From IMG/VR virus record IMGVR_UViG_3300021124_000001: DNA of 64,000 nucleotides. One strand, 5' to 3'. The translations under genes and the position numbers were made by a program. The notes beneath the pieces are model-generated. The model did no database searches and had not been told where the DNA came from. It was given only the letters and a program-made list of their open reading frames with translations. Every line of letters starts with the position of its first letter. Positions within the stretch are counted from its first letter, which is position 1. Below, one piece after another: positions 1 to 64,000 of this stretch. Source of the stretch: a virus. Its lineage: Duplodnaviria > Caudoviricetes.

Positions 1-1
1 A

Positions 2-430
2 AACTGTATTCTTTCTGGTGGTGCAATTGCTTCCTTATACCATAATGAAGAACCAAAAGATTATGATCTCTGGTCTTTCTTTTCAACTATTATTCCACTC
101 ATTCAAATGAAATTGCAGGGAGTAGAAGATTTTTCGACTATTGATACTGGGAAAAATTATTCTGAAATGGGAGTTGCTTCATTTACTTCACCAAATGCTG
201 TCACACTTAAAAACTCTATTCAGTTTATCACTTTAGGTGATTACCAAAGCCAACGTGAAAAGTTTGACTTTGTTCACTGTAAGCCCTATTATAATTTATA
301 TGCACAAAAACTTTTTATTTCAGAAGAACAATGGAGCTGTATTAAAAATAAGAAACTTGTTATTAGCCCCGGCCAAAGTCCTAGTGATATAAGAATTAGC
401 AAGTTTGTCGGTAGAGGATGGAGACATTAA
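2..430 (+). CDS. Nucleotidyltransferase-fold protein, 5' partial
   Basis: Frame is open from base 2 and reads NCILSGGAIASLYHNEEPKDYDLW, a GG...DxD pol-beta-type NTase motif, in frame with ORF 107..430. Confidence 0.6.
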   Translation, partial: NCILSGGAIASLYHNEEPKDYDLWSFFSTIIPLIQMKLQGVEDFSTIDTGKNYSEMGVASFTSPNAVTLKNSIQFITLGDYQSQREKFDFVHCKPYYNLYAQKLFISEEQWSCIKNKKLVISPGQSPSDIRISKFVGRGWRH

Positions 431-431
431 A

Positions 432-809
432 ATGGCGATTGTTCATAAAAAATTAAATGATACGACAGTGGTGCCTTCGGTATCTTCGGCACCTTCGACT
501 CTATCCAGCAATTGGTCTAACCCATTTGGTTTGACATCGACAGGAATACCTATAAAAGAACATGCAATCAGTGGCCAGATGGTTACTGTTTCGCTTAATT
601 TTACAGACCATGAAATGAATGGTATTAATAGTATTCCAAAAGATATTATCCGAAAACAACTGGTTAATTTACTTGCAGAAGAAATATTCAAAAAGGGCCT
701 TGTATTCTACTCACAGCAATATAAAGCCACTGAAGGTGTCAACTGTGTCATGGCCAGAGCATACTTGGTTCCCAGTGAAACAGTACAATTACTCCGTACC
801 TTGATATAA
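432..809 (+). CDS. Hypothetical protein
   Basis: ORF track; GGAG upstream of ATG 432. Confidence 0.6.
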   Translation: MAIVHKKLNDTTVVPSVSSAPSTLSSNWSNPFGLTSTGIPIKEHAISGQMVTVSLNFTDHEMNGINSIPKDIIRKQLVNLLAEEIFKKGLVFYSQQYKATEGVNCVMARAYLVPSETVQLLRTLI

Positions 810-810
810 A

Positions 811-975
811 ATGAACTTCCTATCCGTCAGCCTTAACTCCATGAACCTATTCTCTTTCATGGTGGGTATGTTCTTTTCCGCCACCATGTACCGAGCCAGA
901 GCCATGATATGGGTTGCAATCTATGCTTTTGGATTAGCCGCTTACTATTGGTACCAATCCCAAAATATGACATGA
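811..975 (+). CDS. Small membrane protein (54 aa)
   Basis: Manual translation MNFLSVSLNSMNLFSFMVGMFF...AIYAFGLAAYYWY, two hydrophobic stretches; ATGA overlap with next ORF. Confidence 0.55.
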   Translation: MNFLSVSLNSMNLFSFMVGMFFSATMYRARAMIWVAIYAFGLAAYYWYQSQNMT

Positions 976-1181
976 GCCATAGCCACACCAATAAAAACAA
1001 ACCCATCACCATAAGGGACGTGGAACTATACGTATCAACCTATGTGATGATCCATGGTCCAGTAGATTCTAAAGAGTCCTTGATACACCTTCTGAATTGG
1101 GTAGAGGATTTCAAAGCGATTCCGAGCACCCGGCGTTCCAAAATTATCCGAATGAAGCGAGCCATCCATGAGAACTCGTAG
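972..1181 (+). CDS. Hypothetical protein
   Basis: 3' part of ORF 909..1181, start coupled to upstream stop. Confidence 0.5.
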   Translation: MSHSHTNKNKPITIRDVELYVSTYVMIHGPVDSKESLIHLLNWVEDFKAIPSTRRSKIIRMKRAIHENS

Positions 1182-1449
1182 CCCTAAACAAATCTTTGTG
1201 GTCTCTGGGAACTATAGAGAGTTTATAGATGTCGTTAATAAGAAAAGGAAAGAGTTCTTCGATGCCACGACACTTGCGAATTTGACTGAAGAATTCCCCA
1301 ACTACATCTACGTGAGCCATGTAGATACTCTCAAAGGGCGTTCCGAAATAGAGGGCTTCTACTGTGGTACGTATTGGACCCGTCAAGACCTACATGATAT
1401 TAAATTTGTTATTGATGTAATAAAAGCGAGAATGAATGCTACCGTCTAA
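1168..1449 (+). CDS. Hypothetical protein
   Basis: ORF track, tiles with neighbours. Confidence 0.55.
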   Translation: MRTRSPKQIFVVSGNYREFIDVVNKKRKEFFDATTLANLTEEFPNYIYVSHVDTLKGRSEIEGFYCGTYWTRQDLHDIKFVIDVIKARMNATV

Positions 1450-1750
1450 ACCAGCACCCCACAACAAAGTCATCGTGACCTGGAACCATGGCTTCCAGCA
1501 TACTTTCATATCGGTCGGGAACGCCTTGACGGGGCATCTGAAGGCCTTAGAAGGATTAGAGTATGTCAAAGAGGTTATGCACTATGAGATTACCAAAGAG
1601 GAATACGAAGATTTTTATAGTATGACTCTGGATACTGTAGAGTCCCCTGAAAAAAAATCCAGGGGTAAAAAAGGTTTACCTGCGTTTTCCTCCCTAGAGA
1701 ATTTTTTCGGGGAACAAAAAGTACCGGTGAAAAAATCCCGGAGAAAATAA
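1436..1750 (+). CDS. Hypothetical protein with basic C-terminus
   Basis: ORF track; last gene of the rightward operon. Confidence 0.55.
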   Translation: MLPSKPAPHNKVIVTWNHGFQHTFISVGNALTGHLKALEGLEYVKEVMHYEITKEEYEDFYSMTLDTVESPEKKSRGKKGLPAFSSLENFFGEQKVPVKKSRRK

Positions 1751-1872
1751 AATAGAGAAAAAAAGAGTTTGACCATGGACGAACTTTTTCTAACACATTT
1801 TGCCGTAGAACGCCGGCACCGCCACCATACTGTCATCCAAGGACCTGCCCCTGACAGGCCCCTGGTAACCTG

Positions 1873-1989
1873 TTATCCTTCCCTACCCCTCACTCCAACC
1901 ACATGGCGCTCCATTAATAACTCGACCAGTGCCCCCGAATCACTGTGCCCAAGTAACTCCAAAACCATTGTATTCCATGCCATGCCCAT
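1873..1989 (-). CDS. Microprotein (38 aa)
   Basis: AGGAG RBS then MGMAWNTMVLELLGHSDSGALVELLMERHVVGVRGREG*. Confidence 0.45.
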   Translation of the reverse strand: MGMAWNTMVLELLGHSDSGALVELLMERHVVGVRGREG

Positions 1990-1990
1990 A

Positions 1991-2065
1991 TTATGCTCCT
2001 AATACTATTATATCCAAAATGAGAGTGGCCAACCCAATGGCCACCAATAAGAGGGAAACCCTCAT
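1991..2065 (-). CDS. Single-TM microprotein (24 aa)
   Basis: MRVSLLLVAIGLATLILDIIVLGA*, ATGA-coupled to 2062..2301, with GGAG RBS. Confidence 0.45.
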   Translation of the reverse strand: MRVSLLLVAIGLATLILDIIVLGA

Positions 2066-2301
2066 GCCATCTCCTTCCGTAATTGGATCTCTATCTCCTT
2101 GCTGGCGGTGGTACGGTTCATATACTCCAGTGCCTCTTGGCGCTTTGCTTTAGGCAATTGGTCTACTATGCTTGCCAAGTGGGAACCGAGATAACCTGCC
2201 AAGAACATGTAAGCCTCGGCAGTGGTATAGCCCTTGGTAACTTGCAATTCCACGATGGAGTTGGTGAATTGGTTAATGACGGAGCGGGAATCTACTGACA
2301 T
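2062..2301 (-). CDS. Hypothetical early protein
   Basis: AAGGA RBS, directly downstream of a minus-strand extended -10 promoter. Confidence 0.65.
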   Translation of the reverse strand: MSVDSRSVINQFTNSIVELQVTKGYTTAEAYMFLAGYLGSHLASIVDQLPKAKRQEALEYMNRTTASKEIEIQLRKEMA

Positions 2302-2445
2302 TTTCTTTCCTTTGTTTTGTTTAAGATGGCTCTATTATACCACTTCCACGGAGAACCACAAGGATTATTTGGAATACTTGACCGGAGTGGAGTGTTATTG
2401 GAGGGCCCTTGACGGGACCTCCATGGAGTGCTATAATGGATGGCT

Positions 2446-2691
2446 TCAGTCGGCCTCCTGCTCCTCTGGCTCCATCTGGTCCTCGGTATAGTCTTCCACG
2501 TATATGTCAGAATCCACCAGGCAATCACAATATTGGATAAAATCCTCACGGTATGCCACTGGATCTAATTCACGGAGTACCGTTGATGGCATAAAGGACA
2601 GGTACCCGACCTTTACCATGGGATTGGTATCATCCAGCATTTCCTCGAAAAGTTGGATGGCATCATATTCGGAGATCAATTGTGGGCGCAT
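2446..2691 (-). CDS. Acidic hypothetical early protein
   Basis: AAGGAACTACAATG RBS/start; Asp/Glu-rich C-terminus. Confidence 0.7.
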   Translation of the reverse strand: MRPQLISEYDAIQLFEEMLDDTNPMVKVGYLSFMPSTVLRELDPVAYREDFIQYCDCLVDSDIYVEDYTEDQMEPEEQEAD

Positions 2692-2700
2692 TGTAGTTCC

Positions 2701-2811
2701 TTATTTGGTTGCGAATTGAGCCAGAGCGAGACCCATTTGGATGCCTGATATCCAGGTTATGAGGAATACCAGGTTGTCAGTATTGGAGAAAAAGTTACGG
2801 ATTTTGTTCAT
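2701..2811 (-). CDS. TM microprotein (36 aa)
   Basis: Same AAGGAACTACAATG start; MNKIRNFFSNTDNLVFLITWISGIQMGLALAQFATK*. Confidence 0.55.
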   Translation of the reverse strand: MNKIRNFFSNTDNLVFLITWISGIQMGLALAQFATK

Positions 2812-2820
2812 TGTAGTTCC

Positions 2821-2916
2821 TTAGGGTTTCATTTGGAAGAGGATGTAAAAGAAAACTGGACCACCGAATAGGAGTGCCAGGACGGTTGCTTGGATTAGGT
2901 CTTTAATTTGTTTCAT
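2821..2916 (-). CDS. TM microprotein (31 aa)
   Basis: MKQIKDLIQATVLALLFGGPVFFYILFQMKP*. Confidence 0.5.
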   Translation of the reverse strand: MKQIKDLIQATVLALLFGGPVFFYILFQMKP

Positions 2917-2978
2917 CATGGATGGATTGTAACCGAAGTGGATGGATTTTGCAAGCGATACTTGACCGGATTGTAGTG

Positions 2979-3140
2979 TTATTCGCCTATGATAACCAGG
3001 TCATCCGACCACACGTGGATGTCATCCGCTTCCACAGCCGCCTGGTACTCTTGGTTCATTGCCATTTCCACCAAGGCATTCTGGTTAGGAAGGGCCTGGA
3101 GGATGGCTATCAATTGTGCTACAGTCAGTTGGTTTTGCAT
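2979..3140 (-). CDS. Small early protein (53 aa)
   Basis: AAGGA RBS; MQNQLTVAQLIAILQALP..., a common small-phage-protein pattern; downstream of the promoter at about 3170. Confidence 0.65.
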   Translation of the reverse strand: MQNQLTVAQLIAILQALPNQNALVEMAMNQEYQAAVEADDIHVWSDDLVIIGE

Positions 3141-3232
3141 TTTCTGTTCCTTTGTTGCTTGGTATGGCTCTATTATACCACGACCAAGGAGAACCACAAC
3201 CAATACTTGACCATTCCATGTGCCTATTGCAG

Positions 3233-3320
3233 ACACTACCTGGCCACCTGATTTCCGTGGAACATGCAAAAACCTCGAGGTTTTGACTGGTTTCCTGGAA
3301 ATCAGGTGGCCAGGTAGTGT
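3233..3320. repeat. 88-bp imperfect palindrome at the transcription divergence point
   Basis: 3233-3256 ACACTACCTGGCCACCTGATTTCC is the exact reverse complement of 3297-3320; perfect 16-bp core AAAACCTCGAGGTTTT (3269-3284) on the same axis. Confidence 0.95.
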
Positions 3321-3887
3321 GTCGTTTCCTTGCAACACCACGAGGCCTTGACAATCCCACTGGTTCTGGTATAATTGGTACCAGATTCGAAGCCAAGCGG
3401 GATGCACGTGGAGGCTGCCTGTATGGTTTCTGGAGTGCCGACACCTTACTGGAATTATAGCATAAAAACTAGGAACCTGTCAACCGTGAACTTTTTTCTT
3501 ACGTGGGGCATTGTGAGAACCTTTCGGTACCTTGTGGTATCCTCTGGAAGTGGTATAATGGCACCATGATTCGAAGCAAAGGCGGGGTGGACGTGGAGTG
3601 TGGTCGTATGGTTACTGGAAACTTTTGAGAACCTTTGTGTTCCAAGTGTTTTGAATACCAAACGGTACCTTGCGGAATCTCGGAAACCGTGCTATAATGC
3701 CAGGATTTTCGCCGGACAATCGCACCTAAACGCTAACATGTTAGTGGACACTCACAAAAGCGACAGGTGTTGCGCGGATACAACAAAATGTAAAAATATG
3801 CGTGGAAATTGTAAAAAACCCTTGACATACCATTCCGGTCAACCATTCCACATTGTCCTTGCATAGTGGAACTGGATCGGTTATAAT
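3320..3887. promoter_or_regulatory. Cluster of sigma70-type early promoters
   Basis: Plus strand: TTGACA3348/TATAAT3370, TTGTGG3532/TATAAT3554, TTGCGG3670/TATAAT3693, TTGCAT3859/TATAAT3882. Minus strand: TTGACA(3483-3478)/TATAAT(3459-3454). Confidence 0.8.
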
Positions 3888-3893
3888 GGCACC

Positions 3894-4196
3894 ATGCAAT
3901 CAATGAATGGATCCTCTATGAATACCAAAGACTTAATGGCTCAATTAGAATCCCTTAATAAGGAAATATCCAAAATGGAATATGCCGAGGCAGTTAATGC
4001 TAATAAGGGTCGCTATAAAATGTCCAATGATATTAAAGCATTGGATAATCTGGAAGTGGATGCCATTCAAAATCAAAAATATATCGACCGGATTATCTCG
4101 GTTAATGCTATGATTGATTATCGTTCTAATGGTGGTAATATCACTAAATGTAGAACGGTTACTAGTAAGAGAATGAAACGTTTATATGGAGTATAA
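3894..4196 (+). CDS. Hypothetical early protein
   Basis: First ORF after the promoter cluster. Confidence 0.6.
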   Translation: MQSMNGSSMNTKDLMAQLESLNKEISKMEYAEAVNANKGRYKMSNDIKALDNLEVDAIQNQKYIDRIISVNAMIDYRSNGGNITKCRTVTSKRMKRLYGV

Positions 4197-4197
4197 T

Positions 4198-4434
4198 ATG
4201 ATTAAAATGGTTAAACTGGTTAATGGTGTCGAAACTGAATTGGTATTATCCCATACTGATTTGGATGTGATTATGTCGGCATTGAATGTATATGAAAATT
4301 ACATAATGGATAATGAGCCATTATTCGGAGAAGATGAAAATGGCGATAAAACAGAGGATTATGATATATGGTCCGAAGAAAATGGTAATTATGAGAGTTT
4401 TGATAATCGGTTCACGCAGTTTTTGAATCAATAA
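4198..4434 (+). CDS. Acidic hypothetical early protein
   Basis: GGAG RBS; D/E-rich C-terminal half. Confidence 0.6.
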   Translation: MIKMVKLVNGVETELVLSHTDLDVIMSALNVYENYIMDNEPLFGEDENGDKTEDYDIWSEENGNYESFDNRFTQFLNQ

Positions 4435-4443
4435 GGAGATAAT

Positions 4444-4707
4444 ATGAATAAAATTCTATTCAATAAGAAAATGGTATTATATTCGAATCATTATAAAAAT
4501 GTTTCTGAAGTATATCTTGTGCCATTTACATTATCGGCTGAATATCAGCATTTTCATTTACACGAACCAAATATCAATTTAACTGGTATTGAGTTAACCG
4601 CCAAAGTAGATATTCAAAATCGTATTCGTGACGTATTATCTAAAATGAATATGGTTTTATTGAATATCTCATTTACTTCAAACACATTAACTATAGGAAT
4701 TGAATAA
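4444..4707 (+). CDS. Hypothetical protein
   Basis: AAGGAG RBS. Confidence 0.6.
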   Translation: MNKILFNKKMVLYSNHYKNVSEVYLVPFTLSAEYQHFHLHEPNINLTGIELTAKVDIQNRIRDVLSKMNMVLLNISFTSNTLTIGIE

Positions 4708-4892
4708 TGATCGGAATAACCACTTATAATGAAGCATTGAATATCATTAATCAATATGGTATCGATAATAACTGTGATTCTCTTATTGAGGCCATTTCTA
4801 TGATGGAAGATAATCAATATGATTTGTCGAGGTTTCAATTAATGTGCATGAATATTGTATTAGGTGAAATGGAGGCATATTATGGTACATAA
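4707..4892 (+). CDS. Hypothetical protein
   Basis: TAATG coupling. Confidence 0.55.
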   Translation: MIGITTYNEALNIINQYGIDNNCDSLIEAISMMEDNQYDLSRFQLMCMNIVLGEMEAYYGT

Positions 4893-4912
4893 TGAGGTAA
4901 ATATTTAATAAT

Positions 4913-4942
4913 AACCCGCATGGATTATCCCAGCGGGTTTTT
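4913..4942 (+). terminator. Rho-independent terminator
   Basis: AACCCGC...GCGGGTT stem followed by a T run. Confidence 0.65.
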
Positions 4943-5059
4943 GAGGTGAAAAGGTACTATAATGAAATATATGTTAATCACAAGTAAAGGTAAAGTTTTT
5001 ACATTTTACATTAAAGATTTGGCATTATCTTATTATTATGCTTATGGTGGTGTTCTAAG

Positions 5060-5121
5060 TGTTGTTTCCATGCAACATGACGATAAAAAACCGTTGACAA
5101 TTTCCAGGATTCCTGTATAAT
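5060..5121 (+). promoter_or_regulatory. Operator-associated promoter
   Basis: TGTTG-N8-CAACA, 16 bp, TTGACA-16-TATAAT. Confidence 0.85.
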
Positions 5122-5177
5122 AACCACATTGATTCAGTAATTCAGCACTTTGATTGTAATTTTTAAAGGAATATATT

Positions 5178-5927
5178 ATGCACTTATTATCTACTGGTAA
5201 TCCCAAGACATTAAAAGGTCAATCACAAGGTTATATGACGTATATTCTGCATTTAGCACCATATACATTATCCGGTAAAAATACGTGCCCAAAAGCAACC
5301 GCCGGTTGTATTATGTCCTGCCTTAATACTGCTGGTCGAGGTGGTATGTTCAAAAAAGGTGAAAATACTAATATTATCCAGCAAGCTCGTATTCGTAAAA
5401 CACAATTATTTTATAATAATCGTAACGAGTTTTTCAAATTATTGTTCAGAGATATTACTTTGGCAATTAAACAATCAGCTAAACTCGGATTAACTCCTGT
5501 TTTCCGTTTAAATGGTACATCTGATTTATCGTGGGAGAAATATGGTTTCACAATTAATGGTTACTATTATGAGAATATCTTTAATGCTTTCCCTAATGTA
5601 ACCTTTTATGATTATACTAAGGTATTAGGTCGTAAAGTATCGAATATCCCCAATTATTCGTTGACATTTTCTGCCGCTGATGGTAATGATGGTGACGTAT
5701 TATTGGCAATTCAACAAGGTTATAATATTGCCACTGTATTTGGTATTAAGAAAACTAGCCCAATGCCTGAAACATATAATGGTTTGCCTGTATTTAACGG
5801 TGACGAGTCCGATTTGCGTTTTCTTGATCCAAAAGGTGTTATCGTTGGATTATATGCAAAAGGTAAAGCCAAGAAAGATAATAGTGGTTTTGTTAAGTAT
5901 CCAACGATTATGATGCAACCGGCATAA
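5178..5927 (+). CDS. GP88-family (radical-SAM-like, Cys-cluster) phage protein
   Basis: CPKATAGCIMSCLNTAGRG, RLNGTSD, FYDYTK and GDESDLRFLD motifs typical of the Gp88 family. Confidence 0.75.
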   Translation: MHLLSTGNPKTLKGQSQGYMTYILHLAPYTLSGKNTCPKATAGCIMSCLNTAGRGGMFKKGENTNIIQQARIRKTQLFYNNRNEFFKLLFRDITLAIKQSAKLGLTPVFRLNGTSDLSWEKYGFTINGYYYENIFNAFPNVTFYDYTKVLGRKVSNIPNYSLTFSAADGNDGDVLLAIQQGYNIATVFGIKKTSPMPETYNGLPVFNGDESDLRFLDPKGVIVGLYAKGKAKKDNSGFVKYPTIMMQPA

Positions 5928-5931
5928 TCCA

Positions 5932-5983
5932 GCATTACTGATGAGGATTTAATATCCGAAACCGATGTGAATCGGTCTAATGC
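5932..5983 (+). ncRNA. Type I hammerhead ribozyme
   Basis: Stem I GCAUUA/UAAUGC, core CUGAUGA, stem II GGAU/AUCC, GAAA, stem III CCGAU/AUCGG, GUC cleavage triplet ending at C5977; entirely intergenic. Confidence 0.92.
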
Positions 5984-6002
5984 AACATATAGAGGTAACA
6001 AA

Positions 6003-6188
6003 ATGCGAGATAAAATGATTGAGGCATTGGTCGATAATGATTTTAATTCTATTATGAGTGGTGATGCAACTGAATTGCTGAATTCATATTTGGAATTTGG
6101 CCATCGTGGTTACCGTGATTATTCCACTTTGGAGTTAATCAGAGAATGTAATGAACGTGAAATTTATTTGGATATTTTGGAGGCTTAA
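6003..6188 (+). CDS. Hypothetical protein
   Basis: GAGGT RBS just 3' of the ribozyme. Confidence 0.6.
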   Translation: MRDKMIEALVDNDFNSIMSGDATELLNSYLEFGHRGYRDYSTLELIRECNEREIYLDILEA

Positions 6189-6189
6189 T

Positions 6190-6411
6190 ATGAAACGCAA
6201 GTTGCCATTTGATTGTTTGATTATGGATTCTGAACCTGTCGAGGTAAGAAACCCATTTTCGGGCCAATCATGTAAATTAGAACCAGATGCCGTTGCGGTA
6301 TATGACTCTATTATGGGAGGTAATATGACCGGTAACTATAAAATCGTCCAAAAGGGCTGTGATTGGTTTCGTAAGTATTTTCCTGAAGAATATATGATTT
6401 TATTGGATTGA
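6190..6411 (+). CDS. Hypothetical protein
   Basis: GGAGG RBS. Confidence 0.65.
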   Translation: MKRKLPFDCLIMDSEPVEVRNPFSGQSCKLEPDAVAVYDSIMGGNMTGNYKIVQKGCDWFRKYFPEEYMILLD

Positions 6412-6459
6412 TTATGTTCAAACTCAAAGAATATGAATATGAGATTGTGGAAGAAGATG

Positions 6460-6521
6460 TGTTGTAAAAAAACAACATAACCAAGGATATTTGTTGACAA
6501 TCCTTGGATTCCGTGTATAAT
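6460..6521 (+). promoter_or_regulatory. Operator-associated promoter
   Basis: TGTTG-N8-CAACA, 16 bp, TTGACA-16-TATAAT. Confidence 0.85.
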
Positions 6522-6548
6522 TGTATTTTTTATTGATGAGGTAATGTG

Positions 6549-7082
6549 ATGTCTAATGTATTCAATACTGGTGTTAATCCAGTCCATTCTGGTATTTACG
6601 TGGTCGACCGCGGTGAGAAACTAGGTACACCGTTGCGTTGGTTCGATGCCGACACTGGTGAATGGTCTCGTTGTGAATATACAATGGAAGATGTTATTAA
6701 TGCCAAGGGTAAACCATCGGCACTTGGATTCTTGCCCTGGCGCGGTCCTGTCAAGGTAGCAAAACCAAAACCAGCCGCTGAGGTTGCATTGGTTAATGAT
6801 GTACACGTTACAAATACCAATAACCCAGTCGATTTTCCCAAGACTAAAGCCAAACCAGTCAAGGTTGCTAAAGTAAAAGCACCAAAAGCTGTTAAGGTAG
6901 CAAAATCAACTGGTACTAAAGCCACACACCCTGACGGTACTATTATCTTCCGTGCAGACCGTAACAAATACATGGCATGGTTTGGCGGTAAGCCAGTTGC
7001 GGCGCGACCAACTATCGAATCGGCTAAGAATTTTCTAATTAAGAAAGGTATTACTGCCGAAAATATCAATGTAATTGCATAA
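6549..7082 (+). CDS. Two-domain protein with Lys/Ala/Pro-rich linker, possibly DNA-binding
   Basis: GAGGT RBS; KPVKVAKVKAPKAVKVAK linker. Confidence 0.65.
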   Translation: MSNVFNTGVNPVHSGIYVVDRGEKLGTPLRWFDADTGEWSRCEYTMEDVINAKGKPSALGFLPWRGPVKVAKPKPAAEVALVNDVHVTNTNNPVDFPKTKAKPVKVAKVKAPKAVKVAKSTGTKATHPDGTIIFRADRNKYMAWFGGKPVAARPTIESAKNFLIKKGITAENINVIA

Positions 7083-7146
7083 ATAGGTGTGGGTCACCAC
7101 CCACCACAGGTGCACCCACTCTAATATCTATTACGGAGATACCAGC
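7078..7146 (+). promoter_or_regulatory. Late promoter plus two-hairpin leader, copy 1
   Basis: CATAAATA; GUGGGU-CAC-CACC...GGUG-C-ACCCAC; second hairpin UAUCU/AGAUA over the RBS. Confidence 0.8.
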
Positions 7147-7584
7147 ATGAAATATGTATATATTACGGCCGAGTTTAATAAAAAAATGTGTGAGATTTTT
7201 GAAGTTGATTATACGCCGACAGATACAACAAGATTTTTACTAAACAAAACCGAATCCATAATGCCTGTTAACATTGGTATTGATATTGGTGTATTTGGTA
7301 AAGACCCATGGAACAAAGGTAAAAATACTGGACCATTATCAGAATCACACAGAAAATCATTATCATTGGCGGCAAAAAATTATAAGAGAACACCAGAGCA
7401 TCAAGAAAATAATAGAATCGCAAGGTCAGATTCTTGGTCAGTAACTAATCCAAAAGGTGAAACATTTACTATAAAAAGTATGAATCATTTTTGTAAATGT
7501 AATCAATTAAATGCAGGACATATGACCTTGGTATCTCAAGGTAAAAGAAAACAACATAAAGGATGGACTTGTTCCAAAATATAA
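7147..7584 (+). CDS. Homing-endonuclease-derived DNA-binding protein with no recognisable nuclease domain
   Basis: PWNKG and SESHRKSLS NUMOD3-like motifs, C-terminal HTH-like KQHKGWTC; no GIY-YIG or HNH. Confidence 0.7.
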   Translation: MKYVYITAEFNKKMCEIFEVDYTPTDTTRFLLNKTESIMPVNIGIDIGVFGKDPWNKGKNTGPLSESHRKSLSLAAKNYKRTPEHQENNRIARSDSWSVTNPKGETFTIKSMNHFCKCNQLNAGHMTLVSQGKRKQHKGWTCSKI

Positions 7585-7781
7585 TGAACGAACGAATTAA
7601 AGAACTTGCTAAACAAGCAACTGTTCATGGCGATACTGAGCATCACCTGGACATACCGTTATGGTACTTGGAGCAGTTCGCCAAGTTGATTGTGAAAGAA
7701 TGTACCAATATTGTGTTACACTATACTGATGTTGATGAAGGTGTAGCAGTGGCCAAGAAACATTTCGGAGTTGAAGAATGA
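7584..7781 (+). CDS. MNERI...KFAELIV...HFGVEE family member 1
   Basis: All three framework blocks present. Confidence 0.8.
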   Translation: MNERIKELAKQATVHGDTEHHLDIPLWYLEQFAKLIVKECTNIVLHYTDVDEGVAVAKKHFGVEE

Positions 7782-8071
7782 AAACATCAGATATTAAAAA
7801 AGGTATGCGTGTCCGTCTTGCCAATGGTTGGTACGGTACTATGATGGATAATATGCGAGGTACTACCCGGCTTGTAGAGGTAGAAGGCCATTACACTGAA
7901 ACCGGGTCGGTATATTCACATGATATTATTGTGGCTCAAACACCTACAGGCTGGGAAGCCGTTGTGCATACTGCAAAAGAATTGCAGTGCAAAGAAATGA
8001 ATGAAGCGTTTTTTGGTGGTGGTGAAGAAGACCTACCATTTAAAAATGGTCTAGAATATATGTCAAACTAA
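7778..8071 (+). CDS. Hypothetical protein, possibly SH3-like
   Basis: Starts within the GGAGTTGAAGAATGA junction. Confidence 0.6.
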   Translation: MKTSDIKKGMRVRLANGWYGTMMDNMRGTTRLVEVEGHYTETGSVYSHDIIVAQTPTGWEAVVHTAKELQCKEMNEAFFGGGEEDLPFKNGLEYMSN

Positions 8072-8093
8072 GTATTGAATAAAGGAATATATT

Positions 8094-8636
8094 ATGCCAA
8101 ACTGGTGCTCTAATGTTGTGGTTATCTCTCACGTTGAACCATCCAAACTGGATGTTATTCGTGATGCTGTTAAGGTAGCGGCCGAAGCCTCTACTGGTGA
8201 ACATTTTTTCAATACTCTGGTGCCACGACCAGTAAATGAAGAAGAAAATTGGTATGAATGGAACGTGACCAATTGGGGTTGTAAATGGGATGTAGAGCCA
8301 CAAATTACCGAAGATACTGGTGATTCTATTACTTTGACCTTTGATACCGCATGGGCACCACCAATTCAATTCTATAATGAGATGGTCGAGCGTGATTATG
8401 AGGTTCGGGCATTCTATGATGAATCTGGTATGGCATTCGCTGGCATTTATGATAATGGCAATGACGATGATTATGAATATGGCAGTATGGACTCCAGTGA
8501 GATTGTAGATAATCTACCTCAAGAATTGGATGAAATGTTTGCTATCTCTGAGCAAAAGGCCGATTGGGAATCTGAAAACGAAGAACCTGATGTGGATGAA
8601 GCACAGGAATGGAACGATTTTGATCCAGAGTGTTGA
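8094..8636 (+). CDS. DUF1281/YubB ferredoxin-like protein
   Basis: MPNWCSN, WYEWNVTNWGCKWD and FDTAWAPP motifs. Confidence 0.8.
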   Translation: MPNWCSNVVVISHVEPSKLDVIRDAVKVAAEASTGEHFFNTLVPRPVNEEENWYEWNVTNWGCKWDVEPQITEDTGDSITLTFDTAWAPPIQFYNEMVERDYEVRAFYDESGMAFAGIYDNGNDDDYEYGSMDSSEIVDNLPQELDEMFAISEQKADWESENEEPDVDEAQEWNDFDPEC

Positions 8637-8646
8637 AAGGAAATAA

Positions 8647-9225
8647 ATGTTTGTCTTTGATGTTGAAACACTTGGTAAGGAATCTAGTGCAGTGATATTA
8701 TCCATGGCGGCCGTATACTTTGACCCGAGGGAAAAACCATCACCAAAAGATATGCGAGACACCGCATTTTTTGCCAAATTCAATGTCAATGACCAAATTG
8801 CAAGGCTTGGTCGCACCATGACCAGGTCATCCATATCATGGTGGGGTAAACAATGTGACATTGTAAAAAACAAATCATTTAAACCAAGCGCCGATGATAT
8901 TATCATTGATGATGGTGTAGAAGCCATGAGACAATGGTCAAAACAATTTCCAATGCACGACAAATGTTGGGTGTGGGCACGTGGCAACCTCGACCAATTG
9001 GTGCTTGATTCGATTGAAGAAAAACTAGGCATTGAACCTGTGTTTTTCTTTAATCGTTGGCGTGATGTGCGTACCGCATTGGACCTATTGAATGGGTCTG
9101 TGACTGGTTATGTGGATGTGGATTATCCTGGTTTCAATCCTGCACATCATATACAAAAACATGACCCAATTGATGATTGCATTTTTGACGCCATGCAGTT
9201 ACTATACGGAAAGAATGTAGAATGA
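8647..9225 (+). CDS. DEDDh 3'-5' exonuclease (DexA/Rv2179c-like)
   Basis: FDVETLG, WARGNLD, RDVRT and HDPIDDC motifs. Confidence 0.8.
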   Translation: MFVFDVETLGKESSAVILSMAAVYFDPREKPSPKDMRDTAFFAKFNVNDQIARLGRTMTRSSISWWGKQCDIVKNKSFKPSADDIIIDDGVEAMRQWSKQFPMHDKCWVWARGNLDQLVLDSIEEKLGIEPVFFFNRWRDVRTALDLLNGSVTGYVDVDYPGFNPAHHIQKHDPIDDCIFDAMQLLYGKNVE

Positions 9226-9443
9226 ACGAACGAATTGAACAAATTATTGAACAGGCATATTGCGATTTACATAAACAGGATCCAAATAGATTTTTTGGTG
9301 AAAGAACTATTGCTAAAAAAGTAGCCGAGTTGATTGTCCAAGATTGTGCCAATTTTGTGCGTGAAACATATGACCACGAGGCGGCAGAATCTATCGCATG
9401 GACAATGGAGATTAATTATGGTTTACACGGAGATTATGCATGA
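9222..9443 (+). CDS. MNERI family member 2
   Basis: MNERIEQ...KVAELIVQDC. Confidence 0.75.
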   Translation: MNERIEQIIEQAYCDLHKQDPNRFFGERTIAKKVAELIVQDCANFVRETYDHEAAESIAWTMEINYGLHGDYA

Positions 9444-9602
9444 AAACAATTTTTGATAAAGAGTATGATTCGGAATCATTGTGTGATTTGAGCCGAGATG
9501 TCCATGAGGCATTCAACAATGATTTTAATCCAACAGTAGCCGACATACCAAAAGACGAGTATGGCTTCCATGAAGGCCGGTTCATTGTCACAATAAAATG
9601 GG

Positions 9603-9664
9603 TGTTGTAAATTAACAACAAGCATACCAAAAGTCCTTGACGGACCGTCCAGATGTGCTATAAT
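9603..9664 (+). promoter_or_regulatory. Operator-associated promoter
   Basis: TGTTG-N8-CAACA, 16 bp, TTGACG-16-TATAAT. Confidence 0.85.
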
Positions 9665-9692
9665 TGCCACTTATTCGATTGATTAGGACACT

Positions 9693-9941
9693 ATGAGAAC
9701 CAAGCAAATTGTTCAAGGGCTTAAAAATAGCCAGCGTATACGTGCCATTGTGAATGGTGTTGGATTTTATACAACCGTACAAGATGCCCTGGCTGGTCCA
9801 TTTACTACGCAAACCTCGGCAGTTAATGTTGTATTGCATGAGATTGGTTCAAATAAATTAACTGGTTTTGGTCGAACCGTTAAAGTTTATAATAGCTATA
9901 TGGAAGCTGTTAATTTCAACATTCAAATTGATTTGGTTTAA
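9693..9941 (+). CDS. Hypothetical protein
   Basis: AGGA RBS after the promoter. Confidence 0.6.
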   Translation: MRTKQIVQGLKNSQRIRAIVNGVGFYTTVQDALAGPFTTQTSAVNVVLHEIGSNKLTGFGRTVKVYNSYMEAVNFNIQIDLV

Positions 9942-9951
9942 GGAGATAATC

Positions 9952-10404
9952 ATGGGTTTAGATATGTACTTGTCGGCACGTAAATATGTTTCTGATTTTG
10001 GTTTTAAACCAGAAGATACTAAACTAAATGCATCGATTAAAGAATCATTGGGTTTTGGTCCTAATGAATTTGGCCACATTTATGTTGAATTAGAAGTGGC
10101 ATATTGGCGTAAAGCAAACCAGATTCACGCATGGTTTGTGAATAATGTCCAAGATGGTGAAGACGATTGTGGAAATTATTATGTTTCCCGCGAACAAATT
10201 AGTGAATTGGTTAATCTGTGTTCGGAAGCCATTGATAATAAAGACTCCGAATTATTGGAACCAAAAAGTGGTTTCTTTTTTGGTTCGACCGATGTGGATG
10301 AATACTACTGGGACGAATTGAAACGCACCAAAATCGTCCTCAATCAAATTTTGAATGACAAACGACTGGAAGATTGTTCCTTCCAATATCATGCGTCCTG
10401 GTAA
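9952..10404 (+). CDS. Conserved phage protein (MGLDMY...YWRKANQIH...GFFFGST...YHASW type)
   Basis: AAGGAG RBS; recognisable widespread phage hypothetical. Confidence 0.75.
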   Translation: MGLDMYLSARKYVSDFGFKPEDTKLNASIKESLGFGPNEFGHIYVELEVAYWRKANQIHAWFVNNVQDGEDDCGNYYVSREQISELVNLCSEAIDNKDSELLEPKSGFFFGSTDVDEYYWDELKRTKIVLNQILNDKRLEDCSFQYHASW

Positions 10405-10426
10405 TGTTGCATAATAATGATTATAA

Positions 10427-10499
10427 TATAAATAGGTGTGTATCGCGTCCTGGCAGGGACCATACACTCTAGCCATCGAAACAATAATCAAGGACTATT
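10427..10499 (+). promoter_or_regulatory. Late promoter plus two-hairpin leader, copy 2
   Basis: TATAAATA; GUGUAU-CGC-GUCC...GGAC-C-AUACAC-UCUA. Confidence 0.8.
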
Positions 10500-10910
10500 A
10501 TGACCAGCACTAATATGTATATACCCCAGTCGGAATGGGATGCAATGTCCCAAGCATTATCTACCATATTCGATGTAGATTATGTACCAAGTAACACCGA
10601 ACCTTATATTGTAACCCCATTATATTCTAATAATTCTGGACATTTCAATCTAGGCATAAAAAGAACGGCCGAACAAAAAAAAGCTCAAAGTACTAGACAA
10701 ATAGGAATGAGATATTCCCATTTACGCAATGAAAAAATTGGATTTGCAAATTCTAAAAATTGGTTAATCACTGATCCTATCGGTATCACATATAGAGTTT
10801 TTAATTTAAGGCAATTTTGTCGAGAAAAAAACTTAAATCAATCTAGTATGACTATGGTAGCCAAAGGCAAATTTAAACAACACAAGGGTTGGACCTGTCA
10901 GAAAATTTGA
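10500..10910 (+). CDS. Homing-endonuclease-derived DNA-binding protein with no recognisable nuclease domain
   Basis: C-terminus paralogous to 7147..7584 (KQHKGWTCxKI); N-terminal LSTIFDVDYVP module. Confidence 0.7.
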   Translation: MTSTNMYIPQSEWDAMSQALSTIFDVDYVPSNTEPYIVTPLYSNNSGHFNLGIKRTAEQKKAQSTRQIGMRYSHLRNEKIGFANSKNWLITDPIGITYRVFNLRQFCREKNLNQSSMTMVAKGKFKQHKGWTCQKI

Positions 10911-10911
10911 T

Positions 10912-10973
10912 TGTTGTTTTTAAGCAACACCGTCCCGGATTGTCCTTGACTTAGGTGCCGGCCGTGTTACAAT
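10912..10973 (+). promoter_or_regulatory. Operator-associated promoter
   Basis: TGTTG-N8-CAACA, 16 bp, TTGACT-16-TACAAT. Confidence 0.8.
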
Positions 10974-11005
10974 GGACTCTTACTTTGATTGATGAAGGAA
11001 TTTAA

Positions 11006-11869
11006 ATGTCTGGTATTTTTATGGTTGACGGTAAGTATGCGGCTAATATCAACGGCAAGATTGTAAAACGTGCTAATCGCCGTGCATTGGAGCGTATGTT
11101 AAAAGTAACTGATGCCGTTGTTGCACCCACTGAGTCCAAATTCTCTATTAACCAGCGTTTTGGTTTCGTCCGTGATATGGTTCAAATGCTTGCAAAAGGC
11201 GACCAAGCGTCCGTGGTTGTATCGGGACCTGGTGGTCTCGGTAAGTCACACACCGTATCAGCCGCTTTGACCGATGCCGGCTTCACTGATCTGTCCGTGC
11301 TTGACGAATTGGCTGATGGTGCCGTTGTGCCTGATAAATCTTTCCGTGTTGTTAAAGGTTATTCTACACCAAAAGGTTTATATCGTGTTTTGTTTGAGAA
11401 TCGTAATTCGGTTGTTGTATTTGATGACTGTGATTCGGTGCTCAAAGATCCAGTATCTCTTAACCTATTGAAAGCGGCTCTAGATTCATATTCTCGCCGT
11501 ATTATCTCTTGGCGTGCCGATACTCGTGATGAAGAATTGCCTAATGTGTTTGAATTTAAAGGCCGTGTTGTCTTTATCTCTAACCTGTCGTCATCTTCAT
11601 TGGATCAAGCCATTATCTCACGTTCACTAGCCGTTGACTTGTCTATGACTGCCAAACAAAAGGTTGAACGTATGCGATTCCTGCTTGACCAAAAAGACTT
11701 TATGCCTGAGTATGACAAACAACACAAGGTCGATGCAATGGACCTTATTGCTGAGTTATGCGATAATGTGAAAGAGTTGTCTTTGCGTACACTGATTCAG
11801 GTAACAAAGATTCGTAAATCTGCCGGTGCAAACTGGAAAGATTTGGCTGAATATGCTATTGTTGGTTGA
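11006..11869 (+). CDS. AAA+ ATPase
   Basis: Walker A GPGGLGKS, Walker B VVFDDCD, sensor FISN, arginine finger ISRS. Confidence 0.85.
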   Translation: MSGIFMVDGKYAANINGKIVKRANRRALERMLKVTDAVVAPTESKFSINQRFGFVRDMVQMLAKGDQASVVVSGPGGLGKSHTVSAALTDAGFTDLSVLDELADGAVVPDKSFRVVKGYSTPKGLYRVLFENRNSVVVFDDCDSVLKDPVSLNLLKAALDSYSRRIISWRADTRDEELPNVFEFKGRVVFISNLSSSSLDQAIISRSLAVDLSMTAKQKVERMRFLLDQKDFMPEYDKQHKVDAMDLIAELCDNVKELSLRTLIQVTKIRKSAGANWKDLAEYAIVG

Positions 11870-11887
11870 TTTTTTAAAGGATTTATT

Positions 11888-12094
11888 ATGTTTGAACAAA
11901 CTGTAATGCAAAAAATTGGACATTTATTGAAAGAAGGCGAAACTGCTGAATTTCATAATGGTACATTGTTTCTCAATTCAGGCCGACCAACGGCCAATGA
12001 TGTTTATATTGAATTGTGTAACATTTATCGTAAACGATTTATAAATTTCAATATTGTTACTGAAGGTGAATATGCGTTTGACTTTACTGCGTGA
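11888..12094 (+). CDS. Hypothetical protein
   Basis: AAGGA RBS. Confidence 0.6.
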   Translation: MFEQTVMQKIGHLLKEGETAEFHNGTLFLNSGRPTANDVYIELCNIYRKRFINFNIVTEGEYAFDFTA

Positions 12095-12305
12095 GACTAC
12101 AAAGTGGGCCGATGGTTCGGCCACCAACTTCATATATGCCTTTGTGGATAAACCGGGTAAACGGTTAGGTAATGCTGTTGGTTATATCAATCACCTATCT
12201 GATGAGTATAAGGAATTTAGTAAGCCAATGGTGATTGATATGAAGGATAGGACCTTTGTAGAGGTAGGTAATATCAAATTTGAATTGGATACACCTATTC
12301 ATTGA
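12072..12305 (+). CDS. Hypothetical protein
   Basis: AAGGTG RBS before ATG 12072. Confidence 0.55.
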   Translation: MRLTLLRETTKWADGSATNFIYAFVDKPGKRLGNAVGYINHLSDEYKEFSKPMVIDMKDRTFVEVGNIKFELDTPIH

Positions 12306-12320
12306 AAGCGGCACACCGCT

Positions 12321-12349
12321 ATCTTATACACCATTTTTAAAATTGTCAA
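12321..12349 (-). promoter_or_regulatory. Antisense-oriented sigma70 promoter
   Basis: Minus strand TTGACA-17-TAAGAT in the intergenic gap. Confidence 0.55.
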
Positions 12350-12362
12350 GGTAACTTTTGGT

Positions 12363-12587
12363 ATGAATGAAAAAATTCAAAAACTAATGGGTAAGGCTCT
12401 AGATAGCGAAATGCGGCGAACCTGGGATACCATGACTTACGGAGACCTATTACAGTTTAGTGAAAAGTTCGCCGAGTTGATTGTTCGGGAATGTATGTAT
12501 GTAGGTCGCTTATCTCAGATTAACAACGGCCTTGTTGATTCAGATATCAAAGACCATTTTTACGGAGTTGAAGATGAACGAGACTGA
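12363..12587 (+). CDS. MNERI family member 3
   Basis: EKFAELIVREC...HFYGVE. Confidence 0.8.
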   Translation: MNEKIQKLMGKALDSEMRRTWDTMTYGDLLQFSEKFAELIVRECMYVGRLSQINNGLVDSDIKDHFYGVEDERD

Positions 12588-12665
12588 AATTAAATTACTA
12601 ATCGTCGGCACCATTATGCTTGGAGCAGGCATGATGTGGTTGGGCAATATCTTAGGGAGATTAGC

Positions 12666-12911
12666 ATGAGCAAAAGAATGAGAGAACTTGCCGAACAGGC
12701 TGGATTTCAATACATTAAAGATGAAGGCATTGGCTGGGCTGGAAATTACAATGACAGTTTACCCAAGTTCGCCGAGTTGATTGTTCGGGAATGTATCGGA
12801 TGTTGTGAACAAGTTATTAGTGATCCTGTTCCTAACTATATTGACACTTGGTTAAATGGTGGTTCGCAATGTATTGACGAAATTAAACAACATTTCGGAG
12901 TTGAACGATGA
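12666..12911 (+). CDS. MNERI family member 4
   Basis: RELAEQAG...KFAELIVREC...HFGVER. Confidence 0.8.
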   Translation: MSKRMRELAEQAGFQYIKDEGIGWAGNYNDSLPKFAELIVRECIGCCEQVISDPVPNYIDTWLNGGSQCIDEIKQHFGVER

Positions 12912-13135
12912 AAGTCATTATTGAAAAACCGGATGGATCACCATATCTCACAGTAAGTGATGATAGACTAATGGTGTCTGTTCAAATGCACGATTGTGTG
13001 TGGATAGGTGAGCCAGTAAAGATTCACTTTGACCGCAGAACCATACCAGCACTGATTGATGCGTTAAGCAGATTGAATCGTGGCGAACTTGACACAACCA
13101 TTCGCACACACCACTTTAACCAGGATATAGAATGA
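12908..13135 (+). CDS. Hypothetical passenger gene
   Basis: ATGA-coupled at a junction repeat. Confidence 0.6.
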   Translation: MKVIIEKPDGSPYLTVSDDRLMVSVQMHDCVWIGEPVKIHFDRRTIPALIDALSRLNRGELDTTIRTHHFNQDIE

Positions 13136-13368
13136 AAAAGATACCAATGTTAGAACGGTTCGCCGCACAAAGTCTTGTTGAACACGATGGTGAGTTGATA
13201 TTCAGCAAAGAAAAGTTCGCCGAGTTGATTGTGCGTGATACATTAGACCAAGTTGCTGAATTTAGTCGTCTAACAAAGGCATATCAAACACAAGGCATTG
13301 ATCCCGAGATTGATGTTACCCGAGAAGTTTTGAAAAACTATGGGTTTACAAGATTTCCCAGGAGTTGA
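13132..13368 (+). CDS. MNERI family member 5
   Basis: EKFAELIVRD; junction repeat present but read in a shifted frame. Confidence 0.75.
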   Translation: MKKIPMLERFAAQSLVEHDGELIFSKEKFAELIVRDTLDQVAEFSRLTKAYQTQGIDPEIDVTREVLKNYGFTRFPRS

Positions 13369-13371
13369 AGA

Positions 13372-13599
13372 ATGAACGAACGAATTCGAGAACTTGCCGA
13401 ACAGTCCAGAGAAAAGAAATATGATTACGGTGCTAGAGAAGGTGAAAGTCATTACATTTATGTATTCAATGAAGAAAAGTTCGCCGAGTTGATTGTCAAG
13501 GAATGTCAAACTCGTGTAGAACAATATATCTGTGATTGCGGCGAGATTGGTTCATTGCCTGATGCTGTGATTATGAAACATTTCGGAGTTGAAGAATGA
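13372..13599 (+). CDS. MNERI family member 6
   Basis: All three blocks. Confidence 0.8.
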   Translation: MNERIRELAEQSREKKYDYGAREGESHYIYVFNEEKFAELIVKECQTRVEQYICDCGEIGSLPDAVIMKHFGVEE

Positions 13600-13868
13600 T
13601 TGATTACTTCCAAGCACTTAAAGAAATGCACCAGGGCAATGTGGTCAAATATGTGGGCACAGTAAATGGTAATGTGATGAGCGATAATGGTGCCAGTTTT
13701 TGTATGTGTCGTGGTTGTATCTTTCGATTCGACGATGGAGTAATCAAGTGGAACAAGTTGGGATATATGGTTTACGATCCAGACTACCGTTATGAACTAA
13801 CAGGTGAAACTGTGGATCCAAGGGCATGGAAACCAGAAGAGACAAAAAAGCAAAAGGATAAAGAATGA
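13596..13868 (+). CDS. Hypothetical passenger gene
   Basis: ATGA-coupled at a junction repeat. Confidence 0.6.
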   Translation: MIDYFQALKEMHQGNVVKYVGTVNGNVMSDNGASFCMCRGCIFRFDDGVIKWNKLGYMVYDPDYRYELTGETVDPRAWKPEETKKQKDKE

Positions 13869-14269
13869 AAGACGATGATGTAAGAAAAGAGATTAGGCGT
13901 ATAATGGAAAATCGTAAACACTATTCAAACACAAATAACCCTATTGATTTTCCAAAAATACAGGCAGGCGCTGATATCCATGCAGGTGATGGTGGTTATA
14001 GTATAGGCACACAAGAAAAGTATGAGGAGTTCGCTAAGGCTCGCAATAAGTCATTAGCCAACGCAAGAATTAGAGAACTTGCTGAACAGGCTGGATCAAC
14101 CCATAAACAAAATCTCGGAGTATATCAATTTTATACAGATGAATTGGAAAAGTTCGCCGAGTTGATTGTTCAGGAATGTATCGAGGTCGTGGGAGACTGT
14201 TCCGATCAATTTGCTACACGGTCGCAGATTACTGAAGAAATTAAAGAACATTTCGGAGTTGAAGAATGA
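13865..14269 (+). CDS. Fusion of an unrelated N-terminal module to MNERI family member 7
   Basis: Internal NARIRELAEQAG...EKFAELIVQEC...HFGVEE. Confidence 0.8.
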   Translation: MKDDDVRKEIRRIMENRKHYSNTNNPIDFPKIQAGADIHAGDGGYSIGTQEKYEEFAKARNKSLANARIRELAEQAGSTHKQNLGVYQFYTDELEKFAELIVQECIEVVGDCSDQFATRSQITEEIKEHFGVEE

Positions 14270-14673
14270 AATCATATAATGCAGTAAACGATTTACACAT
14301 GGCCATGGCTCACGCTATTTACGAGGGCTTTCCTGAATATGAATACGAAAGCCGTGATTTCAACAACCCGGATAGAAATGCCCGAGTGGTTAAAAAAACA
14401 CGCCACACCGAATACAATCTAACAGTCAAGGCCATGTTTCCTCAAGTCTGGAGTTCAACTGCGCTGGGCTTTGGTGGCATTGGTGGACAGGCTATTACTA
14501 CCGCATATACCACGGTGGTAGAAAGCGACATTGACTCAAGTTGTTGTGTGTATTTTGGTGGACAATTTGCTTACCGTATTGAACGACCTAATACTCAATT
14601 CTTTGAGGACCTGTCCAAACAACAAATGACCAAGGTGTCGGAAGCAAAGAAAAGATATGAACGAACGAATTGA
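14266..14673 (+). CDS. Conserved phage hypothetical protein
   Basis: FPQVWSSTALGFGGIGGQAITTAYT motif; coupled at a junction repeat. Confidence 0.65.
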   Translation: MKSYNAVNDLHMAMAHAIYEGFPEYEYESRDFNNPDRNARVVKKTRHTEYNLTVKAMFPQVWSSTALGFGGIGGQAITTAYTTVVESDIDSSCCVYFGGQFAYRIERPNTQFFEDLSKQQMTKVSEAKKRYERTN

Positions 14674-14950
14674 AAAACTTGTCGAACAGGCTACTATTAA
14701 AACTTCTCATCGGTATATTACTTGGGGAAATACGGTTGCTACTCAGTCCGAAGAAGTCTTTGACAAGGAAAAGTTCGCCGAGTTGATTGTTCGGGAATGT
14801 GCTAAAATTTGTATTGAACAGAATGTATCCAACCTTGATTTAGATGTTATTCGTGAGTCTGGCAAATTTACTTTACAGGATCTTGCTACCAAATCGTGTG
14901 GTGAGAATTTGTCTAAACAGATTAGGAAACATTTCGGAGTTGAAGAATGA
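14657..14950 (+). CDS. MNERI family member 8
   Basis: All three blocks. Confidence 0.8.
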   Translation: MNERIEKLVEQATIKTSHRYITWGNTVATQSEEVFDKEKFAELIVRECAKICIEQNVSNLDLDVIRESGKFTLQDLATKSCGENLSKQIRKHFGVEE

Positions 14951-15038
14951 ACTATTTTATTGTTGGGCTGGTCATTGGACTTATTCCAGGTATGTGTGTA
15001 GCGGCTAATTATCATTACAAAAAATGGAGAAATTCTAA

Positions 15039-15269
15039 ATGAACGAACTAATCAATAACTTAAGGCTTGATGCTGGAATAGCACAACTCAAAGATGATCC
15101 ACGATTAGTGGTAATTGATCGTGAAGGCAATGTGATTGATCCATTGATTGGGTTAGAAAAGTTCGCTGAGTTGCTTGTTCGAGAATGTGCTAATATTGCC
15201 ACGATAAATCAATATCAATCCTACACTCCTGGTCATTATATTTTGAATCATTTCGGAGTTGAAGAATGA
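15039..15269 (+). CDS. MNERI family member 9
   Basis: EKFAELLVREC...HFGVEE. Confidence 0.8.
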   Translation: MNELINNLRLDAGIAQLKDDPRLVVIDREGNVIDPLIGLEKFAELLVRECANIATINQYQSYTPGHYILNHFGVEE

Positions 15270-15391
15270 ACGAAGACGAACGAGCAGGTTGGTGGGCTGT
15301 TGTATGCCTATTGATGGTTGGTGCGGCCGCCTACTTTACGATTTTTATGATCGTTTTCAGTTTGTTAAAACATTTTTTCGGAGTTGAATGA
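15266..15391 (+). CDS. TM microprotein carrying the family termini (MNE...HFFGVE)
   Basis: Manual translation MNEDERAGWWAVVCLLMVGAAAYFTIFMIVFSLLKHFFGVE*. Confidence 0.6.
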   Translation: MNEDERAGWWAVVCLLMVGAAAYFTIFMIVFSLLKHFFGVE

Positions 15392-15537
15392 TGGACGCAT
15401 TTGATTTTATATGGAATGCAGACCAAGAATCCAAAATCAATCAACTTGAAAAACGTATTGAACAGTTGGAAAAACAGAATGAAGTCCTATGTGAATGTAT
15501 TTTATATTTCAAACAAAAATTAGGAGTTGAAGAATGA
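15388..15537 (+). CDS. Coiled-coil microprotein ending GVEE
   Basis: KINQLEKRIEQLEKQNE heptads; ends in a junction repeat. Confidence 0.6.
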   Translation: MMDAFDFIWNADQESKINQLEKRIEQLEKQNEVLCECILYFKQKLGVEE

Positions 15538-16001
15538 AACCTAAATTGTATATGTTAATTGGTGTACCCGGTTCTGGTAAGACCACATGGATTTCCAAAC
15601 AAGAATGGGCCAAAGATTGTTGTATCGTATCAACCGACAAATATGTTGAAGAATATGCCATGATGCAGGGCAAAACATATTCTGAAGTATTCCAAGAGTT
15701 TATGCCCACGGCTGTAGAGTTGATGACTGATAATGTTAGACTCGCAAGGGAAGATAACCAAGATGTTATTTGGGATCAAACCTCAACCACAGTATCAACC
15801 AGACGGAAAAAGTTTGCATTGTTGCCTGACCATTATGCCATTGCAGTAGTATTCCGTACACCGAGCCGTGATGAATTGGATGTCCGACTATCTGGACGCC
15901 CAGGCAAACACATTCCTAAAGAAGTGGTTGATTCTATGATTGCAAAGTGGGAAGAACCAACCGAAGATGAGGGCTTCAGTGAAATTTGGTACGTCAATTA
16001 A
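15534..16001 (+). CDS. P-loop kinase (AAA_33/polynucleotide kinase-like)
   Basis: GVPGSGKTT, STD and IWDQT motifs. Confidence 0.85.
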   Translation: MKPKLYMLIGVPGSGKTTWISKQEWAKDCCIVSTDKYVEEYAMMQGKTYSEVFQEFMPTAVELMTDNVRLAREDNQDVIWDQTSTTVSTRRKKFALLPDHYAIAVVFRTPSRDELDVRLSGRPGKHIPKEVVDSMIAKWEEPTEDEGFSEIWYVN

Positions 16002-16005
16002 GCCC

Positions 16006-16034
16006 TTGACAAATGCCACAAAGTGGTATACAAT
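16006..16034 (+). promoter_or_regulatory. Sigma70-type early promoter
   Basis: TTGACA-17-TACAAT. Confidence 0.75.
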
Positions 16035-16241
16035 GGTCACACAAACTAAGGAGTTCCAATGGGTAAGATGAAAGAAGTTGTTGATAGAATCTTGGACTTG
16101 GTTCAAAATGATTATGATGATGAGGCCATTGCATTGATTGTTGGTGTGGACATCACAATTGTTGAACAAGTCAAACGCAATTCTGGTCTTTATGAAGAAC
16201 CAAAAGACATAATTGAAAAATACTAATTTATGGAAATCGCA

Positions 16242-17381
16242 ATGAACAAAAATCAAAAAGCATTTATCTCTGCATCTGAGCGTAAACATGGCCGTGGTGC
16301 CACATTGACTCGTGACCAGATCAACGACATTGTTGAAGAAACTGGTTTGTCATTCCCATTCTGGTTGACCACAAAGTCTGAATATCGTGCTGGCCGTGGG
16401 CAGTATGAAGTGCCTACATTGGGCAATACACCTGTCGAGGTAGAATCTCCTGAGTTGGCTACTGTTGACCTTGCACAAGTTATGGTTCTGCGCCAGCCTA
16501 AACTGAAAGATGAATCTGATACCTCTATCCCTGAAAAGTACCCTGATTATGTCCCTTTTGGATTTTTTAAAGATTTACGGAACATTGTTAAATCCTCTCT
16601 ATTTTATCCTGTGTTTATTACTGGTCTTTCTGGTAATGGTAAAACCCTCATGGTTGAACAAGTTTGTGCCGAACTCCAAAGAGAGTGCATCCGTGTCAAT
16701 ATTAGTATCGAAACTGACGAAAGCGATTTGTTGGGTGGTCCTACTCTTGTCAATGGCAACGTTGTTAACCGTGATGGTCCTGTCATTATCGCTATGAAGC
16801 GTGGTGCCATTCTATTGATTGACGAAGTTGACCGTGGTTCTAATAAACTAATGTGCTTGCAAGGTATTCTTGAGGGTAAGCCATACTACAACAAGAAATC
16901 TGGTGAGTTGGTGCATCCTGCTCCTGGCTTCAACATCATTGCTACTGCTAACACTAAAGGCCGTGGTTCTGATGAGGGCAAGTATCTATCTCAGATTCTT
17001 GATGATGCATTCTTGGAACGTTTCCCTATTACTGTAGAACAGGAATATCCTGACAGCAGAACAGAGACTAAGATTCTTACACCATTGATTAAGGACGAAG
17101 ACTTTGTTAAGTGCCTTGTTATGTGGGCTGAAGTGGTCCGTAAGTCATTCGATGAAGATGCAACCGATGAAGTTATCTCTACTCGCCGTTTGGTGCATAT
17201 TGCAAAAGCATATGAAATCTTTGGTGAACGTATGAAGGCTATCAAATTGTGTGTGAATCGTTTCGATGAAGAAACCAAGACTGCATTCCTTGACCTGTAT
17301 ACAAAAGTTGATGCAAAGATCAATGCACCTGAAGCGCCTGCTGTTCCAACGCCAAAAGTTGATGAAGAAATTCCATTTTAA
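16242..17381 (+). CDS. MoxR/CobS-like AAA+ ATPase of T4-like phages
   Basis: GLSGNGKT, LLIDEVD, ATANTKGRG, AFLERF and STRRLV motifs. Confidence 0.9.
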   Translation: MNKNQKAFISASERKHGRGATLTRDQINDIVEETGLSFPFWLTTKSEYRAGRGQYEVPTLGNTPVEVESPELATVDLAQVMVLRQPKLKDESDTSIPEKYPDYVPFGFFKDLRNIVKSSLFYPVFITGLSGNGKTLMVEQVCAELQRECIRVNISIETDESDLLGGPTLVNGNVVNRDGPVIIAMKRGAILLIDEVDRGSNKLMCLQGILEGKPYYNKKSGELVHPAPGFNIIATANTKGRGSDEGKYLSQILDDAFLERFPITVEQEYPDSRTETKILTPLIKDEDFVKCLVMWAEVVRKSFDEDATDEVISTRRLVHIAKAYEIFGERMKAIKLCVNRFDEETKTAFLDLYTKVDAKINAPEAPAVPTPKVDEEIPF

Positions 17382-17391
17382 GGAGTGAGTT

Positions 17392-17739
17392 ATGATTAAG
17401 AAAATTCGTACAGGCAAACAAAATCGTCATGAAAAAATTACTGTTGCTTTGTTATCGGGTAAGCCAGTGGCTCCTGATGATATTAAAGCGTTGTTTAAGG
17501 GCACTGACCAAGAAGCCGTGTTGTACCGACTGAGTACAAACATCTATAATATTCGGCGTGATGGTGGTATCATACGTGTTCAAAAAAATGGGCGAGCGGT
17601 ATCATCCTATCAATTGATGAACCCACAAGATTTCAATGCCGATGGCCGTTTTGTTGGTCGTAAATCAGCCGAATCAGTAAATAAAACTGTTGAAGTTAAT
17701 CCAACAGAAATCATTGTAGATGAATTGGAAACAGTATGA
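17392..17739 (+). CDS. Putative winged-helix DNA-binding protein
   Basis: LSTNIYNIRRDGG..IRVQKNGRAVSSYQL resembles a recognition helix plus wing. Confidence 0.5.
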   Translation: MIKKIRTGKQNRHEKITVALLSGKPVAPDDIKALFKGTDQEAVLYRLSTNIYNIRRDGGIIRVQKNGRAVSSYQLMNPQDFNADGRFVGRKSAESVNKTVEVNPTEIIVDELETV

Positions 17740-17939
17740 ACGAAAAAGGTATAGTGATTCCTTATGAAGTGGCTGATGGTATTATTTTGGCTGGTTTGAT
17801 TGACCAACGTGCATACCTCACTGAAGAATTGCGAGCAAATGAGGAAGAACTCTCGTGGTTGCATCCTGAAGATATTGTCCGTAACAAGAAACTTATCAAG
17901 GCATTGACAAAGATTATCCATTACTATGGAGGTGAATGA
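17736..17939 (+). CDS. Hypothetical protein
   Basis: ATGA coupling. Confidence 0.55.
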   Translation: MNEKGIVIPYEVADGIILAGLIDQRAYLTEELRANEEELSWLHPEDIVRNKKLIKALTKIIHYYGGE

Positions 17940-18113
17940 TGAGTTCACTTGATGCTTTGAGAATTGTTTTTGGTCTTTCTTGTTTTATTGGTGCAACTGT
18001 CGGTTTGTATAATCAAGAATGGATGATGTCTTGTGCTTACTCTTTGTTCTATATTGCATTTGAGTTTGGTAATAAGATAGAAGAATAAATATTAAATTTG
18101 ATGGTGAACAACA

Positions 18114-18335
18114 ATGAAAGAACGTATTAAAGAAATTGCGTTGCAGGCTGGTGGTAGCCATTACCCTGATGTTGGTGGCGATCTATTACAGAAGTTTGCA
18201 GACCTATTGATTGATGAATGTATTAGAGCAATACAAGAAACACCTAATCATCATTGCTACACTAGTTTTGATATTGCACAATCTGATGGTACTAAGGCTG
18301 AATGTATTGAACACATTAAAAAAATTCTAATGTAA
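18114..18335 (+). CDS. Diverged MNERI family member 10
   Basis: MKERIKEIALQAG...QKFADLLIDEC; DNA blocks not conserved. Confidence 0.7.
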   Translation: MKERIKEIALQAGGSHYPDVGGDLLQKFADLLIDECIRAIQETPNHHCYTSFDIAQSDGTKAECIEHIKKILM

Positions 18336-18344
18336 GGAAATTAA

Positions 18345-18605
18345 ATGGATCGATTAACAGAACACGACTTACGTAATGTTAGATTTTTGATGTCATTGGG
18401 TAGTATTGGTCTGATGAGATTCATGCAACAAGCCAGCGAAGATGATATTCGTTATGCGAATGAGATTATGAGAATGTATAAAAGGGAAATGGAAGAGGCA
18501 GGCAGTAGGTTCACAGAAGATTCGTTCCTATCCCACAATCACAATGAGATTGAAGATTTTAGTGATGCAAAGTTGGTTCTGAAAAAGTTTATGTTAAACA
18601 AGTGA
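18345..18605 (+). CDS. Hypothetical protein
   Basis: AAGGA RBS. Confidence 0.6.
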   Translation: MDRLTEHDLRNVRFLMSLGSIGLMRFMQQASEDDIRYANEIMRMYKREMEEAGSRFTEDSFLSHNHNEIEDFSDAKLVLKKFMLNK

Positions 18606-18620
18606 TACGGAGATTATATT

Positions 18621-18938
18621 ATGACTGCAAGTGAAATTAAATTAGAATCTGATAAAGTAACGGCGGAGTTGTTTGCTGATGAAGTGGCCCGCCAATGGCT
18701 TAAGAGTTGCCTGAACACCTCTATTTGCACTATCACCTTCACCAAGAAAAATGGTGATGAGCGTGTTATGAAGTGCACACTGGACGAACAACATTTCCCA
18801 CCAATCCAAAAAGAAGCCGCAGAGGTCGGTGAAGTTCGTCAGAAATCCAAGGACGCCCTGGCCGTTTTTGACATCGAGGCTCAAGCATGGCGTTCATTCC
18901 GTTGGGATTCCATCAAACGATTTGAAATGGCGCTATGA
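18621..18938 (+). CDS. WYL_2/Sm-like SH3-barrel protein of T4-like phages
   Basis: ITFTKKNGDERVMKCTL...VFDIEAQAWRSFRWDSI. Confidence 0.8.
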   Translation: MTASEIKLESDKVTAELFADEVARQWLKSCLNTSICTITFTKKNGDERVMKCTLDEQHFPPIQKEAAEVGEVRQKSKDALAVFDIEAQAWRSFRWDSIKRFEMAL

Positions 18939-19085
18939 AAGATACCCTTGACATTGCACTGGTACTGTGTTACAATCTAGCCATACTTGCCGGCACTGCA
19001 TACCTTGTGGAATTCCACAATTGGTCAGGCTGGTGGTTCCTTATGACACTCTGCTTCATGGTAAGCATTAAAACGGACGATTAAA

Positions 19086-19919
19086 ATGAAATTTGCACTA
19101 TGCTCAGACCTCCATTTGGAGTTTGAAACACTTGAATTGAACAACACCGAAGGTGCTGATGTATTGGTGCTGTCCGGTGATATTTGCCTTGCTAAAGATT
19201 TGTGGCATAAAAATACTGAGCGCAGTGAAATCTGGATGAAATTCTTTACTCATTGCTCTGAACAATTCAAAGATGTGATTTACATTATGGGTAACCATGA
19301 GCATTATCATGGTGACTTTGCTAAATCATATAATCAATTAAAAGAAGCATTGGCTGAACTGCCTAACATTCATGTGATGGAAAAAGAATTCATTCACATT
19401 GGTGATGTGACCTTTATCGCAGGTACTCTTTGGACTGATATGAACAAAGAAGACCCTAGTACCTTGTTTGGTATCAAGGGTTACATGAATGATTATCGTA
19501 TCATTGAAGACTCTGCACGTCCTGTTCACTTCCGTGATTCTGATGGTAACTTCCACACTCGCACATCTAAGTTTAGTCCTGAACAGTCTGTTGAAGAACA
19601 CAAGGCCATGTTGAAAGTGATTGATGAAGTCACTAAAGATAATGTCACTGGAAAGTTTGTGGTTGTTGGACATCATGCACCATCTAAAATGTCCACTAAG
19701 CCAAAATATCAAGGTGATGTAATGGTCAATGGTGCATATAGTTCCGACTTGTCAGACTTTATCTTGGATCGTCCTATGATTAAAGTATGGACTCATGGCC
19801 ATACACATGATACGTTCGATTATATGATTGGTTCCACTCGTATTGTTTGCCGGCCGAGAGGATATGCAAACTATGAAGATGTTGCCGATACTTTTAAATT
19901 GCAGTATATTGAGGTTTGA
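19086..19919 (+). CDS. Calcineurin-like metallophosphoesterase
   Basis: DLHLE, GDI, GNHE, HHAP and HGHTH motifs. Confidence 0.92.
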   Translation: MKFALCSDLHLEFETLELNNTEGADVLVLSGDICLAKDLWHKNTERSEIWMKFFTHCSEQFKDVIYIMGNHEHYHGDFAKSYNQLKEALAELPNIHVMEKEFIHIGDVTFIAGTLWTDMNKEDPSTLFGIKGYMNDYRIIEDSARPVHFRDSDGNFHTRTSKFSPEQSVEEHKAMLKVIDEVTKDNVTGKFVVVGHHAPSKMSTKPKYQGDVMVNGAYSSDLSDFILDRPMIKVWTHGHTHDTFDYMIGSTRIVCRPRGYANYEDVADTFKLQYIEV

Positions 19920-19920
19920 T

Positions 19921-20355
19921 ATGGCCATCGAAAAAGCCAAACCATCTCGTGAAGAAATCAAGGAAAATGCTCAACTTCAAATGGAAGAAGACATTGCCAA
20001 TTGGAAAAAACTATACAATGAACATATCGATAAAGATATGTTGGATGAAGATGGTTATCCGACAGATGATGCATTGATTATTATTGAGAATTGGTATTGG
20101 AATGATCCAAAAGGTTGGTTTGAGTTTATCAAATCACTTTGGCATCTGAGTTCATGGGGTTGGGGTGAGGGTGAAGAACCACACGACTGGCGGAAAGATG
20201 AAATGTGTTATCGCTATCACATCTCCACTGCCGGTTGGTCTGGCAATGAAGCAATCATACATGCAATGCAAAAGAATGATTGGATGTGGCATCTTAATTG
20301 GGTACAATCACGCCGTGGTGGCCACTATATTTTTGAATTGAAAGAAATTACATGA
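19921..20355 (+). CDS. Hypothetical protein
   Basis: GAGG RBS; STAGWSGNE motif. Confidence 0.6.
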   Translation: MAIEKAKPSREEIKENAQLQMEEDIANWKKLYNEHIDKDMLDEDGYPTDDALIIIENWYWNDPKGWFEFIKSLWHLSSWGWGEGEEPHDWRKDEMCYRYHISTAGWSGNEAIIHAMQKNDWMWHLNWVQSRRGGHYIFELKEIT

Positions 20356-21053
20356 AAGTCTACATCTCAAACTATCGTAATCATTGGTTAAGCCCATACA
20401 CTATTCTAAAGAATGTGTGTTTTTGGGAAAAAGATCATGACGTATTCTATGACCTTGAAGAAAAAGGTAGCAAGTATACCAAATGGGTAAACTTTCTTAA
20501 TCCAATTTGCCAAGCATGGCAGAAGTTCTTAGACATCGTGCACCCAAGAATCAATTATGTGAAGATTGACAACTACGACACATGGAACATGGACGGCACA
20601 TTGACACCAATCATTCTACCGATGTTGAAGCAATTGAAGGCAACTAAACATGGTTCTGCTCCTGTTGATATGGAAGATGTTCCAGAATCAATGAGAACGA
20701 TTGACCATGAAGAATATGAAGATCAAAAATCTTTTGACTTCTACCATGATCCAGATTTACAAAAGGTTCAATGTGATATTCACGACCGTTGGGATTGGGT
20801 CTTGGATGAAATGATTTTTGCGTTCGAACACCTTGCTGATGATTCATGGCAAGATGCTTACCGTAGTGGTGTTATGGATTGGGGAAGCAAAGCGTGTGAA
20901 TGGAACGAAAATGGCAAAGCAACCATGTTCCAAATGGTTGAAGGTCCAAACCATACATATAAATGTGACTATGATGGAATGAAAGTAGTTGAAGACCGTA
21001 TTAATAATGGTTTGAGACTTTTTGGCCGGTATTTTAGAGGATTGTGGGACTAA
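20352..21053 (+). CDS. Conserved phage hypothetical protein
   Basis: Long ORF, ends GLRLFGRYFRGLWD. Confidence 0.7.
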   Translation: MKVYISNYRNHWLSPYTILKNVCFWEKDHDVFYDLEEKGSKYTKWVNFLNPICQAWQKFLDIVHPRINYVKIDNYDTWNMDGTLTPIILPMLKQLKATKHGSAPVDMEDVPESMRTIDHEEYEDQKSFDFYHDPDLQKVQCDIHDRWDWVLDEMIFAFEHLADDSWQDAYRSGVMDWGSKACEWNENGKATMFQMVEGPNHTYKCDYDGMKVVEDRINNGLRLFGRYFRGLWD

Positions 21054-21054
21054 T

Positions 21055-21273
21055 ATGAACGAACGAATTAAAGAACTTGCTATAGAGGCTGGGATGATTG
21101 TAGGTGAGGCAAATGGATTTGACATGACACGGTTGATGCCCAGAGAAGTAAAGTTCGCCGAGTTGATTGTGAAGGAATGTGTGGGCATTTACAACAAACT
21201 TGATAATGGTAATCAACATCTTGGCACTGACGATTACTTGGAAGCATTACAAAAACATTTCGGAGTAAAGTAA
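21055..21273 (+). CDS. MNERI family member 11
   Basis: All three blocks; first 27 nt identical to member 1. Confidence 0.8.
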   Translation: MNERIKELAIEAGMIVGEANGFDMTRLMPREVKFAELIVKECVGIYNKLDNGNQHLGTDDYLEALQKHFGVK

Positions 21274-21470
21274 TGAATGCCGAACGAGTTACAAACAAGA
21301 GATTAAACCGTAATGGATGGTACTGGGCAGTAAAGTTTGCTGACCCAGCGGATGCTGATGACCTAATCGCAACTTTGCCATTGGGCACAAAAGGATACTA
21401 CCGGGCCAAGGGGCATACTGCTCGACCACATTGGGTTTTAGTTAAAAATACTTTCGGAGTTGAAGAATGA
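21273..21470 (+). CDS. Unrelated small protein ending in the FGVEE junction
   Basis: 3' end TTTCGGAGTTGAAGAATGA. Confidence 0.6.
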   Translation: MNAERVTNKRLNRNGWYWAVKFADPADADDLIATLPLGTKGYYRAKGHTARPHWVLVKNTFGVEE

Positions 21471-21688
21471 AATCTCTCTTTAAACAAACAAAGGTTGTGT
21501 ATGATGCACACATGCAAGAATATGTTGTATTCTATAAGAATTGGTTGTTTTGGAAACATGAATGGACATATAAAGTATCTGAGTATCTTCCTGATGAAAG
21601 AGCAAAAGAACTTGCTGTAACCAGAGCAAAGAATATGTTAGATACCGTTGAAGTGTATCGTAGTCCCAAACCAGTATATTATTGTTAA
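21467..21688 (+). CDS. Hypothetical protein
   Basis: Coupled at a junction repeat. Confidence 0.6.
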   Translation: MKSLFKQTKVVYDAHMQEYVVFYKNWLFWKHEWTYKVSEYLPDERAKELAVTRAKNMLDTVEVYRSPKPVYYC

Positions 21689-21697
21689 GGATAAAAA

Positions 21698-22102
21698 ATG
21701 ATTGAATGTCTAGTAATCGGTGACTCTATTGCCGTAGGTACTCACATGATGAGGCCCGAATGTGTTGCATATGCACAGACAGGTATCACCTCACATGGAT
21801 GGAACAAAAAGTTCGGCAATAAAGACCTGTCCGCAAATACCGTTATCATTAGCCTAAGCACAAATGACTTGACAAGTGCAGACACATATGGTACACTGAT
21901 GAACATTCGCACCAAAATCTTAGGTAACCCTAAAGTATTTTGGATTGAACCTAATCGTGAATCGAGGTTTGAGGCTGTTCAAATTGTTCGCCGTGTTGCA
22001 CATGAATTTGGTGATACTGTTTTAGTCAACACCAAATGGGCAAGAGACCACATTCATCCAACGACAACAGGTTATAGGGAACTTGCAAATAGCACAAAAT
22101 GA
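21698..22102 (+). CDS. Minimal SGNH/GDSL-like esterase
   Basis: GDSI, STND and DHIHP catalytic blocks. Confidence 0.75.
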   Translation: MIECLVIGDSIAVGTHMMRPECVAYAQTGITSHGWNKKFGNKDLSANTVIISLSTNDLTSADTYGTLMNIRTKILGNPKVFWIEPNRESRFEAVQIVRRVAHEFGDTVLVNTKWARDHIHPTTTGYRELANSTK

Positions 22103-22234
22103 CTGACCAGCAATTAGAAGAAATTGGCCGTGATTTAGTAAAGATGTTTGGTGACTCTTTACCTAATCCTGAACAAGAACCAATCAGGTTCAAATACTAC
22201 ATAAACTTGTTATTCTATATGAAAAGGAACGGCT

Positions 22235-22489
22235 ATGAGTAAAGAAGAAGATCGTATTAAGCATTCTAAACGCCTGCATCAAGAAGAAACAGCAATCAAA
22301 CATAACATGAAGGTTGCTAAAGCACATGGTGTTCCTGTTGACCAATATGAATCACATCGTTATGCTAAAGTCAATGCAGTTAACTGTGGTGATCCAAAAT
22401 GTGTATTGTGTATGAATCCTCGTAAGTCAATGGGTGAGAAAACAATTCAAGAACAACGATTTGAACAATCAGGATTATATGATGAGTGA
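22235..22489 (+). CDS. Small Cys-containing protein
   Basis: CGDPKCVLCMNPR. Confidence 0.6.
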   Translation: MSKEEDRIKHSKRLHQEETAIKHNMKVAKAHGVPVDQYESHRYAKVNAVNCGDPKCVLCMNPRKSMGEKTIQEQRFEQSGLYDE

Positions 22490-22682
22490 GGTTGACAAAC
22501 CCGATTGTGGTTGTTATAATTGTATGCACAAGAAGAAGGACAAGAATGGTTGGCCACTAACCATGTCTATCTTCATTGTGTGTCCTAATTGTGGCAATAA
22601 ACGTTGCCCTAAGGCAACAGACCACACATTAGAATGTACAAATAGTAATGAACCAGGACAAAAAGGAAGTCGTTATGGGTGA
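22479..22682 (+). CDS. Small Zn-binding protein
   Basis: CGCYNC...CPNCGNKRCPKATDH..C. Confidence 0.65.
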   Translation: MMSEVDKPDCGCYNCMHKKKDKNGWPLTMSIFIVCPNCGNKRCPKATDHTLECTNSNEPGQKGSRYG

Positions 22683-22699
22683 AAATAAGGTGACTGAAA

Positions 22700-23503
22700 T
22701 TGAGAAAAAACTTTGAATATTACAAACGTGATTACTGGTCATTCGGTATTGCTGTACGTAATCCTTATGAACGTGAGCACCATGAAAAGCCTTATTGCAC
22801 ATTTAATATTTGTTTGTTCAAGCATTCATGGTGGTGGAAAATTCCTGAGTTGTTCAAACCAAAAGAAAAGTGGATTGATACAACCAATATGTCATGGAAC
22901 AAAGACAAAGAAGGTCCATGTGGATTCATGGAAGAGATTCGTAAAGAATACGGATTCACATTTACACCTGATGGACTACACACCTATTATGGTATTCAAC
23001 CAGGTAATTGGACTCGTGATGATCCAGAAAATTCAGACCATTCAAAATTATTCAGTTATCCATGGCGCCTAGAGATTGTACGTCACGACCTATTGTATCC
23101 AGATGGTGATTTACTTTGGCGAAATAGTTATCCTAAAAAGAAAGATGATAAACACCTTCTCTGGTATGAGGTATTTGAGTGGCCTAGTGTTAAAGGGGAA
23201 CAGTCCGCAGAAGACTTGTTTGCTGAGTTTGTTGAAATAGACCACTGGACTAAAGATGGTGTAAACCAAAAAGCAAAGATTAGATTGACTGGTGAAGAAC
23301 GTGAATGGCGTCCAAAATGGACACGTTGGTTGCCAATATTCAAACACGTTCGAAGGGTCGTTGATTGTGATTCTGACACCGAACTTGGACCTCGTGCGGG
23401 TTCATGGAAAGGTGGCATGATGGGTTGGTCATGTGATTGGAAAGAGGATGAATCTATGAAAGATGCATTCAGACGTTGGTATAAAAATTGGGATGGGAAT
23501 TGA
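22700..23503 (+). CDS. Trp-rich hypothetical protein
   Basis: Long ORF; start uncertain. Confidence 0.65.
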   Translation: MRKNFEYYKRDYWSFGIAVRNPYEREHHEKPYCTFNICLFKHSWWWKIPELFKPKEKWIDTTNMSWNKDKEGPCGFMEEIRKEYGFTFTPDGLHTYYGIQPGNWTRDDPENSDHSKLFSYPWRLEIVRHDLLYPDGDLLWRNSYPKKKDDKHLLWYEVFEWPSVKGEQSAEDLFAEFVEIDHWTKDGVNQKAKIRLTGEEREWRPKWTRWLPIFKHVRRVVDCDSDTELGPRAGSWKGGMMGWSCDWKEDESMKDAFRRWYKNWDGN

Positions 23504-23504
23504 A

Positions 23505-24008
23505 ATGAGTTTATTATCTTATGCTGAGAGTGAATTGGACCTTATTGGTCTAACTGAAGAAGATGAATACAATAGAATGATGCGTAAGCATATTCTGCAT
23601 ATGATTAAAGAGTTTTCTGATGAAGGACATTCTGGTTTCTCTGCTCAATATGCAATTGATATTCTAAGCAAACTGTTGTCATTCAAACCATTGACACCGT
23701 TGACTGGCGAAGATGATGAATGGTGTGATGTTAGTGAATATAGTGGAACAACCACTTATCAAAATAAAAGATTGTCTTCCGTATTCAAAGAAGGTAAAGA
23801 CGGTGAAGCATACAACATTGACGGCAAGGTCTTTTGGGAATGGTATAAAGATGAAGATGGCAATGCTGTAAAAACATATTACACTAGCCGAGACTCAAGA
23901 GTTACTGTAACTTTCCCTTACACCGTACCTGATAAACCAATCTATGAGTATCGTCAATCGGATGCGGAACCAAAATCACCACCACAAAACGAACAGGGTT
24001 TTCTATAA
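23505..24008 (+). CDS. Conserved phage hypothetical protein
   Basis: GHSGFSA...PLTPLTGEDDEW motif. Confidence 0.7.
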   Translation: MSLLSYAESELDLIGLTEEDEYNRMMRKHILHMIKEFSDEGHSGFSAQYAIDILSKLLSFKPLTPLTGEDDEWCDVSEYSGTTTYQNKRLSSVFKEGKDGEAYNIDGKVFWEWYKDEDGNAVKTYYTSRDSRVTVTFPYTVPDKPIYEYRQSDAEPKSPPQNEQGFL

Positions 24009-24271
24009 TGCTTTCTATCTTTCACTATTGGTCGGCCAAAGAACGATTGGCTGAACACGAAAAGACCATCATGATGCTTGGTGGTGAATCTGAATGCCAA
24101 CCAATGATTCTTGCACAGCGGGATTTCATAAAAATGGAATTGGAATACTATCGCAAACCAGCAAAAATTTGGTCGATAATTTTATGCGTACTTCCAGTTA
24201 TTTTTATTTTTCTTGCACCATTTGGATATGGTGTAATAAGTAACATTGTGATGAATTGCTGCATCAAGTAA
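24008..24271 (+). CDS. Membrane protein whose 3' end overlaps the antisense endonuclease
   Basis: TAATG coupling; C-terminal hydrophobic segment. Confidence 0.55.
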
Positions 24272-24778
24272 ACTTCCAAAAATAATGCCATTCGGATCAA
24301 TAACACCTTTTGCATTTGGATTTTTTGATGCCGTCAATCCATAACAAGGATTATTTACACCAGAAGTCCTAATCGATTGTAAGAGTTTTCTTTGAGTATT
24401 ATTTTCCCAGTGTGATTTTACAATTTTTTTAAGTTTAATTCTCACATCATTTCTACGGCATGGATTTTTGTCACCATATAATTTATTTTTTTCGGCAACA
24501 ACAATACCAGTTCCGCCATCACCCCCATCAGTACGATTTCTAAGTATACCAGTTTTTTTATCTTTTCTTCCCCACCAGCGGATATATCTGCGTTCAAGAG
24601 CAAAAGCACCAATTTCGGTAAGATTACCTTCCATAATAACGATTTTGGATTTATCTTTTGGTGGATGTATTACATCATTTTTTGTGTGTTTCCATGCTCT
24701 ATCTTCTTTACCTTTACCAATGTAATAAGGTGAACCGTTTTTACGGAGATAGGCATAGATGTAATAAATACTTGACAT
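24182..24778 (-). CDS. Free-standing GIY-YIG homing endonuclease
   Basis: YIYAY...PYYIGKG...R...E...[10 protein letters not shown]; antisense to the operon. Confidence 0.85.
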
Positions 24779-24855
24779 GTGCTGTGTCCTTATGTTAGAA
24801 TTTGACATAGAGTAGGTGGGAATTCCCAGTTCCGTGACCTACACCCTTATTTATA
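24779..24855 (-). promoter_or_regulatory. Late promoter plus two-hairpin leader, copy 3
   Basis: TATAAATA; GUAGGU-CAC-GGAA...UUCC-C-ACCUAC; CUAUGUC/GACACAG over the RBS. Confidence 0.8.
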
Positions 24856-25079
24856 TCATTTGAAAGGTAAATTATGATTAAAAGACCCGCAACTTACAAA
24901 ATGTCCAAGGCATTGAAATCATCTTTGCGCTTAGGCCGTTACAAAGACAAAGATCAACGTGCCGAATGGAAAAAAGCCATGGTCAATGCTGAGATTTATG
25001 CTAACTCAGTTGAACGTCACATCATGGGTAAGCCAGGTGGAAACGACTAAATATTTGTCCGTTATTTGAAAGGAAAATT

Positions 25080-25472
25080 ATGTCCCTATTTATAGAAGTC
25101 CATTCTCTTGAGAAGAATTGCAAAGTGATTATTAATCTTGAAACCGTTATGGAAATTGCACCGCTTGCTTCAGGTGGTTGTGCATTGTTCTTCCCTGATG
25201 CGGCTGCTGTTGGTGGTAAGACATCTATGAAGGTATCCGACTCTTATGCATTGTTCCATCAGTTTGTCCTTGAGACTGTTTCACCTGAAATGATTGCAAA
25301 GCGTATCGAAAGTATGCCTAAGCAACAATTGGAACAACATCCACGATTCATTTCTGATGCTGAGACTACTCCACGCCCACAAGTTGAACAGGAAGCCGCT
25401 AAAGCAGAACAGAAGCGTGGACCAGGCCGTCCAAAGTCAGTTATCGGCACAACCTCGTCATCCCTAGGTTAA
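25080..25472 (+). CDS. Hypothetical protein with AT-hook-like tail
   Basis: AAGGA RBS; KRGPGRPK. Confidence 0.65.
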   Translation: MSLFIEVHSLEKNCKVIINLETVMEIAPLASGGCALFFPDAAAVGGKTSMKVSDSYALFHQFVLETVSPEMIAKRIESMPKQQLEQHPRFISDAETTPRPQVEQEAAKAEQKRGPGRPKSVIGTTSSSLG

Positions 25473-25519
25473 AACGGGAATAAATACGGGGTAATAAGCA
25501 AATTATCCCGGAGTTTACA

Positions 25520-26983
25520 ATGACATTAAAGAGTTTTACTAAGTTTACCGCTAACCTAAACGAGGCGGCCAAACCTAAAAAAGCATCAAACCACGCAAAT
25601 TTCGACAAAAAAATCTTAATTATTGGCTATGGCTCAGTCGGACAAGCCATGTTGCCATTAGTTCTAAAGCACATCACCAATGATCCAAAGAAAGTTACTG
25701 TGATTGAGAAAGACAATCATGGTAAACTTTTCCGTAAGCGTAACGCAAATAATGGTGTAAAGTATGTAAAGAAAGAGATTCTACCAAACAATTTGGAAGC
25801 CACTCTTAAAGCATATACTGAGCCTGGCTCATTCATTATTGACGTTTCACTTAACATTGCCGCACATGCCATCATTGAATGGTGCTTACAGAATGATGTA
25901 ATGTATGTAAACACATCATTGGAACGCTGGGGGCACATGCAGGACGAGAAAATACCTAATATGGCTGATCGTACTCTGTACCACACTCACAAACACATCC
26001 GTGAGATTGCCGCTAAGTATCCTAATGGTCCTACAATTGTTGCTACCGGTGGTGCTAACCCTGGTCTTGTAACATATCTGACAAAAGCCGCACTATTAAA
26101 GATTGCTGAGAAAGCTGGTCGTAAGGTTGAGGCTCCAACTGATAAAGAAGGTTGGGCACAATTGATGAAGAAAATGGGTGTGGAAGTTGTACACATTGCT
26201 GAACGTGACACACAGGTTATTAATCAGCCTAAACTAAAAGATGAATTCACTAACACATGGTCTTGTGAGGGATTCTGGGCTGAAGGCCGTGCACCCGCTG
26301 AGATGGGTTATGGTACACATGAACCAAAAGAACTTGAGGGTGGTACAATTCAAGGCCATGCGGCATTCTTACATCAACCTGGTCTAACTGTATTGGTCAA
26401 GTCATGGGTGCCAAACGGTGGTCCATACAATGGTTTTTTGGTACAACACTCAGAAGCCATCACAATGTCTGAATACTTTGAGACTGCTGATGGTAAGTTC
26501 CGTCCTTCAGTTTATTACTGCTATCAACCAACTGATGCCGCTATTGCATCGGTGCATGAGTTGCGTGGTAAAGAATTGGATATGCAGAAAGAACACCGTA
26601 TCGTCAAAGATGAAATCGTTGGCGGTATGGATGAACTAGGTGTCCTATTGATTTGCAAGAATGGTAAATCATACTGGCACGGTTCACAGTTAGACATCAA
26701 GGAAGCACGTAGATTGATTCCTGGTGAGAATGCAACATCTTTACAGGTCGTTGCTACAATTCTTGGTGAAATGATGTGGGCTATTCAGAATCCACGCCGT
26801 GGCTATGTTGAGCCTGAATCATTACCACATGAGTTTGTGCTAGAACATGCATTACCTTATCTTGGTCCAGTTCCATTTGTGGAAACCACATGGCGCCCTG
26901 AAGAAGATAAGAATGAGTTGTTCAAGCGCCCATTTGACAAGAAACATCCAAACGCACTATCTAATTTTAGAGTCTGGTGCTAA
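25520..26983 (+). CDS. hss: Homospermidine synthase
   Basis: Rossmann IIGYGSVG; GANPGLV, HIAERDTQ, NTWSCEGF..EG, HSEA and NATSLQV motifs. Confidence 0.9.
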   Translation: MTLKSFTKFTANLNEAAKPKKASNHANFDKKILIIGYGSVGQAMLPLVLKHITNDPKKVTVIEKDNHGKLFRKRNANNGVKYVKKEILPNNLEATLKAYTEPGSFIIDVSLNIAAHAIIEWCLQNDVMYVNTSLERWGHMQDEKIPNMADRTLYHTHKHIREIAAKYPNGPTIVATGGANPGLVTYLTKAALLKIAEKAGRKVEAPTDKEGWAQLMKKMGVEVVHIAERDTQVINQPKLKDEFTNTWSCEGFWAEGRAPAEMGYGTHEPKELEGGTIQGHAAFLHQPGLTVLVKSWVPNGGPYNGFLVQHSEAITMSEYFETADGKFRPSVYYCYQPTDAAIASVHELRGKELDMQKEHRIVKDEIVGGMDELGVLLICKNGKSYWHGSQLDIKEARRLIPGENATSLQVVATILGEMMWAIQNPRRGYVEPESLPHEFVLEHALPYLGPVPFVETTWRPEEDKNELFKRPFDKKHPNALSNFRVWC

Positions 26984-26997
26984 ATTAAAAGGTTATT

Positions 26998-27297
26998 ATG
27001 AATCGAGTGAAAGATGTTTTTAACAACATCGGAAATTATATCGCACAGGATTACAGGTCAAACAGGATCAGATTCTTTTTAGAAATCTTTTCTTGGACCT
27101 GTAGTCTCATCAGTTCGATTATCTTTGCGGCCACGGTGCCGGATATTCCAGTTATTCCATTGTATTCCATCTTCATTGCTGGATGTTGTTCTACATTCTA
27201 CTGTGCATGGACTCGTGGATCTTTCGGATTAATGGTCAACTATGCACTACTCATCAGTATCGATGCATATGGGCTAGGGCGTTACCTGTTGAGTTGA
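26998..27297 (+). CDS. Small multi-pass membrane protein
   Basis: Three hydrophobic segments. Confidence 0.65.
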   Translation: MNRVKDVFNNIGNYIAQDYRSNRIRFFLEIFSWTCSLISSIIFAATVPDIPVIPLYSIFIAGCCSTFYCAWTRGSFGLMVNYALLISIDAYGLGRYLLS

Positions 27298-27451
27298 TAT
27301 GTGGAGACTGTGGGCATCGGCACTAGGCGAAAAAAGTGGCAAATCTGATGATGAATCCAATAAAATTGCTTGCATTCGTACCGTAATTGTGTTATCATCA
27401 GTTATGACCAACCTTTTTATTATAGCCGGAGTAATCCGACACTGGTGATAT

Positions 27452-27727
27452 ATGAATTCAAAAGAGAAAGAAATCCTCGACATTACGCAAGAAGAATGTG
27501 CAGAGGTAATTGTTGCTATCAGTAAGATTAACCGATTTGGTATAGACAACTTTAAACCTGGTAAACCTAAGACCAATCGAGAGCATCTAGCAGAAGAACT
27601 AGGTGACCTGCAAGCAATGATTGACCTATGCATTCAGTTTAATCTGGTAGGAAGTGAACAAGTAAGTATTGCAACAGACAACAAAATTGCTAAACTCAAG
27701 AAATGGTCTAACATTTTTTATGAATAA
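27452..27727 (+). CDS. MazG-like NTP pyrophosphohydrolase
   Basis: EECAE...EELGDL motifs. Confidence 0.8.
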   Translation: MNSKEKEILDITQEECAEVIVAISKINRFGIDNFKPGKPKTNREHLAEELGDLQAMIDLCIQFNLVGSEQVSIATDNKIAKLKKWSNIFYE

Positions 27728-27771
27728 TTTATGATTGGTAATTTTTATAAAACTTTGAAAGAGAATCAGAA

Positions 27772-28335
27772 ATGAATATTTTTTATCTTAATTCCGACCC
27801 GGTAATTTGTGCACAACAACATGCGGATAAGCATACGATTAAAATGGTCTTGGAATATAGCCAACTCTTGTCCACAGCGCACCGGGTGATTGACGGCACA
27901 GAATCTACAGGCAAGTCTGCTTCTGGTCGTATGATGCGCCGGTGGGTTCTTCCTGATGACCGTGAAGGTAAACTATATAAGGCAACCCATATCAACCATC
28001 CTTCTGCCATATGGGTACGTAAGTCGTATGCAAATTATGTCTTTCTGTGGAAATTGTTAGAAGCACTCTGCACCGAATACACCTACCGCTATGGTAAAGT
28101 CCACAAGTGCCAAGAAACTGGTCTTGTTGATGAACTAATGTACCCACCGTTGAACATTCCTGCACATGTAGAATTCACAGAACCTACACCTGCAATGCCT
28201 GAACATGTCAAAGTTGCCGGTAGTTCTATCAAGTCATATCACAATTACTACATAAATAATAAGCAGCACTTGGCCAAATGGTCAGGTAAGATTAACTCTC
28301 GTAATGTCCCGGAGTGGTTTCATGCCCCGTTATGA
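27772..28335 (+). CDS. Pyrimidine-dimer glycosylase-related (DenV-like) protein
   Basis: MNIFYL..DP..CAQ.H.DKH..KM..E..QLLSTAH and THINHPS..W motifs. Confidence 0.7.
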   Translation: MNIFYLNSDPVICAQQHADKHTIKMVLEYSQLLSTAHRVIDGTESTGKSASGRMMRRWVLPDDREGKLYKATHINHPSAIWVRKSYANYVFLWKLLEALCTEYTYRYGKVHKCQETGLVDELMYPPLNIPAHVEFTEPTPAMPEHVKVAGSSIKSYHNYYINNKQHLAKWSGKINSRNVPEWFHAPL

Positions 28336-28606
28336 TTTTCTAAACAAAGACACAGGTGAAGTAGAAATTCACACTATGTCATACACCAAATTGGATGAAT
28401 TCAAGGAATCCAATCCACATCTTGAACGGTACTTTGCTGCCGAAGACCTTCCTGTCATGTCTGATGGTTCACGGCTAAGCACTCCTGGTATTGGTAAAAA
28501 AGACAGCACATTTGAAAAGTATGTGATTGACCGAATGAAAGCAACAATTCCAGGCAACACAATGGCTGGACACAAATCTTCCGGCCATAATATCAAAGAA
28601 TATTAA
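28322..28606 (+). CDS. FmdB-like small protein of T4-like phages
   Basis: MPRYDFLNKDTGE start; typical position upstream of phoH. Confidence 0.6.
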   Translation: MPRYDFLNKDTGEVEIHTMSYTKLDEFKESNPHLERYFAAEDLPVMSDGSRLSTPGIGKKDSTFEKYVIDRMKATIPGNTMAGHKSSGHNIKEY

Positions 28607-28611
28607 AACAT

Positions 28612-29247
28612 ATGTTTTTGGTCAACAAATACACTGAAAGATATAATTCTATTGTGCATAAAGCCAAAAATAGAAAGTTGGTCGAGGGTGTTTACTATGA
28701 GAAACACCACATTCTACCAAAATCTATGGGTGGCAAAAACAACAAGTGCAATTTAGTGAATTTAACACCAAAAGAACATTATGTCGTGCATCACCTTTTA
28801 ACAAAAATGTGTGAAGGTGATAATTCTAGAAAAATGAATTATGCTTTTTGGAAATTAAACATACGTTATAAAGATGAAAAAAGAACTAATATAAATTTTT
28901 CAACATTTGAAAAAATACGTGAAAAACAAAAAGAAAATATGTCAAAAACCATGACTGGTAGATTTGTCTCAGAAAAAGCCAGAGAATCTGTTAGAAATTC
29001 CAATAGACTAAGGGTTGGAGATAAACACCCCTTATTTGGTAAAAAAAGACCAAACCATGTTATTGAAGCCAGCAGAAAAGCAAACTTGGGTAATAAGTAT
29101 TGTTTAGGTAGAAAAGTTAGTGAAGAAACTAGAAAAAAAATGTCCGAATCCCAAAAAAATGTAGAAAAATTTGATTGTGGTATATGTGGTCGGAAAATTT
29201 CAGGAAAAGGTAATTTCACCCAACATACTAGGTCACATAAAATATAA
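28612..29247 (+). CDS. HNH homing endonuclease (Mob-like) with NUMOD3 repeats and Zn finger
   Basis: EKHHILPKSMGG..NLVNLTPKEHYVVHHLL; SEETRKKMS; CGICG. Confidence 0.88.
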   Translation: MFLVNKYTERYNSIVHKAKNRKLVEGVYYEKHHILPKSMGGKNNKCNLVNLTPKEHYVVHHLLTKMCEGDNSRKMNYAFWKLNIRYKDEKRTNINFSTFEKIREKQKENMSKTMTGRFVSEKARESVRNSNRLRVGDKHPLFGKKRPNHVIEASRKANLGNKYCLGRKVSEETRKKMSESQKNVEKFDCGICGRKISGKGNFTQHTRSHKI

Positions 29248-29424
29248 TGGTAAATCAACAAATTCCCGCACTTCTTGGCGGTGGTTACTACAAACCACCA
29301 GTTTATCAACAACAAGTTAAGAAGAAAAATCAACCAAAAGTCCCTGTACTGCTTAGAAAGGATACACCTGTCTACAACAAAACTTCCAAATAAAACTCAT
29401 AAACAACCAGCAAGGAAAGTTTCA

Positions 29425-30189
29425 ATGGCAAGCAATAGAAAAACTGCATTACAGAAGCGTGATGATTTGGCTGAAAGTGATGTTACATATATTCATCAAC
29501 CAGTCACATCTAACGCATTAAAAATTAAATTAGACCACTTGAAAACTTTTGAGGCGTTGACAGCGAATCAACAAAAGTTTTTTGATGCATATAAAAGAGG
29601 AGATTATTTCTTAGGACTGTTAGGTTCACCAGGTGTAGGTAAAACATTCTTAGCACTATATCGTGCAATAGAAGAAGTTTTAGACAAGAGCAATCCGTTT
29701 GAACATGTGGTTGTTGTCCGTTCAGCAGTTCAGGTTAGAGACCAAGGTTTTGTTCCTGGTACATTGGAAGAAAAGATGGAGATTTATGAAGTGCCATACA
29801 AAGAGATTTGTGAGACACTTTTCGGACGTAAAGATGCATGGGATAGATTGAAAGAACAGGGTTATGCTAGATTCATATCTACTACTGCTATTAGAGGTAT
29901 TTCTATTGATAATTCTATTATTATCGTAGATGAGTGCCAGTCTATGACGTTTCACGAGTTGAATTCAGTTATCTCTCGTGTTGGCCATAGATCGAAGATC
30001 ATTTTTGTTGGTGATTTGAAACAGAATGATTTGATTAAGAGTCGTAATGATATATCTGGATTGTCAGATTTCCTAGCTGTCGCACGTTCGATGGATGAAT
30101 ATAGTGAGATTTCATTTACACCTGATGACATTGTTCGTTCAAGTTTGGTGAAGTCGTGGATTGTTGCATGTGACCAGAAGGGCTTATAA
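29425..30189 (+). CDS. phoH: PhoH-family ATPase
   Basis: GSPGVGKT, GFVPGTLEEK, IRG, VDECQ, GDLKQND and DIVRSSLVK motifs. Confidence 0.93.
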   Translation: MASNRKTALQKRDDLAESDVTYIHQPVTSNALKIKLDHLKTFEALTANQQKFFDAYKRGDYFLGLLGSPGVGKTFLALYRAIEEVLDKSNPFEHVVVVRSAVQVRDQGFVPGTLEEKMEIYEVPYKEICETLFGRKDAWDRLKEQGYARFISTTAIRGISIDNSIIIVDECQSMTFHELNSVISRVGHRSKIIFVGDLKQNDLIKSRNDISGLSDFLAVARSMDEYSEISFTPDDIVRSSLVKSWIVACDQKGL

Positions 30190-30192
30190 ATA
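30185..30192 (+). promoter_or_regulatory. T4-type late promoter
   Basis: Exact TATAAATA at the phoH stop, heading the 30.2-36.6 kb cluster. Confidence 0.75.
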
Positions 30193-30227
30193 CTGTAGGA
30201 TTATTTTAATAATAGGAATTGAGTAAA

Positions 30228-30863
30228 ATGACACCTTCAAGTGGACAAATCAGGTTAGCTGGGGATATAGGACAATCCTCTTTAGGATCCAGTTATGCGG
30301 GTTTTTTAACCACTAACGTGGCTATAAGTAACTATTATCTCGGTGGAACGTATATACCTAACGTTTCTGGTTTGGGCAGCAATACTTCTGTACCCACTTC
30401 TGGCCAAATATCATTTTCACAACTTTGGAATGTTTATGGTTACAAGAGATTGTCATTTAACATAACTTTTGGTAGCTCGTCTTATGCCAGCGGCAAGTCT
30501 ACTTATTCTGTATCTGGTTATTCCCTTGCAGCCGCCAGCAATCCATTTAATGTCGCGGGAGCCTATGGTTCAATATCATCATCATCGTTTACTACATTTC
30601 GTGGAGCATATCAGATTGTTGGACTTTATTATGACCAACAAAACGGCTCCAGAATAATTCTCGCTTTAAAAGGACCTTCAGCTCCACAAGATACCGATTT
30701 GGATTATATTGCTTTTTATGAAGCATACCATGGTGTAGTTTTTGCAAGAAGTGCTAGGAATGCAACTTACACATCCGGTACTGTTCGAACCTGGTGGACT
30801 AATCCTACATATACATTTCCCTCTTCTGGAACATATGGGGGATACTTAAACTATTACGGTTAA
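30228..30863 (+). CDS. Ser/Gly/Tyr-rich virion accessory or adhesin-like protein
   Basis: Repeated P(S/T)SGQI motif of the type found at N-termini of small fibre-tip proteins; beta-rich composition. Confidence 0.55.
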   Translation: MTPSSGQIRLAGDIGQSSLGSSYAGFLTTNVAISNYYLGGTYIPNVSGLGSNTSVPTSGQISFSQLWNVYGYKRLSFNITFGSSSYASGKSTYSVSGYSLAAASNPFNVAGAYGSISSSSFTTFRGAYQIVGLYYDQQNGSRIILALKGPSAPQDTDLDYIAFYEAYHGVVFARSARNATYTSGTVRTWWTNPTYTFPSSGTYGGYLNYYG

Positions 30864-30881
30864 TTTGGAGATTTTATTATT

Positions 30882-31202
30882 ATGAACGAAACAGAACGAA
30901 ATTTTGTGCCATTTAAGATGGTGATTAAAGACTATAAATTTGATGGAACTTTCTTTGTGGAATACATTCCAAAAGATCCTAATTTGGCACCATATACATA
31001 TGGAGTAACTTTGCCATACCACGAATCACCATCACCCTCAAAAGAAGAAATTATTTCTAGACTCGCTGGGGGTAGTCCACAGGATTTTTGGAATTATGAG
31101 ATTGAATCTAAAAAATTTGATGACTCGAAAAGAAAATCGTTAGTAGGTTCAGTATTTGAAAATGCTCAGGAACTCATGCCTAAAAATTTATTAGGATCAT
31201 AA
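30882..31202 (+). CDS. Hypothetical protein, paralog A
   Basis: PFxMxIKxY..DGT..VEYxP...ISRLA..SPQ..W shared with next ORF. Confidence 0.7.
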   Translation: MNETERNFVPFKMVIKDYKFDGTFFVEYIPKDPNLAPYTYGVTLPYHESPSPSKEEIISRLAGGSPQDFWNYEIESKKFDDSKRKSLVGSVFENAQELMPKNLLGS

Positions 31203-31214
31203 AAAGGAACAATA

Positions 31215-31583
31215 ATGGACAACACACTTATACCATTCACGATGGAAATCAAAAAGTATCATGAAGATGGCACTTATCTTGTAGAATATAGACCTACAGA
31301 CAACACAACTTACCAAAATATCGAATTTGCTATTACCATTTCATTAGAAGATACTGATGCTCAGACCGAAGAAAAGATACTATCTCGTTTAGCATCTTGC
31401 AGCCCTCAACACTACTGGAAACAACAAGAACTCGCAAAGAATTTTGATGCTACTATGCGTAAATCTCTTGTAGGAACTGTACATGAAGATGCACATAGTA
31501 TGGTACCTGTGGTTAACACTCCTGTGGATGATCCAACATTGAGAATGCCTGAAGCAAGTACAATTCCAACACAAACTGTGTAA
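31215..31583 (+). CDS. Hypothetical protein, paralog B
   Basis: Tandem paralog of 30882..31202. Confidence 0.7.
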   Translation: MDNTLIPFTMEIKKYHEDGTYLVEYRPTDNTTYQNIEFAITISLEDTDAQTEEKILSRLASCSPQHYWKQQELAKNFDATMRKSLVGTVHEDAHSMVPVVNTPVDDPTLRMPEASTIPTQTV

Positions 31584-31586
31584 TAT

Positions 31587-32291
31587 ATGGGCATTCTCAA
31601 TAAGTTTCTAAGATTCTTAGAACGACATGGTAGAAAAACAGTGTTGGTTGATCCGGCAGGTAATGTCATGTTCAACCGATACTTTGTATTCTATAAAGAA
31701 GATCCAGAAGATACTCGATGGATCGCAAACTTACCAAACATTTTTATCCATGAATTCATCAGGCCTTATAAACCTGATGGTGGTGTAGATCATGAACACC
31801 CATGGCCAACTGTTTCTTTTATGGTTTCTGGTTCATATACAGAAAACTTAAATGGTGTGGACATTGTACGCAAAGCTGGTGATGTAATCAAAATGGATCA
31901 CAACGATGTTCACACAATCGTTTCAGTTGAACCAGTAACAACAACCATTTTCTGTCATGGTTTCAAAAGGCACCCATGGTTCTTTAAACCTAAGAAATGC
32001 GAAAATGTCTGTGAGACTTGTGCTAAGAATTTTGGTAAATGTTATCTAGAAAACAAAAAGTTTGAATATGATGAGGCAGCAACCCAATTCGACAAACAAG
32101 AACATCAATGGCGTGCACCGAAATGGTTCGATTGGACTCCAGATTTAGAGAAGAAGCTGGAACGTAGAAAACGTGCAACCGAAAAGATGGCCATCAAAAT
32201 GCCTCAAAGCCAAGAAGAACGTGTCAAGTTAATGATACAGCATTCCAAATATATGGTTGATGATAGTAAGGTGACAAAACTGGAGATATAA
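31587..32291 (+). CDS. Cupin-fold protein with Cys cluster
   Basis: DHEHPW...SGSYTE...H cupin metal ligands; CENVCETC.....C. Confidence 0.7.
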   Translation: MGILNKFLRFLERHGRKTVLVDPAGNVMFNRYFVFYKEDPEDTRWIANLPNIFIHEFIRPYKPDGGVDHEHPWPTVSFMVSGSYTENLNGVDIVRKAGDVIKMDHNDVHTIVSVEPVTTTIFCHGFKRHPWFFKPKKCENVCETCAKNFGKCYLENKKFEYDEAATQFDKQEHQWRAPKWFDWTPDLEKKLERRKRATEKMAIKMPQSQEERVKLMIQHSKYMVDDSKVTKLEI

Positions 32292-32292
32292 T

Positions 32293-33198
32293 ATGAAGTT
32301 GACAACCTTGAAAAATGGTTGGACAGTTAAGATTGAAGATGTTGATTTAAACAATTTGACGGATGAAGAAGTTAATATCATCGGTTGCTTGGTTGGTACT
32401 AGGGCTGTAGTCGTAATTAAAAATCAAGAACATCTAACAGTCGAACAAGAAGTAAAATTCTTAAAACGTTTTGGCACACCTGCCGCAGATAATCCAAACG
32501 TTAAGTCTGTAGTAATCGATAACTCAGAAAGAATTCTACGTAGGGTATCTGGCCAAAAAGACAAAGATGGTGTGCACATCGGCATGTTTCCCTTGACTAA
32601 AGAGTTACATTGGCACGCCGATGCAATTGAAGACCCCGATAGAAAACCGGTGCTATACTTGCGAGGAGTATCTGGTGTTAAGGGCAGTATAACCAATTTC
32701 ACCAATCATTCTATCGTGTGGAACTCTTTGAATCCAATTTTCAAAACCAAATTGGAACAAATGAATCTACAAGTGTTACATGAACACGACCAAACCGGTA
32801 GATGGGACCAAACAATGCTTGACTTATACGGAACTACCGTAAGAAAGTCCATGTATAAATCTGAAGCCGATCTTCCATATCTAATACACAAAAATCAATT
32901 TGGCACAGAAGGCTTGTTTCTATCTTTCTTACAATTTGGTAAATTTGTTGGAATGAGCATCGAAGATAGTAAAACACTTCTTGAAAAATTGAAATATACA
33001 ATCACACACACTAAAAACGTAAGATATAAACATGAATGGGAAGACGGTGATGTTGTGCTTGCTGACCAATGGTTGGGCATACATAAACGTAATGAGTTTG
33101 AACACATTGAAAAAAGAATGTTACACCGAGCAACTTTAGATTATTCTAACATTGATGTATCATTTAAAGAAACGGCACTGAATTTATTAGAGGTTTAA
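32293..33198 (+). CDS. TauD/TfdA-family Fe(II)/2OG dioxygenase
   Basis: WHAD...HEWEDGDVVLADQWLGIHKR...RMLHRAT. Confidence 0.85.
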   Translation: MKLTTLKNGWTVKIEDVDLNNLTDEEVNIIGCLVGTRAVVVIKNQEHLTVEQEVKFLKRFGTPAADNPNVKSVVIDNSERILRRVSGQKDKDGVHIGMFPLTKELHWHADAIEDPDRKPVLYLRGVSGVKGSITNFTNHSIVWNSLNPIFKTKLEQMNLQVLHEHDQTGRWDQTMLDLYGTTVRKSMYKSEADLPYLIHKNQFGTEGLFLSFLQFGKFVGMSIEDSKTLLEKLKYTITHTKNVRYKHEWEDGDVVLADQWLGIHKRNEFEHIEKRMLHRATLDYSNIDVSFKETALNLLEV

Positions 33199-33199
33199 A

Positions 33200-33649
33200 A
33201 TGATTTACAGTGAAGAAAAGTCTGATACGATCCTTAATAGAAAAGACTTTCTTGAAATACATTATGATGAGTTAGCTCTACACAAAGAAACGATCCCATT
33301 AGATCCAGACTACGAACGTTATTTGTCTTTAGAAGCAAAGAATCAACTAAAGGTGTATACATTAAGAACGGATGAACATGTATTGATTGGATATGCAGTG
33401 TTTATCATAACACCAATGTTGCATTATAAAAGCACCATATGTGCGGCCAATGATCTACTGTATATCGATAAGAAATACCGTCAAGGTATGACTGGTGTAA
33501 AGTTCATCAAGTATTGTGAATCAAAAATAAAAGAATGTGGTGTAGACAAGATCACATGGCACATTAAAGAGTCAAACAACTTTGTACCAATTCTAAAGAG
33601 AATGGGATACATAACAGAAGACATTATTGTTGGGAAAGTGTTGAAATGA
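33200..33649 (+). CDS. GNAT acetyltransferase
   Basis: LYIDKKYRQGMTG acetyl-CoA motif A; ILKRMGY. Confidence 0.8.
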   Translation: MIYSEEKSDTILNRKDFLEIHYDELALHKETIPLDPDYERYLSLEAKNQLKVYTLRTDEHVLIGYAVFIITPMLHYKSTICAANDLLYIDKKYRQGMTGVKFIKYCESKIKECGVDKITWHIKESNNFVPILKRMGYITEDIIVGKVLK

Positions 33650-34146
33650 TTAAGTTTAAAAAAATTGTTGACGGTGAATTCACTATCTTTGAAGTTACTG
33701 GACTCCCAGGAGACACCATTCGTACCGAAGCTGAGTCTGATAGAGAACGAGATAAGCTGGCCGCATCTTGGTATTATGTGAAAGGCTTAACAAACACTTA
33801 TAGAGAAGATGGTAGTTTGTTTGTCACAAGATATCCTGATACATTCTCTCGTGAGTTGGATGTCTTACCGAAAGGAAAATACAATAACATCATAGAAGAA
33901 GAAATTCTGTATTACTGTATGAGTAGAACAGATAAGGCTCCATTAGACATAAACATCTTTCGCAAAAATAATGGCGAGACCTTTGATGTAGCAAAAGGTA
34001 ACCACATATTCGTAGCATCAGGCCTAGTAACTATACATTCAAGTCGTGGTGATTTTGATGCTGCCGCTCCTGCAATTATAAATGTCGAGAGTGAGGACGT
34101 TACAATCACTTCTCATTCAAAATCAGTTTCTTTTAGATTGAAATGA
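33646..34146 (+). CDS. Hypothetical beta-rich protein, possibly cupin-like
   Basis: ATGA-coupled in the cluster. Confidence 0.6.
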   Translation: MIKFKKIVDGEFTIFEVTGLPGDTIRTEAESDRERDKLAASWYYVKGLTNTYREDGSLFVTRYPDTFSRELDVLPKGKYNNIIEEEILYYCMSRTDKAPLDINIFRKNNGETFDVAKGNHIFVASGLVTIHSSRGDFDAAAPAIINVESEDVTITSHSKSVSFRLK

Positions 34147-34757
34147 TTTTAGAATATAATCCAAATAAGCCGAATTGGTACTATTCATATGTTAATATAC
34201 CAAATTTGGAAAAAATAAAAGAAGAACTTTTATTTGTAAGAGAGAACGTTAGCCCTAGTTCACTGACACAAATACACTATTCCGCCTATTTCACAAAAGA
34301 TGTGGTTGATTATGTTCCCAATTTATATGAATATCTAAAGAGTGTTGGTTTACATGAAAAGTTGCATTATATTCTTTTTTCTGCTAAAAACGCACCAGGA
34401 ACACCACTTCAAAAATCTAATATCCACATTGACCACATAGACAAAAGAATCACACACTCATTAAACATACCACTGCTTGATTGTGAAAATACACATACGG
34501 TTTGGTATAAGGGACAGGTAAGATTTTTAGTAGAAAAAGTTCTTAGTTCGGGTGTAAAACAGTTAAAGCACTATGCACTTTTAGATGAAGAATTGGCGAC
34601 CGAGATGTGTAGAGTTGAAACGGTTCGTCCCATGTTAGTTAATACGTCCATTCCACACAGAGGAATACACAATTGTCCGACTCGTATATTATCGGGCATT
34701 AGATTTCTTCCCGACCTAACAGATGCCGAAGTTCAAAGGATTTGTAATGTCGATTGA
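34143..34757 (+). CDS. Putative Fe(II) oxygenase (DSBH), paralog 1
   Basis: HID...LNIPL...NTSIPH...R. Confidence 0.7.
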   Translation: MILEYNPNKPNWYYSYVNIPNLEKIKEELLFVRENVSPSSLTQIHYSAYFTKDVVDYVPNLYEYLKSVGLHEKLHYILFSAKNAPGTPLQKSNIHIDHIDKRITHSLNIPLLDCENTHTVWYKGQVRFLVEKVLSSGVKQLKHYALLDEELATEMCRVETVRPMLVNTSIPHRGIHNCPTRILSGIRFLPDLTDAEVQRICNVD

Positions 34758-35382
34758 TTATGGAAATATTGTTACCGCAAAAATGAAACTCGGTAAGTAC
34801 CAACCTATTGACACACACTGGCGTTATAGTTACACCGATATACCAAATTTGAAAACTATCGAAAAAGAATTGATAACTCTGTTTAAGTCTGATGCTCCAA
34901 GAAAACAGTTTTCTCCTTTCTACGTGAATGTGTACAAGCAAGATGTAAAAAATTGCCCTAAACTTTTAGAATATATTGATGGCTTAGGGCTACTGCATAA
35001 GTTTATGCGAGTTTTATTTTCAATCTCTGGTGGCCTAGATATTAACACATCATTACCACATGCAGATTCGTTTGAACCAACAATCGGAATCAGATACTCA
35101 TTGAACATACCTCTGATTGATGCGGAAGATAGTTACACAGCCTTTTATGATAAAGAGATTGGTAGTGATGTTTATTATGGACCTGAAACTAGAACTGCAT
35201 ATGCACATACCATGGAAGGTTTAACAGAAATTGACAGGCTATATTACACTCAACCAGCAATATTGAATACATCTATTATGCATGTTGGTAGAGCAACAAG
35301 TCTAGATAGACTTCTAGCCGGAATTAGGTTTACACCTGAGTTAACGTATGAAGAACTTTCTAGGTTTGGTGTCAAACTGTAA
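34747..35382 (+). CDS. Putative Fe(II) oxygenase, paralog 2
   Basis: HAD...LNIPL...NTSIMH...R. Confidence 0.7.
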   Translation: MSIDYGNIVTAKMKLGKYQPIDTHWRYSYTDIPNLKTIEKELITLFKSDAPRKQFSPFYVNVYKQDVKNCPKLLEYIDGLGLLHKFMRVLFSISGGLDINTSLPHADSFEPTIGIRYSLNIPLIDAEDSYTAFYDKEIGSDVYYGPETRTAYAHTMEGLTEIDRLYYTQPAILNTSIMHVGRATSLDRLLAGIRFTPELTYEELSRFGVKL

Positions 35383-35391
35383 GGATCAATC

Positions 35392-35991
35392 TTGACTTAT
35401 ACACCAGATTACCCTAGTTGGTACTACTCTTATTTGGATATACCAAACTTGGAACAAATTCAAAAAGAACTGATATATGTTTCTGAGAATTGTGTAGTCA
35501 GTCACAATGGAGAATTGTTTTACCAATACTATAGGCAAAATTTTATACAGTATACTCCAACATTGAATGAATATTTGAAACAACTTGGTCTATATGATAA
35601 GTTACATAAATCTTTGTTTCCTATGCCAAATAAAGAACATACGATACATGTGGATGCATACGACAAACATATAAAATACTCACTCAATATACCATTGCTA
35701 GACTACTCAGGAACTTACACTGCATGGTATGATGTTCCAGTTATATTCGCAGAACAAAAGAAAAGACCTGGCCAACTAAGTAATGATTTACTTAGAGTTC
35801 CTGCGGTTGCAACAGACCAAAATGCGGAACCAACACACTTAGCAGAGATTACTGGACCGATGTTAATCAACACAACTATTCCACACAGAAGAATTACCCT
35901 CAATAAGAAAAGACTTATGTGTACGTTAAAGTTTTGGCCCGAGTTAACACTTGAAGAAGTCAACAGACTTGGTGTAAAATTGGAAAAATAA
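35392..35991 (+). CDS. Putative Fe(II) oxygenase, paralog 3
   Basis: HVD...LNIPL...NTTIPH...R. Confidence 0.7.
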   Translation: MTYTPDYPSWYYSYLDIPNLEQIQKELIYVSENCVVSHNGELFYQYYRQNFIQYTPTLNEYLKQLGLYDKLHKSLFPMPNKEHTIHVDAYDKHIKYSLNIPLLDYSGTYTAWYDVPVIFAEQKKRPGQLSNDLLRVPAVATDQNAEPTHLAEITGPMLINTTIPHRRITLNKKRLMCTLKFWPELTLEEVNRLGVKLEK

Positions 35992-35992
35992 A

Positions 35993-36562
35993 ATGAAATA
36001 TTGGAAACAAGTAGACATAGGTGATTTCACCAAATGGACAGAAAAAGTAAATAGTTACTTCAACACAGTTTATCACACAAGGCCAAGACACGAGTTGTTA
36101 AAAAATAACACATTTTGGAATCCAGTTTCACCAGAAGATATTGATTTATATTTTCCTGAGTTAGTTGAAAGCACAGCTCAATTTGGAGAAATCAATGAGG
36201 TGTCAATCCTATTGTTGTCGTGGGATTCCAGTACATTACACATAGATCATACGATAGGAAAAAACCAAGACAAGATGGCTAGATTAAACATTCCTATATT
36301 AAATTGTGAAGGTTCTCATACTGCTTTCTTTGAATTGTCTCCTGAAGTCTTTAACACACACCAATCAACACAAGGTGGCAGTAAATTTTGGTCTTCCGAA
36401 TTGAGAAACGCACTAACACCAGTTACGTCCGTAGAACTAATACAACCCACAATTCTCAGGACATCAACTCCACATACAGTTTTTTGTAAAACCAATAAAT
36501 TTCCTAGAATATCCTTGACAGTCTCTTTTAAAGATGATATAGTAAGATTCCTAGATGAATGA
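35993..36562 (+). CDS. Putative Fe(II) oxygenase, paralog 4
   Basis: HID...LNIPI...TSTPH...R. Confidence 0.7.
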   Translation: MKYWKQVDIGDFTKWTEKVNSYFNTVYHTRPRHELLKNNTFWNPVSPEDIDLYFPELVESTAQFGEINEVSILLLSWDSSTLHIDHTIGKNQDKMARLNIPILNCEGSHTAFFELSPEVFNTHQSTQGGSKFWSSELRNALTPVTSVELIQPTILRTSTPHTVFCKTNKFPRISLTVSFKDDIVRFLDE

Positions 36563-36570
36563 TTTAAATT

Positions 36571-37224
36571 ATGTTTAATTATTGCCCACCTAAAGTCCTT
36601 GCCGACTTAAAATCGCAGACTTTTCCTGATGGCAGAAGATACTACACAACACCAGACGGTGTAAAACTTCCATCTGTTACAACCGTTATTGGTGCAAAAG
36701 GTAAACAGGCCATCATGGAGTGGCGTAAACGTGTTGGCAATGAAGAAGCCAATCGAGTATCGAAGAAAGCATCATCCAGAGGTACCAACGTACATACCTT
36801 GTGTGAACGTTATCTGAACAATGAACCGCTAGGGAAGATCATGCCTGATGCGTTGGAGTTGTTCCTACCACTAAAACCACACCTAAATCGCATCAACAAC
36901 ATTCATTACCAAGAATGTGCACTGTGGTCATTACAACTAGGCATGGCCGGACGTGTTGATTGTATTGCTGAATTTGATGGTGTCTTGTCTGTAATTGACT
37001 TCAAGACATCTAAGCGCATCAAGAAAAAGGAAGACATTGATTCCTACTTTGCACAATGTGTTGCATATGCTTGCATGTATGAAGAACTCATTGGACGTGG
37101 AATAGACCAAATAGTCATTATCATGGCTGTGGAGAACTCGGAACCTCTCGTTTTTATTGAAAAAACAGAGGATCACATAAATACCTTATTGGAATACATC
37201 ACTTTCTATAAAGAAAATGGTTGA
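36571..37224 (+). CDS. PD-(D/E)XK exonuclease (Cas4/RecB-like) of T4-like phages
   Basis: PSVTTV, RGTNVH, AGRVDCI, IDFKTS and Q..AY motifs. Confidence 0.88.
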   Translation: MFNYCPPKVLADLKSQTFPDGRRYYTTPDGVKLPSVTTVIGAKGKQAIMEWRKRVGNEEANRVSKKASSRGTNVHTLCERYLNNEPLGKIMPDALELFLPLKPHLNRINNIHYQECALWSLQLGMAGRVDCIAEFDGVLSVIDFKTSKRIKKKEDIDSYFAQCVAYACMYEELIGRGIDQIVIIMAVENSEPLVFIEKTEDHINTLLEYITFYKENG

Positions 37225-37255
37225 CAAACTCTCCAAGAAAGGATATAATATGTCC

Positions 37256-37549
37256 ATGAAATCGAAAATTTTAGGAATTGTTGTTCTTCTGATGGCAGGT
37301 TCTGCATCTGCACATTGGCACGGTGGTTGTTGCTACCGTTCTTATGGTGGATGGGTTGCACCAGCATTAATTGGTGGTGTTATCGGTTATGAATTGTCAC
37401 GTCCCAATGTGATAGTTCAACCACCTGTAGTAGTACAACAACCACAGATCATTACTGACCCAAATATGGTTGTCATTAATGGTGTATTGTATCGTAAAGA
37501 ACACACCTTGATAAATGGTGTGATGCAAGAGGTACTTATTAAGCAATGA
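37256..37549 (+). CDS. Secreted or membrane Pro/Val-rich small protein
   Basis: Signal peptide ending ASA; QPPVVVQQP; TTGACA-17-TATAAT (37221-37249) immediately upstream. Confidence 0.65.
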   Translation: MKSKILGIVVLLMAGSASAHWHGGCCYRSYGGWVAPALIGGVIGYELSRPNVIVQPPVVVQQPQIITDPNMVVINGVLYRKEHTLINGVMQEVLIKQ

Positions 37550-37677
37550 AAGTCAAAAAGTTAGTTCAAAAATTAAACCGGGCCGAGTTACAACATAACT
37601 TGGAAAAGGCTAAAAAGTTTTGGATGAAGTTATTGAAGAAGTCGCTTAAAGGTAAGCACACCGAATCGGTGCGCTAA
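37546..37677 (+). CDS. Basic microprotein (43 aa)
   Basis: GAGG RBS, ATGA coupling; MKVKKLVQKLNRAELQ... Confidence 0.5.
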   Translation: MKVKKLVQKLNRAELQHNLEKAKKFWMKLLKKSLKGKHTESVR

Positions 37678-37681
37678 TAAT

Positions 37682-38005
37682 GATAGTAAACTTGGTATAA
37701 GAAAAGTGTTCTGGACGTGGGTTCGACTCCCACCAGGTCCACCAAAGTATATTAGAGTCCGTAAATACCCTTCAGTGGGCTCAAGGAACGGTTTAGAAGA
37801 TGTTGCAATACATCACATAGTATACTTTAATGGGCCTGCATTGGTTTCGACAGGGTAAAGAGTAAGATATTCAGGCTATCCGTCAGAGTTGACGTAAACA
37901 CTAAATCAAAATAAATGCAAACGATGAAAAGTTCCGCATTGCTGCCTAATTAAAGGTTGCTAGGGTTTGCTCGTAGGTTTTCCTAGTAACAGAATAAGCC
38001 TACTA
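37682..38005 (+). ncRNA. ssrA: Circularly permuted (two-piece) tmRNA
   Basis: T-arm GTGGG-TTCGACT-CCCAC plus CAGGTCC-A-CCA (ends 37744) precedes the 5' acceptor strand GGGCCTG (37832) with a G3-U70 pair; tag ORF 37917-37949 ANDEKFRIAA*; boundaries approximate. Confidence 0.92.
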
Positions 38006-38030
38006 CTATGTTTAACTTAAAGGAGTTTTA

Positions 38031-38573
38031 ATGAAAAAGATCGCAATCGCCACTTTGGCATTCGTAGCATTCGCAGCCTCAGCGGCTGATTTCGTGTCTA
38101 TTGACGTAGACCAGGTTACAGATCGTGCTACCAAGCAAAAATCTGTTGCTGAATACGTCCGTGCAGGTAAAGAAATTGGTGGTATTCAATTCGGCCTACA
38201 GTCACGTACAGCACGTTATGCTGACAATTCTGGCATGTACAATAGCCTTGAATTGACAGCAGGTAAAGCTGTTGGAGCATTTACACCATTCGCTGGTGTA
38301 GGTTATGACAACGGTAAAAACGGCGCAGTTAATGGACAGTTTGAGTATGGGCTTGTTGGTGTTACCGCTGGTACACAAGTTGGTCCAGGTTTCTTGCTTG
38401 GTGGTGTAAAAACCCGTGTAAACTTCCATGCTGGTAATCCAAAGCAAACAGTTGAGTTCGCTTCTTATAGCGTTCCTGTTGCTTCTAAAGTTGCTTTGAA
38501 TGTGGGTGTATCCCTTTCTCAGCAAACTATTCAGGAAAAAGCAATCGGTGCAGGTATCACTGTAGCTTTCTAA
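38031..38573 (+). CDS. Outer-membrane beta-barrel protein
   Basis: Sec signal MKKIAIATLAFVAFAASA, amphipathic beta strands, terminal Phe (ITVAF). Confidence 0.8.
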   Translation: MKKIAIATLAFVAFAASAADFVSIDVDQVTDRATKQKSVAEYVRAGKEIGGIQFGLQSRTARYADNSGMYNSLELTAGKAVGAFTPFAGVGYDNGKNGAVNGQFEYGLVGVTAGTQVGPGFLLGGVKTRVNFHAGNPKQTVEFASYSVPVASKVALNVGVSLSQQTIQEKAIGAGITVAF

Positions 38574-38588
38574 GCTGAATGAGTTTTT

Positions 38589-38619
38589 TGGTGGTTCTCT
38601 AAAAACCACCATATTTTTT
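38589..38619 (+). terminator. Probable terminator
   Basis: TGGTGGTT/AACCACCA stem followed by a T run. Confidence 0.6.
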
Positions 38620-38629
38620 AGGAAGATAC

Positions 38630-39193
38630 ATGAAAAGTAAACCAATACTTTTAACCATGGCATTCTCCGCTGTCGTTATATTCCTCTCAATGGTAAACGT
38701 AAACATTTACAATTTACCTTTCAAAGCGAGTTTCGATTCTCTCGATAAAGAGACACAAAAGCAAATCACTTGCCTCGCAGATAACATGTACTTTGAAGCC
38801 GCTACTGAGCCACTTGATGGCCAGAAAGCCGTTGCTTTCGTTACGATTAACAGGCTTCAAACTGGGAATTATGCAAACGACATATGTGGAGTGGTGACCC
38901 AAAAAACTGGTAAGACTTGCCAGTTCTCGTGGTACTGTGAGAAGAAGATTACCGATAGACGCTTGACAGTACGTGACACCTCGTTATATAATGAGATTCG
39001 GGAGTTAGCAGTTAATATGGTTATCAACTTTGAACATCTTGAAGATGTCACTGGTGGTGCAACGTATTACCATGCTGATTATGTTCATCCCGGTTGGAAA
39101 CTAGAAAAGGTAGACAAAATTGGAAGACACATCTTTTACCGAAACAGCAAAGACGAAATTGACCGAAACAAAGGAATCATACAGTATGAATAA
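38630..39193 (+). CDS. SleB-like cell wall hydrolase with N-terminal anchor
   Basis: CLADNMYFEA, QFSW, GATYYHA and IGRHIFY motifs. Confidence 0.9.
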   Translation: MKSKPILLTMAFSAVVIFLSMVNVNIYNLPFKASFDSLDKETQKQITCLADNMYFEAATEPLDGQKAVAFVTINRLQTGNYANDICGVVTQKTGKTCQFSWYCEKKITDRRLTVRDTSLYNEIRELAVNMVINFEHLEDVTGGATYYHADYVHPGWKLEKVDKIGRHIFYRNSKDEIDRNKGIIQYE

Positions 39194-39401
39194 AGACTTT
39201 ACTACAATTTGTGTTACTCTAATCATCACATTGTGTTCGATTGTGGCCGCATATACGATTTATAACATCAATGATCGTAACAATATGGCAAAAAACATTG
39301 AATCTGCTATTCAACGAGGTATTGATCCTATCTCGGTTAAATGTGCATATGAAACGAATGCTAATGCCGTGTGCATTGCATATTCAATGGGTAAAAAATA
39401 A
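39186..39401 (+). CDS. Small membrane protein
   Basis: N-terminal TM segment. Confidence 0.6.
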   Translation: MNKDFTTICVTLIITLCSIVAAYTIYNINDRNNMAKNIESAIQRGIDPISVKCAYETNANAVCIAYSMGKK

Positions 39402-39625
39402 TGCCTACTAAAGATGAAATCCGTGAGTTCTCTTTGAAGATTGAGGAGATTGCCGATCTGTATAATGTTCATTGTATGGAAGCAATCGTCCAGTATTGTG
39501 AAGAATCGGGTATCGAGGTAGAAGTTGCCGCAACCTTGATTTCTTCACACCTCAAAGCACGTATCAAAGAAGAAGCTCAATCTGTTAATCTGATTAAAAA
39601 GTCGAGCCGGTTACCTATTGTATGA
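39401..39625 (+). CDS. gp33: Late transcription coactivator gp33
   Basis: FSLKIEE...[13 protein letters not shown]....LI...LK..I..EA; synteny with gp59 and gp32. Confidence 0.85.
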
Positions 39626-40298
39626 TATAATATTCATCCGGTTTTCTTTTTAATTTGGAAGAAATATTGGACTTTGTACAATTCATAAATTCGGCCGCTG
39701 TTGTTACTGATTCAAATAATCCAAAAGGTGTCATTATTCTTTTTCTCTTTTTCGGTATAGGTTTGCCTTTTTTCGAATTTGATAAATTCTGTTTATGGTG
39801 TTCTGAAAAAATCATCCCTTTTCTACCGTTTGAAATATTAGTTTTATGTTCCGAACTTTTTGGTCCTAACATTTTTTTGATAGAGTTCTCCGTGTGTTTA
39901 AAACCTAAATTGAAACCTTTCATTCCCTTATTCCACGGAGATTTGTTATAGTGGATACTATTCATACCTGAAATTTTATTTAAGGTTTCTTGTGTATGTT
40001 TATAATTCTCTACACCATCACCTCCATCGGTTTTATTTCTTAATATTCCTGTGCCTATGTCAATTCTACCATACCATCTTATCATTCGGCGTTCCAAAGC
40101 TAGTGCTCCAACTTCAGTTAAATTGCATTCAACAATTATGACTCGTGATTTATCTTTTGGTGGCTTAATTTCTTTTTTAGATTTTAACCAAGCTCGTGTT
40201 TTTTGACCTTTTCCAAAATAATATGGTGTATTATCTGGACGTAGATATGCATAAACATAAGATCCGGGTGGTGTGTTGGTTTTGGAATAAATATCCAT
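39615..40298 (-). CDS. Free-standing GIY-YIG homing endonuclease with NUMOD3 repeats
   Basis: YVYAY...PYYFGKG...[10 protein letters not shown]; antisense between gp33 and gp59. Confidence 0.85.
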
Positions 40299-40364
40299 GC
40301 TGACATTCCTTTACAATGTTAGAGTGGGTGCAAGCGGGAACTTGGCGACCCACACTTATTTATA
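40299..40364 (-). promoter_or_regulatory. Late promoter plus two-hairpin leader, copy 4
   Basis: TATAAATA; GUGGGU-CGC-CAAG...CUUG-C-ACCCAC; CUAACAUU/AAUGUCAG over the RBS. Confidence 0.8.
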
Positions 40365-40370
40365 ATAGAT

Positions 40371-40976
40371 ATGACAGAAAATACTGGTTTCGAAGCGTAC
40401 AAACTTTATTCTGCAATGAAGTTGCACTTCACCTCTAAATCCTATGATTATTTCCGATATAACGGAAAAACTAATGTGTCACAGGATAACTTTTTAAAGA
40501 ACAAAGCAAAATACCAATTCTACAAATTGTCCCGTAAGTATTCACTGGACGAATTGCGTAACTTTTATTTGGCCAACTTCATTTACGGTGATTCGACTTG
40601 GGTTGGTGAAATGACCGGACCAGAAGGTGAAGTTGCATATAAAAAGTGGCAAAAAACCAACCAGAGCTTGACCTATGTGTTTGAGAATGATATACTCGGT
40701 CTCATAGGAAATGATTCACCAGAACAGATGTTGATTGTCAAAGATGGTCAACATCCAATTCTTCTCCGTGAAGTGATGTCTGGTACAATCTCAATTGAAA
40801 CGATGGTTATACTGAATGATATAATGAATTTCTTTCCCATGTGGAATAGAAAGATAAGTGATGATATTATTTGGCCCAATTGGCGCCTAAAAAGTGAAAA
40901 GTATACACCATTCGTTACCTATGATAAGGTAAAATTTAAAAACATTTTGAAAGAAGTGGTTACAGAACATGCATAA
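40371..40976 (+). CDS. gp59: Helicase loader gp59
   Basis: YKLYSAMKLHFTSKSYDYFRYNGK; synteny. Confidence 0.9.
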   Translation: MTENTGFEAYKLYSAMKLHFTSKSYDYFRYNGKTNVSQDNFLKNKAKYQFYKLSRKYSLDELRNFYLANFIYGDSTWVGEMTGPEGEVAYKKWQKTNQSLTYVFENDILGLIGNDSPEQMLIVKDGQHPILLREVMSGTISIETMVILNDIMNFFPMWNRKISDDIIWPNWRLKSEKYTPFVTYDKVKFKNILKEVVTEHA

Positions 40977-41463
40977 GTTTAAGAAAATCTATTTGGACCT
41001 TGATGGTGTGATTGCCGACTTTGCAAAACGTTATAAAGAATTGCATAAGATTAGTCCAGAAGATGCAGACAAAAAGAAACAGTTTGGTAAATTCTTTGCT
41101 GAATTCATCAAGTCTGGCCAGTTTGCTACACTGGATATGATGCCAGACGCCAAGCAATTACTATCCTATCTCAACACCACAGGTGTTCCAGTAGAGATTC
41201 TTTCTTCTACTGCACGACAAGACAACCATGTAGCAATTTCTCGCCAAAAGACTATTTGGCTTGATCGGCATGGTATCAATTATCCAGCTAACTTTGTACC
41301 AGGTAAAGCACTGAAATACAAGTTTGCTGATCCAGAATCCATTATCATTGATGACACTCAATCCGTTATCGATGATTGGAGAAAAGCAGGTGGAGTGGCA
41401 ATTCATCACACAGATGCATTGACAACCATCGCCATGTTAAGTACACTCCTAGGGCGTACCTAA
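40969..41463 (+). CDS. HAD-family 5'(3')-deoxyribonucleotidase-like protein
   Basis: DLDGVIADF, K, IIDD and W..AGG motifs. Confidence 0.8.
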   Translation: MHKFKKIYLDLDGVIADFAKRYKELHKISPEDADKKKQFGKFFAEFIKSGQFATLDMMPDAKQLLSYLNTTGVPVEILSSTARQDNHVAISRQKTIWLDRHGINYPANFVPGKALKYKFADPESIIIDDTQSVIDDWRKAGGVAIHHTDALTTIAMLSTLLGRT

Positions 41464-41534
41464 ATATGGATATATTATGTACAATGTGGATAATCCGTTA
41501 ATATTTTTTAATACTCCGTTTATAAAGGAAAATC

Positions 41535-42428
41535 ATGAGTTCATTTGCAAATCTTAAACGCCAATCTGGCAACCTCGACAAACTATCTAAAGCCATTGAG
41601 CAACTCAATGCATCCTCAGCAGGTACTGACAGTAAAGAAAATTACTGGCGCCCTGAGGTAGATAAAGCAGGTAACGGTTCAGCCGTCATCCGTTTTCTCC
41701 CAACACCAGCAGTCGATGGTGATGACTCTCTCCCATGGGCAAAAGTATTCTCTCACGGCTTCCAAGGTCCTGGTGGCTGGCTGATTGATAACTGCCTGAC
41801 AACCAAGAACGAACAATGTCCTGTATGTGAACACAACAACAAATTGTGGAACTCTGGCATTGAGGCCAACAAGGAAATCGTTCGTAAGCAAAAGCGTAAA
41901 CTGAACTACATTGCAAACGTGTATATCGTTTCTGATCCTAAGCATCCAGAGAATGAAGGACAAGTTAAATTGTTCAAGTTCGGTGCAAAGATTTTTGAGA
42001 AGATCACTGGTGCTATGAATCCAGCTTTTGAAGATGAAGTTGCAATCAACCCATTCGACTTGTGGACTGGTGCAAACTTCAAACTGCGTATCACTAAGGT
42101 CGCAGGCTACCAGAACTATGACAAGTCTGAATTTGCATCACCATCGGCTTTGTCCGATGATGAAGACAAGTTGGAAAAGATTTGGAAGTCTGAATTGTCG
42201 TTGAAAGACTTGACAGCAGACAAAGAATTCAAGTCTTATGATGACCTGAAAGGTCGCCTTGAAAAGGTTCTCGGTCTGAATGGTGACACACCAGTTGCCA
42301 AGACTACTGTTGAAACCATCAAAGAACAGGCTCGTAAAGCACCTAAAGTAGATGCTGAAGATACTGGTTTTGTTGACCCAACAGAAGATGATGATTTGGC
42401 CTACTTCTCTAAGTTAGCAGAAGATTAA
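41535..42428 (+). CDS. gp32: Single-stranded DNA-binding protein gp32
   Basis: DKAGNGSAVIRFLP, CPVCE, GANFKLRI, acidic tail. Confidence 0.95.
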   Translation: MSSFANLKRQSGNLDKLSKAIEQLNASSAGTDSKENYWRPEVDKAGNGSAVIRFLPTPAVDGDDSLPWAKVFSHGFQGPGGWLIDNCLTTKNEQCPVCEHNNKLWNSGIEANKEIVRKQKRKLNYIANVYIVSDPKHPENEGQVKLFKFGAKIFEKITGAMNPAFEDEVAINPFDLWTGANFKLRITKVAGYQNYDKSEFASPSALSDDEDKLEKIWKSELSLKDLTADKEFKSYDDLKGRLEKVLGLNGDTPVAKTTVETIKEQARKAPKVDAEDTGFVDPTEDDDLAYFSKLAED

Positions 42429-42450
42429 ACCCTCTCGAATTCGATAGGTT

Positions 42451-42478
42451 AAGAACCCGCCTAGTGCGGGTTTTTTAT
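42451..42478. terminator. Terminator between convergent operons
   Basis: AACCCGC-CTAGT-GCGGGTT plus T run. Confidence 0.8.
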
Positions 42479-43950
42479 GTCTGTCTGGTCAGACTCTTAA
42501 AAATGTTCTTCAGTGTCGGATCATCCGTACGAACTGTTACGGAACTGTCCATACTGATCGCAGGAGCAGAAGAACCACCAGATGCATTCACAGTCTTAGA
42601 ATTATCAATCGTGACGATTTTGGCTGTATCCTGGTCAAGATTCATACTAATATTTTGACTGATTGCCGACTGCACACGAGTTCCTGTAGATGCTGGTGCT
42701 GGAGGCATCGGTGCGGCTGTAGTTGGGATAGAATATTGTTCAGCCGACATGGTACCTCGACCGGCACCAGCAGTTGATGGCGTAACACCGACAGGTAAAG
42801 GTGTTGCTTTTGTTGCAGTAACCGTGGGCATGTTACCAGAATTGTATAAGTCTGAAGCCTCGTTCAATAATTCTGGTGGAGGTTGATTACCTTTACTATC
42901 CGCAAATATAAATCTTCCATTTTTCTCCTCACCCTTTTTGGTGTAACCTTTGGAATTCAAGTATTTTTCAATCGCTGATTGTTTTTTTCTAATCGCAGAC
43001 TTTAATTTTTCCTGCTTCTGTTCATATTCAGGATCAGAAGAACCTGGCATTTCTGATAGTTGATCTCGATTTTCGGAGTTCTGTATAGATTCAGTAATTG
43101 CTCTGGCTTCTGGTCCACCAAGTTCTTCACTCGAATCTTGTGCGGCACCCATTGCCTTGCCAACGCCAAATTTTATAGCTTCGGCAATCAATACACCTAA
43201 TGCTACACCTCCAGCAAGTCTTTGTATGAATGGATTAGCTAACAAACTTTTAAGTAAACCAAAAGCCGCAAGTACACCCTCACCAAAAATTTCTTTTATT
43301 TTTCCAAAGAAGTCTAATACAGGTTTAAAAAAATCTTTAACTTTTGCTATAGAACCTTCAATAAAATCCATTATATCATCTAAAAATCCACCCTTTTTGA
43401 CTGGTGTTGCTGTCGTAGTTTTACTACCAACTCCAGTAAGTGCTTTAATCAATTCAGAATGCCATTTTTCACGTTGCTTCTCTCTATCAACATTCAAATT
43501 CTTATCAATTTCACTTTGTATCTTTAGTTCTTCTGAGTTTGTCTTAATCAAATTATAAATGCGAGCCATCACATCAGCAAGCCCGTCATTCTTCTTCATA
43601 CTTCTTTTATCACCCTCAGGTATTTTTGTAACTAGAGGGTTCACCTTCATACTTTCTAGGGCACTAGAACGAACTCTTGCACCAGTGAAGTATGCAATAT
43701 CTTCTTCTCTACGGCCAGTCATTTTACCAACAGCATAAGCACCTAGTCTTCCACCAAACATCTTGCCGATGTTCAATGGATCAAACTTTTCTTTCATACG
43801 TGTGAATTTTGCTGTAGTCTTATCTGAGATAGCAGACTTAATAGAACGACCAACGCCTTGACCAGACACGATTCTGTCAACCATTAATCTGCCAAGGCCT
43901 ACATTTTTCAGCCTTTGTGCACGTTGATATGTCATTTTATCGTTTGCCAT
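42475..43950 (-). CDS. Tape-measure-like (gp29-position) protein B
   Basis: Helical and amphipathic with a hydrophobic core; downstream of gp26/gp51. Confidence 0.6.
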   Translation of the reverse strand: MANDKMTYQRAQRLKNVGLGRLMVDRIVSGQGVGRSIKSAISDKTTAKFTRMKEKFDPLNIGKMFGGRLGAYAVGKMTGRREEDIAYFTGARVRSSALESMKVNPLVTKIPEGDKRSMKKNDGLADVMARIYNLIKTNSEELKIQSEIDKNLNVDREKQREKWHSELIKALTGVGSKTTTATPVKKGGFLDDIMDFIEGSIAKVKDFFKPVLDFFGKIKEIFGEGVLAAFGLLKSLLANPFIQRLAGGVALGVLIAEAIKFGVGKAMGAAQDSSEELGGPEARAITESIQNSENRDQLSEMPGSSDPEYEQKQEKLKSAIRKKQSAIEKYLNSKGYTKKGEEKNGRFIFADSKGNQPPPELLNEASDLYNSGNMPTVTATKATPLPVGVTPSTAGAGRGTMSAEQYSIPTTAAPMPPAPASTGTRVQSAISQNISMNLDQDTAKIVTIDNSKTVNASGGSSAPAISMDSSVTVRTDDPTLKNIFKSLTRQT

Positions 43951-43951
43951 T

Positions 43952-45376
43952 TTATCCGCCTATGATTGCTGGTCTCTCTGAAGGTGTTGGTGTTCTAATT
44001 GTTTGTGGTGATGAACCACCTGAAGATATGACTGTTGTTTTTGTATTATCTATTGCAACGTTGGTGCCTTTAGTGGATGATTTTAAATCTTTATTCTCAT
44101 TGGAAGATTTAATAAGATTTTCACCGGAATCTATTTTAACATTTGGTGATGATAGGAGTTTAGATTCTTTTTTACCTGATCCATAACCCTCTCTCTTTTG
44201 CATAGCATCTAATATTAATGTTCGCTGTTGTTCATTAAAATCACGCATTCTCATAGTCTTCAATTTTTCTTCAGGAAGACCAACAGCATCTCTGACAGCT
44301 TTCTGATAAGCAGGAGTATCATTAGCTTTTTCTTTTGCAGGTGCATATCTAGCGATTGCATCATCAATATTTAAATCTCTATAATTTTTACCTTCAAAAA
44401 TCAACTTAGCTTTGGCCGCACGACCAGCTTCATATGTTGGAAAAATTGCAAATCTTTCTTCAGGTGTTTGTGGTTTATTTTTTCCATGAGCGTACGGAAT
44501 TGCACCATTCGATAAAGCAAAATCGCCATATTCGATGTTACCTGGATTATTATTTCTCCAGTTCCAAACACCTTCTTTTTTGACTATTTCACCAGATTGC
44601 AATTCAACTATGTTGTAGCCCTTACCAACTTCAACTATTCTTTTTATTGCTGTTGCGGCCGCGGCACCAATAGCAACACCTGTAGCTACTTTAGCGGCTG
44701 TAGAAACGCCACCAGTAGAAACTGGAGGTTTTGTTGGACTAGCAGACACTGGTTTAGGTGCCGGTGCTTCCACCGGTTTTGCAGTTGCCGGTTTAGCTGT
44801 TGGTGTTTCTGTTGTTGCTGACTTTTGTGCAGGAGCTTCAGCTTTTTTAGCCTCAGGCTCCTTCTTCATGAACCTACCCTTCTCATCTCTAGGCGGTAAT
44901 TCTTTTTTAGGCTTTTGAGCCTTTACACCCTTTTTGGCATTCTCGATGGTGGCAATCAGTTCTTCTTGTCTTCTTTGTTCTTCTTCGAATAGTTCTTGTT
45001 CTTTATTTTTATCCAATTCAGAACGCAACTTACGATCTTCTATATCTTGCTTCATTACAGCATAGATTTTTGCACCGATGTTGGCCGCACTGTCACCTGT
45101 TCGTAGTTTAGGCTTGCTAACGGTGACAGCATCAACGTAAAAGTTGGCGTTTACATTACCAACTTTGTTGGCCATATTTGATTGTGGTGATACTTGCTTA
45201 GCCGTTTTCTTACGCTTTGACAAACCTTTTACTATATCTTCCACATTCATTGCAGTTTGTTTCACAATCATATCAACAATTTGCTTGTCAATAGCGGCTC
45301 GTTGGGCTTCCAATTCTTTACTATTTTGGCCTTTCAACTCACCGATTACTGATTCTAATTGTGACTTGTTGTTCAT
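43952..45376 (-). CDS. Tape-measure-like protein A with putative muramidase domain
   Basis: Coiled coil, PAK linker, RNNNPGNI...FAIF...G...YAP..END lysozyme-like motif. Confidence 0.65.
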   Translation of the reverse strand: MNNKSQLESVIGELKGQNSKELEAQRAAIDKQIVDMIVKQTAMNVEDIVKGLSKRKKTAKQVSPQSNMANKVGNVNANFYVDAVTVSKPKLRTGDSAANIGAKIYAVMKQDIEDRKLRSELDKNKEQELFEEEQRRQEELIATIENAKKGVKAQKPKKELPPRDEKGRFMKKEPEAKKAEAPAQKSATTETPTAKPATAKPVEAPAPKPVSASPTKPPVSTGGVSTAAKVATGVAIGAAAATAIKRIVEVGKGYNIVELQSGEIVKKEGVWNWRNNNPGNIEYGDFALSNGAIPYAHGKNKPQTPEERFAIFPTYEAGRAAKAKLIFEGKNYRDLNIDDAIARYAPAKEKANDTPAYQKAVRDAVGLPEEKLKTMRMRDFNEQQRTLILDAMQKREGYGSGKKESKLLSSPNVKIDSGENLIKSSNENKDLKSSTKGTNVAIDNTKTTVISSGGSSPQTIRTPTPSERPAIIGG

Positions 45377-45390
45377 CTACGTTTTTTTCT

Positions 45391-45458
45391 TATAAATAAT
45401 TGTGTATCGCCAGACTCTCACCTCCGCATACACTCTAACACGAAAGAACCGTATCAGC
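45391..45458 (+). promoter_or_regulatory. Late promoter plus two-hairpin leader, copy 5
   Basis: TATAAATA; GUGUAU-CGC...C-AUACAC; CUAACACG/CGUAUCAG. Confidence 0.8.
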
Positions 45459-46061
45459 ATGACTATTTATCATATAATATATAAAACTATCCACAAAAAC
45501 GGAAACTACTATTATGGTCGCCATTCCACCGATAACTTAAATGATGGATATTTGGGTTCTGGTAAATGGGTGAAAAGCATAAAAAATAAAAAAGAACTTA
45601 CCCGAGAAATAGTGGAATATGCGGATTCCATAGAGAAATTAAAACACTTAGAGGAAAAATACCTAGATGAACACTACGGTAAACCAAATTGTATGAATTG
45701 GTCTAAAGGATCACACGGTTTCAAAAAAGGTGATCCTGCAACCAAGCAAATACCTAGAAGGGTGCAGTTGAAGTTGGTAAAAGAAGGTAAACACCACCTA
45801 TTAAGTGGTGACGTACAGAGACAACAGTGGAAAAAATATAAAGAATTGGGAATAAATCCTATAACAAATATTCAAAATGTTACCGAAAGAGCAAATAGAC
45901 TAATCAAAGAAGGTAAACACAATTTTCAAAACACATCAAGTCGTGAAAAAGTGGTTTTACATCAAAAAACTGAAAGAGTGTGTCCACATTGTGGTAAAAA
46001 TGGAAAAGGCTCAATCATGTTTAGACACCATTTTGAAAAATGCAAATTCAAATCATCTTGA
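45459..46061 (+). CDS. Seg-like GIY-YIG homing endonuclease with C-terminal Zn finger
   Basis: IYKT..NGNYYYGRHST....DGYLGSG; CPHCG...RHHF..C. Confidence 0.85.
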   Translation: MTIYHIIYKTIHKNGNYYYGRHSTDNLNDGYLGSGKWVKSIKNKKELTREIVEYADSIEKLKHLEEKYLDEHYGKPNCMNWSKGSHGFKKGDPATKQIPRRVQLKLVKEGKHHLLSGDVQRQQWKKYKELGINPITNIQNVTERANRLIKEGKHNFQNTSSREKVVLHQKTERVCPHCGKNGKGSIMFRHHFEKCKFKSS

Positions 46062-46241
46062 ATTTTGTCGCTCTTTAATCTTGGCATTTTCTTCTTCAAT
46101 ATATTGAGCAAGCATACTAACGTAAATTTCACGCTCCCATGGCATCATATTTTCTAGCTCCGTCAAACTATACTTGTGATGCTGAATCAATGCAAAGTTG
46201 GTTGTATAATAGTTCCTTAATGTATCATGACGGAAGATTAC
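46053..46241 (-). CDS. gp51: gp51-like baseplate hub/tail assembly chaperone segment, with no own start over its conserved N-terminal part
   Basis: Manual translation VIFRHDTLRNYYTTNFALIQHHKYSLTELENMMPWEREIYV..., in the -1 frame of gp26. Confidence 0.85.
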   Translation of the reverse strand, partial: VIFRHDTLRNYYTTNFALIQHHKYSLTELENMMPWEREIYVSMLAQYIEEENAKIKERQNSR

Positions 46242-46960
46242 CCGAAAAAATTTTCGAGACCCTCCACCTCAATCGTATGGTGGAAACCACACTTACCACA
46301 GTCCATCTCAATTGTTTTATTTAATTTAGGTAAATTGTCAAAAAATTCTTCAATCTTACTAAATTGCTCAGTGTTCAATGATTCTACAAACTCAATTAAT
46401 TCTTCTCTTGCAACCTCATTCGCATAATAGAATTGTTCACCATCATAAATGTTAACGATACTACTGATAATCATTTCAAACGCCATATCGGTTGCAGTCT
46501 CAATATTCTTTGATGCATCCAACACAGAAAACTTTGGATAGGCCAACTTGATACTGATTCTGTCTGTTAGTTGAATCTCATCTTTAATATCATTGTGGTC
46601 AACTTTAATATCTAACAAATTAAACTTAACATCCATCATATTGCCACAAGCCTTATCGTCTACGATATTCTCACAGCGATATTTGTTTTCAACAACTTCA
46701 CCGACCGATCTCGCTCTTAACTGGATGAAATAGTATTCAACGTCCACAATAGGAAGAGAATCAATGTCAACATTCTCTGTCAAGGTACAGTTATGTAAAA
46801 CTTGTTTGATGTTCTTTTCCATAGTCTCTTTATCGTCAGATTCCATGGCCATCATTAGGTTACGTTGCTCTTTCACCAGAAAAGGTCTAAAGCGAATATG
46901 CTTCTTAGACAGCGGTAAAGTCAATTCATAGATCGGCGCATCAATTTTTGGTAAAGCCAT
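46238..46960 (-). CDS. gp26: Baseplate hub assembly chaperone gp26
   Basis: MALPKI..P.Y, FRPFLVKE, LRARSVGE, CGKCG, GLENFF. Confidence 0.9.
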   Translation of the reverse strand: MALPKIDAPIYELTLPLSKKHIRFRPFLVKEQRNLMMAMESDDKETMEKNIKQVLHNCTLTENVDIDSLPIVDVEYYFIQLRARSVGEVVENKYRCENIVDDKACGNMMDVKFNLLDIKVDHNDIKDEIQLTDRISIKLAYPKFSVLDASKNIETATDMAFEMIISSIVNIYDGEQFYYANEVAREELIEFVESLNTEQFSKIEEFFDNLPKLNKTIEMDCGKCGFHHTIEVEGLENFFG

Positions 46961-46979
46961 TATATCTCCTTCAAATCAA

Positions 46980-47651
46980 TTAGTAATAAGACTCAAGTTT
47001 TGGTCCTTCTTGCAATATTACATTCTTCTCGTTAACAATGTTATTATCTGTAAATCCGGTTAGGCCGCCAGTTGAATTAAGAACTTGTGTAATTCCATAC
47101 TGTAGTGCACTGTCACCAAATTTCTGTATAGAGTTGTTTTGCCAGTATCTGTAAGCGAAGACAACAGTTAATTTGTGGTGTCCATCATTAGACCAATCCA
47201 AGTCCAATTGGTTGACTGAAACTGGAAACGCATCGATCAGGTTGATGGAGTATGTTAATTTGTTATCAACACCATACTGATTGACTGTCAAGGTAGAGAT
47301 GTAATCATTTCTATAGTTGAAATCAAAAGACATTGTTGGGTTGATGTATTCCATCCATGCATCAAAGAAAATCTTCTCAGACATATCATCCGAAACAATG
47401 AATGTCATCTCAGACTCATTGTAGTTCGATTGGTAAGCATGTTTTTCGATTGGGTTTGAACCGATTTTCTGGTCTGCTGTTGCAAAGGTTCTGCTAGGTA
47501 ACTGAGCAGACTCACAGCGTAATGTCAAATTTCTACTTGTTGACAAATAGTACAACATTGGCAGCGGAGCAGGAATAGTAACATCAAACCTATTTGGTCT
47601 TGCAATATCGGTCTTAAACGAACCAAGAAAATCTGTAATACTTGATGGCAT
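46980..47651 (-). CDS. gp54: Tail tube initiator (gp54, gp19 fold)
   Basis: ARPNRFDV, CESAQLPS, FDAWM, AFPVSV..LDLDWS and FAYRYW motifs. Confidence 0.75.
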   Translation of the reverse strand: MPSSITDFLGSFKTDIARPNRFDVTIPAPLPMLYYLSTSRNLTLRCESAQLPSRTFATADQKIGSNPIEKHAYQSNYNESEMTFIVSDDMSEKIFFDAWMEYINPTMSFDFNYRNDYISTLTVNQYGVDNKLTYSINLIDAFPVSVNQLDLDWSNDGHHKLTVVFAYRYWQNNSIQKFGDSALQYGITQVLNSTGGLTGFTDNNIVNEKNVILQEGPKLESYY

Positions 47652-47653
47652 TT

Positions 47654-48277
47654 TTATTCTTCTGAGTTAAAGTGTTTCATGTGATCTTTCCACTCCAATA
47701 CCGAATCTCTCCACACTTTTTGTGGTTTTGCACCTCTAAATTGCTGTATTGGTAACATTGTTGCCACATCCCACTCATTCGGTTGGATTGTCAACATTCT
47801 GGAACGAACATGATTAAACAGGTATCGTTTCAGACAAGGCCTAAACTCCGCATACTTCTTGGATGCTTCCAGGATGTCGTAGGATATTCTCATACGTCTA
47901 ATGTCGTTCTCTGCTGTCAACTGTGCATATTTCATCAGTTTGGACAAGAACGCAATACGGAACTTGACTGGTAAATAGTGCAGATTCAGACCCATGAAAC
48001 CATCATTATATCTTTCCAAAATCAAAACCATTGGGAATCTATCCCAATATGGCATGTCTGCCTTGGTTTTAGGATCATAATAGAAACAATACATCATTCC
48101 AATACGAAACTGGGATGTCTGTCTAAATGTTTCTTTATTGATTGTAGATGGTATTGTTGACGGCCTTTTGATCTCGTCAATCTTTTCCTGCAACCAAGCC
48201 ACAGCATCACGAGACATAGTTTTATGTCCTGCCGCCGCTTTTTGTTCTGCTAGTGAGGTGAGTTTGGATGTGGTCAT
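47654..48277 (-). CDS. gp2: DNA end protector gp2
   Basis: YDPKTK..PYWDRFP, GLNLHYLP and CLKRYL motifs. Confidence 0.9.
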   Translation of the reverse strand: MTTSKLTSLAEQKAAAGHKTMSRDAVAWLQEKIDEIKRPSTIPSTINKETFRQTSQFRIGMMYCFYYDPKTKADMPYWDRFPMVLILERYNDGFMGLNLHYLPVKFRIAFLSKLMKYAQLTAENDIRRMRISYDILEASKKYAEFRPCLKRYLFNHVRSRMLTIQPNEWDVATMLPIQQFRGAKPQKVWRDSVLEWKDHMKHFNSEE

Positions 48278-48282
48278 TTCTT

Positions 48283-48348
48283 TATAAATAAGTGTGTATC
48301 GCCGGTGGTCAGACCGCATACACCCTAACACGAAAGAACCGTATCAGT
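48283..48348 (+). promoter_or_regulatory. Late promoter plus two-hairpin leader, copy 6
   Basis: TATAAATA; GUGUAU-CGC-CGGU...ACCG-C-AUACAC; 3' half near-identical to copy 5. Confidence 0.8.
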
Positions 48349-48798
48349 ATGATTATTTATAAGCTATCTCAAAAAGAATTTGATTCTTTAAATTTATCAC
48401 TTTCCAAAGCATTCGATGTCGCATACCAAGAAATGAACGTTGGTGACCAAATTTTTGAAACTTCATCAGTTCCATCCAGTAACTGCATATTGAGAGGCGA
48501 ATCTAGTCCTAGGTGGCGTAAAAAACATTCAGAAGAATCTAAGAAAAAAATGGCGGCCGCAAGATTAGGCAAAAAAGCCACCGATGAAACAAGAAAGAAG
48601 ATGAGTTTAGCTCAATTGGGTAAAAAACAAAGGCCTGAATCTATAGTAAAAATGTTGGAAACTAGAAAAGGTAAACCGGCAGGCATGAAAGGTAAAAAGA
48701 AAATAACTACAGTTTGTCCACACTGTGGTCTAATAGGTGCTAGAAGCTCACTGAAAAGGTATCATTTCGACAACTGCAAATCTTTAAGAAATTCCTAG
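48349..48798 (+). CDS. NUMOD3/Zn-finger protein with no recognisable nuclease domain
   Basis: HSEESKKKM, TDETRKKMS, CPHCG...RYHFDNC; N-terminal LSKAFDVAY module. Confidence 0.72.
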   Translation: MIIYKLSQKEFDSLNLSLSKAFDVAYQEMNVGDQIFETSSVPSSNCILRGESSPRWRKKHSEESKKKMAAARLGKKATDETRKKMSLAQLGKKQRPESIVKMLETRKGKPAGMKGKKKITTVCPHCGLIGARSSLKRYHFDNCKSLRNS

Positions 48799-49221
48799 TT
48801 CTTTTTCTGTCCATATCTGAAATTCCCATCCTCTATCTAGACAAAATTCCTTTGCGGCAGACCATTTGGCTTGATTTACTCCCCAAGTCATCACCTCATT
48901 TAGATACTGTTTGGTCTTTCTTTTGCGCTGAGTGGGTTCTTTTGTTTGTTTAAGTGGCTTAACTTCAATTAGCATAGTTTTTAATTTATTATCTTTTGTT
49001 CTATATTTCACCAGAAAATCAGGAAAGTAGCGGTGTTTTCTACCATCAACAGGAGATATATAAGGAATGACTAGTTCCTCTGACGCCCATGAAATTATAT
49101 AAGGCTCTTTATCGAGATGTGTCATAACCTTCGCTTCCCAGGTTGAGCGATAAATAATGTTAGTATAGTCACCCACATACTTTTGTGGATTCTTGGGGAT
49201 AAATCTTCCAGAATAAGCCAT
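48784..49221 (-). CDS. gp4: Head completion nuclease gp4
   Basis: MAYSGRF.PKNP.KY.GD, YRSTWE, YFPDF, EVKP and NQAKW motifs. Confidence 0.92.
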   Translation of the reverse strand: MAYSGRFIPKNPQKYVGDYTNIIYRSTWEAKVMTHLDKEPYIISWASEELVIPYISPVDGRKHRYFPDFLVKYRTKDNKLKTMLIEVKPLKQTKEPTQRKRKTKQYLNEVMTWGVNQAKWSAAKEFCLDRGWEFQIWTEKELGIS

Positions 49222-49253
49222 AAATATATGTATAATCTTTTTTAGAGAACTAA

Positions 49254-50423
49254 ATGGCATCCATATCAATTCCAACATCCGTAGGTGGTGTAGCACTTCC
49301 AGGCAAACTAGGTAGCGTGGCCAGCGGACCATTGGCAGCATTGTATGGCAGCAAAGCACTCACAACACTAAATTATCCTACAGAGTTGTCTACGGATGCC
49401 ACAAAATCACATTACGTGACATTTGCCATAAAGCAGGTCGTTCCTGCGACTTATGAGGGTGCAGTTAAAAGTGGTCCTAATTTGACATTAATTAATGGTA
49501 ATAGATTAGGTGATGCAATTAGACAAGCGGCTAACACAGAAATTGGTAAAGCTATCGTTAACGGCATAAACACAGTGGCCGGAAGCGTATCTCCTGAGTT
49601 ATCGAACTTGGGAGGAACAACAATACAGGGAATTGCTACAGGTTTTGAAGAAGGCATAGCCATCAAACCATCTGTTGTAAATTTAGGTGCAGTTATCTCT
49701 TTGTATATGCCAGATAGCCTAGTTGCACAATATAATGCACAGTATAATGAAGTTAACTTGACTGATGAATTAGGTTCAACAATCAACACACTCAGAGCAA
49801 TCGATCAATTGGCAGGTAAGGGCATCGATGCCGCATCAGGTGGTGGTGTAGATGTGCAGACAGCAAAAAAAGTTTGGGGTTCTATTTCTACAGACCCGGC
49901 AGCCATTGGGCTGATTACAAATACTATAAGTGGTAAGTTTGGAACAGGTGCAGAACTCGGTAATATATTACTACAAGGCCAAGGTTATGCTGTCAACCCA
50001 CAAGTACAAATGTTGTACAAAGGTTTAGGCATGAGAAGTTTCTCTTTGTCTTTTGTTTTTAGCCCAAAGTCACAACAAGAAGCAAAAACTGTCAACGAGA
50101 TCATTCACACCTTTAAATTCCATGCGGCACCAACACTCACATCTGGTGCAACAGTATCGAGCCAAAGCATGTATTTGATTCCTCCTTCTCTATTTTCTAT
50201 TTCTTTTATGTCTAAAGGAAAAGAAAATACATTCTTGCCGAAGTATGCAGATTGTGTGCTTGAGGGAATCGATGTTAACTTTGCTCCAAATGGCTTTGCG
50301 GCTCACACTGATGGTGCACCAGTACAAACAACACTAACATTACAATTTAGAGAAACTGAAATTGTTGATAGAGCAAGACTACAAAAAGGTTTCAACAATA
50401 GCGATGCTACAGGCCTAAGATAA
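49254..50423 (+). CDS. gp48: Baseplate tail-tube cap gp48
   Basis: LYMPD, NP..MLYKG..RSFS..F.PKS..EA, LQFRETE. Confidence 0.85.
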   Translation: MASISIPTSVGGVALPGKLGSVASGPLAALYGSKALTTLNYPTELSTDATKSHYVTFAIKQVVPATYEGAVKSGPNLTLINGNRLGDAIRQAANTEIGKAIVNGINTVAGSVSPELSNLGGTTIQGIATGFEEGIAIKPSVVNLGAVISLYMPDSLVAQYNAQYNEVNLTDELGSTINTLRAIDQLAGKGIDAASGGGVDVQTAKKVWGSISTDPAAIGLITNTISGKFGTGAELGNILLQGQGYAVNPQVQMLYKGLGMRSFSLSFVFSPKSQQEAKTVNEIIHTFKFHAAPTLTSGATVSSQSMYLIPPSLFSISFMSKGKENTFLPKYADCVLEGIDVNFAPNGFAAHTDGAPVQTTLTLQFRETEIVDRARLQKGFNNSDATGLR

Positions 50424-51082
50424 TGAAATACTTTCAAAGTTTTCCACAGATAGCAACAATAGACTACGTAGGAAACAACGTAGTTCTAACAAACATCATG
50501 TTGCGTTCCGAGATTGTTCCAAGTCTATTGAACAATCCATTGTTGTTTTATAGCTATGACATCCAAGAAGGTGATACACCAGAGATCATTGCTGAGAAGT
50601 ATTATGGTGATTCTTATCGTTACTGGATTGTCTTGTTCGCAAATCAAATCATTGATCCACAATGGAATTGGCCAATGAGTCCAAATCTATTCCAAGATTA
50701 CATTGTTGACAAGTATACACCTGCAACAGCAAATGCATTACACATTTCTGCAAATACGGTAACACCATCTCAAGTTATGGCCTATACTCAGGGCACAATA
50801 CAAAACTATGTTAAGTCTGTAACTGTATCTGATAACCTTTCACAGACACCAAACACCACAATTTATATAATTGATTCTGCCGCATATGCTAATGTTCCAG
50901 TAAACACAAGTCAGGCTTCTTTCCCTGGTGGTGCAGTCGTATCACAAGTGACAAACAAGTACACACAGTCAATTTATGATTATGAGTTGCAACAGAATGA
51001 AGCTAAACGCAACATTAGTTTGGTGAATTCGATTTATGTTTCACAATTTGAAAAACAATTTACTTCTCTAATGAGTCAATAA
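50423..51082 (+). CDS. gp53: Baseplate wedge gp53
   Basis: YFQSFP, LysM-like GDTPEIIAEKYYGD..YWIV, YE...NEAKR.I. Confidence 0.9.
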   Translation: MKYFQSFPQIATIDYVGNNVVLTNIMLRSEIVPSLLNNPLLFYSYDIQEGDTPEIIAEKYYGDSYRYWIVLFANQIIDPQWNWPMSPNLFQDYIVDKYTPATANALHISANTVTPSQVMAYTQGTIQNYVKSVTVSDNLSQTPNTTIYIIDSAAYANVPVNTSQASFPGGAVVSQVTNKYTQSIYDYELQQNEAKRNISLVNSIYVSQFEKQFTSLMSQ

Positions 51083-52443
51083 TGGCGGATACACAGTTAC
51101 CTAAACCAGGTATAGTTTATCCTAATGACTATACCTTAATAAATTTGACATTACTGACAGCAGTTAGTGCATTTGATGTTAAGAACATTATGGTTGAACT
51201 GTCTTATAACGAAGACTTGTTCACCAGTACAGCATCTGGTTATCTAATGTTGGTTGATGCTACCGGTTATATTGAGAAGTTACACATGAACGGCAACGAG
51301 TTCATTAGAATGACATTTGGTAAAGTAGATGATACAACAAACATCATTGATAAGATATTTCGTGTGTTCAAGGTAGCAAAACGTACACCTGAGAATGAAG
51401 GTAACACAGAAACCTATTCATTATACTTTTGTTCTGAAGAATTGATTCTATCAGAACAGTATAAAATTAGCAAGTCATACAAAGCACAAGACATAACATC
51501 AAACGTAAAAAATATTCTAAAAGATTATCTAAAAGTGCCTGACAACAAACTTGGTGTGTTTGAGCAGACTTTTGGTGTATATGATTTTATTGTTCCAAAC
51601 TTAAAACCTTTCGATGCTATCAATTGGATGTCAACATATGCTAGACCAGATAGCACAAAGTATGGTTCCGATTTATTGTTCTATGAAGATAAGTTTGGTT
51701 ATAATTTCAGATCAATTCAATCTTTGATTGGTCAGACTGTCTATAATGCATACAGTTTTAATCCAAAGAACGTTAATCAACAAACACAGACAATAACACA
51801 AAGAGTTTACAATGCGTTGACGTATGAGATATTGGATTCTTATGACACTTTAGGAGCCATCAACTCTGGTGTCTTTGCAAACCAATTGATCTCGGTTGAT
51901 CCTTTGTTACGCAGATATAGAATAACAAACTTTGATTATGGTAACTATTCCAAGACAGCAAAGACGTTGAATGGAAATCCCATAACAAACAACATGAAGA
52001 ATAGGTTTAGTGATAACCTTAATCAAACATCACAGGCTGTGTTGAAGTTGGTATTTTCAAATTACAATCAGACAGATTCAAGTTACGTTAAAACTAACGG
52101 TGGTGTTGCACACGACATCTTTGCTGAGACTTATATCCCTTATCGTTCAGCACAGTTGCCACTATTGAACTATACAAGAATTAAGATTTCTGTGCCCGGA
52201 GATCCAGGTTTAACTGTTGGTCGTGTTATAACATTCAACTTGTTATCTAAAGATCCAGATAAAAAAGAACCTGATGATTTTTATTCTGGCAATTACTTGA
52301 TTACAGCAGTTAGACACATGTTAACAGTACATGAATATAGAACCGTTCTTGAATTGGCTAAAGAAAGCACAACAACATTGTATGCGGCCGTTGATAATAA
52401 TTCACAGATTTGGGGTAATACTGTGAAAGGAATTACAAAATGA
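51082..52443 (+). CDS. Baseplate hub protein (gp27-like)
   Basis: Position before gp5; FYE...YNFRS, VPGD..LTVG and SGNYLITAVRH motifs. Confidence 0.75.
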   Translation: MADTQLPKPGIVYPNDYTLINLTLLTAVSAFDVKNIMVELSYNEDLFTSTASGYLMLVDATGYIEKLHMNGNEFIRMTFGKVDDTTNIIDKIFRVFKVAKRTPENEGNTETYSLYFCSEELILSEQYKISKSYKAQDITSNVKNILKDYLKVPDNKLGVFEQTFGVYDFIVPNLKPFDAINWMSTYARPDSTKYGSDLLFYEDKFGYNFRSIQSLIGQTVYNAYSFNPKNVNQQTQTITQRVYNALTYEILDSYDTLGAINSGVFANQLISVDPLLRRYRITNFDYGNYSKTAKTLNGNPITNNMKNRFSDNLNQTSQAVLKLVFSNYNQTDSSYVKTNGGVAHDIFAETYIPYRSAQLPLLNYTRIKISVPGDPGLTVGRVITFNLLSKDPDKKEPDDFYSGNYLITAVRHMLTVHEYRTVLELAKESTTTLYAAVDNNSQIWGNTVKGITK

Positions 52444-53420
52444 CAAAAATGGTTAATAACTTTGCCGGTTTAAATGGTTGTGTTTGGTGGATGGGTGTGG
52501 TTGAAAATCGCATAGATCCATTAAAATTAGGTAGATGCCAAATTAGAATTTTTGGTTGGCATACAGACAATAAACAACTAATTCCTTGTGAAGATTTACC
52601 TTGGGTTGCACCAATTCTGTCCGGTAACACAACACAAACACATAAAACACCAAGAGAAGGTGATTATGTTGTCGGCTTGTTTATGGACTCAGAATCAGGC
52701 CAATTTCCTTTCTATTTTGGTGTTATTCCTGGCATTCCAGTTACTGGACCAATTCAAGGAGCTGGCTTTTCAGACCCAAGGACACCAGAACAATTAGCTA
52801 AAGCACCTGTACCTTTTGGTGGAACGGCAAGTTTGTATCCAAATTTATTAAATGAACCGACAACCAGCCGTTTATACCGAAACGAAAAGATCCAAGAAAC
52901 AATTATCGCTAGAGAAGATGCAGACCTCACCACCAATGTGAACACTGCGGATGGATCATCCTGGTCACAACCAAAGTCAGCATATGCGGCAGTTCAACCA
53001 TACAACCAAGTAACCGAAACTGAATCTGGACATGTGTTTGAGATGGATGACACCAAAGGTGCTGAAAGAATACATTTGGCGCATAGAATGGGTACTTTCA
53101 CTGAAATTCATCCAGATGGATCAAAAGTGACAAAGATTGTTGCTGATAACTATGAAATTGTGGCAGGAACAAACTTCGTTAGTATTTCTGGGAATTGCAA
53201 TTTGACTGTAAATGGAAATGTTACCTTAAATACTACAGGAAAAGTTATAGCAAAAGCATCCGAATTCGATTTAACTGGAAACTTAAATGTTGCCGGAGAT
53301 GTTACAGTTACTGGTTCTATTAATGCAACAGGTGATGTGGTAGGAAGTGGCATCAGTCTTGATAATCACATACACACAGGAGTAAAAGTTGGCACCGATA
53401 CTACTGGCAAACCAAGATAA
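52440..53420 (+). CDS. gp5: Baseplate central spike gp5, no lysozyme domain
   Basis: OB fold GVVENRIDPLKLGR, TESGHVFEMDDT..AERI, beta-helix, terminal HIH. Confidence 0.88.
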   Translation: MTKMVNNFAGLNGCVWWMGVVENRIDPLKLGRCQIRIFGWHTDNKQLIPCEDLPWVAPILSGNTTQTHKTPREGDYVVGLFMDSESGQFPFYFGVIPGIPVTGPIQGAGFSDPRTPEQLAKAPVPFGGTASLYPNLLNEPTTSRLYRNEKIQETIIAREDADLTTNVNTADGSSWSQPKSAYAAVQPYNQVTETESGHVFEMDDTKGAERIHLAHRMGTFTEIHPDGSKVTKIVADNYEIVAGTNFVSISGNCNLTVNGNVTLNTTGKVIAKASEFDLTGNLNVAGDVTVTGSINATGDVVGSGISLDNHIHTGVKVGTDTTGKPR

Positions 53421-53427
53421 ATAGAAG

Positions 53428-53820
53428 ATGGCAAAATTAAACAGAATCTACGCAGACATCGACTTAACCTTTAACCGTGTGCCGGTTTCGGGGGATATTG
53501 CTTTGCGTTATGATGACCAGTCGGTGATTGCATCAGTAAGAAATTTGCTATTGACAAACTTCTATGATAGACCATTTCAACCAAACCTTGGTTCAAACAT
53601 CAATGCTATTTTGTTTGAACCGACCACAAGCCTGACAGCAGGTATTTTAGAAACAGAAATACGAAATGTCATCACCAACTATGAGCCAAGGGTGCAAATC
53701 AACTCTTTGACTGTAAATCCAAACACAGACGGCAATACATTTTTGATTGATTTATCTTTCTACATTGGTAATAACACATCACCTACAGCGGTTAATTTAA
53801 TTCTACAGAGGTCCAGATAA
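53428..53820 (+). CDS. gp25: Baseplate wedge gp25
   Basis: SVRNLLLT...RPFQPNLGS...YEPRV. Confidence 0.92.
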
Positions 53821-54437
53821 TGTATTACATATATGCATATCTTAGAGAAGATGGGTCTCCTTATTACATAGGAAAAGGTAAAGGTCGGAGAGCTTGGAAC
53901 AAAGACCATAATGTAAAATTACCAAAAGACCTATCAAGAATTATTATAATGGAAAAAAAACTAACCGAGCTTGGTGCTCTAGCTTTGGAGAGATTCTACA
54001 TAAGGTGGTATGGACGTAAAGATAATAATACCGGTATATTGAGAAATCTGACAGATGGTGGTGAAGGTTTGATTAATCCATCATCAGAAACCAAAGAAAA
54101 AATAAGTCTTAAAACCACAGGAAATAAATCTAGAACCGGTTTATCACACACATTAGAAACTAAAGAAAAAATTGGCAAATCAAATAGTGGAGAGAATAGC
54201 CATTTTTATGGAAAAATTTCTTGGAATCACGGTCAAAAAACACGTATTGAAACAAGAGAAAAACAATCAAAAAAAAGAAAAATGCGTGATGATGTGAGTG
54301 AACTTGCGGGTCGTGCAGGAAAAATAAGTCAAGAAAAATATAAAACAGACACAAATCGTCAAAAAGCTCACCAAGAACGTATGAAACTTTGGTGGAAAAA
54401 CAGAAAAGAACAGGTGCTCCAAAATGTCCAACTCTAA
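53820..54437 (+). CDS. Free-standing GIY-YIG homing endonuclease, sense orientation, no hairpin leader
   Basis: [18 protein letters not shown]...[10 protein letters not shown]; TAATG-coupled to gp25. Confidence 0.85.
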
Positions 54438-56505
54438 TACAAATATTCAAGTTGCTAATTTAGATTTTGGTGACATCAAGAAAAATTTCATAAGTTATTT
54501 GCAATCACAGGACACCTTTAAAGACTATAACTTTTCAGGTTCTGCAATGTCCACTCTGTTGGATGTATTGACCTATAATACGCAATACAATGCTTATTAT
54601 TTGAACATGGTTGCAAATGAGATGTTCTTAGACTCAGCAATACAACGTTCTTCGGTTGTGTCACATGCAAAGCTAATGAACTATGTGCCACAATCTGCTG
54701 TGGCTCCTGTTGCACAGATCAATCTTTCTTTCAGTGGAATTACAACCACAAACTTTACTATTCCAAAGTATACAAACTTTATTTCAGGTGTTATGCCTGA
54801 TGGTACACACTATCCATATGTGACAACAGACACATATACTGTAGGTGTTACAGCAAATACTGCCACATTTGCGGGTGTGGAGCTAAAGCAAGGTACTGTT
54901 GCAACTTACACCTATACTGTAGATTCAACATCAAATCCTCAATATTTGTTTGAGATACCTGATGCTGGTATCGATACATCAACTTTGGTTGTTAGAGTCC
55001 AACAATCATCGTCAAACTCATCATATCAAATCTTTAGTCCTACCACAGACTATTTGAGCTTAACACCAACAGATACCGTATATTTCTTACAAGAGGCTGT
55101 CGATGGCAACTACCAAATCTATTTTGGTGACGGCGTATTGGGCCAACAGTTGTCTGATGGTAACATTGTTATTGTCAATTACATCTCCACAAAAGGAACT
55201 GCTGGTGGTTTAGCAGATAGTTTCCAATTGATGGACAATTTAGGCAATCCAAATCAACCAACAGTAACAACTTATCAAGCGGCTACTCAAGGTAAAGATA
55301 AAGAATCAATCGATTCTATCAAATTCCAGGCTCCAAAAGCGTTTGCTTCACAAGGCCGTGCAGTCAGCAAGAACGATTATATCAACATCATTCAGCAAAA
55401 TAATATTGGTGTCCAGTTTGATGCTGTATCGGTTTGGGGTGGTGAAGAAAACAATCCTCCTGTATATGGCCAAGTGTATATTGCATTGAAACCAACTGGT
55501 GGTTATAGTTTGACACCAACACAGAAACAATTATTGATTAGTGAAGTCATTAAACCAATCAGCGTTATGACTGTTGAGCCAATTATTGTTGATCCCGATT
55601 ACACATACATGCAAATAACCGCAAATGTGTTGTATACACCTTCAATGACAACCTTGACTTCTAGTTCATTGCAAACAACAATACAGAACGCAATATACAA
55701 TTATTCTTCAACAAACTTGAACACATTCAACTCTACTTTCAGTTCTTATGATCTGTTGAGTGCTATCAATTCGTCCGATAGGTCAATCATATCTTCAGAA
55801 TTTACAGTTAATTTACAAAAGAAGTTTTACCCAACACTTGGTACTCCAACAACATATACATTAAATTATAATGTTCCATTGAAACGAGGAACATTTGGTT
55901 CAGGTATAACAAGTTATCCTGGTTTCACAACAACAGACCCAGCAAATCCAACAAATACACTACTTAATGTATACTTTGAAGAAATTCCTGTTTTCACAAG
56001 CAACGTTTCTTCAATTTCTGTTGTCAATACTGGCTATAGTTACTCAGCAACACCAACAATAACGATTACAGGTGATGGAACTGGTGCAACTGCAACAGCC
56101 GTACTTGTGAATGGTCGTGTAACGAGTGTCACTGTAACGAATGGTGGAACAGGCTATTCTGGTGCAGTAGCAACAGTTACGCCTGCCATTGGTGATACTA
56201 CAGGCCAAGGTGCTCAATTAGAAGTTGTATTGTTCAACCAATATGGAACTTTGAAGACTTATTATAACGATCCTGTCAAAGGACAAGTTACAGTTAATAA
56301 TAATGCTGGAACAGTTGACTACATAAATGGAATTGTTACATTGAATAATTTTAATCCAATTGATGTGAATAATCCATTGGGTGAACTGGCACTTTCTGTA
56401 CAGCCAACAACAAACATCATTTCTTCAACATACAACAAGATCATCACTATCGATCCATATGATCCAAGTGCTGTAGCAGTAACGGTTAATGCAAAAAGAA
56501 GTTAA
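54424..56505 (+). CDS. gp6: Baseplate wedge gp6
   Basis: [34 protein letters not shown] and WGGE motifs. Confidence 0.93.
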
Positions 56506-56508
56506 TAA

Positions 56509-59500
56509 ATGATACAGAGCAATCAGAAAACATCGTTACTGGTTCCGTACCAACTCCCTGAGTTCATCCGGGATGATCCTAACTACGCAAATTTTGTTCT
56601 ATTCCTTCAAGCATACTATGAATGGATGGAACAAAATGGCAACACATTAGATGTTACAAAGAATTTATTGAACTATATGGATGTGGATACAACCACAGAA
56701 CAGTTCTTACATTATTTTGTTAACGATTTCATGTCGTATTTTCCACAGGATATACTGGCAGACAAAACAAAAGCAATCAAAATTGCAAAGCAGTTGTATC
56801 AAAACAAAGGTACGCCAGCATCTTATCAGTTTTTATTTCGTGTATTATACAACTCTGATGTAGACTTCTTTTATACCAAAGATGTTGTTCTTAAAGCGTC
56901 AGCAGGTAAGTGGTATGTACCTAAAAGTCTAAAACTTGCTACGGATGATCCAAACTTCTTAATAATAAACAATTTAAGACTGTTTGGTAACTTATCAAAG
57001 TCTATTGCAACAGTTGAAAATGCAATTTTTGATGGTCTTAAAACAGAAGTTTTTATCTCCAATATTGAACGTTTGTTTCAATCGGGTGAAACTGTTACGG
57101 TGGTTGATAACAGAAACCAACCGGTTTACTTTTTGAATGGTCAAATTGTACCCAAAGGTACATTAAATGCAGAAACTCTTACTGCACTTATTGTTGGACA
57201 GATCAGTCAAATCAATATTGATCCAAACAATAGAGGTTTAACCTATCAAACCAACGATCCAGTTGTTGTCTATGGAGGTTTAAATCCAAACGTTGCTTTT
57301 CCTATAGGTGCAACAGCAGAAGTTGGCACAGTTACATCAGGTTCGATTCAGCGTATTACAGTTGACACTGAAGGTTACGGGTATACACTTTCTCCATCCA
57401 ATACTCTTATTGGTGGAGCAAACACACAAATACTATTCACAAATTTGATTGGTGATTCACCACAGACACCGATTGCTACTGTAGGTGCATTGGATCCTAA
57501 TGGACAGGCCAATGTCAGTATGATTCCACTGGATAGTATCCAGTTAAAACAATATCATTATATCGGTAACATTGCCACAAGTTCTGGTGCAAACACTTAC
57601 AATTCAGCAACACACCTTTGGACTCAACAGAGCTACCAATTTGCAAACAACTTAAATGCAAACGCAAACACCACACTGGCTAATGCGTTTACGTTTGGTG
57701 GTTTTGCAACATATCCAATTTCATCAATTGTTGTACAAAATCAGGGTGGTGGTTTGAACCAACAACCTACTGTTCAAGCCATATCTGAATATACAACGGA
57801 CGCATATACACAGACAAATCTTGCAAACTTGGGTATTCTTGCACCAATCAAAATTGTGGATGGTGGCCGAAACTTTTCAAACGGTGATACAATTCTTCTG
57901 ATTGGCGGTTCAGGTTTTGGTGCTTACGCTAACGTCACAATGGTTAATGCGAATGGTACAATTCAAACAGTAGCATACAAAGCAGACCCATCAGGAAATT
58001 ATCCAATTGGTGGCCTTGGTTACATTAATGGTTTACCGACTGTAGCAGTCGCAAACCTTGCATCAGGTAACGTTACTACAACCAACACAAGTACAAAAGT
58101 TACAGGCACCGGAACAGATTTTGTAACACAAGTTAAAGCTGGTTCTTACCTGGTTTCAAACTCAAATGTGATTATTGGTCTAGTTAGTTCTGTTGCAAAC
58201 TCAAATACATTATACCTAACATCTAACGCTTCTACAAATTTCACCAATAGAAATTTCTACAAAGCAAACACATCGATGTATGTTCCTGGTTATCTGGGGA
58301 CTGGAGCAACATTCACTCAAGTTTCAAACCGAGTTGGTTCTATCACAACAATTAACGTGGTAGATAACGGCGAAGACTATATTGCCGCACCTAATGTATC
58401 ATTGGTAGTACAGGACTTAATTGTTTCCAACGTCAACCTTACATTGTTGCCTGCGGCTGGAGATAAAATCTATCAGGGTGCAAACATTAACGTTGCATCA
58501 TATATTGCAACTGTCGATTCGTTGTTTGTATTACAACCTAATGCAAATCCTGCAAACACAATCTATCAGATGCGTGTGTTCAACTATAACTCAATACCTA
58601 AGCAGAATACAGCAGGTATTATTGTTCCTTTGAAGATTGATTCTAAGAATGCTTCAATGAATTTGGTTAGCGGTTACACAACAATACACAACACTACATT
58701 CGATAACTCAGCAAACAATAGCCGTTTTGATTCGGCTAATGGTGTTATCACGTATGGTGATGGCCACGCAAAAGCAAACTCCAAATTCTTAGATGGTCTT
58801 GTGATTGGACAAGGACAATATTTAGATTCATCTGGCCAACCAAGCTCTTATGATGTTCTACAAAGTAAGATTTACAACAATTTCACATATCAACTGACAT
58901 TATCCAAAGAAATTGAAAAGTATCGTGATGTATTGTTGAACTTGCTACATCCAACAGGTATGCAAGTTCTTGGTAGAATTGCAATGGAGTCTAACAATGC
59001 TATGAACTTCTATACGGAAGATGCGTTGTTTAGTGGTGAACCTGTTTCATACTACACAAATTCAGGTATAACAGCACAGATTACAGCAGGTACATTTGCA
59101 AGTCCAAGTAACAACATTATCAGTTTCACAAACTTATTAGGTGCAAACCTAGCAAACATCTTTGTTGCAAACAGTTCAACTATAAGTTTCACATATGGTA
59201 GCGGATTTACTGACGTCATTAGTTCTTTGGTTACAGCAGTTGATGGTAACAACGTTACAGTTCAAGACAACGTTTGGACTTATTTTGCAAACGTTGCTAC
59301 AGGTTATGCTCAGGCAGGCAACAATTATGTCATAAATATATCAACATTGACTGGAAATTATGACATTGTTAATAACGGCGACTATAGCAATACAGATTTG
59401 AAGATTGCTGATGTTATTCGTGTTGGAGATACACTTTACGTTAATGGAAGTTCTCAGACAGTAACTTCCATAGCGGCATCATCAAACGTTGCAGAGAGTG

Positions 59501-59688
59501 TTGTCGTATTGAGCGGCCCATTAACAAGCGGCGCAAACGGTTTAATTTCAATTGGAAGAACTTTCACTTCATTATATGACAACATTCAGATTTTTGGTCC
59601 AGTCGGAACACAATATTATTTGGAATTGACAACAGAAAATGGACAAGTATTAATAACAGAAGACGGAAACACCCTTCTAATAGGATAA
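56509..59688 (+). CDS. gp7: Large baseplate wedge protein (gp7-like)
   Basis: FLQAYYEW, KGTPASYQFLFRVLY and HPTGM motifs; follows gp6. Confidence 0.75.
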   Translation: MIQSNQKTSLLVPYQLPEFIRDDPNYANFVLFLQAYYEWMEQNGNTLDVTKNLLNYMDVDTTTEQFLHYFVNDFMSYFPQDILADKTKAIKIAKQLYQNKGTPASYQFLFRVLYNSDVDFFYTKDVVLKASAGKWYVPKSLKLATDDPNFLIINNLRLFGNLSKSIATVENAIFDGLKTEVFISNIERLFQSGETVTVVDNRNQPVYFLNGQIVPKGTLNAETLTALIVGQISQINIDPNNRGLTYQTNDPVVVYGGLNPNVAFPIGATAEVGTVTSGSIQRITVDTEGYGYTLSPSNTLIGGANTQILFTNLIGDSPQTPIATVGALDPNGQANVSMIPLDSIQLKQYHYIGNIATSSGANTYNSATHLWTQQSYQFANNLNANANTTLANAFTFGGFATYPISSIVVQNQGGGLNQQPTVQAISEYTTDAYTQTNLANLGILAPIKIVDGGRNFSNGDTILLIGGSGFGAYANVTMVNANGTIQTVAYKADPSGNYPIGGLGYINGLPTVAVANLASGNVTTTNTSTKVTGTGTDFVTQVKAGSYLVSNSNVIIGLVSSVANSNTLYLTSNASTNFTNRNFYKANTSMYVPGYLGTGATFTQVSNRVGSITTINVVDNGEDYIAAPNVSLVVQDLIVSNVNLTLLPAAGDKIYQGANINVASYIATVDSLFVLQPNANPANTIYQMRVFNYNSIPKQNTAGIIVPLKIDSKNASMNLVSGYTTIHNTTFDNSANNSRFDSANGVITYGDGHAKANSKFLDGLVIGQGQYLDSSGQPSSYDVLQSKIYNNFTYQLTLSKEIEKYRDVLLNLLHPTGMQVLGRIAMESNNAMNFYTEDALFSGEPVSYYTNSGITAQITAGTFASPSNNIISFTNLLGANLANIFVANSSTISFTYGSGFTDVISSLVTAVDGNNVTVQDNVWTYFANVATGYAQAGNNYVINISTLTGNYDIVNNGDYSNTDLKIADVIRVGDTLYVNGSSQTVTSIAASSNVAESVVVLSGPLTSGANGLISIGRTFTSLYDNIQIFGPVGTQYYLELTTENGQVLITEDGNTLLIG

Positions 59689-59691
59689 AAA

Positions 59692-61383
59692 ATGTCACAA
59701 ATAAAGATTTCGCAACTTCCAATCATTTCAACAATTAACTCAAACACCGCAAATACTTTATTTGCTGGTGTGGATGTTCCTTCAGGAGTTACCGGTCAAT
59801 TTACTGCACATACATTGGCACAAGGATTGTTTTCAAATGAAGTGTTGAATGTTGGAACAAATCCAGTATTGTTACAAAATACTGTTGCACAATTCTCCAA
59901 CAGCAATCCAAATTTTATTCAGATTAATGTGCAGAACTTCAATCCGAACGGTGCATCAGATATGGTGTTGACAGCCGACAACGGAACTGACAGTGGTGGT
60001 TATATTGATCTTGGCATAAACAATTCTATTTGGAATCCAGTACCATTAGGCCAAACATCACAATTCCCATACGATGGTTATCTGATTGTAGATGGACCAG
60101 GCACTGGACCAACAGGTAATTTAGTATTAGGTACTGCAAATCCAGGAACAAACGTTGTGTTTGCGGTTGGTGGCCAATATTCAAACAACATTTCAGCCAA
60201 GATTACTGCAAATGGATTGTCATTAAACACACAATCATATATTGTTTTTGGTGATAACACAACACAGGCCACTGCGGCCGCTCCATTAGCTTATTCACAG
60301 GCTGCATTTGCATCTGCTAACACGAATGCAAACAACATTGCGACACAAGCACAGGTTGACCTAACACAAAACACCAGCATCCAAGCGGCATTTAACAAAG
60401 CAAACAATGCACTTGCAAACACAACAGGTACTTTTGCTGGTGATTTGACTGTCACAGGTAACGTTATCGCTTCAGGAATTCAATCAACTACCGGTGCAAT
60501 AACTACAGGCAACCTGATTGTTAATGGAACAACCACAGCAAACGGCACTGCCAACATTACAGGTACATTGAACGTTGCTGGTATCGTTAACATGAACGCT
60601 CAGGTTGTATTGACTAACACCAGTTTCTCCGCAACACAAGCGGCACTTACAATTACAGCAACACCAAACGTAGCAGTACCATCACAAGATGGTTACATGA
60701 TCCATATTTCGGGTAAGCAAAACGTTTCTTCTCGTATTGTTACTGATTCGTATGGTGCAAACACTTATGTTGTATATGCTGGACGTTCTGCTAGAGGTAA
60801 TGTTGCTTATCCATCTGCGGTTCAAACTGGTGACGTTTTAGCAAGATTTTCAGGTAACGGTTACGGAACAACAGGCTTTGCACCCTTAGGTGTAGGTCGT
60901 ATTGATGTTGTTGCTATTGAAAATTACACAGATTCTGCTAGAGGCTCTCAGATTCAATTTTTCAATATGATTGCCGGCACAAATACATTGAACCAGATTG
61001 CAACATTTAATGCAACAGATGTGGCATTTACCGGTGAAGTTAATCCGCAAAAAGGATTTGTGTTGACACCAAACGTATTGTCTAGTATCACAACTTCTTT
61101 GGCAATTGATATTGCAAATAACTCAGTATATTATTTTAAAACTAATGCAACAACAACAATTTCATTATCTGGATTTAAAGCAGGTAAAATTGTTGAAGTT
61201 TGGATAACAAACACAGATACCGGCGGCGGTTCAAATCACACAATCACACACGGTTGTTTAGCTAATAATTCAACTATTGGTGCTACATCATTTACACTGA
61301 CATCACTACATTCTGCGTACATTAAGTATTTCAGTATCGATGGTGACCAAGCAAATACATACTGTCAAGTGTCCTACAGCTAA
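59692..61383 (+). CDS. Baseplate-associated fibre-like structural protein
   Basis: KISQLP start; Thr/Asn/Gly-rich beta repeats. Confidence 0.65.
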   Translation: MSQIKISQLPIISTINSNTANTLFAGVDVPSGVTGQFTAHTLAQGLFSNEVLNVGTNPVLLQNTVAQFSNSNPNFIQINVQNFNPNGASDMVLTADNGTDSGGYIDLGINNSIWNPVPLGQTSQFPYDGYLIVDGPGTGPTGNLVLGTANPGTNVVFAVGGQYSNNISAKITANGLSLNTQSYIVFGDNTTQATAAAPLAYSQAAFASANTNANNIATQAQVDLTQNTSIQAAFNKANNALANTTGTFAGDLTVTGNVIASGIQSTTGAITTGNLIVNGTTTANGTANITGTLNVAGIVNMNAQVVLTNTSFSATQAALTITATPNVAVPSQDGYMIHISGKQNVSSRIVTDSYGANTYVVYAGRSARGNVAYPSAVQTGDVLARFSGNGYGTTGFAPLGVGRIDVVAIENYTDSARGSQIQFFNMIAGTNTLNQIATFNATDVAFTGEVNPQKGFVLTPNVLSSITTSLAIDIANNSVYYFKTNATTTISLSGFKAGKIVEVWITNTDTGGGSNHTITHGCLANNSTIGATSFTLTSLHSAYIKYFSIDGDQANTYCQVSYS

Positions 61384-61393
61384 TAAATAAATC

Positions 61394-62812
61394 ATGGCAT
61401 ACAATCTAAACAAACTCACTTCATACGCAAAAGTTTCTCAAGTTGAACTTGAGTATTACCTTCCTTCTGCAACAGTGCAAGGAAGTTCTATTGGTTCAAT
61501 TTATGCGTTTTTGGGTCAAGAAGATTCTTGGCCAGTCATTAATGGTGTAGAAACACCCTCACAACCAACAGATGACCAAGCATATTTGAAGAAAGTTTTC
61601 AAAAATATGTTTGCTGCCAAGTTGATTAACTCAAGCAATTTGAGTCCTGTTATTCAACGTATCAATTGGGCCAATAATACAAACTATTTTGCGTATGCAG
61701 ATAATGTCGGTGTACAAGCAAAAGATGCCAACGGCTTCTTAGTGAATAACTTCTACGTTAAGAATCGTTTTGACCAAGTCTTCAAATGTTTGGCAAATAA
61801 CAATGGTGGCTTATCCACTTCAGAACCATTCTTTCAGCCAGGTTCTTATGGCACAAACAACATTTATCAGGGCACAGACCTTTATAAGTGGAAATACATG
61901 TATACTATCGATGCAGGCTTGAAAAATCGATTCATGGACTCTACTTGGATGCCTGTTCCCGTTGGTGCAAACACTCCACAACCATACTTAACAAATGCTG
62001 GTTGGGGTGACATTGAAGCCATTAACGTGACAAACGGAGGATCGGGTTACGATGCTCTCAACCAATTTATAACTGTTACTGTAACAGGTGACGGTCAAGG
62101 TGCAACCGGGTCTATCACATCATCACAAATTGTTGGTGGTGTAATTAAAGACATTGTGGTGACTAATGCTGGAAACAATTACACATACGCTAACGTAGTG
62201 GTAAATGCATATACATCTTCAAACATGAAGTTTCTTGCAACCAATACTACACCAGTAACCGCAATTGCACCCACATCACCAGTTGGTGGCCATGCATATG
62301 ATCCAATTTCTGAATTGGGTTGTTCAAATATCATGTTTGCTGTGGAATTTAATGGTACAGAAAATGGAGTTATTCCAACCGCAGGTGTAACTTATAGACA
62401 AGTTGGTTTACTCATTAATCCACAAGTAGTTGGTACAACAGGAGCAATCCCAGCGACTGGTTCTATCTACAATCTTGCAACACAGTTCTTACTTTCTGCT
62501 GGTGCAGGCAACATTTATGTTTCTGATGAGATAGTAAAACAAATAGACAACAATGGAAATTTGTTGTTTTCTGGTACAGTTTTGAGTTTCAATAGCTCAT
62601 CCAATCTATTACAAGTCATAAATACATATGGCACACCGGTTATAGGTCAATCTGTTATTGGACAAACGTCCGGAGCATCAAGAGTTTTGTTTTCAGAATC
62701 AACACCTACAATGATACCTTTCTCCGGGCTAATCACATACATAGAAAACAGAGTTGGAGTTTCCCGTAGCGATGACGGAATCGAACAATTCAAGTTTATT
62801 TTAGGATACTAA
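61394..62812 (+). CDS. gp8: Baseplate wedge gp8
   Basis: FYV...VFKCL.N, WKYMYTI, GHA.DP..EL, YRQVGL and YIENR motifs. Confidence 0.85.
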   Translation: MAYNLNKLTSYAKVSQVELEYYLPSATVQGSSIGSIYAFLGQEDSWPVINGVETPSQPTDDQAYLKKVFKNMFAAKLINSSNLSPVIQRINWANNTNYFAYADNVGVQAKDANGFLVNNFYVKNRFDQVFKCLANNNGGLSTSEPFFQPGSYGTNNIYQGTDLYKWKYMYTIDAGLKNRFMDSTWMPVPVGANTPQPYLTNAGWGDIEAINVTNGGSGYDALNQFITVTVTGDGQGATGSITSSQIVGGVIKDIVVTNAGNNYTYANVVVNAYTSSNMKFLATNTTPVTAIAPTSPVGGHAYDPISELGCSNIMFAVEFNGTENGVIPTAGVTYRQVGLLINPQVVGTTGAIPATGSIYNLATQFLLSAGAGNIYVSDEIVKQIDNNGNLLFSGTVLSFNSSSNLLQVINTYGTPVIGQSVIGQTSGASRVLFSESTPTMIPFSGLITYIENRVGVSRSDDGIEQFKFILGY

Positions 62813-62821
62813 AGGAATAAA

Positions 62822-64000
62822 ATGTCTCTAAATTTTAACGTTGGTCCATACTACGATGACTTTGACCCAACAAAAAACTTCCACCGTATACTATTTAAAC
62901 CGGGGTTTGCTGTACAGGCTCGTGAATTAACTCAATCACAAACGATTTTACAGAACCAAGTTTCTAGTTTTGCATCCTCAATTTTCTCACAAAACACACC
63001 AGTAGCTGGTGGTCAAGTTACAACCAACTTAAACTGCTATTACTTAAAGTTAAATCCAACAAATCCTAGCGGAGGCACAGTTACGGCCGCCGACTTTGCA
63101 AATCAAATCATTCAAGACACTTCTGGAGTAGTTCTTGCAAAAGTTATCGCAACTGTCGAAACAACCACAGTCGGTACAGTTGTTGGTGATCCACCAACTT
63201 TGGTTGTTAGCTACTTGTCTGGTGCACAATTCACTGATGGAATGACAATTGCAACCACAACATTGCAAACCACGATTTACGCAACAATTGCAACTTCATC
63301 ACTATCAACAGGAAGTTCAACCGGTCTATCTTCTACCGCATCGGTTGCAAACGGAACATTCTACATTGTAAATGGTTATTCTGTTTCAGAAACAAACGGT
63401 CAAACATATAGTATTGGTAACTTTGTTGATGTTTCTCCACAAACTATTGTGTTGGACAAATACGATAATACACCTTCTTTTCGAGTTGGTCTACAAATCA
63501 ACGAAACAATTTATGACTATGTAAACGATACATCGTTATTGGATCCAGCTATTGGTGCTTCAAACTACCAGGCTCCAGGTGCAGATCGTTATGTTATCAC
63601 ACTAACACTAACATCATTACCATTGACACCAGGTAACGATGATGGCTTCATTGAATTGTTACGTATTGAAAACGGTAGCATCGTAAAGCAGGTTGATGGA
63701 ACAGTTTACTCCACTATCGATGAATACTTTGCAAAACGTGATTATGAAACCAATGGTGATTATATCGTTGAGGGCTTTGCACTAACTCCTTCTGCTAACT
63801 CTTTGGGTATTTCATCAAAGTATGACATGAAGGTAAGTAAAGGTGTGGCCTATGTTCATGGCTACAGAGTGGAAAACCAATCTCAGGTCATTCTAACAAA
63901 TGACAGAGCGCAGTCTACAGCAAACATCAATAACAATGCGGTGTTTGTGGATTATGGAAATTACTTCATTGTAGATACTGCTAACGGCGTATTTGATATT
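62822..64000 (+). CDS. VrlC-like (DUF4815) large structural protein, 3' partial
   Basis: MSLNFNVGPYYDDFDP.KNFHRILFKPG.AVQARELTQ.Q; APGADR; runs off the window. Confidence 0.85.
   Translation, partial: MSLNFNVGPYYDDFDPTKNFHRILFKPGFAVQARELTQSQTILQNQVSSFASSIFSQNTPVAGGQVTTNLNCYYLKLNPTNPSGGTVTAADFANQIIQDTSGVVLAKVIATVETTTVGTVVGDPPTLVVSYLSGAQFTDGMTIATTTLQTTIYATIATSSLSTGSSTGLSSTASVANGTFYIVNGYSVSETNGQTYSIGNFVDVSPQTIVLDKYDNTPSFRVGLQINETIYDYVNDTSLLDPAIGASNYQAPGADRYVITLTLTSLPLTPGNDDGFIELLRIENGSIVKQVDGTVYSTIDEYFAKRDYETNGDYIVEGFALTPSANSLGISSKYDMKVSKGVAYVHGYRVENQSQVILTNDRAQSTANINNNAVFVDYGNYFIVDTANGVFDI

Follow-up and report, generated by a model that had tools for sequence, protein, structure and literature searches.

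The homing endonuclease genes (HEGs) I-TevI, segB and Aeh1 mobE carry their late promoter within a hairpin, which acts as a translational mask (PMC2988022). Metagenomic HEG hairpins were read likewise by Dassa et al. in 2009, who also described one locus that had lost its HEG and retained the hairpin (PMC2677866). In T4, late promoters have their box at −13 to −6, with A(−13) variants at nine sites (PMC2988020), and NATAAATA is the published late promoter of cyanomyoviruses (PMC2984593). The window analysed here, a stretch of 64,000 nucleotides from an uncultured freshwater T4-like phage, contains six selfish nuclease genes headed by one and the same portable cassette of about 95 bases. This element is a head cassette, ~95 bp long, of free-standing HEGs in uncultured T4-like phages, in which two late promoters face one another across two hairpins. 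The folded RNA is probably an antisense RNA and the leader of the neighbouring host gene, not the leader of the nuclease mRNA.

The cassette, its copies and the genes behind it

The common layout reported by the preliminary description is borne out at all six loci, and comprises (T/C)ATAAATA, 3–5 nt, hairpin 1, YCTA, hairpin 2 and the ATG (Table 1). A covariance model of hairpin 1 (R1), run with filters off, matched the window at these six places only (43–51 bits; runner-up 9.6 bits), and a full-length model (R2) returned the identical copies (43–89 bits; runner-up 11 bits). Copy 2 is a variant whose hairpin-2 loop is long and whose start codon is shifted 9 nt upstream (MTSTN...). A search of Rfam with the cassette gave no match to any described family, and the GenBank phages searched contained no copy. 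Scans of IMG/VR found, among the matches listed, far more than 100 further copies in related viruses. Metagenome assemblies break at cassette copies.

As noticed earlier, the genes downstream belong to different families. ORFs c3 and c4 form one GIY-YIG family that also contains the leaderless gene at 53820 (the N-terminal domain of c3 is 65–68% identical to both), c5 is a second GIY-YIG type, and c1, c2 and c6 have no nuclease domain; c1 matches phrog_2081 and phrog_314 in C-terminal parts only and is 30% identical to c2. Unrelated nuclease families share the cassette and, with it, an MxIY start: GIY-YIG types, HNH ('MTIYHKHHIVP'), TnsA-like and NUMOD3-only proteins.

The cassette is mobile together with the endonuclease ORF, in agreement with the portable module initially proposed. 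At the gp2 loci of relatives, 47 of 48 gp4/gp2 junctions consist of the gp4 stop, 3–18 nt (mostly 11) and the gp2 start, the cassette being absent where the ORF is absent. Two leaderless endonuclease genes, each sense-oriented downstream of another gene, had been taken as an internal control, which does not discriminate, since copies 1 and 2 are placed likewise and have the cassette.

Table 1. Coordinates of the cassette copies, their parts and adjoining genes in the window (for cassettes, the strand is that of the best fold)
Feature	Position	Strand	Remarks
Cassette copy 1	7078..7149	-	R2 58 bits
Copy 1 sense promoter CATAAATA	7078-7085	+	two hairpins follow, ATG at 7147
Copy 1 facing box			degenerate: TATACATA
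HEG-like ORF c1, 145 aa	7147..7584	+	no nuclease domain; related to c2
Cassette copy 2	10427..10511	-	R2 47-52 bits
HEG-like ORF c2, 136 aa	10500..10910	+	no nuclease domain
Cassette copy 3	24778..24855	+	R2 43 bits
Copy 3 sense promoter TATAAATA	24848-24855	-	2 extra nt ahead of hairpin 1
Copy 3 facing box AATAAATA	24763..24770	+	within c3 codons 3-5
GIY-YIG (seg-like) ORF c3, 198 aa	24182..24778	-	
Cassette copy 4	40296..40364	+	R2 89 bits; zero non-standard pairs
Copy 4 G, predicted antisense +1	40299	+	follows CAT
Copy 4 hairpin 2′	40300-40322	+	
Copy 4 A	40323	+	
Copy 4 hairpin 1′	40324-40353	+	
Copy 4 sense-promoter complement	40357-40364	+	
Copy 4 facing box AATAAATA	40286..40293	+	c4 codons 2-5 (D-I-Y-S); spacing obeys T4 rule
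GIY-YIG (seg-like) ORF c4, 227 aa	39615..40298	-	
gp59-like helicase loader	40371..40976	+	divergent neighbour of copy 4; phrog_269, E 1.5e-60
Cassette copy 5	45391..45461	-	R2 72 bits
Copy 5 sense promoter	45391-45398	+	
Copy 5 facing box GATAAATA	45464..45471	-	c5 codons 2-5; predicted +1 at 45458
GIY-YIG ORF c5, second type, 200 aa	45459..46061	+	phrog_314, E 1.3e-18
474-aa ORF	43952..45376	-	divergent neighbour of copy 5; tail-lysozyme/tape-measure-like PHROG matches
Cassette copy 6	48283..48351	-	R2 77 bits
Copy 6 hairpin 2′	48347-48325	-	
Copy 6 hairpin 1′	48323-48294	-	
Copy 6 sense-promoter complement	48290-48283	-	
Copy 6 facing box TATAAATA	48354..48361	-	c6 codons 2-5 (I-I-Y-K); predicted +1 at 48348
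NUMOD3 protein c6, 149 aa	48349..48798	+	NUMOD3, E 2.8e-9; no nuclease domain
gp2 DNA end protector	47654..48277	-	divergent neighbour of copy 6; phrog_429

Covariation and the strand of the fold

The covariation of P1 and P2 pointed out in the six copies is robust: 97% of cells are paired, 20 cells have double changes, and none of 500 shuffles equals that. It persists in a wider set of 74 distinct hairpin-1 and 66 distinct hairpin-2 sequences, in which P2 and its loop are hypervariable with the pairing nevertheless preserved. What had been taken for an invariant CRC/C internal loop is actually two single-base bulges flanking a covarying pair, formed by the R of CRC and the base that follows P2 (G-C, A-U or A.C).

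Watson-Crick covariation cannot tell strands apart, and alignments based on covariance models are biased towards whichever strand was modelled. Non-Watson-Crick cells were counted with regex anchors and without any model, which on the sense strand gave 20 A.C versus 1 G.U in the hairpin-1 core, and 95 A.C (57 being the invariant closure) versus 3 G.U in hairpin 2. Essentially no G.U is present on this strand, along with at least 30 A.C cells in hairpin 1 and 38 variable ones in hairpin 2, and since a sense A.C is an antisense G.U, these cells favour the antisense strand. The A-C seen earlier in the CUA...CAG closure is indeed there, but its reading as a mismatch fails, as it is systematic and a G.U on the other strand; similarly, P2 of copy 5, with one mismatch in the sense reading, is fully paired in the antisense one.

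Folding energies point the same way. With one and the same segment folded in 78 unique copies, the MFE is −13.7 kcal/mol for the sense and −19.1 kcal/mol for the antisense strand, the latter being stabler in 76 of them (p 3e-14); sense and antisense values are −18.2 and −23.6 for copy 1, −7.3 and −19.3 for copy 5, and −12.9 and −20.6 kcal/mol for copy 6. Taken one by one, the sense folds do not outperform shuffled sequences (z −1.4 to +0.5). Antisense alignments contain 99.5% standard pairs with 22 sequences and 99.3% (of 1613 cells) with 86 distinct sequences, and in the larger one double changes number 381 and 15 of 19 pairs show compensation. De novo, RNAalifold gave for the antisense strand a structure of −23.29 kcal/mol and 19 pairs, identical to the hand-drawn fold, and for the sense strand one of −15.73 kcal/mol and 14 pairs. 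The conserved fold is under selection on the antisense RNA, not on the HEG mRNA.

This makes it improbable that the cassette is a structured leader of the endonuclease mRNA, be it a processing site or an RNA that binds a protein or senses a ligand, controlling HEG translation in cis. Such a leader, initially suggested, would suit the constant orientation and spacing of the cassette relative to the Shine-Dalgarno sequence (SD) and ATG, the location of the SD in hairpin 2 (loop and 3′ arm), and a covariation that remains significant in a sense-strand count (cells paired: 96% in hairpin 1, 87% in hairpin 2). However, that covariation is strand-blind, whereas the strand-specific signals (the near absence of G.U, the abundance of A.C including the invariant one) all favour the opposite strand, the single sense folds are shuffle-like, and the predicted sense +1 cuts two base pairs off hairpin 1.

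Still less credit is given to an element acting as DNA and devoid of RNA function, either a repeated recombination handle or single-stranded hairpins used in homing or repair. A conserved multi-copy block bounding mobile ORFs (six copies in the 64-kb window, 13 in one 360-kb genome) and breaking assemblies would look like this, and PeSL cassettes offer a precedent (PMC2839356, PMC4122927). A recombination handle, however, needs identity and not the compensatory changes found in the hypervariable P2 and loop, and two promoter boxes, spaced as promoters would be, bracket the fold precisely. A further point in favour of a DNA element is that in DNA, too, G.T is the least destabilising mismatch.

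The facing late-promoter box

Read from the opposite strand, codons 2–4 of the HEG (NNT ATT TAT, 'MxIY') give NATAAATA. Of 86 copies, 56 have the exact 7-mer ATAAATA on that strand, always 6 nt from the CAG closure, and 83 end codon 2 in T, versus 38% T at third positions of the genome. A search pattern devoid of both promoters retrieved 89 copies, of which 55 match the antisense box exactly and 78 with no more than one mismatch, compared with 53 and 74 for the sense box; the facing box is conserved as well as the sense promoter. It is degenerate in about one third of copies, including window copies 1 and 2, both of which retain the fold, and its retention does not depend on the neighbour (38 of 56 copies with a divergent neighbour, 19 of 29 without).

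Following the T4 rule, the antisense +1 would fall on the G just ahead of CUG, one base before hairpin 2′, the first on that strand, with a 7-nt loop complementary to the HEG SD. The same rule, with TATAAATA at −13 to −6, places the predicted sense start within the 5′ arm of hairpin 1, at the cost of two base pairs, which speaks against the earlier view of the sense promoter as upstream of both hairpins. Terminator prediction found no good intrinsic terminator after hairpin 1′, and there is no U enrichment past the sense-promoter complement, making a discrete small RNA doubtful.

The facing box is also an exact inverted repeat of the sense promoter, so its conservation could serve RNA pairing and not transcription; moreover, many GIY-YIG enzymes need the coinciding Ile-Tyr codons anyway. 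A sense-strand mask of the T4 type would use this pairing: in read-through RNA UAUAAAUA would pair with UAUUUAU of codons 2–4, closing a three-way junction around both hairpins and hiding SD and AUG, whereas RNA begun at the late promoter of the cassette would lack the 5′ arm and be translated. We regard this as unlikely, even if the logic is that documented for I-TevI, segB and Aeh1 mobE and adopted by Dassa et al., TATAAATA and TATTTAT(N) flank SD and AUG as exact inverted repeats, and the predicted sense +1 lies within the hairpin-1 arm. The unpaired probability of SD-AUG rises in the late RNA from 0.45 to 0.52 (higher in 55 of 79 copies), a small effect, and the closing stem has just 7 A-U pairs. 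The hairpins are under selection on the other strand and, as about two-thirds of copies are inverted relative to their neighbours, little sense read-through is expected. The co-oriented window copies, the neediest of a mask, have TATGTAT, which breaks the stem, and where the sense promoter varies (CCTAAATA, ACTAAATA) it does so without compensation.

Neighbouring genes and the proposed antisense RNA

In 56 of 85 copies the cassette is followed, within ~120 nt, by the start of a divergent ORF no shorter than 70 aa (in 45, within 2–40 nt). Where that distance is at most 70 nt (50 ORFs), an SD-like motif is present in 27. These neighbours are core genes (clamp loader, gp59, gp2, gp5, gp41, baseplate hub, polymerase, UvsX), the replication genes frequent among them not being late genes in T4 itself. 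In the window, the gp59-like gene, the 474-aa ORF and gp2 start 6, 14 and 5 nt past copies 4, 5 and 6; the position of the 474-aa ORF within the baseplate cluster gives it the provisional label gp5-like. About two-thirds of copies stand head-to-head with a host gene, which fits the former remark on insertion in either orientation. Altogether, the observation made in the preliminary description is confirmed and its interpretation partly supported.

The hairpins might instead act only within read-through mRNA of the host cluster, as an element for processing, stability or insulation immediately ahead of the start of the invaded gene, NATAAATA in codons 2–4 being inactive. The fold on the host-gene strand in about two-thirds of copies, ending 2–40 nt before start codons, the inversion of copies 5 and 6 inside the gp4-gp2-...-gp5 late cluster, the roughly 10 of 81 cassettes intact despite a truncated HEG ORF, and the hairpin retained without HEG in the locus of Dassa et al. 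are all in its favour. It nevertheless leaves unexplained the T-specific third base of codon 2, the MxIY start common to unrelated nucleases, a box conserved equally to the sense promoter, and the 16–20 of 85 copies that are co-oriented and retain both fold and box, and we consider it to have a rather low probability.

We give about even chances to a bidirectional late-promoter cassette from which an antisense RNA is made, one that may double as the leader of the neighbour, the firing of the facing box and the end of its RNA being inferred. The sense promoter TATAAATA would drive the HEG, and NATAAATA, encoded in its codons 2–4, would point backwards. The putative transcript would begin one base ahead of hairpin 2′, continue through the bulged hairpin 1′ and the sense-promoter complement and, in about two-thirds of copies, enter the ribosome-binding site and start codon of a divergent core gene. 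Being fully complementary to the HEG 5′ UTR, including SD and AUG, and coming from a convergent promoter ~60 bp away, such a cis-antisense RNA would hold down the HEG by repressing its translation or transcription. At the same time, the invaded host gene would gain a late promoter and a leader whose 5′ end carries a hairpin, so that the cost of insertion would drop.

Layout, distribution and mobility of the cassette

At every place named in the preliminary description (copies 1–6, at 7078+, 10427+, 24855−, 40364−, 45391+ and 48283+) the window shows one layout, namely (T/C)ATAAATA, 3–5 bases, a bulged hairpin (hairpin 1), YCTA, a second hairpin with a Shine-Dalgarno (SD) sequence (hairpin 2) and the ATG of a homing-endonuclease gene (HEG), whose strand is here called sense. 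A covariance model of hairpin 1 alone, run on the 64 kb with all filters off, returned the same six at 43–51 bits (next match, 9.6 bits), and R2, the full-length model of the cassette, returned them at 43–89 bits (next, 11 bits), so that the proposed copy number of six stands. At least 117 IMG/VR loci match a loose pattern made of the promoter and the first 12 bases, and in about 95 of those listed the hairpin is complete, including the 3′ half absent from the pattern; a second scan, with a pattern lacking either promoter, listed matches mostly on new contigs. One complete 360-kb phage genome holds 13 copies and a 161-kb genome holds three. The former, G002 (IMGVR_UViG_3300032675_000001; 360,683 bp, terminal repeats), is a complete jumbo-phage genome in which several cassettes (L126, L128, L130, L131) are followed, on the antisense strand and directed toward the neighbour gene, by a sigma-70-like TTGACA...TATAAT early promoter. 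Rfam holds no such family: in the window only the tmRNA reached gathering score, and an E-value scan of copy 4 gave only chance-level miRNA and CRISPR matches (≤18 bits).

The window phage is an uncultured freshwater T4-like myophage with baseplate and tail matches including gp6, gp7, gp8 and gp48. Among cultured phages it is closest to Pelagibacter phage HTVC008M and Methylophilales phage Melnitz, with only ~41% amino-acid identity in gp6, and R2 detected no cassette in these two genomes or in that of cyanophage S-PM2. Searches of GenBank phages with 6 kb of the window (megablast) and with the cassette (blastn) gave no match; window DNA is present in freshwater metagenomes. A betaproteobacterial host is hinted at by the tmRNA, since it matches the Rfam type of that group. 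The CobS-type ATPase belongs to the auxiliary metabolic genes that T4-like phages of marine and fresh waters typically carry.

Features of the window and predicted antisense transcription starts
Feature	Coordinates	Strand	Remarks
tmRNA	37607-38014	+	Rfam beta-proteobacterial two-piece/permuted type, 125-135 bits
CobS/porphyrin-biosynthesis-type AAA ATPase	16230-17381	+	phrog_249, E 1.5e-106
seg-like GIY-YIG HEG	53820-54437	+	no cassette; 51-68% identical to c3/c4 (ORFs of copies 3 and 4), N-terminal part
HNH/NUMOD3 HEG	28612-29247	+	no cassette
Predicted antisense start, copy 4	40299	antisense	T4 -13..-6 rule
Predicted antisense start, copy 5	45458	antisense	T4 -13..-6 rule
Predicted antisense start, copy 6	48348	antisense	T4 -13..-6 rule

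The cassette moves with its ORF, a point that the preliminary description proposed to check: of the IMG/VR loci that contain a gp2 relative (52–93% identity; 48 loci), 47 lack the cassette; in the 13 empty junctions read among these 47, the gp4 stop is followed by 3–18 bases (mostly 11) and the gp2 start. All 13 junctions (L133–L178) share the motif CTAAATA, 4–8 nt before the gp2 ATG and about 10 nt before the gp2 start at position 2501, which resembles a late-promoter box and lies too near that ATG to serve gp2. About 10 of the 81 listed cassettes are intact beside truncated HEG ORFs. Contigs of four metagenome DNA runs were compared with the window, and those of several runs often end or branch inside cassettes (e.g. 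40286–40347), as expected of a dispersed repeat. A possible joint of 39625 to 40361 in one contig (run X5), which would remove the copy 4 ORF together with its cassette, has 23 letters on its shorter side and is evidence too weak to use.

The two HEGs previously reported as leaderless do lack the cassette, and the GIY-YIG one, whose start overlaps the upstream gene stop by one base, indicates together with c3 and c4 that the same nuclease family occurs with and without it. Nuclease-less HEG-like proteins (7147–7584, 10500–10910, 48349–48798; L040, L068, L034) share the N-terminal motif ..EF[DN]....L...IF[ED]V[DE]Y.. directly after their MxIY start, which may be an undescribed domain or a DNA-binding remnant of HEGs. 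With regard to a link with split inteins ('fractured genes'), inspection by eye of the upstream co-oriented ORF ends disclosed no obvious intein halves.

Covariation and the strand of the fold

The covariation of both hairpins proposed from six copies holds in the larger alignment. Among the 74 distinct hairpin 1 sequences of the matches listed, 96% of cells are paired, with 190 double changes, shuffles and slid registers all falling far below. For hairpin 2 there are 65 double changes in the outer five pairs, and pairing in the inner stem, when counting starts from both anchors, reaches 85% versus 53% in shuffles. On the other hand, the invariant CRC/C internal loop of the preliminary description had to be abandoned: the middle R pairs with the base after stem P2 (G-C, A-U or A.C), so that the 'loop' becomes two bulges around a covarying pair.

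The strand was approached through a model-free count of non-Watson-Crick cells, anchored by simple regular expressions. On the sense strand nearly all of these are A.C or C.A, which the antisense strand reads as G.U: 20 A.C versus 1 G.U in the hairpin 1 core and 95 versus 3 in hairpin 2, including the A.C of the CUA/CAG closure. That closure had been described as a recurrent mismatch; it is recurrent, and indeed invariant in the family, but it is no mismatch, since the antisense strand reads G.U. Folding of the same segment both ways in 78 unique listed copies gave −13.7 kcal/mol for sense and −19.1 kcal/mol for antisense, the latter being more stable in 76 of the 78. Standard pairs make up 99.5% of the antisense alignment for 22 sequences and 99.3% of 1613 cells, with 381 double changes, for 86 distinct listed sequences. 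Moreover, RNAalifold, run blind on the 22 antisense sequences, returned the structure drawn beforehand (−23.3 kcal/mol, 19 pairs), against a poorer one for the same sequences in sense (−15.7 kcal/mol, 14 pairs), and single-sequence sense folds were no better than shuffles.

Altogether, the G.U/A.C asymmetry, the minimum free energies and RNAalifold all favour the antisense strand, and we conclude with high confidence that the strand on which selection keeps the fold is the one opposite the endonuclease gene. These three lines speak against the initial view, now one of the rivals, of a sense-strand leader selected on the HEG mRNA. For the opposite-strand fold, RNA is the natural reading; single-stranded DNA is possible. 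A DNA-level handle is a further rival. The general lesson is that strand should be tested before calling a 'leader', since a G-U pair on one strand is an A-C mismatch on the other.

The facing late-promoter box and the divergent neighbours

The proteins encoded downstream of the cassette begin with M-x-I-Y in plainly unrelated families, comprising several GIY-YIG types, HNH (MTIYHKHHIVP), a TnsA-like nuclease and nuclease-less NUMOD3 proteins. The corresponding codons NNT-ATT-TAT read ATAAATA on the other strand, a 7-mer that is exact in 56 of 86 listed copies and lies a fixed six bases from the hairpin 2 closure. Codon 2 ends in T in 83 of the 86, its first two bases varying freely, and T occupies only 38% of third codon positions in the window genome; the nucleotide-level constraint goes beyond coding need. 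The antisense box, NATAAATA, is exact in 55–56 of 86–89 listed copies, at fixed spacing. Among the matches listed by the promoter-free scan, it is exact in 55 of 89 and within one mismatch in 78, and the sense box TATAAATA is exact in 53 and within one mismatch in 74 of the same 89, so the antisense box is as well kept as the sense box. In the window the facing box is present in copies 3–6, and copies 1 and 2 carry TATACATA. A sub-type of the cassette (window 10427–10511; L029, L037, L075) starts ATGACCAGCAC, or ATGTCCAGCAC in L037; there CAGCAC replaces the usual CAGCATG, and a new in-frame ATG 9 nt upstream, within the 3′ arm of hairpin 2, is used, giving the protein start M(T/S)ST.

The sequence NATAAATA is the accepted late promoter of cyanomyoviruses (PMC2984593), and in T4, where the box spans −13 to −6, late-promoter variants with A at −13 occur at nine sites (PMC2988020). 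At the sequence level the cassette has, in this regard, a candidate opposite-strand promoter facing the HEG 5′ end. By the T4 rule, antisense transcription would start at the G preceding CUG, one base before hairpin 2′ (the antisense version of hairpin 2), and sense transcription inside the 5′ arm of hairpin 1, which does not agree with the earlier statement that both hairpins lie downstream of the sense promoter.

Beyond the sense promoter, on the antisense strand, a divergent ORF starts shortly afterwards in 56 of 85 unique listed copies, in 45 of them within 2–40 bases, and the few intervening bases contain an SD-like motif in 27 of the 50 listed copies whose neighbour starts within 70 bases. 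The neighbours belong to the conserved gene core (clamp loader, gp59, gp2, gp41, baseplate hub, gp46, polymerase, UvsX, RNR), represented in the window by a gp59-like gene (copy 4), a gp5-like ORF (copy 5, assigned provisionally by its place in the gene cluster) and gp2 (copy 6), copies 5 and 6 being inverted inside the gp4-gp2-...-gp5 cluster. A terminator scan of the hairpin 1′ region called none, and past the promoter complement the sequence is not enriched in U but leads to the neighbour SD and ATG; hairpin 1′ was accordingly rejected as a terminator, and an antisense-strand transcript would run on into the neighbour.

The best reading of these data, which we hold at about even chances, is a bidirectional late-promoter cassette. 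The facing promoter would make a structured RNA with conserved stem-loops, perfectly complementary to the HEG 5′ UTR and to the start of translation; by construction hairpin 2′ presents the complement of the HEG SD in its loop, which would act as an anti-SD. Coming from a convergent promoter ~60 bp away, such an RNA should damp HEG expression, and the same transcript would also give the invaded core gene a late promoter and a leader with a 5′-end hairpin. A rival holds that the hairpins act only in host read-through mRNA and that the facing promoter is inactive; the conservation of the antisense box speaks against it. Among listed copies, retention of that box showed no association with a divergent neighbour.

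Relation to known systems and significance

A late promoter combined with RNA structure is a known theme of T-even HEGs (I-TevI, I-TevII, I-TevIII, segB and Aeh1 mobE), in which the ribosome-binding site (RBS) is engulfed by a single very stable sense hairpin that also contains the late start (Edgell, Gibb and Belfort 2010, PMC2988022). Like these masks, the cassette places a T4-type late promoter (TATAAATA) just ahead of a free-standing HEG, has RNA structure around the SD and would serve to confine a potentially harmful nuclease to late infection. It differs in having two hairpins whose selected form is antisense, a sense fold predicted to mask the RBS only weakly, a second late promoter facing the first from inside the ORF, and one conserved portable sequence common to unrelated HEG families. 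A mask of the T4 type, another rival reading, would work here through pairing of UAUAAAUA with UAUUUAU on the sense read-through RNA. The unpaired probability of the SD-AUG region is indeed higher on the late RNA in 55 of 79 listed copies, but the computed effect is small (0.45 on read-through versus 0.52 on late RNA), the two co-oriented window copies lack this pairing, and variant sense promoters showed no covariation with the downstream TATTTAT in the few cases available.

Closer in setting are hairpins described by Dassa, London, Stoddard and Pietrokovski (2009, PMC2677866), which combine TATAAATA with two complementary motifs and lie in the 5′ UTR of free-standing HEGs from metagenomes. 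Several features are shared with the cassette: the DNA comes from uncultured T4-like phages of marine and freshwater origin, the HEGs belong to different families, a late-promoter box and two pairing motifs are conserved, and one locus lost its HEG and kept the hairpin. Their structures are single-sequence RNAfold predictions for the sense strand, interpreted as RBS masking of the Aeh1 kind at co-oriented 'fractured gene' loci, with no covariation analysis, strand test, facing promoter or link to divergent neighbours described. Compared by text description the two are compatible, and those hairpins may be the cassette itself or its sister.

Antisense RNA opposite a free-standing HEG of a T4-like phage has a precedent in CfrI of S-PM2, which, in the summary of Millard et al. 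2010 provided by PMC2984593, is co-expressed with the HEG and links it to the neighbouring host-type gene psbA, covering at a single locus, with ~225 nt, the HEG 3′ region and psbA. The cassette unit, in contrast, has ~70 nt, covers the HEG 5′ UTR and forms a multi-copy family with a conserved fold. Well-studied cis-antisense controls such as IS10 RNA-OUT/RNA-IN and P22 sar also combine convergent promoters a few tens of bp apart with a short, stably folded antisense RNA able to pair with the translation start of a gene harmful if over-expressed. They have defined terminators and experimentally demonstrated pairing, whereas the RNA predicted here lacks a defined 3′ end and may extend into the next gene as its mRNA.

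Finally, the PeSLs of RB49-type phages are described as promoter-terminator motifs, short multi-copy blocks of promoter plus stem-loop flanking variable ORFs of T4-type genomes, with which they are thought to move (Arbiol et al. 2010, PMC2839356; Comeau et al. 2014, PMC4122927). The cassette differs from them in its two facing late promoters, its covarying two-hairpin fold and its tie to HEGs. In a PeSL an early sigma-70-type promoter is joined to a terminator stem-loop, and we know of no covarying fold reported for this group. Membership of the cassette was rejected, since both its boxes are late-type and its hairpins are not terminator-like. In the literature we found no description of a conserved two-hairpin antisense fold (Dassa 2009 being compared by its text description), of a promoter built into MxIY codons and common to unrelated nucleases, or of head-to-head coupling of a HEG cassette to core genes.

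The cassette is a covariation-supported candidate RNA family absent from Rfam, its model serves to locate HEG insertions and to flag assembly breaks caused by this repeat in phage metagenomes, and the codon-embedded box would account for an odd protein trait, the M-x-I-Y start of unrelated nucleases. A bolder proposal, which we put forward tentatively and consider rather less probable than the bidirectional cassette as such, is that each selfish nuclease carries its own structured cis-antisense RNA, transcribed from a late promoter in its first four codons, in which a conserved scaffold with hypervariable P2 and loop would provide a private partner per copy and the transcript would double as the late leader of the invaded core gene. 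The cassette would then be bidirectional and 'rent-paying', and would represent a new and widespread RNA family of phages. HEGs are the main mobile DNA of T4-like phages, and how they avoid harming their hosts is understood only for a few coliphage genes. If true, one block of ~95 bp would combine late nuclease expression, an antisense brake and, for the adjoining host gene, a substitute promoter and leader; it would represent a general portable solution shared by many unrelated nucleases of abundant phages in fresh and marine waters.

Follow-up and report, generated by a model that had tools for sequence, protein, structure and literature searches.

What keeps a set of small phage genes constant at their ends and middle, down to the silent sites, around segments that are unrelated from one copy to the next? 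The question is raised by a 64-kb stretch of DNA (the window) from an uncultured freshwater T4-type phage. An earlier note, made from the sequence alone, had described 11 small ORFs there, in which three DNA-conserved blocks are separated by two variable segments (V1 and V2), and had proposed that the blocks are crossover points for swapping these segments. We found all 11 ORFs (Table 1). Each is complete with an ATG start, and a search of the window with a family profile, itself derived from those very 11 ORFs, returned them as the sole matches.

The three DNA blocks are present in the copy numbers described, with a chance expectation of about none. Block 1, ATGAACGAACGAATT, has five exact copies and two with 2 mismatches (0.29 expected). 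Block 2, AAGTTCGCCGAGTTGATTGT, has seven exact copies and three with 2-3 mismatches (0 expected, 100 shuffles). Block 3, CATTTCGGAGTTGAAGAATGA, has five exact copies and three with 2-3 mismatches (0 expected); two of its near copies terminate ORFs outside the family (15388-15537 and 21273-21470). The corresponding protein consensus is MNERI.ELAEQA for block 1, KFAELIV.EC for block 2 and HFGVEE for block 3; one Cys is invariant. The common 5' start of members 1 and 11, given as 27 nt, was found to extend over the first 28 nt. V1 and V2 could not be aligned and differ in length, as had been noted.

Table 1. Family members and associated features in the window (positions in nt; asterisk, stop).
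Feature	Position	Strand	Remarks
Endonuclease-like ORF	7087-7584		stop abuts member 1
Member 1, 65 aa	7584..7781	+	profile match 4e-22; block 1 exact at 7584
Member 1, block 2 variant	7674-7693	+	2 mismatches
Member 1, junction	7767-7780	+	
Member 2, 73 aa	9222..9443	+	divergent block 2 and C-terminus NYGLHGDYA
Member 3, 74 aa	12363..12587	+	block 2 exact at 12465-12484
Member 4, 81 aa	12666..12911	+	block 2 exact at 12765-12784
Member 5, 78 aa	13132..13368	+	block 2 exact at 13213-13232; C-terminus ..FPRS*
Member 6, 75 aa	13372..13599	+	blocks 1, 2 and 3 all exact; copy used for modelling
Member 7, 134 aa	13865..14269	+	64-aa N-terminal extension; block 2 exact at 14150-14169
Member 7, junction	14255-14268	+	
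Member 8, 97 aa	14657..14950	+	all three blocks exact
Member 9, 76 aa	15039..15269	+	block 2 at 15159-15178 with 2 mismatches; block 3 exact
Unrelated hydrophobic ORF, 41 aa	15266..15391	+	family-type ends MNE...HFFGVE
Unrelated ORF, 49 aa	15388..15537	+	ends KLGVEE* in exact junction
Member 10, 73 aa	18114..18335	+	most divergent; without HFGVEE end; profile match 1.8e-17
Member 11, 72 aa	21055..21273	+	blocks 1 and 2 exact; ends HFGVK*; next ATG 1 nt on
Unrelated ORF, 65 aa	21273..21470	+	MNAER...NTFGVEE*; family-type ends

The 11 paralogs belong to a very large, undescribed group of acidic phage proteins of ~65-100 aa. A word-index search gave at least 7,990 matches. The wide profile search that had been suggested yielded at least 8,295 clusters, every one of them viral or metagenomic (8,295 representatives at 50% identity with E<=1e-3; 1,018 at 1e-10). 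We collected 307 members in 81 sequences, with as many as 13 per 20 kb. No known single-function family was matched: Pfam-A gave nothing above threshold, PHROGs v4 nothing at E<=0.01, and the best E-value among PDB sequences was 0.41. A literature search on the family motifs found no paper, and megablast with the array, tblastn with two members and blastn with block 2 against 50,697 GenBank phage records returned nothing significant. Among structure searches, Foldseek against the PDB gave a best E of 0.42 and VIA-align wide a best Z of 4.9, inside the noise range for helical models. Matches in BFVD were mostly unnamed uncultured-phage proteins, none with an informative function, and those in Atlas were unnamed viral clusters and low-scoring rows only. 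In bacteria, the block 2 20-mer was found in only 14 contigs among 185,579 species genomes; all 14 are from MAGs, many of them named after freshwater lakes and of mixed taxonomy, and they are probably mis-binned phage DNA.

Eighty viral contigs and 120 database proteins were used to follow the pairing of V1 with V2, and in them the two modules re-pair almost freely. They sort into 175 V1 and 163 V2 clusters. At least two V2 partners were seen in 33 of 34 multi-member V1 clusters, at least two partners likewise in 41 of 43 V2 clusters, and all four combinations were present for 13 V1 cluster pairs. Instead of the congruent V1 and V2 histories that would have argued against exchange, mosaics and four-way combinations were thus observed. 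Modules of the window itself take part. P0005 and P0097 carry the V1 of member 3 next to other V2 modules, P0066 carries the V1 of member 9 next to another V2, and in P0044 the V2 of member 2 stands behind a different V1. The V2 of member 4 (IGCCEQVISDPVP...) is common to 26 other proteins, none of which has the same V1 (0/26); in P0002 it is joined to the V1 of member 8. Both modules are coding and under purifying selection (pN/pS 0.28 for V1 and 0.22 for V2, pS ~0.5).

Breakpoints were found within block 2, where shared tracts stop at nt 20-34. A population recombinant, L096, is a single 1.3-kb metagenome contig from a lake population. It is 99.9% identical to window positions 13212-14277 and unrelated to the left of block 2; the switch point is block 2 of member 5, and the gene at 12908-13135 of the window is replaced. 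Left of the switch, L096 is in turn mosaic, combining L001-like with L044-like sequence. Mosaics, breakpoints and this contig together uphold the view that the blocks are crossover points at which V1 and V2 are swapped. A link between perfect blocks and more reassortment was weak, held for V1 only and was confounded by sampling.

Mosaics of this kind could also arise if ordinary tandem duplicates had loops that diverged fast in place and were then mis-assembled at the blocks. Exact block repeats of 20-35 nt can be mis-joined by short-k assemblers, and L096 is a single short contig. However, module pairs with all four combinations are common, and partners sharing a module are themselves diverged (pS ~0.5), so they are not identical pieces that were mis-joined. 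For many contigs the assembly used k=141, longer than the repeats, and more than 10 independent samples contained the window's own arrangement (99.4-100% identity). Module sharing inside one locus was near random expectation (2/156 pairs), and the copies are therefore not recent local duplicates. This explanation is already contradicted and we consider it extremely improbable. Selection for non-redundant repertoires was also rejected, since sharing within a locus was not below random.

A diversity-generating retroelement, or other targeted mutagenesis, would fit only the pattern of a constant frame with variable inserts. The V segments are unalignable and of differing lengths, and they form discrete clusters recurring across genomes. 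No template/variable repeat pair, and no such repeats with adenine-specific differences, were found in 7000-22000, where the only repeats are the blocks and three two-copy families of 20-24 nt. No reverse transcriptase was present among the selected ORFs scanned. The discrete recurring modules already contradict this origin, to which we assign practically no probability.

The blocks had been described as three constant segments of the protein. Block 3 needs correction: it is chiefly the Shine-Dalgarno sequence and start of the next gene. Block 3 and block 1 form one stop/Shine-Dalgarno/start junction (..TTCGGAGTTGAAGAATGAACGAACGAATT..), a coding overlap of 14-32 nt in which GGA is present in 99% of copies at a 7-nt spacing to the ATG. 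Starts across the family commonly have a Shine-Dalgarno motif in front of them, which is often the junction. We located 234 junctions in 1.2 Mb. The ORF upstream was a family member in 177 cases and non-family in 36, and the ORF downstream was non-family in 140 and family in 68. Eighteen of 22 V2 modules precede at least two different genes.

The junction DNA is kept even where it is read in another frame or ends an unrelated ORF. In member 5 it is intact (13361-13374), yet read outside the usual frame. The hydrophobic ORF behind member 9 starts inside one junction (15255-15268) and ends inside a junction variant (15380-15393), and the ORF behind member 11 has family-type ends with no block 2 and no family profile match. 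Because it couples the next gene as stop, Shine-Dalgarno and start, the junction acts as a cassette boundary, and because it also bounds unrelated genes, whole genes swap too.

We compared codon use in 205 KFAELI blocks from 81 sequences with the background. The synonymous conservation claimed for the blocks proved real and is not explained by codon bias, as the block codons are minority codons in the background: AAG 89% versus 36%, TTC 81% versus 34%, GCC 85% versus 22%, GAG 88% versus 25% and TTG 89% versus 25%. Overall, block 2 carries minority codons in 81-89% of copies against about 20-36% in the background, and minority codons are fixed at silent sites in blocks 1-3. Within block 2 the third position of the Val codon varies freely (G 38%, T 37%), whereas six neighbouring wobbles are fixed. 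A role of block 2 outside the family was rejected, all 216 locatable copies lying in family ORFs in frame 0. Homogenisation of the blocks within a genome, as the earlier note had it, was not seen: copies differed by 6.32 mismatches per 33 nt within one locus and by 5.90 between contigs, and the conservation is therefore family-wide. Recombination alone accounts neither for the free Val wobble nor for this within- versus between-genome likeness, so a direct nucleotide-level constraint may also act on the blocks.

An RNA-level function could explain the silent-site conservation of blocks 1 and 2, with recombination a mere by-product. The candidates are pairing of the start region with block 2 in the mRNA, tuning translation, or an internal Shine-Dalgarno-like element, GAGTTGA, that is also in the junction. 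The conservation is site-specific and family-wide rather than genome-wide, a core TTCG(CC)GAGTTGA is common to blocks 2 and 3, and the role of block 3 as Shine-Dalgarno and start is evident. GAACTT in block 1 exactly complements AAGTTC in block 2, and the consensus duplex of the two blocks reaches -17.6 kcal/mol versus -10.2 +/- 2.8 for shuffled sequences (reached by 0.8% of shuffles). However, covariation was absent: 15 AAA variants break the pair uncompensated, and the other side varies in 3 copies only. Complementarity of block 2 to the anti-Shine-Dalgarno was no higher than that of its shuffles, GTG, a possible internal start, is in just 38% of copies, and no Rfam family matched within the array. 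Since an RNA function is compatible with the observed shuffling it would be a partial rival only, and we think it rather unlikely.

The same core, in different reading frames of two blocks and with silent sites fixed against codon bias, might instead be recognised by a dedicated enzyme, a homing-type nuclease or site-specific recombinase that starts exchange and makes the array a programmed diversification system. Two endonuclease-related ORFs are present in the region, one abutting member 1. Both match just the DNA-binding part of HNH/homing-endonuclease profiles (~188-248 of 433) and neither has homologues in the other 80 family-carrying loci, on which ground a homing-endonuclease trigger was rejected. 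No other candidate enzyme was found co-occurring, and short-homology recombination in T4-type phages needs no dedicated enzyme (PMC2839356). We regard this explanation as very unlikely.

The family genes are placed among small non-structural genes in an early-type region and would be expressed early. The anti-defence genes Acb3 and Tad3 lie at 22700-24008, 1.4 kb downstream of the array. Sigma-70-type consensus promoters occur on the + strand, with no overall excess of promoter-like sites (59 versus 55 in shuffles); strong matches (10-12/12) are at 6494, 9637, 10946, 16006, 18948 and 22492. The sole overlap with a junction or block 2 is a 9/12 match at 13345-13373, and none of the 21 terminator-like sites of the region coincides with a junction or block copy.

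These signals bear on the comparison with promoter-early stem-loop (PeSL) cassettes of T4-type phages, which are intergenic and combine a sigma-70 promoter with a terminator stem-loop (Arbiol et al. 2010, PMC2839356; Comeau et al. 2014, PMC4122927). In both systems, short DNA motifs are repeated within the hyperplastic early regions of T4-type genomes. They bear expression signals, border small genes whose function is unknown and act as homologous exchange points at which these genes are inserted, deleted or replaced, and no dedicated recombinase is known for either system. Intergenomic exchange at a motif flanking small ORFs is what we see at the junctions (234 copies, L096). Unlike PeSLs, the family repeats are coding, forming the ends and middle of the protein. 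The junction is a stop/Shine-Dalgarno/start overlap without promoter or stem-loop: neither it nor block 2 is an intergenic motif with a strong sigma-70-like early promoter, and the motif holds no stem-loop terminator. Exchange in the family is also intragenic, re-pairing protein modules.

A protein-level parallel is gp38 of T-even phages, a single-copy virion tail-fibre adhesin with a known host-range role, in which hypervariable segments are separated by glycine-rich motifs (GRMs) (Trojet et al. 2011, PMC3157838). Both have a structural core of conserved motifs that separates hypervariable segments drawn from a restricted set, and exchanges in or near these motifs give chimeric proteins. The present family differs in having no sequence relation to gp38, in being multi-copy (11 here, up to 13 per 20 kb), in the small size, acidity and early encoding of its proteins, and in having two modules and no known target; no glycine-rich motifs or tail-fibre adhesin homology were found (no Pfam or PHROG match). 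In bacterial antigenic variation (Neisseria pilE/pilS, Borrelia vlsE), silent donor cassettes are copied to one expression site within a single genome. There too, variable mini-cassettes are bounded by short DNA-conserved segments that guide recombination. In contrast, each family copy has its own start and ribosome-binding site, with no promoter-less or start-less donors feeding one locus (11/11 complete ORFs), and the detected exchange runs between genomes of a phage gene pool. Integron attC sites are imperfect palindromes, unlike the junction.

Monomer and oligomer prediction, as had been proposed, yielded a common topology and a homodimer model. In the AF2 models block 1 forms helix 1 and V1 a hairpin; a long helix 2 then extends from block 2 into V2, V2 also supplies a loop, and block 3 forms helix 3. 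Member 6 was modelled with pLDDT 86.2 and pTM 0.71; member 4 (pLDDT 80.6) has the same topology despite unrelated V modules, in keeping with the claimed design of a constant framework carrying two variable modules. The small helical scaffold described earlier holds as to its constancy, but since V1 was modelled as a beta-hairpin it is not purely helical. The homodimer of member 6, a model only and built on a custom-made alignment, gave an ipSAE of 0.57 (best of three controls 0.00), a mark attained by 20 of 30 proteins whose solved structure is a pair of one chain and by 1 of 23 whose solved structure is a single chain. Dimer runs shared at least 60% of contacts, with partner pLDDT at least 72, and 11 of 20 interface residues were conserved columns (Fisher P 0.008). 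The constant residues are thus predicted to meet in a symmetric, in-register dimer interface, with V1 and V2 remaining exposed.

Overall, we consider it likely that this is an exchange-built paralog family whose modules are re-paired at block 2 and the junction by homologous recombination. Each of V1 and V2 is a discrete module maintained by selection. Ordinary homologous recombination between phages drawing on one gene pool would re-pair them, crossing over within block 2, over about 20-34 nt, and at the junction of block 3 with block 1. As stop, Shine-Dalgarno and start, the junction would couple the next gene, the proposed translational coupling running through GGAGTTGAAGAATGA, and whole genes, unrelated ones included, would be exchanged there. 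Exchangeability itself may help to keep the blocks identical at silent sites.

As to function, the early-type region with Acb3 and Tad3 nearby tentatively suggests, at less than even odds, a combinatorial binder set directed at host or defence targets. We think it quite improbable that, in addition, homo- and heterodimers each display a pair of V1 hairpins and a pair of V2 loops, selection maintains the silent-site-conserved blocks as recombination signals, and lake phages exchange recognition modules against host defence or takeover targets that change quickly. Constant blocks letting every paralog homo- or heterodimerise would give up to 66 dimer species from 11 genes, and such a system, if true, would parallel an immune repertoire at the level of populations, with homology as its driver.

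If the family is as we propose, a phage protein family that is among the largest still unnamed would be built for exchange; it comprises at least 8,295 clusters (50% identity), and abundant T4-type and giant phages of fresh water carry several copies each. Its members would combine a constant dimerising scaffold with two plug-in modules, and their gene ends would double as translation signals and cassette boundaries. This would extend the PeSL and gp38 ideas, of intergenic motifs and of one adhesin, to a whole class of early genes. It also offers a concrete, testable case of silent sites constrained for exchangeability or RNA function, and hundreds of natural module types on a ~75-residue scaffold that could be screened for host or defence targets.

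All 11 small ORFs described in the earlier note (starting at 7584, 9222, 12363, 12666, 13132, 13372, 13865, 14657, 15039, 18114 and 21055) were found in the window. A family profile, for which these ORFs had themselves served as input, matched nothing else in it. All three DNA blocks were recovered at the copy numbers that had been given (seven, five and five), for which the chance expectation is essentially none, and members 7584 and 21055 (named by start coordinate) share their first 28 nt. When the members were aligned, the constant segments read MNERI.ELAEQA (block 1), (E)KFAELIV.EC (block 2) and I..HFGVEE (block 3). The two segments between them, V1 and V2, vary in length and could not be aligned.

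The proposal that V1 and V2 reassort between loci and genomes was borne out by mosaic homologues and by cluster pairs showing all four combinations. Database protein P0002 joins V1 of 14657 to V2 of 12666, P0005 joins V1 of 12363 to V2 of 13865, and P0044 carries V2 of 9222 with a different V1; V1 of 13372 was also found alongside three other V2 modules. Clustering of 264 parsable members gave 175 V1 and 163 V2 clusters. At least two V2 partners were seen for 33 of the 34 multi-member V1 clusters and at least two V1 partners for 41 of 43 V2 clusters, while 13 pairs of V1 clusters have two or more V2 clusters in common, so that all four combinations are present. In pairs sharing one module, nucleotide similarity reaches block 2 and ends at its nt 20-34. 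V1 and V2 of five of the six parsable window members each recur elsewhere, never both in one protein; neither module of 7584 is shared. Member 21055 has two full matches. Assembly chimeras as the source of the mosaics were contradicted by the data.

A sign of exchange also came from the phage's own population. Contigs from more than 10 samples are colinear with the window at 99.4-100% identity. One contig, L096 (a single 1.3-kb contig only), is 99.9% identical to window 13212-14277 and unrelated leftward of that point, with the switch falling in block 2 of member 13132. Left of the switch it encodes another V1 (MNKLIAKLYDQ...), and upstream an extra family member, attached by a canonical junction (block 3 plus block 1 of the next gene), replaces gene 12908-13135. 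This upstream member is itself a mosaic, with nt 1-89 100% identical to contig L001 and nt 52-188 92% identical to contig L044.

Codon use at silent sites was tallied in 205 KFAELI blocks: AAG, TTC, GCC, GAG, TTG and ATT stood at 89, 81, 85, 88, 89 and 97%, compared with 36, 34, 22, 25, 25 and 50% in long ORFs from those loci and 33, 21, 20, 21, 21 and 66% in the genes' own variable segments. The Val wobble position within block 2 was unconstrained (G 38%, T 37%). Block 1 showed AAC at 93% v 41% and CGA, a rare codon, at 94% v 13%, and block 3 showed GGA at 99% v 23%, GTT at 95% and the stop TGA at 89%. Within V clusters, pS was about 0.46-0.52 and pN/pS was 0.28 (V1) and 0.22 (V2). The modules are therefore genuine coding units kept by purifying selection, with silent sites far more diverged than those of the blocks. 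Plain duplication with divergence was contradicted by module combinations, module sharing and pS, and retroelement mutagenesis by repeat content and the recurring module clusters.

Homogenisation of the blocks within a genome, as had been suggested, did not hold: same-locus copies differed by 6.32 mismatches per 33 nt and different-contig copies by 5.90. Block conservation is thus a property of the whole family and not of intragenomic gene conversion. Members with perfect blocks more often have a multi-partner V1 (rho -0.28, P 4e-4), a correlation confounded by sampling; no such effect of the perfect block on partner number was seen for V2. Silent sites in blocks 1 and 2 may be conserved for an RNA-level reason: GAACTT is complementary to AAGTTC and the two blocks can pair at -17.6 kcal/mol (-10.2 +/- 2.8 in shuffles), but the pairing shows no covariation.

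The consensus of the sequence preceding MNERI starts is the end of block 3. Tandem pairs read ..CATTTCGGAGTTGAAGAATGAACGAACGAATT.., which places GGAG 7 nt ahead of the ATG and lets stop and start overlap as ATGA. Allowing at most one mismatch, GGAGTTGAAGAATG occurs in 234 copies in 1.2 Mb, in 73 of 81 sequences. ORFs ending there were mostly family members (177, against 36 unrelated) and those starting there mostly unrelated (140, against 68 family). The junction copy at 13361-13374 is intact despite member 13132 using another frame (..FPRS-stop). Different V2 modules precede 9 of 12 recurrent downstream gene clusters, and different genes come after 18 of 22 recurrent V2 modules. Together these results indicate that the junction is both an RNA-level translation signal and a boundary for whole-gene exchange. 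Homologues P0003 and P0012 are single ORFs of 131-134 aa with two family units fused in frame in tandem, as expected if the junction stop were lost. Separately, an NTNNP(V/I)DFPK motif in ORF 6546-7082 (+) appears again in the 64-aa N-terminal extension (13865-14056, +) of member 13865-14269; it may mark a further exchanged segment.

A dedicated nuclease is unlikely to drive the exchange. The window does carry two endonuclease-like ORFs, paralogous and both terminating in ..KQHKGWTC.KI, but their PHROG profile match is confined to the DNA-binding part, with no catalytic domain detected, and none of the other 80 loci contains a homologue of either.

Features in and around the family region and elsewhere in the window
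Feature	Position	Strand	Evidence
Endonuclease-like ORF	7087-7584	+	HNH/homing-endonuclease PHROGs, DNA-binding part only
Endonuclease-like ORF	10500-10910	+	HNH/homing-endonuclease PHROGs, DNA-binding part only
Unrelated small ORF bounded by junction	15266-15391	+	junction ends or starts ORF
Unrelated small ORF bounded by junction	15388-15537	+	junction ends or starts ORF
Unrelated small ORF bounded by junction	21273-21470	+	junction ends or starts ORF
Strongest consensus sigma-70-type promoters	6494, 9637, 10946, 16006, 18948, 22492	+	
Acb3 (CBASS inhibitor)	22700-23503	+	E 3.5e-29
Tad3 (Thoeris inhibitor)	23463-24008	+	E 9.8e-42
tmRNA	37607-38014	+	Rfam beta_tmRNA 125 bits, E 1e-37; permuted tmRNA model 134.7 bits
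gp6 domains (T4-type baseplate)	54424-56505		
Wedge protein (T4-type baseplate)	56509-59688		

AlphaFold2 with a 140-sequence alignment modelled 13372-13599 as helix 3-11, strands 13-18 and 27-32, and helices 34-56 and 63-71 (pLDDT 86.2, pTM 0.71). The model of 12666-12911, which has unrelated V modules, showed an identical order of elements (pLDDT 80.6, pTM 0.70). In these models V1 is therefore a hairpin, while V2 takes in a loop and the end of helix 2. Two fold searches gave no convincing structural relative. A two-copy model, built on an alignment of our own making, passed its test with an ipSAE of 0.57 (best of three controls 0.00). Of 30 proteins with solved same-chain pairs, 20 reach this mark, as does 1 of 23 single-chain proteins. 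Separate runs had 60% or more of their contacts in common, with partner pLDDT of at least 72. The modelled interface (residues 1, 2, 5, 8, 9, 32, 34-35, 37-38, 41-42, 45-46, 49-50, 53, 62, 67 and 71) includes self-contacts 37:37, 41:41, 45:45 and 49:49, and conserved columns account for 11 of its 20 residues (Fisher P 0.008), invariant Cys45 among them. The model supports, rather than shows, a homodimer. The family is acidic (median pI 4.9).

We counted 307 members across 80 IMG/VR loci and the window, with a maximum of 13 per 20-kb locus. A profile search gave at least 7,990 matches (of 8,000 candidates scored), among which there was no Pfam domain or meaningful name; nearly all were called 'hypothetical protein' or left blank, one with the source label 'uridine kinase'. 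When 1.84 billion cluster representatives were searched exhaustively with a profile, 8,295 passed E<=1e-3 and 1,018 passed E<=1e-10. Atlas clusters having taxonomy were viral, and the top BFVD matches were uncharacterised proteins of uncultured Caudovirales. No match to the family was found in Pfam, PHROG, PDB sequences or 50,697 GenBank phage records, and no occurrence of its motifs in the literature. The block 2 20-mer occurred in only 14 contigs among 185,579 species genomes, all within MAGs of inconsistent taxonomy, many of which come from freshwater lakes that are named. Phage DNA placed in the wrong bins is the most likely explanation. One sequence, NZ_JBBAKG010000001.1 (183,398 bp, Haliscomenobacter MAG), carries the 20-mer and junction-like sequence and may be a complete phage genome in the wrong bin.

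The parent contig of the window is ~169 kb, and near-identical contigs come from several JGI and ENA metagenome samples (one record titled TB03JUN2009E). The closest cultured-phage relatives of the baseplate genes are only 26-30% identical. The betaproteobacterial-type tmRNA (tag peptide ANDEKFRIAA by ARAGORN) hints at a betaproteobacterial host. Sizeable ORFs from ~5 kb to 24 kb are all on the + strand; the promoter positions fit an early region read by host polymerase, although the promoter-like total was not above shuffles. Neighbouring genes encode an Rv2179c-like exoribonuclease, an AAA_33 kinase, a MoxR-type ATPase, a WYL_2 protein and a metallophosphoesterase. Acb3 and Tad3 lie side by side, starting 1.4 kb beyond the final member of the family, and because of this neighbourhood an anti-defence or host-takeover role for the family is plausible, on circumstantial grounds. 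Elsewhere, blastn of contig L110 brought up an inverted match of ~250 nt at 70% identity between about 24516-24769 (-) and 53820-54067 (+), joining ORFs 24182-24808 (-) and 53820-54437 (+), which are probably paralogous genes.

Two known systems resemble the family. In the hyperplastic regions of T4-type genomes, PeSL cassettes bring about modular shuffling through repeated motifs that carry expression signals (PMC2839356, PMC4122927); the junction and blocks work similarly, but without a promoter or stem-loop. In gp38 adhesins, hypervariable segments are separated by conserved motifs at which exchange occurs (PMC3157838), as in the family, which however has no glycine-rich motif or adhesin homology. 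The family belongs to neither. Here a known type of process acts on an undescribed protein family.

What the first reader, a model, noticed from the sequence alone, without database searches (positions are those of the whole stretch)
7147..48798. Three nuclease-less homing-endonuclease derivatives share an unknown N-terminal module of about 30 aa
Seen: 7147 (YITAEFNKKMCEIFEVDYTP), 10500 (YIPQSEWDAMSQALSTIFDVDYVP) and 48349 (YKLSQKEFDSLNLSLSKAFDVAYQE) begin with a related helix plus F(D/E)VxY motif where GIY-YIG or HNH would be. NUMOD3-like repeats follow, then an HTH-like end or a Zn finger. 48349 shares its leader and Zn finger with the intact GIY-YIG at 45459, but its N-terminus with 7147 and 10500, showing domain swapping. 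All three are intact and keep the leader. Inference: not decayed pseudogenes but possibly adaptors that recruit a nuclease or recombinase in trans, site-blocking immunity proteins against rival endonucleases, or domesticated regulators.
Basis: partly seen in the sequence, partly recalled or inferred. Interest (0 to 1): 0.72.

Follow-up and report, generated by a model that had tools for sequence, protein, structure and literature searches.

The report
Nuclease-less homing-endonuclease relatives, new N-terminal module
Three intact genes in an uncultured freshwater T4-like phage encode homing-endonuclease-type DNA-binding proteins whose cutting domain is replaced by a short conserved helix-plus-motif of unknown partner, a small selected family that shows how selfish nuclease genes can be turned into non-cutting DNA binders.

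Summary
ORFs 7147-7584, 10500-10910 and 48349-48798 are intact. Each sits behind the late-promoter and hairpin leader that, within this window, precedes only homing-endonuclease-like genes. All three share a roughly 30-aa N-terminal module. Profile-profile P is 4.6e-10 (A-like vs B-like) and 2.5e-9 (B-like vs C-like); A vs C alone is weak (0.017).

At least 14 distinct members were found, all metagenomic, 123-176 aa, none with a nuclease. The module matches no GIY-YIG or HNH profile, PDB sequence or deposited phage.

AlphaFold2 models it as one confident amphipathic helix plus an ordered F-D-V-x-Y segment, then a disordered linker and homing-endonuclease DNA-binding beads (NUMOD3; I-HmuI-like HTH; or zinc finger).

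dN/dS is 0.2-0.3. A and C keep their positions in diverged relatives. B-like genes occupy at least four different sites.

Best reading: selected, non-catalytic, site-specific DNA binders derived from homing endonucleases. The N-module is a protein-contact element, for self-association or for a shared partner. Which partner, and whether the role is repression, site blocking or recruitment of a nuclease in trans, is unresolved.

This is a new variant of a known kind (compare CapR). The scan also noted A and B on this genome in another window.

The parts
7078..7146 (+). Leader of gene A: CATAAATA late-promoter-like box, hairpin (about 7084-7123), UCUAA, GGAG ribosome-binding site
7147..7584 (+). 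Gene A (P0001, 145 aa), a nuclease-less homing-endonuclease-like protein
   Evidence: PHROG 2081/314 match only to aa 47-142. dN/dS 0.22-0.26 against orthologues.
7147..7239 (+). N-module of A (aa 1-31: YVYITAEFNKKMCEIFEVDYTP...)
   Evidence: hhalign A-like vs B-like, P 4.6e-10; alignment
7432..7581 (+). C-terminal I-HmuI/NUMOD-like HTH domain of A (aa 96-145)
   Evidence: Pfam PF22083 at 14 bits, below its cut-off. PHROG 2081 E 2.7e-10. Thousands of homing-endonuclease relatives share this domain.
10427..10499 (+). Leader of gene B: TATAAATA, hairpin (about 10433-10471), UCUAG, AAGGA ribosome-binding site
10500..10910 (+). Gene B (P0002, 136 aa). It is absent at this site in relatives L016, L017 and L013.
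   Evidence: Homology to L016 resumes at 10912, directly after the stop codon.
10500..10610 (+). N-module of B (aa 1-37). AlphaFold2 models a helix at aa 10-23 (pLDDT about 87), then the IFDVDYVP segment.
10755..10907 (+). C-terminal beta-beta-HTH-beta domain of B (aa 86-136)
   Evidence: AlphaFold2 pLDDT 90-93. Foldseek 1u3e I-HmuI E 4.3e-5 and 9kja AcrVA3 E 7e-3.
48283..48348 (+). Leader of gene C, nearly identical to the leader of the GIY-YIG gene at 45391-45458
48349..48798 (+). Gene C (P0003, 149 aa), inserted on the opposite strand between the gp2 (DNA end protector) and gp4 (head closure) homologues
   Evidence: The same position in L014 holds a 58%-identical orthologue.
48349..48438 (+). 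N-module of C (aa 1-30). AlphaFold2 models a helix at aa 8-22 (pLDDT 93-96), then the FDVAYQE segment.
   Evidence: hhalign B-like vs C-like, P 2.5e-9
48490..48786 (+). NUMOD3 repeats (three helices) and C-terminal CPHC...HF..CK zinc finger of C
   Evidence: Pfam NUMOD3 E 2.8e-9; alignment with GIY-YIG relatives
45391..46061 (+). Intact GIY-YIG-type homing endonuclease gene (P0004) with the same leader and zinc finger as C. This is the comparison gene.
   Evidence: hhalign of its subfamily against I-TevI-like domains gives P 2.9e-7. Pfam's own GIY-YIG model does not reach it.

Best explanation
A, B and C belong to a small family of proteins derived from free-standing homing endonucleases. So far it is known only from metagenomes.

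**Shown.**
- They keep the endonuclease gene cassette: a T4-type late promoter, a 5' hairpin, and a modular 'beads-on-a-string' DNA-binding part.
- In place of the N-terminal GIY-YIG or HNH domain they carry a roughly 30-residue module. It has a short Y-I-x stretch, a 14-15-residue amphipathic helix, and an ordered (F/L)-(D/E/N/G)-(V/I)-x-Y segment (usually followed by x-P), followed by a disordered linker.
- The module has no conserved set of catalytic residues and no detectable similarity to any nuclease.
- The genes are under purifying selection.

**Inferred.**
- The proteins are made late in infection.
- They bind specific DNA sites through their C-terminal parts without cutting.
- The N-module is a protein-protein contact surface, either for self-association or for docking to one shared partner. 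It acts as the common 'effector' in the position the nuclease once held.
- The most likely outcome is occupancy of the ancestral homing-site-like sequences. That would repress transcription or block access there, as the domesticated endonuclease relative CapR does and as I-TevI does at its own operator.
- The cassettes still spread passively, by recombination or by riding on cuts made by the five intact endonucleases nearby.
For: - **Family and architecture.** At least 14 distinct members of 123-176 aa were found, and none carries a nuclease. They came from three searches: a profile search of 1.84 billion representatives (best 150 of 4,538 inspected), an N-module-only search of longer proteins in 5.8 billion clusters, and IMG/VR.
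- **One module, varied ends.** The N-module is combined with different DNA-binding ends.
- **Homology of the module.**
- **No nuclease signal.** Pfam, PHROGs, hhalign against three GIY-YIG subfamilies and one HNH set (P 0.16-0.69, while GIY-YIG controls among themselves give 3e-7 to 0.03), and a PDB sequence search were all negative.
- **Predicted structure.** A single confident helix plus an ordered motif, then a linker with pLDDT below 50, then the DNA-binding modules. Two independent AlphaFold2 models agree. The C-terminal domain matches I-HmuI.
- **Hydrophobic stripe.** Conserved hydrophobic positions fall at i, i+3, i+7 and i+10/11, with nothing in the module to bury them (alignment; inference).
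- **Selection.** dN/dS is 0.20-0.28 over whole genes and 0.13-0.55 over the N-module.
- **Stable positions.** C lies between gp2 and gp4 in the one diverged relative whose flanks could be read (L014); A lies after the same 178-aa gene in several.
- **Late expression is plausible.** The window has TATAAATA boxes and a gp33 homologue. The late-promoter-plus-hairpin arrangement is the described one for T4 endonuclease genes (PMC2988022).
- **Precedents for non-cutting roles.** CapR (PMC8096241) and I-TevI autorepression (PMC2988022).
Against: - No DNA target, partner or oligomeric state was tested. The functional part is inference.
- B-like genes sit at at least four different sites in related phages and keep the endonuclease-type leader. 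That pattern is what an active mobile element would show, and it fits a role in homing better than a fixed regulator.
- The region holding A and B is highly mosaic, so positional variation may instead reflect general recombination.
- Only the best 150 of 4,538 profile hits were listed, and three members were found only on re-scanning them. Fusions of the module to other domains could therefore have been missed.
- A 30-residue module gives profile comparisons little power, so a very degenerate GIY-YIG remnant cannot be excluded.
- One 2026 paper reports double-strand DNA cleavage by AcrVA3, which has the same fold as the A/B C-terminal domain (PMC13001698). 'Non-catalytic' is therefore not proven.
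Confidence: 0.5

Rival explanations
1. Two-component homing system. The N-module recruits a nuclease supplied in trans, for example the catalytic domain of one of the phage's intact GIY-YIG or HNH enzymes, or a recombination nuclease. The DNA-binding part then directs cutting to its own target, and the nuclease-less cassette still homes.
For: - The module sits exactly where the nuclease domain sits. It is the constant part, while the DNA-binding ends vary.
- B-like genes occupy at least four distinct sites in related phages, with a clean boundary at the stop codon of B.
- The endonuclease-specific leader is retained in most members whose upstream DNA could be read, with compensatory stem changes; P0091 lacks it.
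- Five intact endonuclease genes lie in the same 64 kb.
- Trans-homing of a defunct endonuclease gene is documented for mobE and I-TevIII (PMC2790892, abstract; PMC2988022).
Against: - No partner was identified, and no stand-alone nuclease domain was found in the window.
- A and C have stayed at fixed positions in relatives diverged to 50-60% protein identity, which looks like vertical inheritance.
- No known homing endonuclease works as a separate targeting subunit plus nuclease subunit (own knowledge).
Confidence: 0.22
2. Vestige. The N-module is what remains of a GIY-YIG domain after an internal deletion: strand 1 (the 'IY'), a helix and the F-x-F-x-I-x-E strand. It has no function of its own, and the genes are defunct selfish elements that persist by hitch-hiking.
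For: - C shares its leader and first four codons (M-I/T-I-Y) with the intact GIY-YIG gene at 45459.
- BLASTP and HMMER extensions place the module opposite the 'LQ.AWNKYG..F.FEIIE' region of I-TevI-like enzymes.
- The closest full-length relatives of C are GIY-YIG enzymes.
Against: - Profile-profile comparison with three GIY-YIG subfamilies is not significant (P 0.16-0.66).
- The catalytic Arg, Glu and Asn are not conserved.
- The module is under purifying selection. In the B subfamily it is better conserved than the rest of the protein, at 54-60% against 36-40% identity.
- It has persisted through several subfamilies and domain rearrangements.
Confidence: 0.12
3. Counter-defence or other host-directed factor. 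The homing-endonuclease DNA-binding fold has been recruited for an anti-defence role, as in AcrVA3 or AcrIIA15-like proteins, and the N-module contacts a host protein.
For: - The C-terminal domain of B matches AcrVA3 (9kja; Foldseek E 7e-3, TM 0.60 by target, 29% identity).
- AcrVA3 is itself I-HmuI-like (PMC13001698).
- A and B lie in a hyperplastic region of small accessory genes.
Against: - Late-promoter expression is poorly suited to countering host defences early in infection (inference).
- C lies among structural genes.
- The similarity concerns only the common DNA-binding fold. No defence-related family matched in Pfam or PHROGs; PADLOC was not searched.
Confidence: 0.08
4. Clamp tether. 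The acidic-aromatic I-F-D-V-D-Y segment imitates the clamp-binding tails of T4-type polymerase and late-transcription proteins, and ties the DNA binder to the gp45 sliding clamp.
For: - The motif resembles the RB69 polymerase tail (SLFDMFDF, recalled from memory).
- It loosely resembles the polymerase tail of a related contig (...TTLDDFFN).
- It is followed by a flexible linker.
Against: - The motif is N-terminal and attached to a helix, not a free C-terminal tail.
- The phage's gp33 tail (...SSRLPIV) does not resemble it.
- No clamp gene was available to test. Short acidic-aromatic motifs arise easily by chance.
Confidence: 0.05

Closest known systems
Free-standing GIY-YIG (seg) and HNH (mob) homing endonucleases of T4-like phages; I-TevI, I-BmoI, I-HmuI
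   Same: - Intergenic, often opposite-strand insertion between conserved genes.
- T4-type late promoter plus RNA hairpin leader.
- C-terminal NUMOD3 repeats, an I-HmuI/I-TevI-type HTH or a zinc finger.
- Shuffling of DNA-binding modules.
   Different: - There is no nuclease domain. A 30-aa helix-plus-motif module stands in its place.
- The proteins are only 123-176 aa.
- A and C are held at fixed positions under purifying selection.
CapR of the Vibrio cholerae satellite PLE (domesticated T5orf172 endonuclease DNA-binding domain; PMC8096241, PMC10448857)
   Same: A homing-endonuclease DNA-binding module without a nuclease, acting (in CapR) as a sequence-specific repressor. It is a precedent for domestication and for domain exchange between endonuclease and non-endonuclease genes.
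   Different: - CapR uses a different zinc-finger domain, and no Pfam CapR match was seen here.
- It is encoded by a satellite, not the phage.
- It has no counterpart of the N-module or of the retained endonuclease leader.
Defunct I-TevIII of T4, mobilised in trans by MobE (PMC2790892)
   Same: A homing-endonuclease gene that cannot cut but still spreads because a neighbouring intact endonuclease cuts nearby.
   Different: I-TevIII in T4 is a deletion remnant that is not conserved as a protein family. The genes here are selected, form a family and carry a specific replacement module.
AcrVA3 (PDB 9kja; PMC13001698)
   Same: A small stand-alone phage protein with the I-HmuI-like DNA-binding fold. 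It is the second-best structural match to the C-terminal domain of B.
   Different: - It has no N-module and no NUMOD3 repeats.
- It is an anti-CRISPR with reported non-specific double-strand DNA cleavage.
- The similarity is limited to the common fold.

Membership tests
Homing endonuclease (GIY-YIG or HNH, free-standing, T4 seg/mob type) | N-terminal catalytic nuclease domain (GIY..YIG/Arg/Glu/Asn, or a His-Me finger) | tested here: not met
   - No Pfam or PHROG nuclease match over aa 1-45.
- hhalign against three GIY-YIG subfamilies and one HNH set gives P 0.16-0.69.
- No PDB sequence match.
- Only one Tyr is invariant.
Homing endonuclease (GIY-YIG or HNH, free-standing, T4 seg/mob type) | Modular C-terminal DNA-binding region (NUMOD3, HTH, zinc finger) | tested here: met
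   - Pfam NUMOD3 for C.
- PHROG 314, 655 and 2081 matches.
- Foldseek match to I-HmuI 1u3e, E 4.3e-5, for B.
- 4,538 relatives share the A/B end.
Homing endonuclease (GIY-YIG or HNH, free-standing, T4 seg/mob type) | Free-standing cassette with its own late promoter and hairpin, present or absent between related genomes | tested here: met
   - Leader.
- B is absent at its site in L016, L017 and L013.
- B-like genes lie at other sites.
- A and C are positionally conserved instead.
Homing endonuclease (GIY-YIG or HNH, free-standing, T4 seg/mob type) | Site-specific cleavage of the allele that lacks the gene | not testable with these tools
   Needs purified protein and the empty-site DNA.
CapR-type domesticated endonuclease DNA binders | CapR/DUF723/DUF4397 zinc-finger DNA-binding domain | tested here: not met
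   The Pfam scan at E up to 1 lists no such family for A, B or C. The zinc finger of C is the CPHC...HF..CK type of GIY-YIG enzymes.
CapR-type domesticated endonuclease DNA binders | Nuclease-less endonuclease-derived protein that binds a specific operator and represses | not testable with these tools
   The architecture fits. Binding and repression need experiments.
NUMOD3 (PF07460) | Score above Pfam's gathering cut-off | tested here: met
   C scores 37.2 bits against a cut-off of 20.4, with three stretches. A and B do not reach it and are only NUMOD3-like by the WNKG motif and predicted helices.
I-HmuI NUMOD-like domain (PF22083) | Sequence score above the cut-off, or fold match to I-HmuI | tested here: inconclusive
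   A scores 14 bits against a cut-off of 27, and B gives no Pfam hit. The AlphaFold2 model of B does match 1u3e at E 4.3e-5, probability 1.00.
AcrVA3-like anti-CRISPR | Fold match and anti-CRISPR activity | tested here: inconclusive
   Foldseek 9kja gives E 7e-3, TM 0.60 by target and 29% identity over 68 columns. The activity cannot be tested here.

The most novel reading that the evidence does not exclude
The N-module is a portable, non-enzymatic effector that has taken the nuclease's place in a still-mobile homing cassette. It recruits a nuclease or a recombination or replication factor in trans, which would make these genes the targeting subunits of a two-component homing system. No such arrangement has been described for homing endonucleases.
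Probability: 0.2. Interest if true: 0.8.

Novelty: new variant of a known kind. Interest (0 to 1): 0.52.

Why it matters
Homing endonuclease genes are usually pictured as cycling between invasion, decay and loss. This family instead lost the nuclease, gained a conserved replacement module, and kept both its expression cassette and its exchangeable DNA-binding ends. It stayed under selection in several related phages.

If the module is a docking or dimerisation element, it marks a route by which selfish nucleases become regulators or targeting factors inside the phage itself. If it recruits a nuclease in trans, it would be a new way of homing.

Either way it offers a compact, natural set of sequence-specific DNA binders with a common handle, and a clear set of experiments.

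Tried and rejected
- **GIY-YIG remnant.** BLASTP and HMMER extensions suggested alignment to the helix and third-strand region of GIY-YIG domains. hhalign with 4, 8 and 12 module sequences against three GIY-YIG subfamilies and one HNH set was never significant. The reading is kept only as a low-probability rival.
- **Known structure or family for the module.** The PDB sequence search gave only chance hits (Nup188, E 0.18). ESM Atlas features and structure neighbours were uninformative.
- **Cultured phages.** Megablast of both regions found nothing. tblastn with the modules alone gave E of 1 or more. Full-length hits cover only the DNA-binding parts.
- **Apparent N-terminal matches in tblastn.** The matches to Vibrio phage 1.122.A, Pseudomonas phage Y1-MI and phiAS5 MobE are low-scoring extensions into unrelated regions.
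- **A separate nuclease-only gene in the window.** HMM and phmmer scans found only full-length enzymes.
- **Whole-genome view.** No genome is held for the window, and the phage is not in IMG/VR.
- **Clamp-motif idea.** I could only read one polymerase tail from a related contig and the window's gp33 tail. Neither gives support.
- **Rfam.** It has no family for the leader hairpin.

Full report
**What is there**

The window is part of an uncultured T4-like phage.
- It has homologues of gp2, gp4, baseplate hub, gp59, gp32 and gp33.
- It has no megablast match among 50,697 deposited phage genomes.
- It occurs in several JGI, ENA and Logan metagenome assemblies.
- It carries a betaproteobacterial-type permuted tmRNA.

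- Family matches cover only the C-terminal two thirds. C has NUMOD3 above Pfam's cut-off and PHROG homing-endonuclease families. A and B match PHROG 2081/314 over aa 47-142.
- Nothing matches aa 1-45.

**The leader**

All three genes are preceded by the same unit, as are the GIY-YIG genes at 45459, 40298(-) and 24808(-). The unit is TATAAATA, a hairpin, UCUA(A/G), then a ribosome-binding site.
- The pattern occurs six times in the window against 0.86 expected, and only before these genes.
- The stem varies by compensatory changes between copies and relatives: GUGUAU/AUACAC, GUGGGU/ACCCAC, GUGGAU/AUCCAC, GUAGGU/ACCUAC and GCCCGC/GCGGGC.
- A late promoter combined with an RNA hairpin is the described arrangement for T4 endonuclease genes (PMC2988022).
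- The leaders of C and of the GIY-YIG gene at 45459 are nearly identical through the fourth codon.

**Is the N-terminal similarity real?**

- Within the window, each N-terminus finds the others as top hits among 1,382 six-frame ORFs. Pairwise E values are only 0.04-0.08, but a leave-one-out HMM reaches 7.8e-7. There is no fourth copy in the window.
- Relatives from large protein collections raise the family to at least 14 distinct members:

| Subfamily | Members |
|---|---|
| A-like | P0039, P0063, P0187, P0188, and an IMG/VR copy (L033) |
| B-like | P0087, P0150, P0091, P0151, P0132 |
| C-like | P0005, P0189 |

- Profile-profile comparison of subfamilies gives P 4.6e-10 (A vs B) and 2.5e-9 (B vs C). 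A vs C alone gives 0.017. Reversed-sequence controls give 0.03 or more.
- The module is therefore a genuine homologous unit, with the A-C link resting mainly on B.

**What the module is not**

- hhalign against three GIY-YIG subfamilies and an HNH set was never significant (P 0.16-0.69). The GIY-YIG subfamilies compared with each other give 3e-7 to 0.03.
- The PDB sequence search, the ESM Atlas and tblastn of the module against deposited phages gave nothing.
- Only one Tyr is invariant, and no set of catalytic residues is conserved.
- The suggestive BLAST and HMMER extensions into the 'LQ.AWNKYG..F.FEIIE' part of GIY-YIG domains remain unsupported. The power of any test on 30 residues is low.

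**What the module looks like**

Two AlphaFold2 models, of B and C, agree.
- One helix: B aa 10-23 with pLDDT about 87, and C aa 8-22 with pLDDT 93-96.
- An ordered, non-helical F-D-V-x-Y stretch.
- A linker with pLDDT below 50.
- NUMOD3-type helices.
- A beta-beta-HTH-beta domain in B, or a zinc finger in C.

The C-terminal domain of B matches I-HmuI (1u3e, E 4.3e-5) and AcrVA3 (9kja, E 7e-3). Conserved hydrophobic residues of the helix follow an i, i+3, i+7, i+10/11 stripe. In a module with no core of its own, that suggests a contact surface (inference).

**Selection and position**

- dN/dS is 0.20-0.28 for whole genes and 0.13-0.55 for the module. In the B subfamily the module is better conserved than the rest, at 54-60% against 36-40% identity.
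- C lies between gp2 and gp4 both here and in a relative whose flanking proteins are 54-68% identical.
- A-like genes always follow the same 178-aa gene.
- B is different. In L016/L017, homology to the window resumes one base after the stop codon of B, in front of a conserved promoter-like sequence and the AAA ATPase gene. L013 also has the ATPase gene without a B gene before it.
- B-like genes in other contigs sit before the GP88-family gene or between other small genes.
- The family therefore combines vertically kept members with members that have moved. The A/B region is very mosaic, so general recombination may be enough to explain the movement.

**Context**

The same 64 kb holds five intact endonuclease genes: GIY-YIG at 24182-24808(-), 39615-40298(-), 45459-46061(+) and 53820-54437(+), and an HNH gene at 28612-29247(+). 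No nuclease-only gene was found.

**Interpretation**

- *Shown:* these are selected, nuclease-less derivatives of homing endonucleases. They share a new N-terminal module, which is combined with several kinds of DNA-binding ends.
- *Inferred:* they are late-expressed, site-specific DNA binders. The module is a protein-contact element in the place of the former effector domain.
- I favour a non-catalytic occupancy or repressor role. CapR (PMC8096241) and I-TevI autorepression are the precedents.
- The rivals are a trans-recruited nuclease (two-component homing), a functionless GIY-YIG vestige, a counter-defence role suggested by the AcrVA3 fold match (PMC13001698), and a clamp tether. The evidence does not exclude any of them.

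**Limits**

- No whole genome was available.
- Only 150 of 4,538 profile hits were listed.
- Multimer prediction and all biochemistry are outside the tools.

Noticed in passing
window 37607-38014 (+): Phage-encoded permuted tmRNA of betaproteobacterial type (Rfam RF01850 at 125 bits; RF04321 at 134.7 bits). It hints at a betaproteobacterial host.
   Followed up: partly
window 24182-24808(-), 28612-29247(+), 39615-40298(-), 45459-46061(+), 53820-54437(+): Five apparently intact homing endonuclease genes (four GIY-YIG, one MobE-like HNH) lie in 64 kb. With A, B and C that makes eight endonuclease-like genes. Pfam's GIY-YIG model misses all four GIY-YIG domains.
   Followed up: partly
window 7078-7124, 10427-10472, 24795-24855(-), 40319-40364(-), 45391-45438, 48283-48328; also L010, L013-L016, L018, L031, L032: The leader specific to the endonuclease-like genes is TATAAATA followed directly by a hairpin and UCUA(A/G). 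The stem changes by compensatory substitutions, with five stem variants. The hairpin does not cover the ribosome-binding site, and no Rfam family matches. Its role (mRNA 5' end, regulation or recombination signal) is open.
   Followed up: partly
window 39401-39625 (+) and 39615-40298 (-): A gp33 homologue (co-activator of late transcription) is separated from gp59 by a GIY-YIG endonuclease gene on the other strand. The gp33 C-terminal tail (...SSRLPIV) is unlike the T4 tail as I recall it.
   Followed up: no
window 6546-7082 (+): A 178-aa gene always lies directly upstream of A-like genes (L013, L015, L020). It has no Pfam or PHROG match, a Lys/Ala/Pro-rich middle, and a C-terminal stretch reminiscent of AP2-like endonuclease-associated modules.
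   Followed up: no
window 7563-7781 and 9222-9443 (+): Small genes starting MNERI... belong to the repeated small-gene family that other readers of this genome noted. A and B are embedded in this mosaic early region.
   Followed up: no
window 10912-11005: A sigma-70-like promoter (TTGAC, 17-18 bases, TACAAT) in front of the AAA ATPase gene is conserved with L016/L017. It marks the exact right-hand boundary of the B cassette.
   Followed up: partly
P0091 (L028:1458-1988), P0151 (L032:185-688): Two family members carry the N-module followed by two tandem copies of the I-HmuI-like HTH domain and no NUMOD3 repeats. This shows repeat expansion of the DNA-binding end within the nuclease-less family.
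   Followed up: partly
model of B (aa 86-136) vs PDB 9kja: The anti-CRISPR AcrVA3 is a close structural match to this homing-endonuclease DNA-binding domain. AcrVA3 may itself be an endonuclease-derived module.
   Followed up: partly
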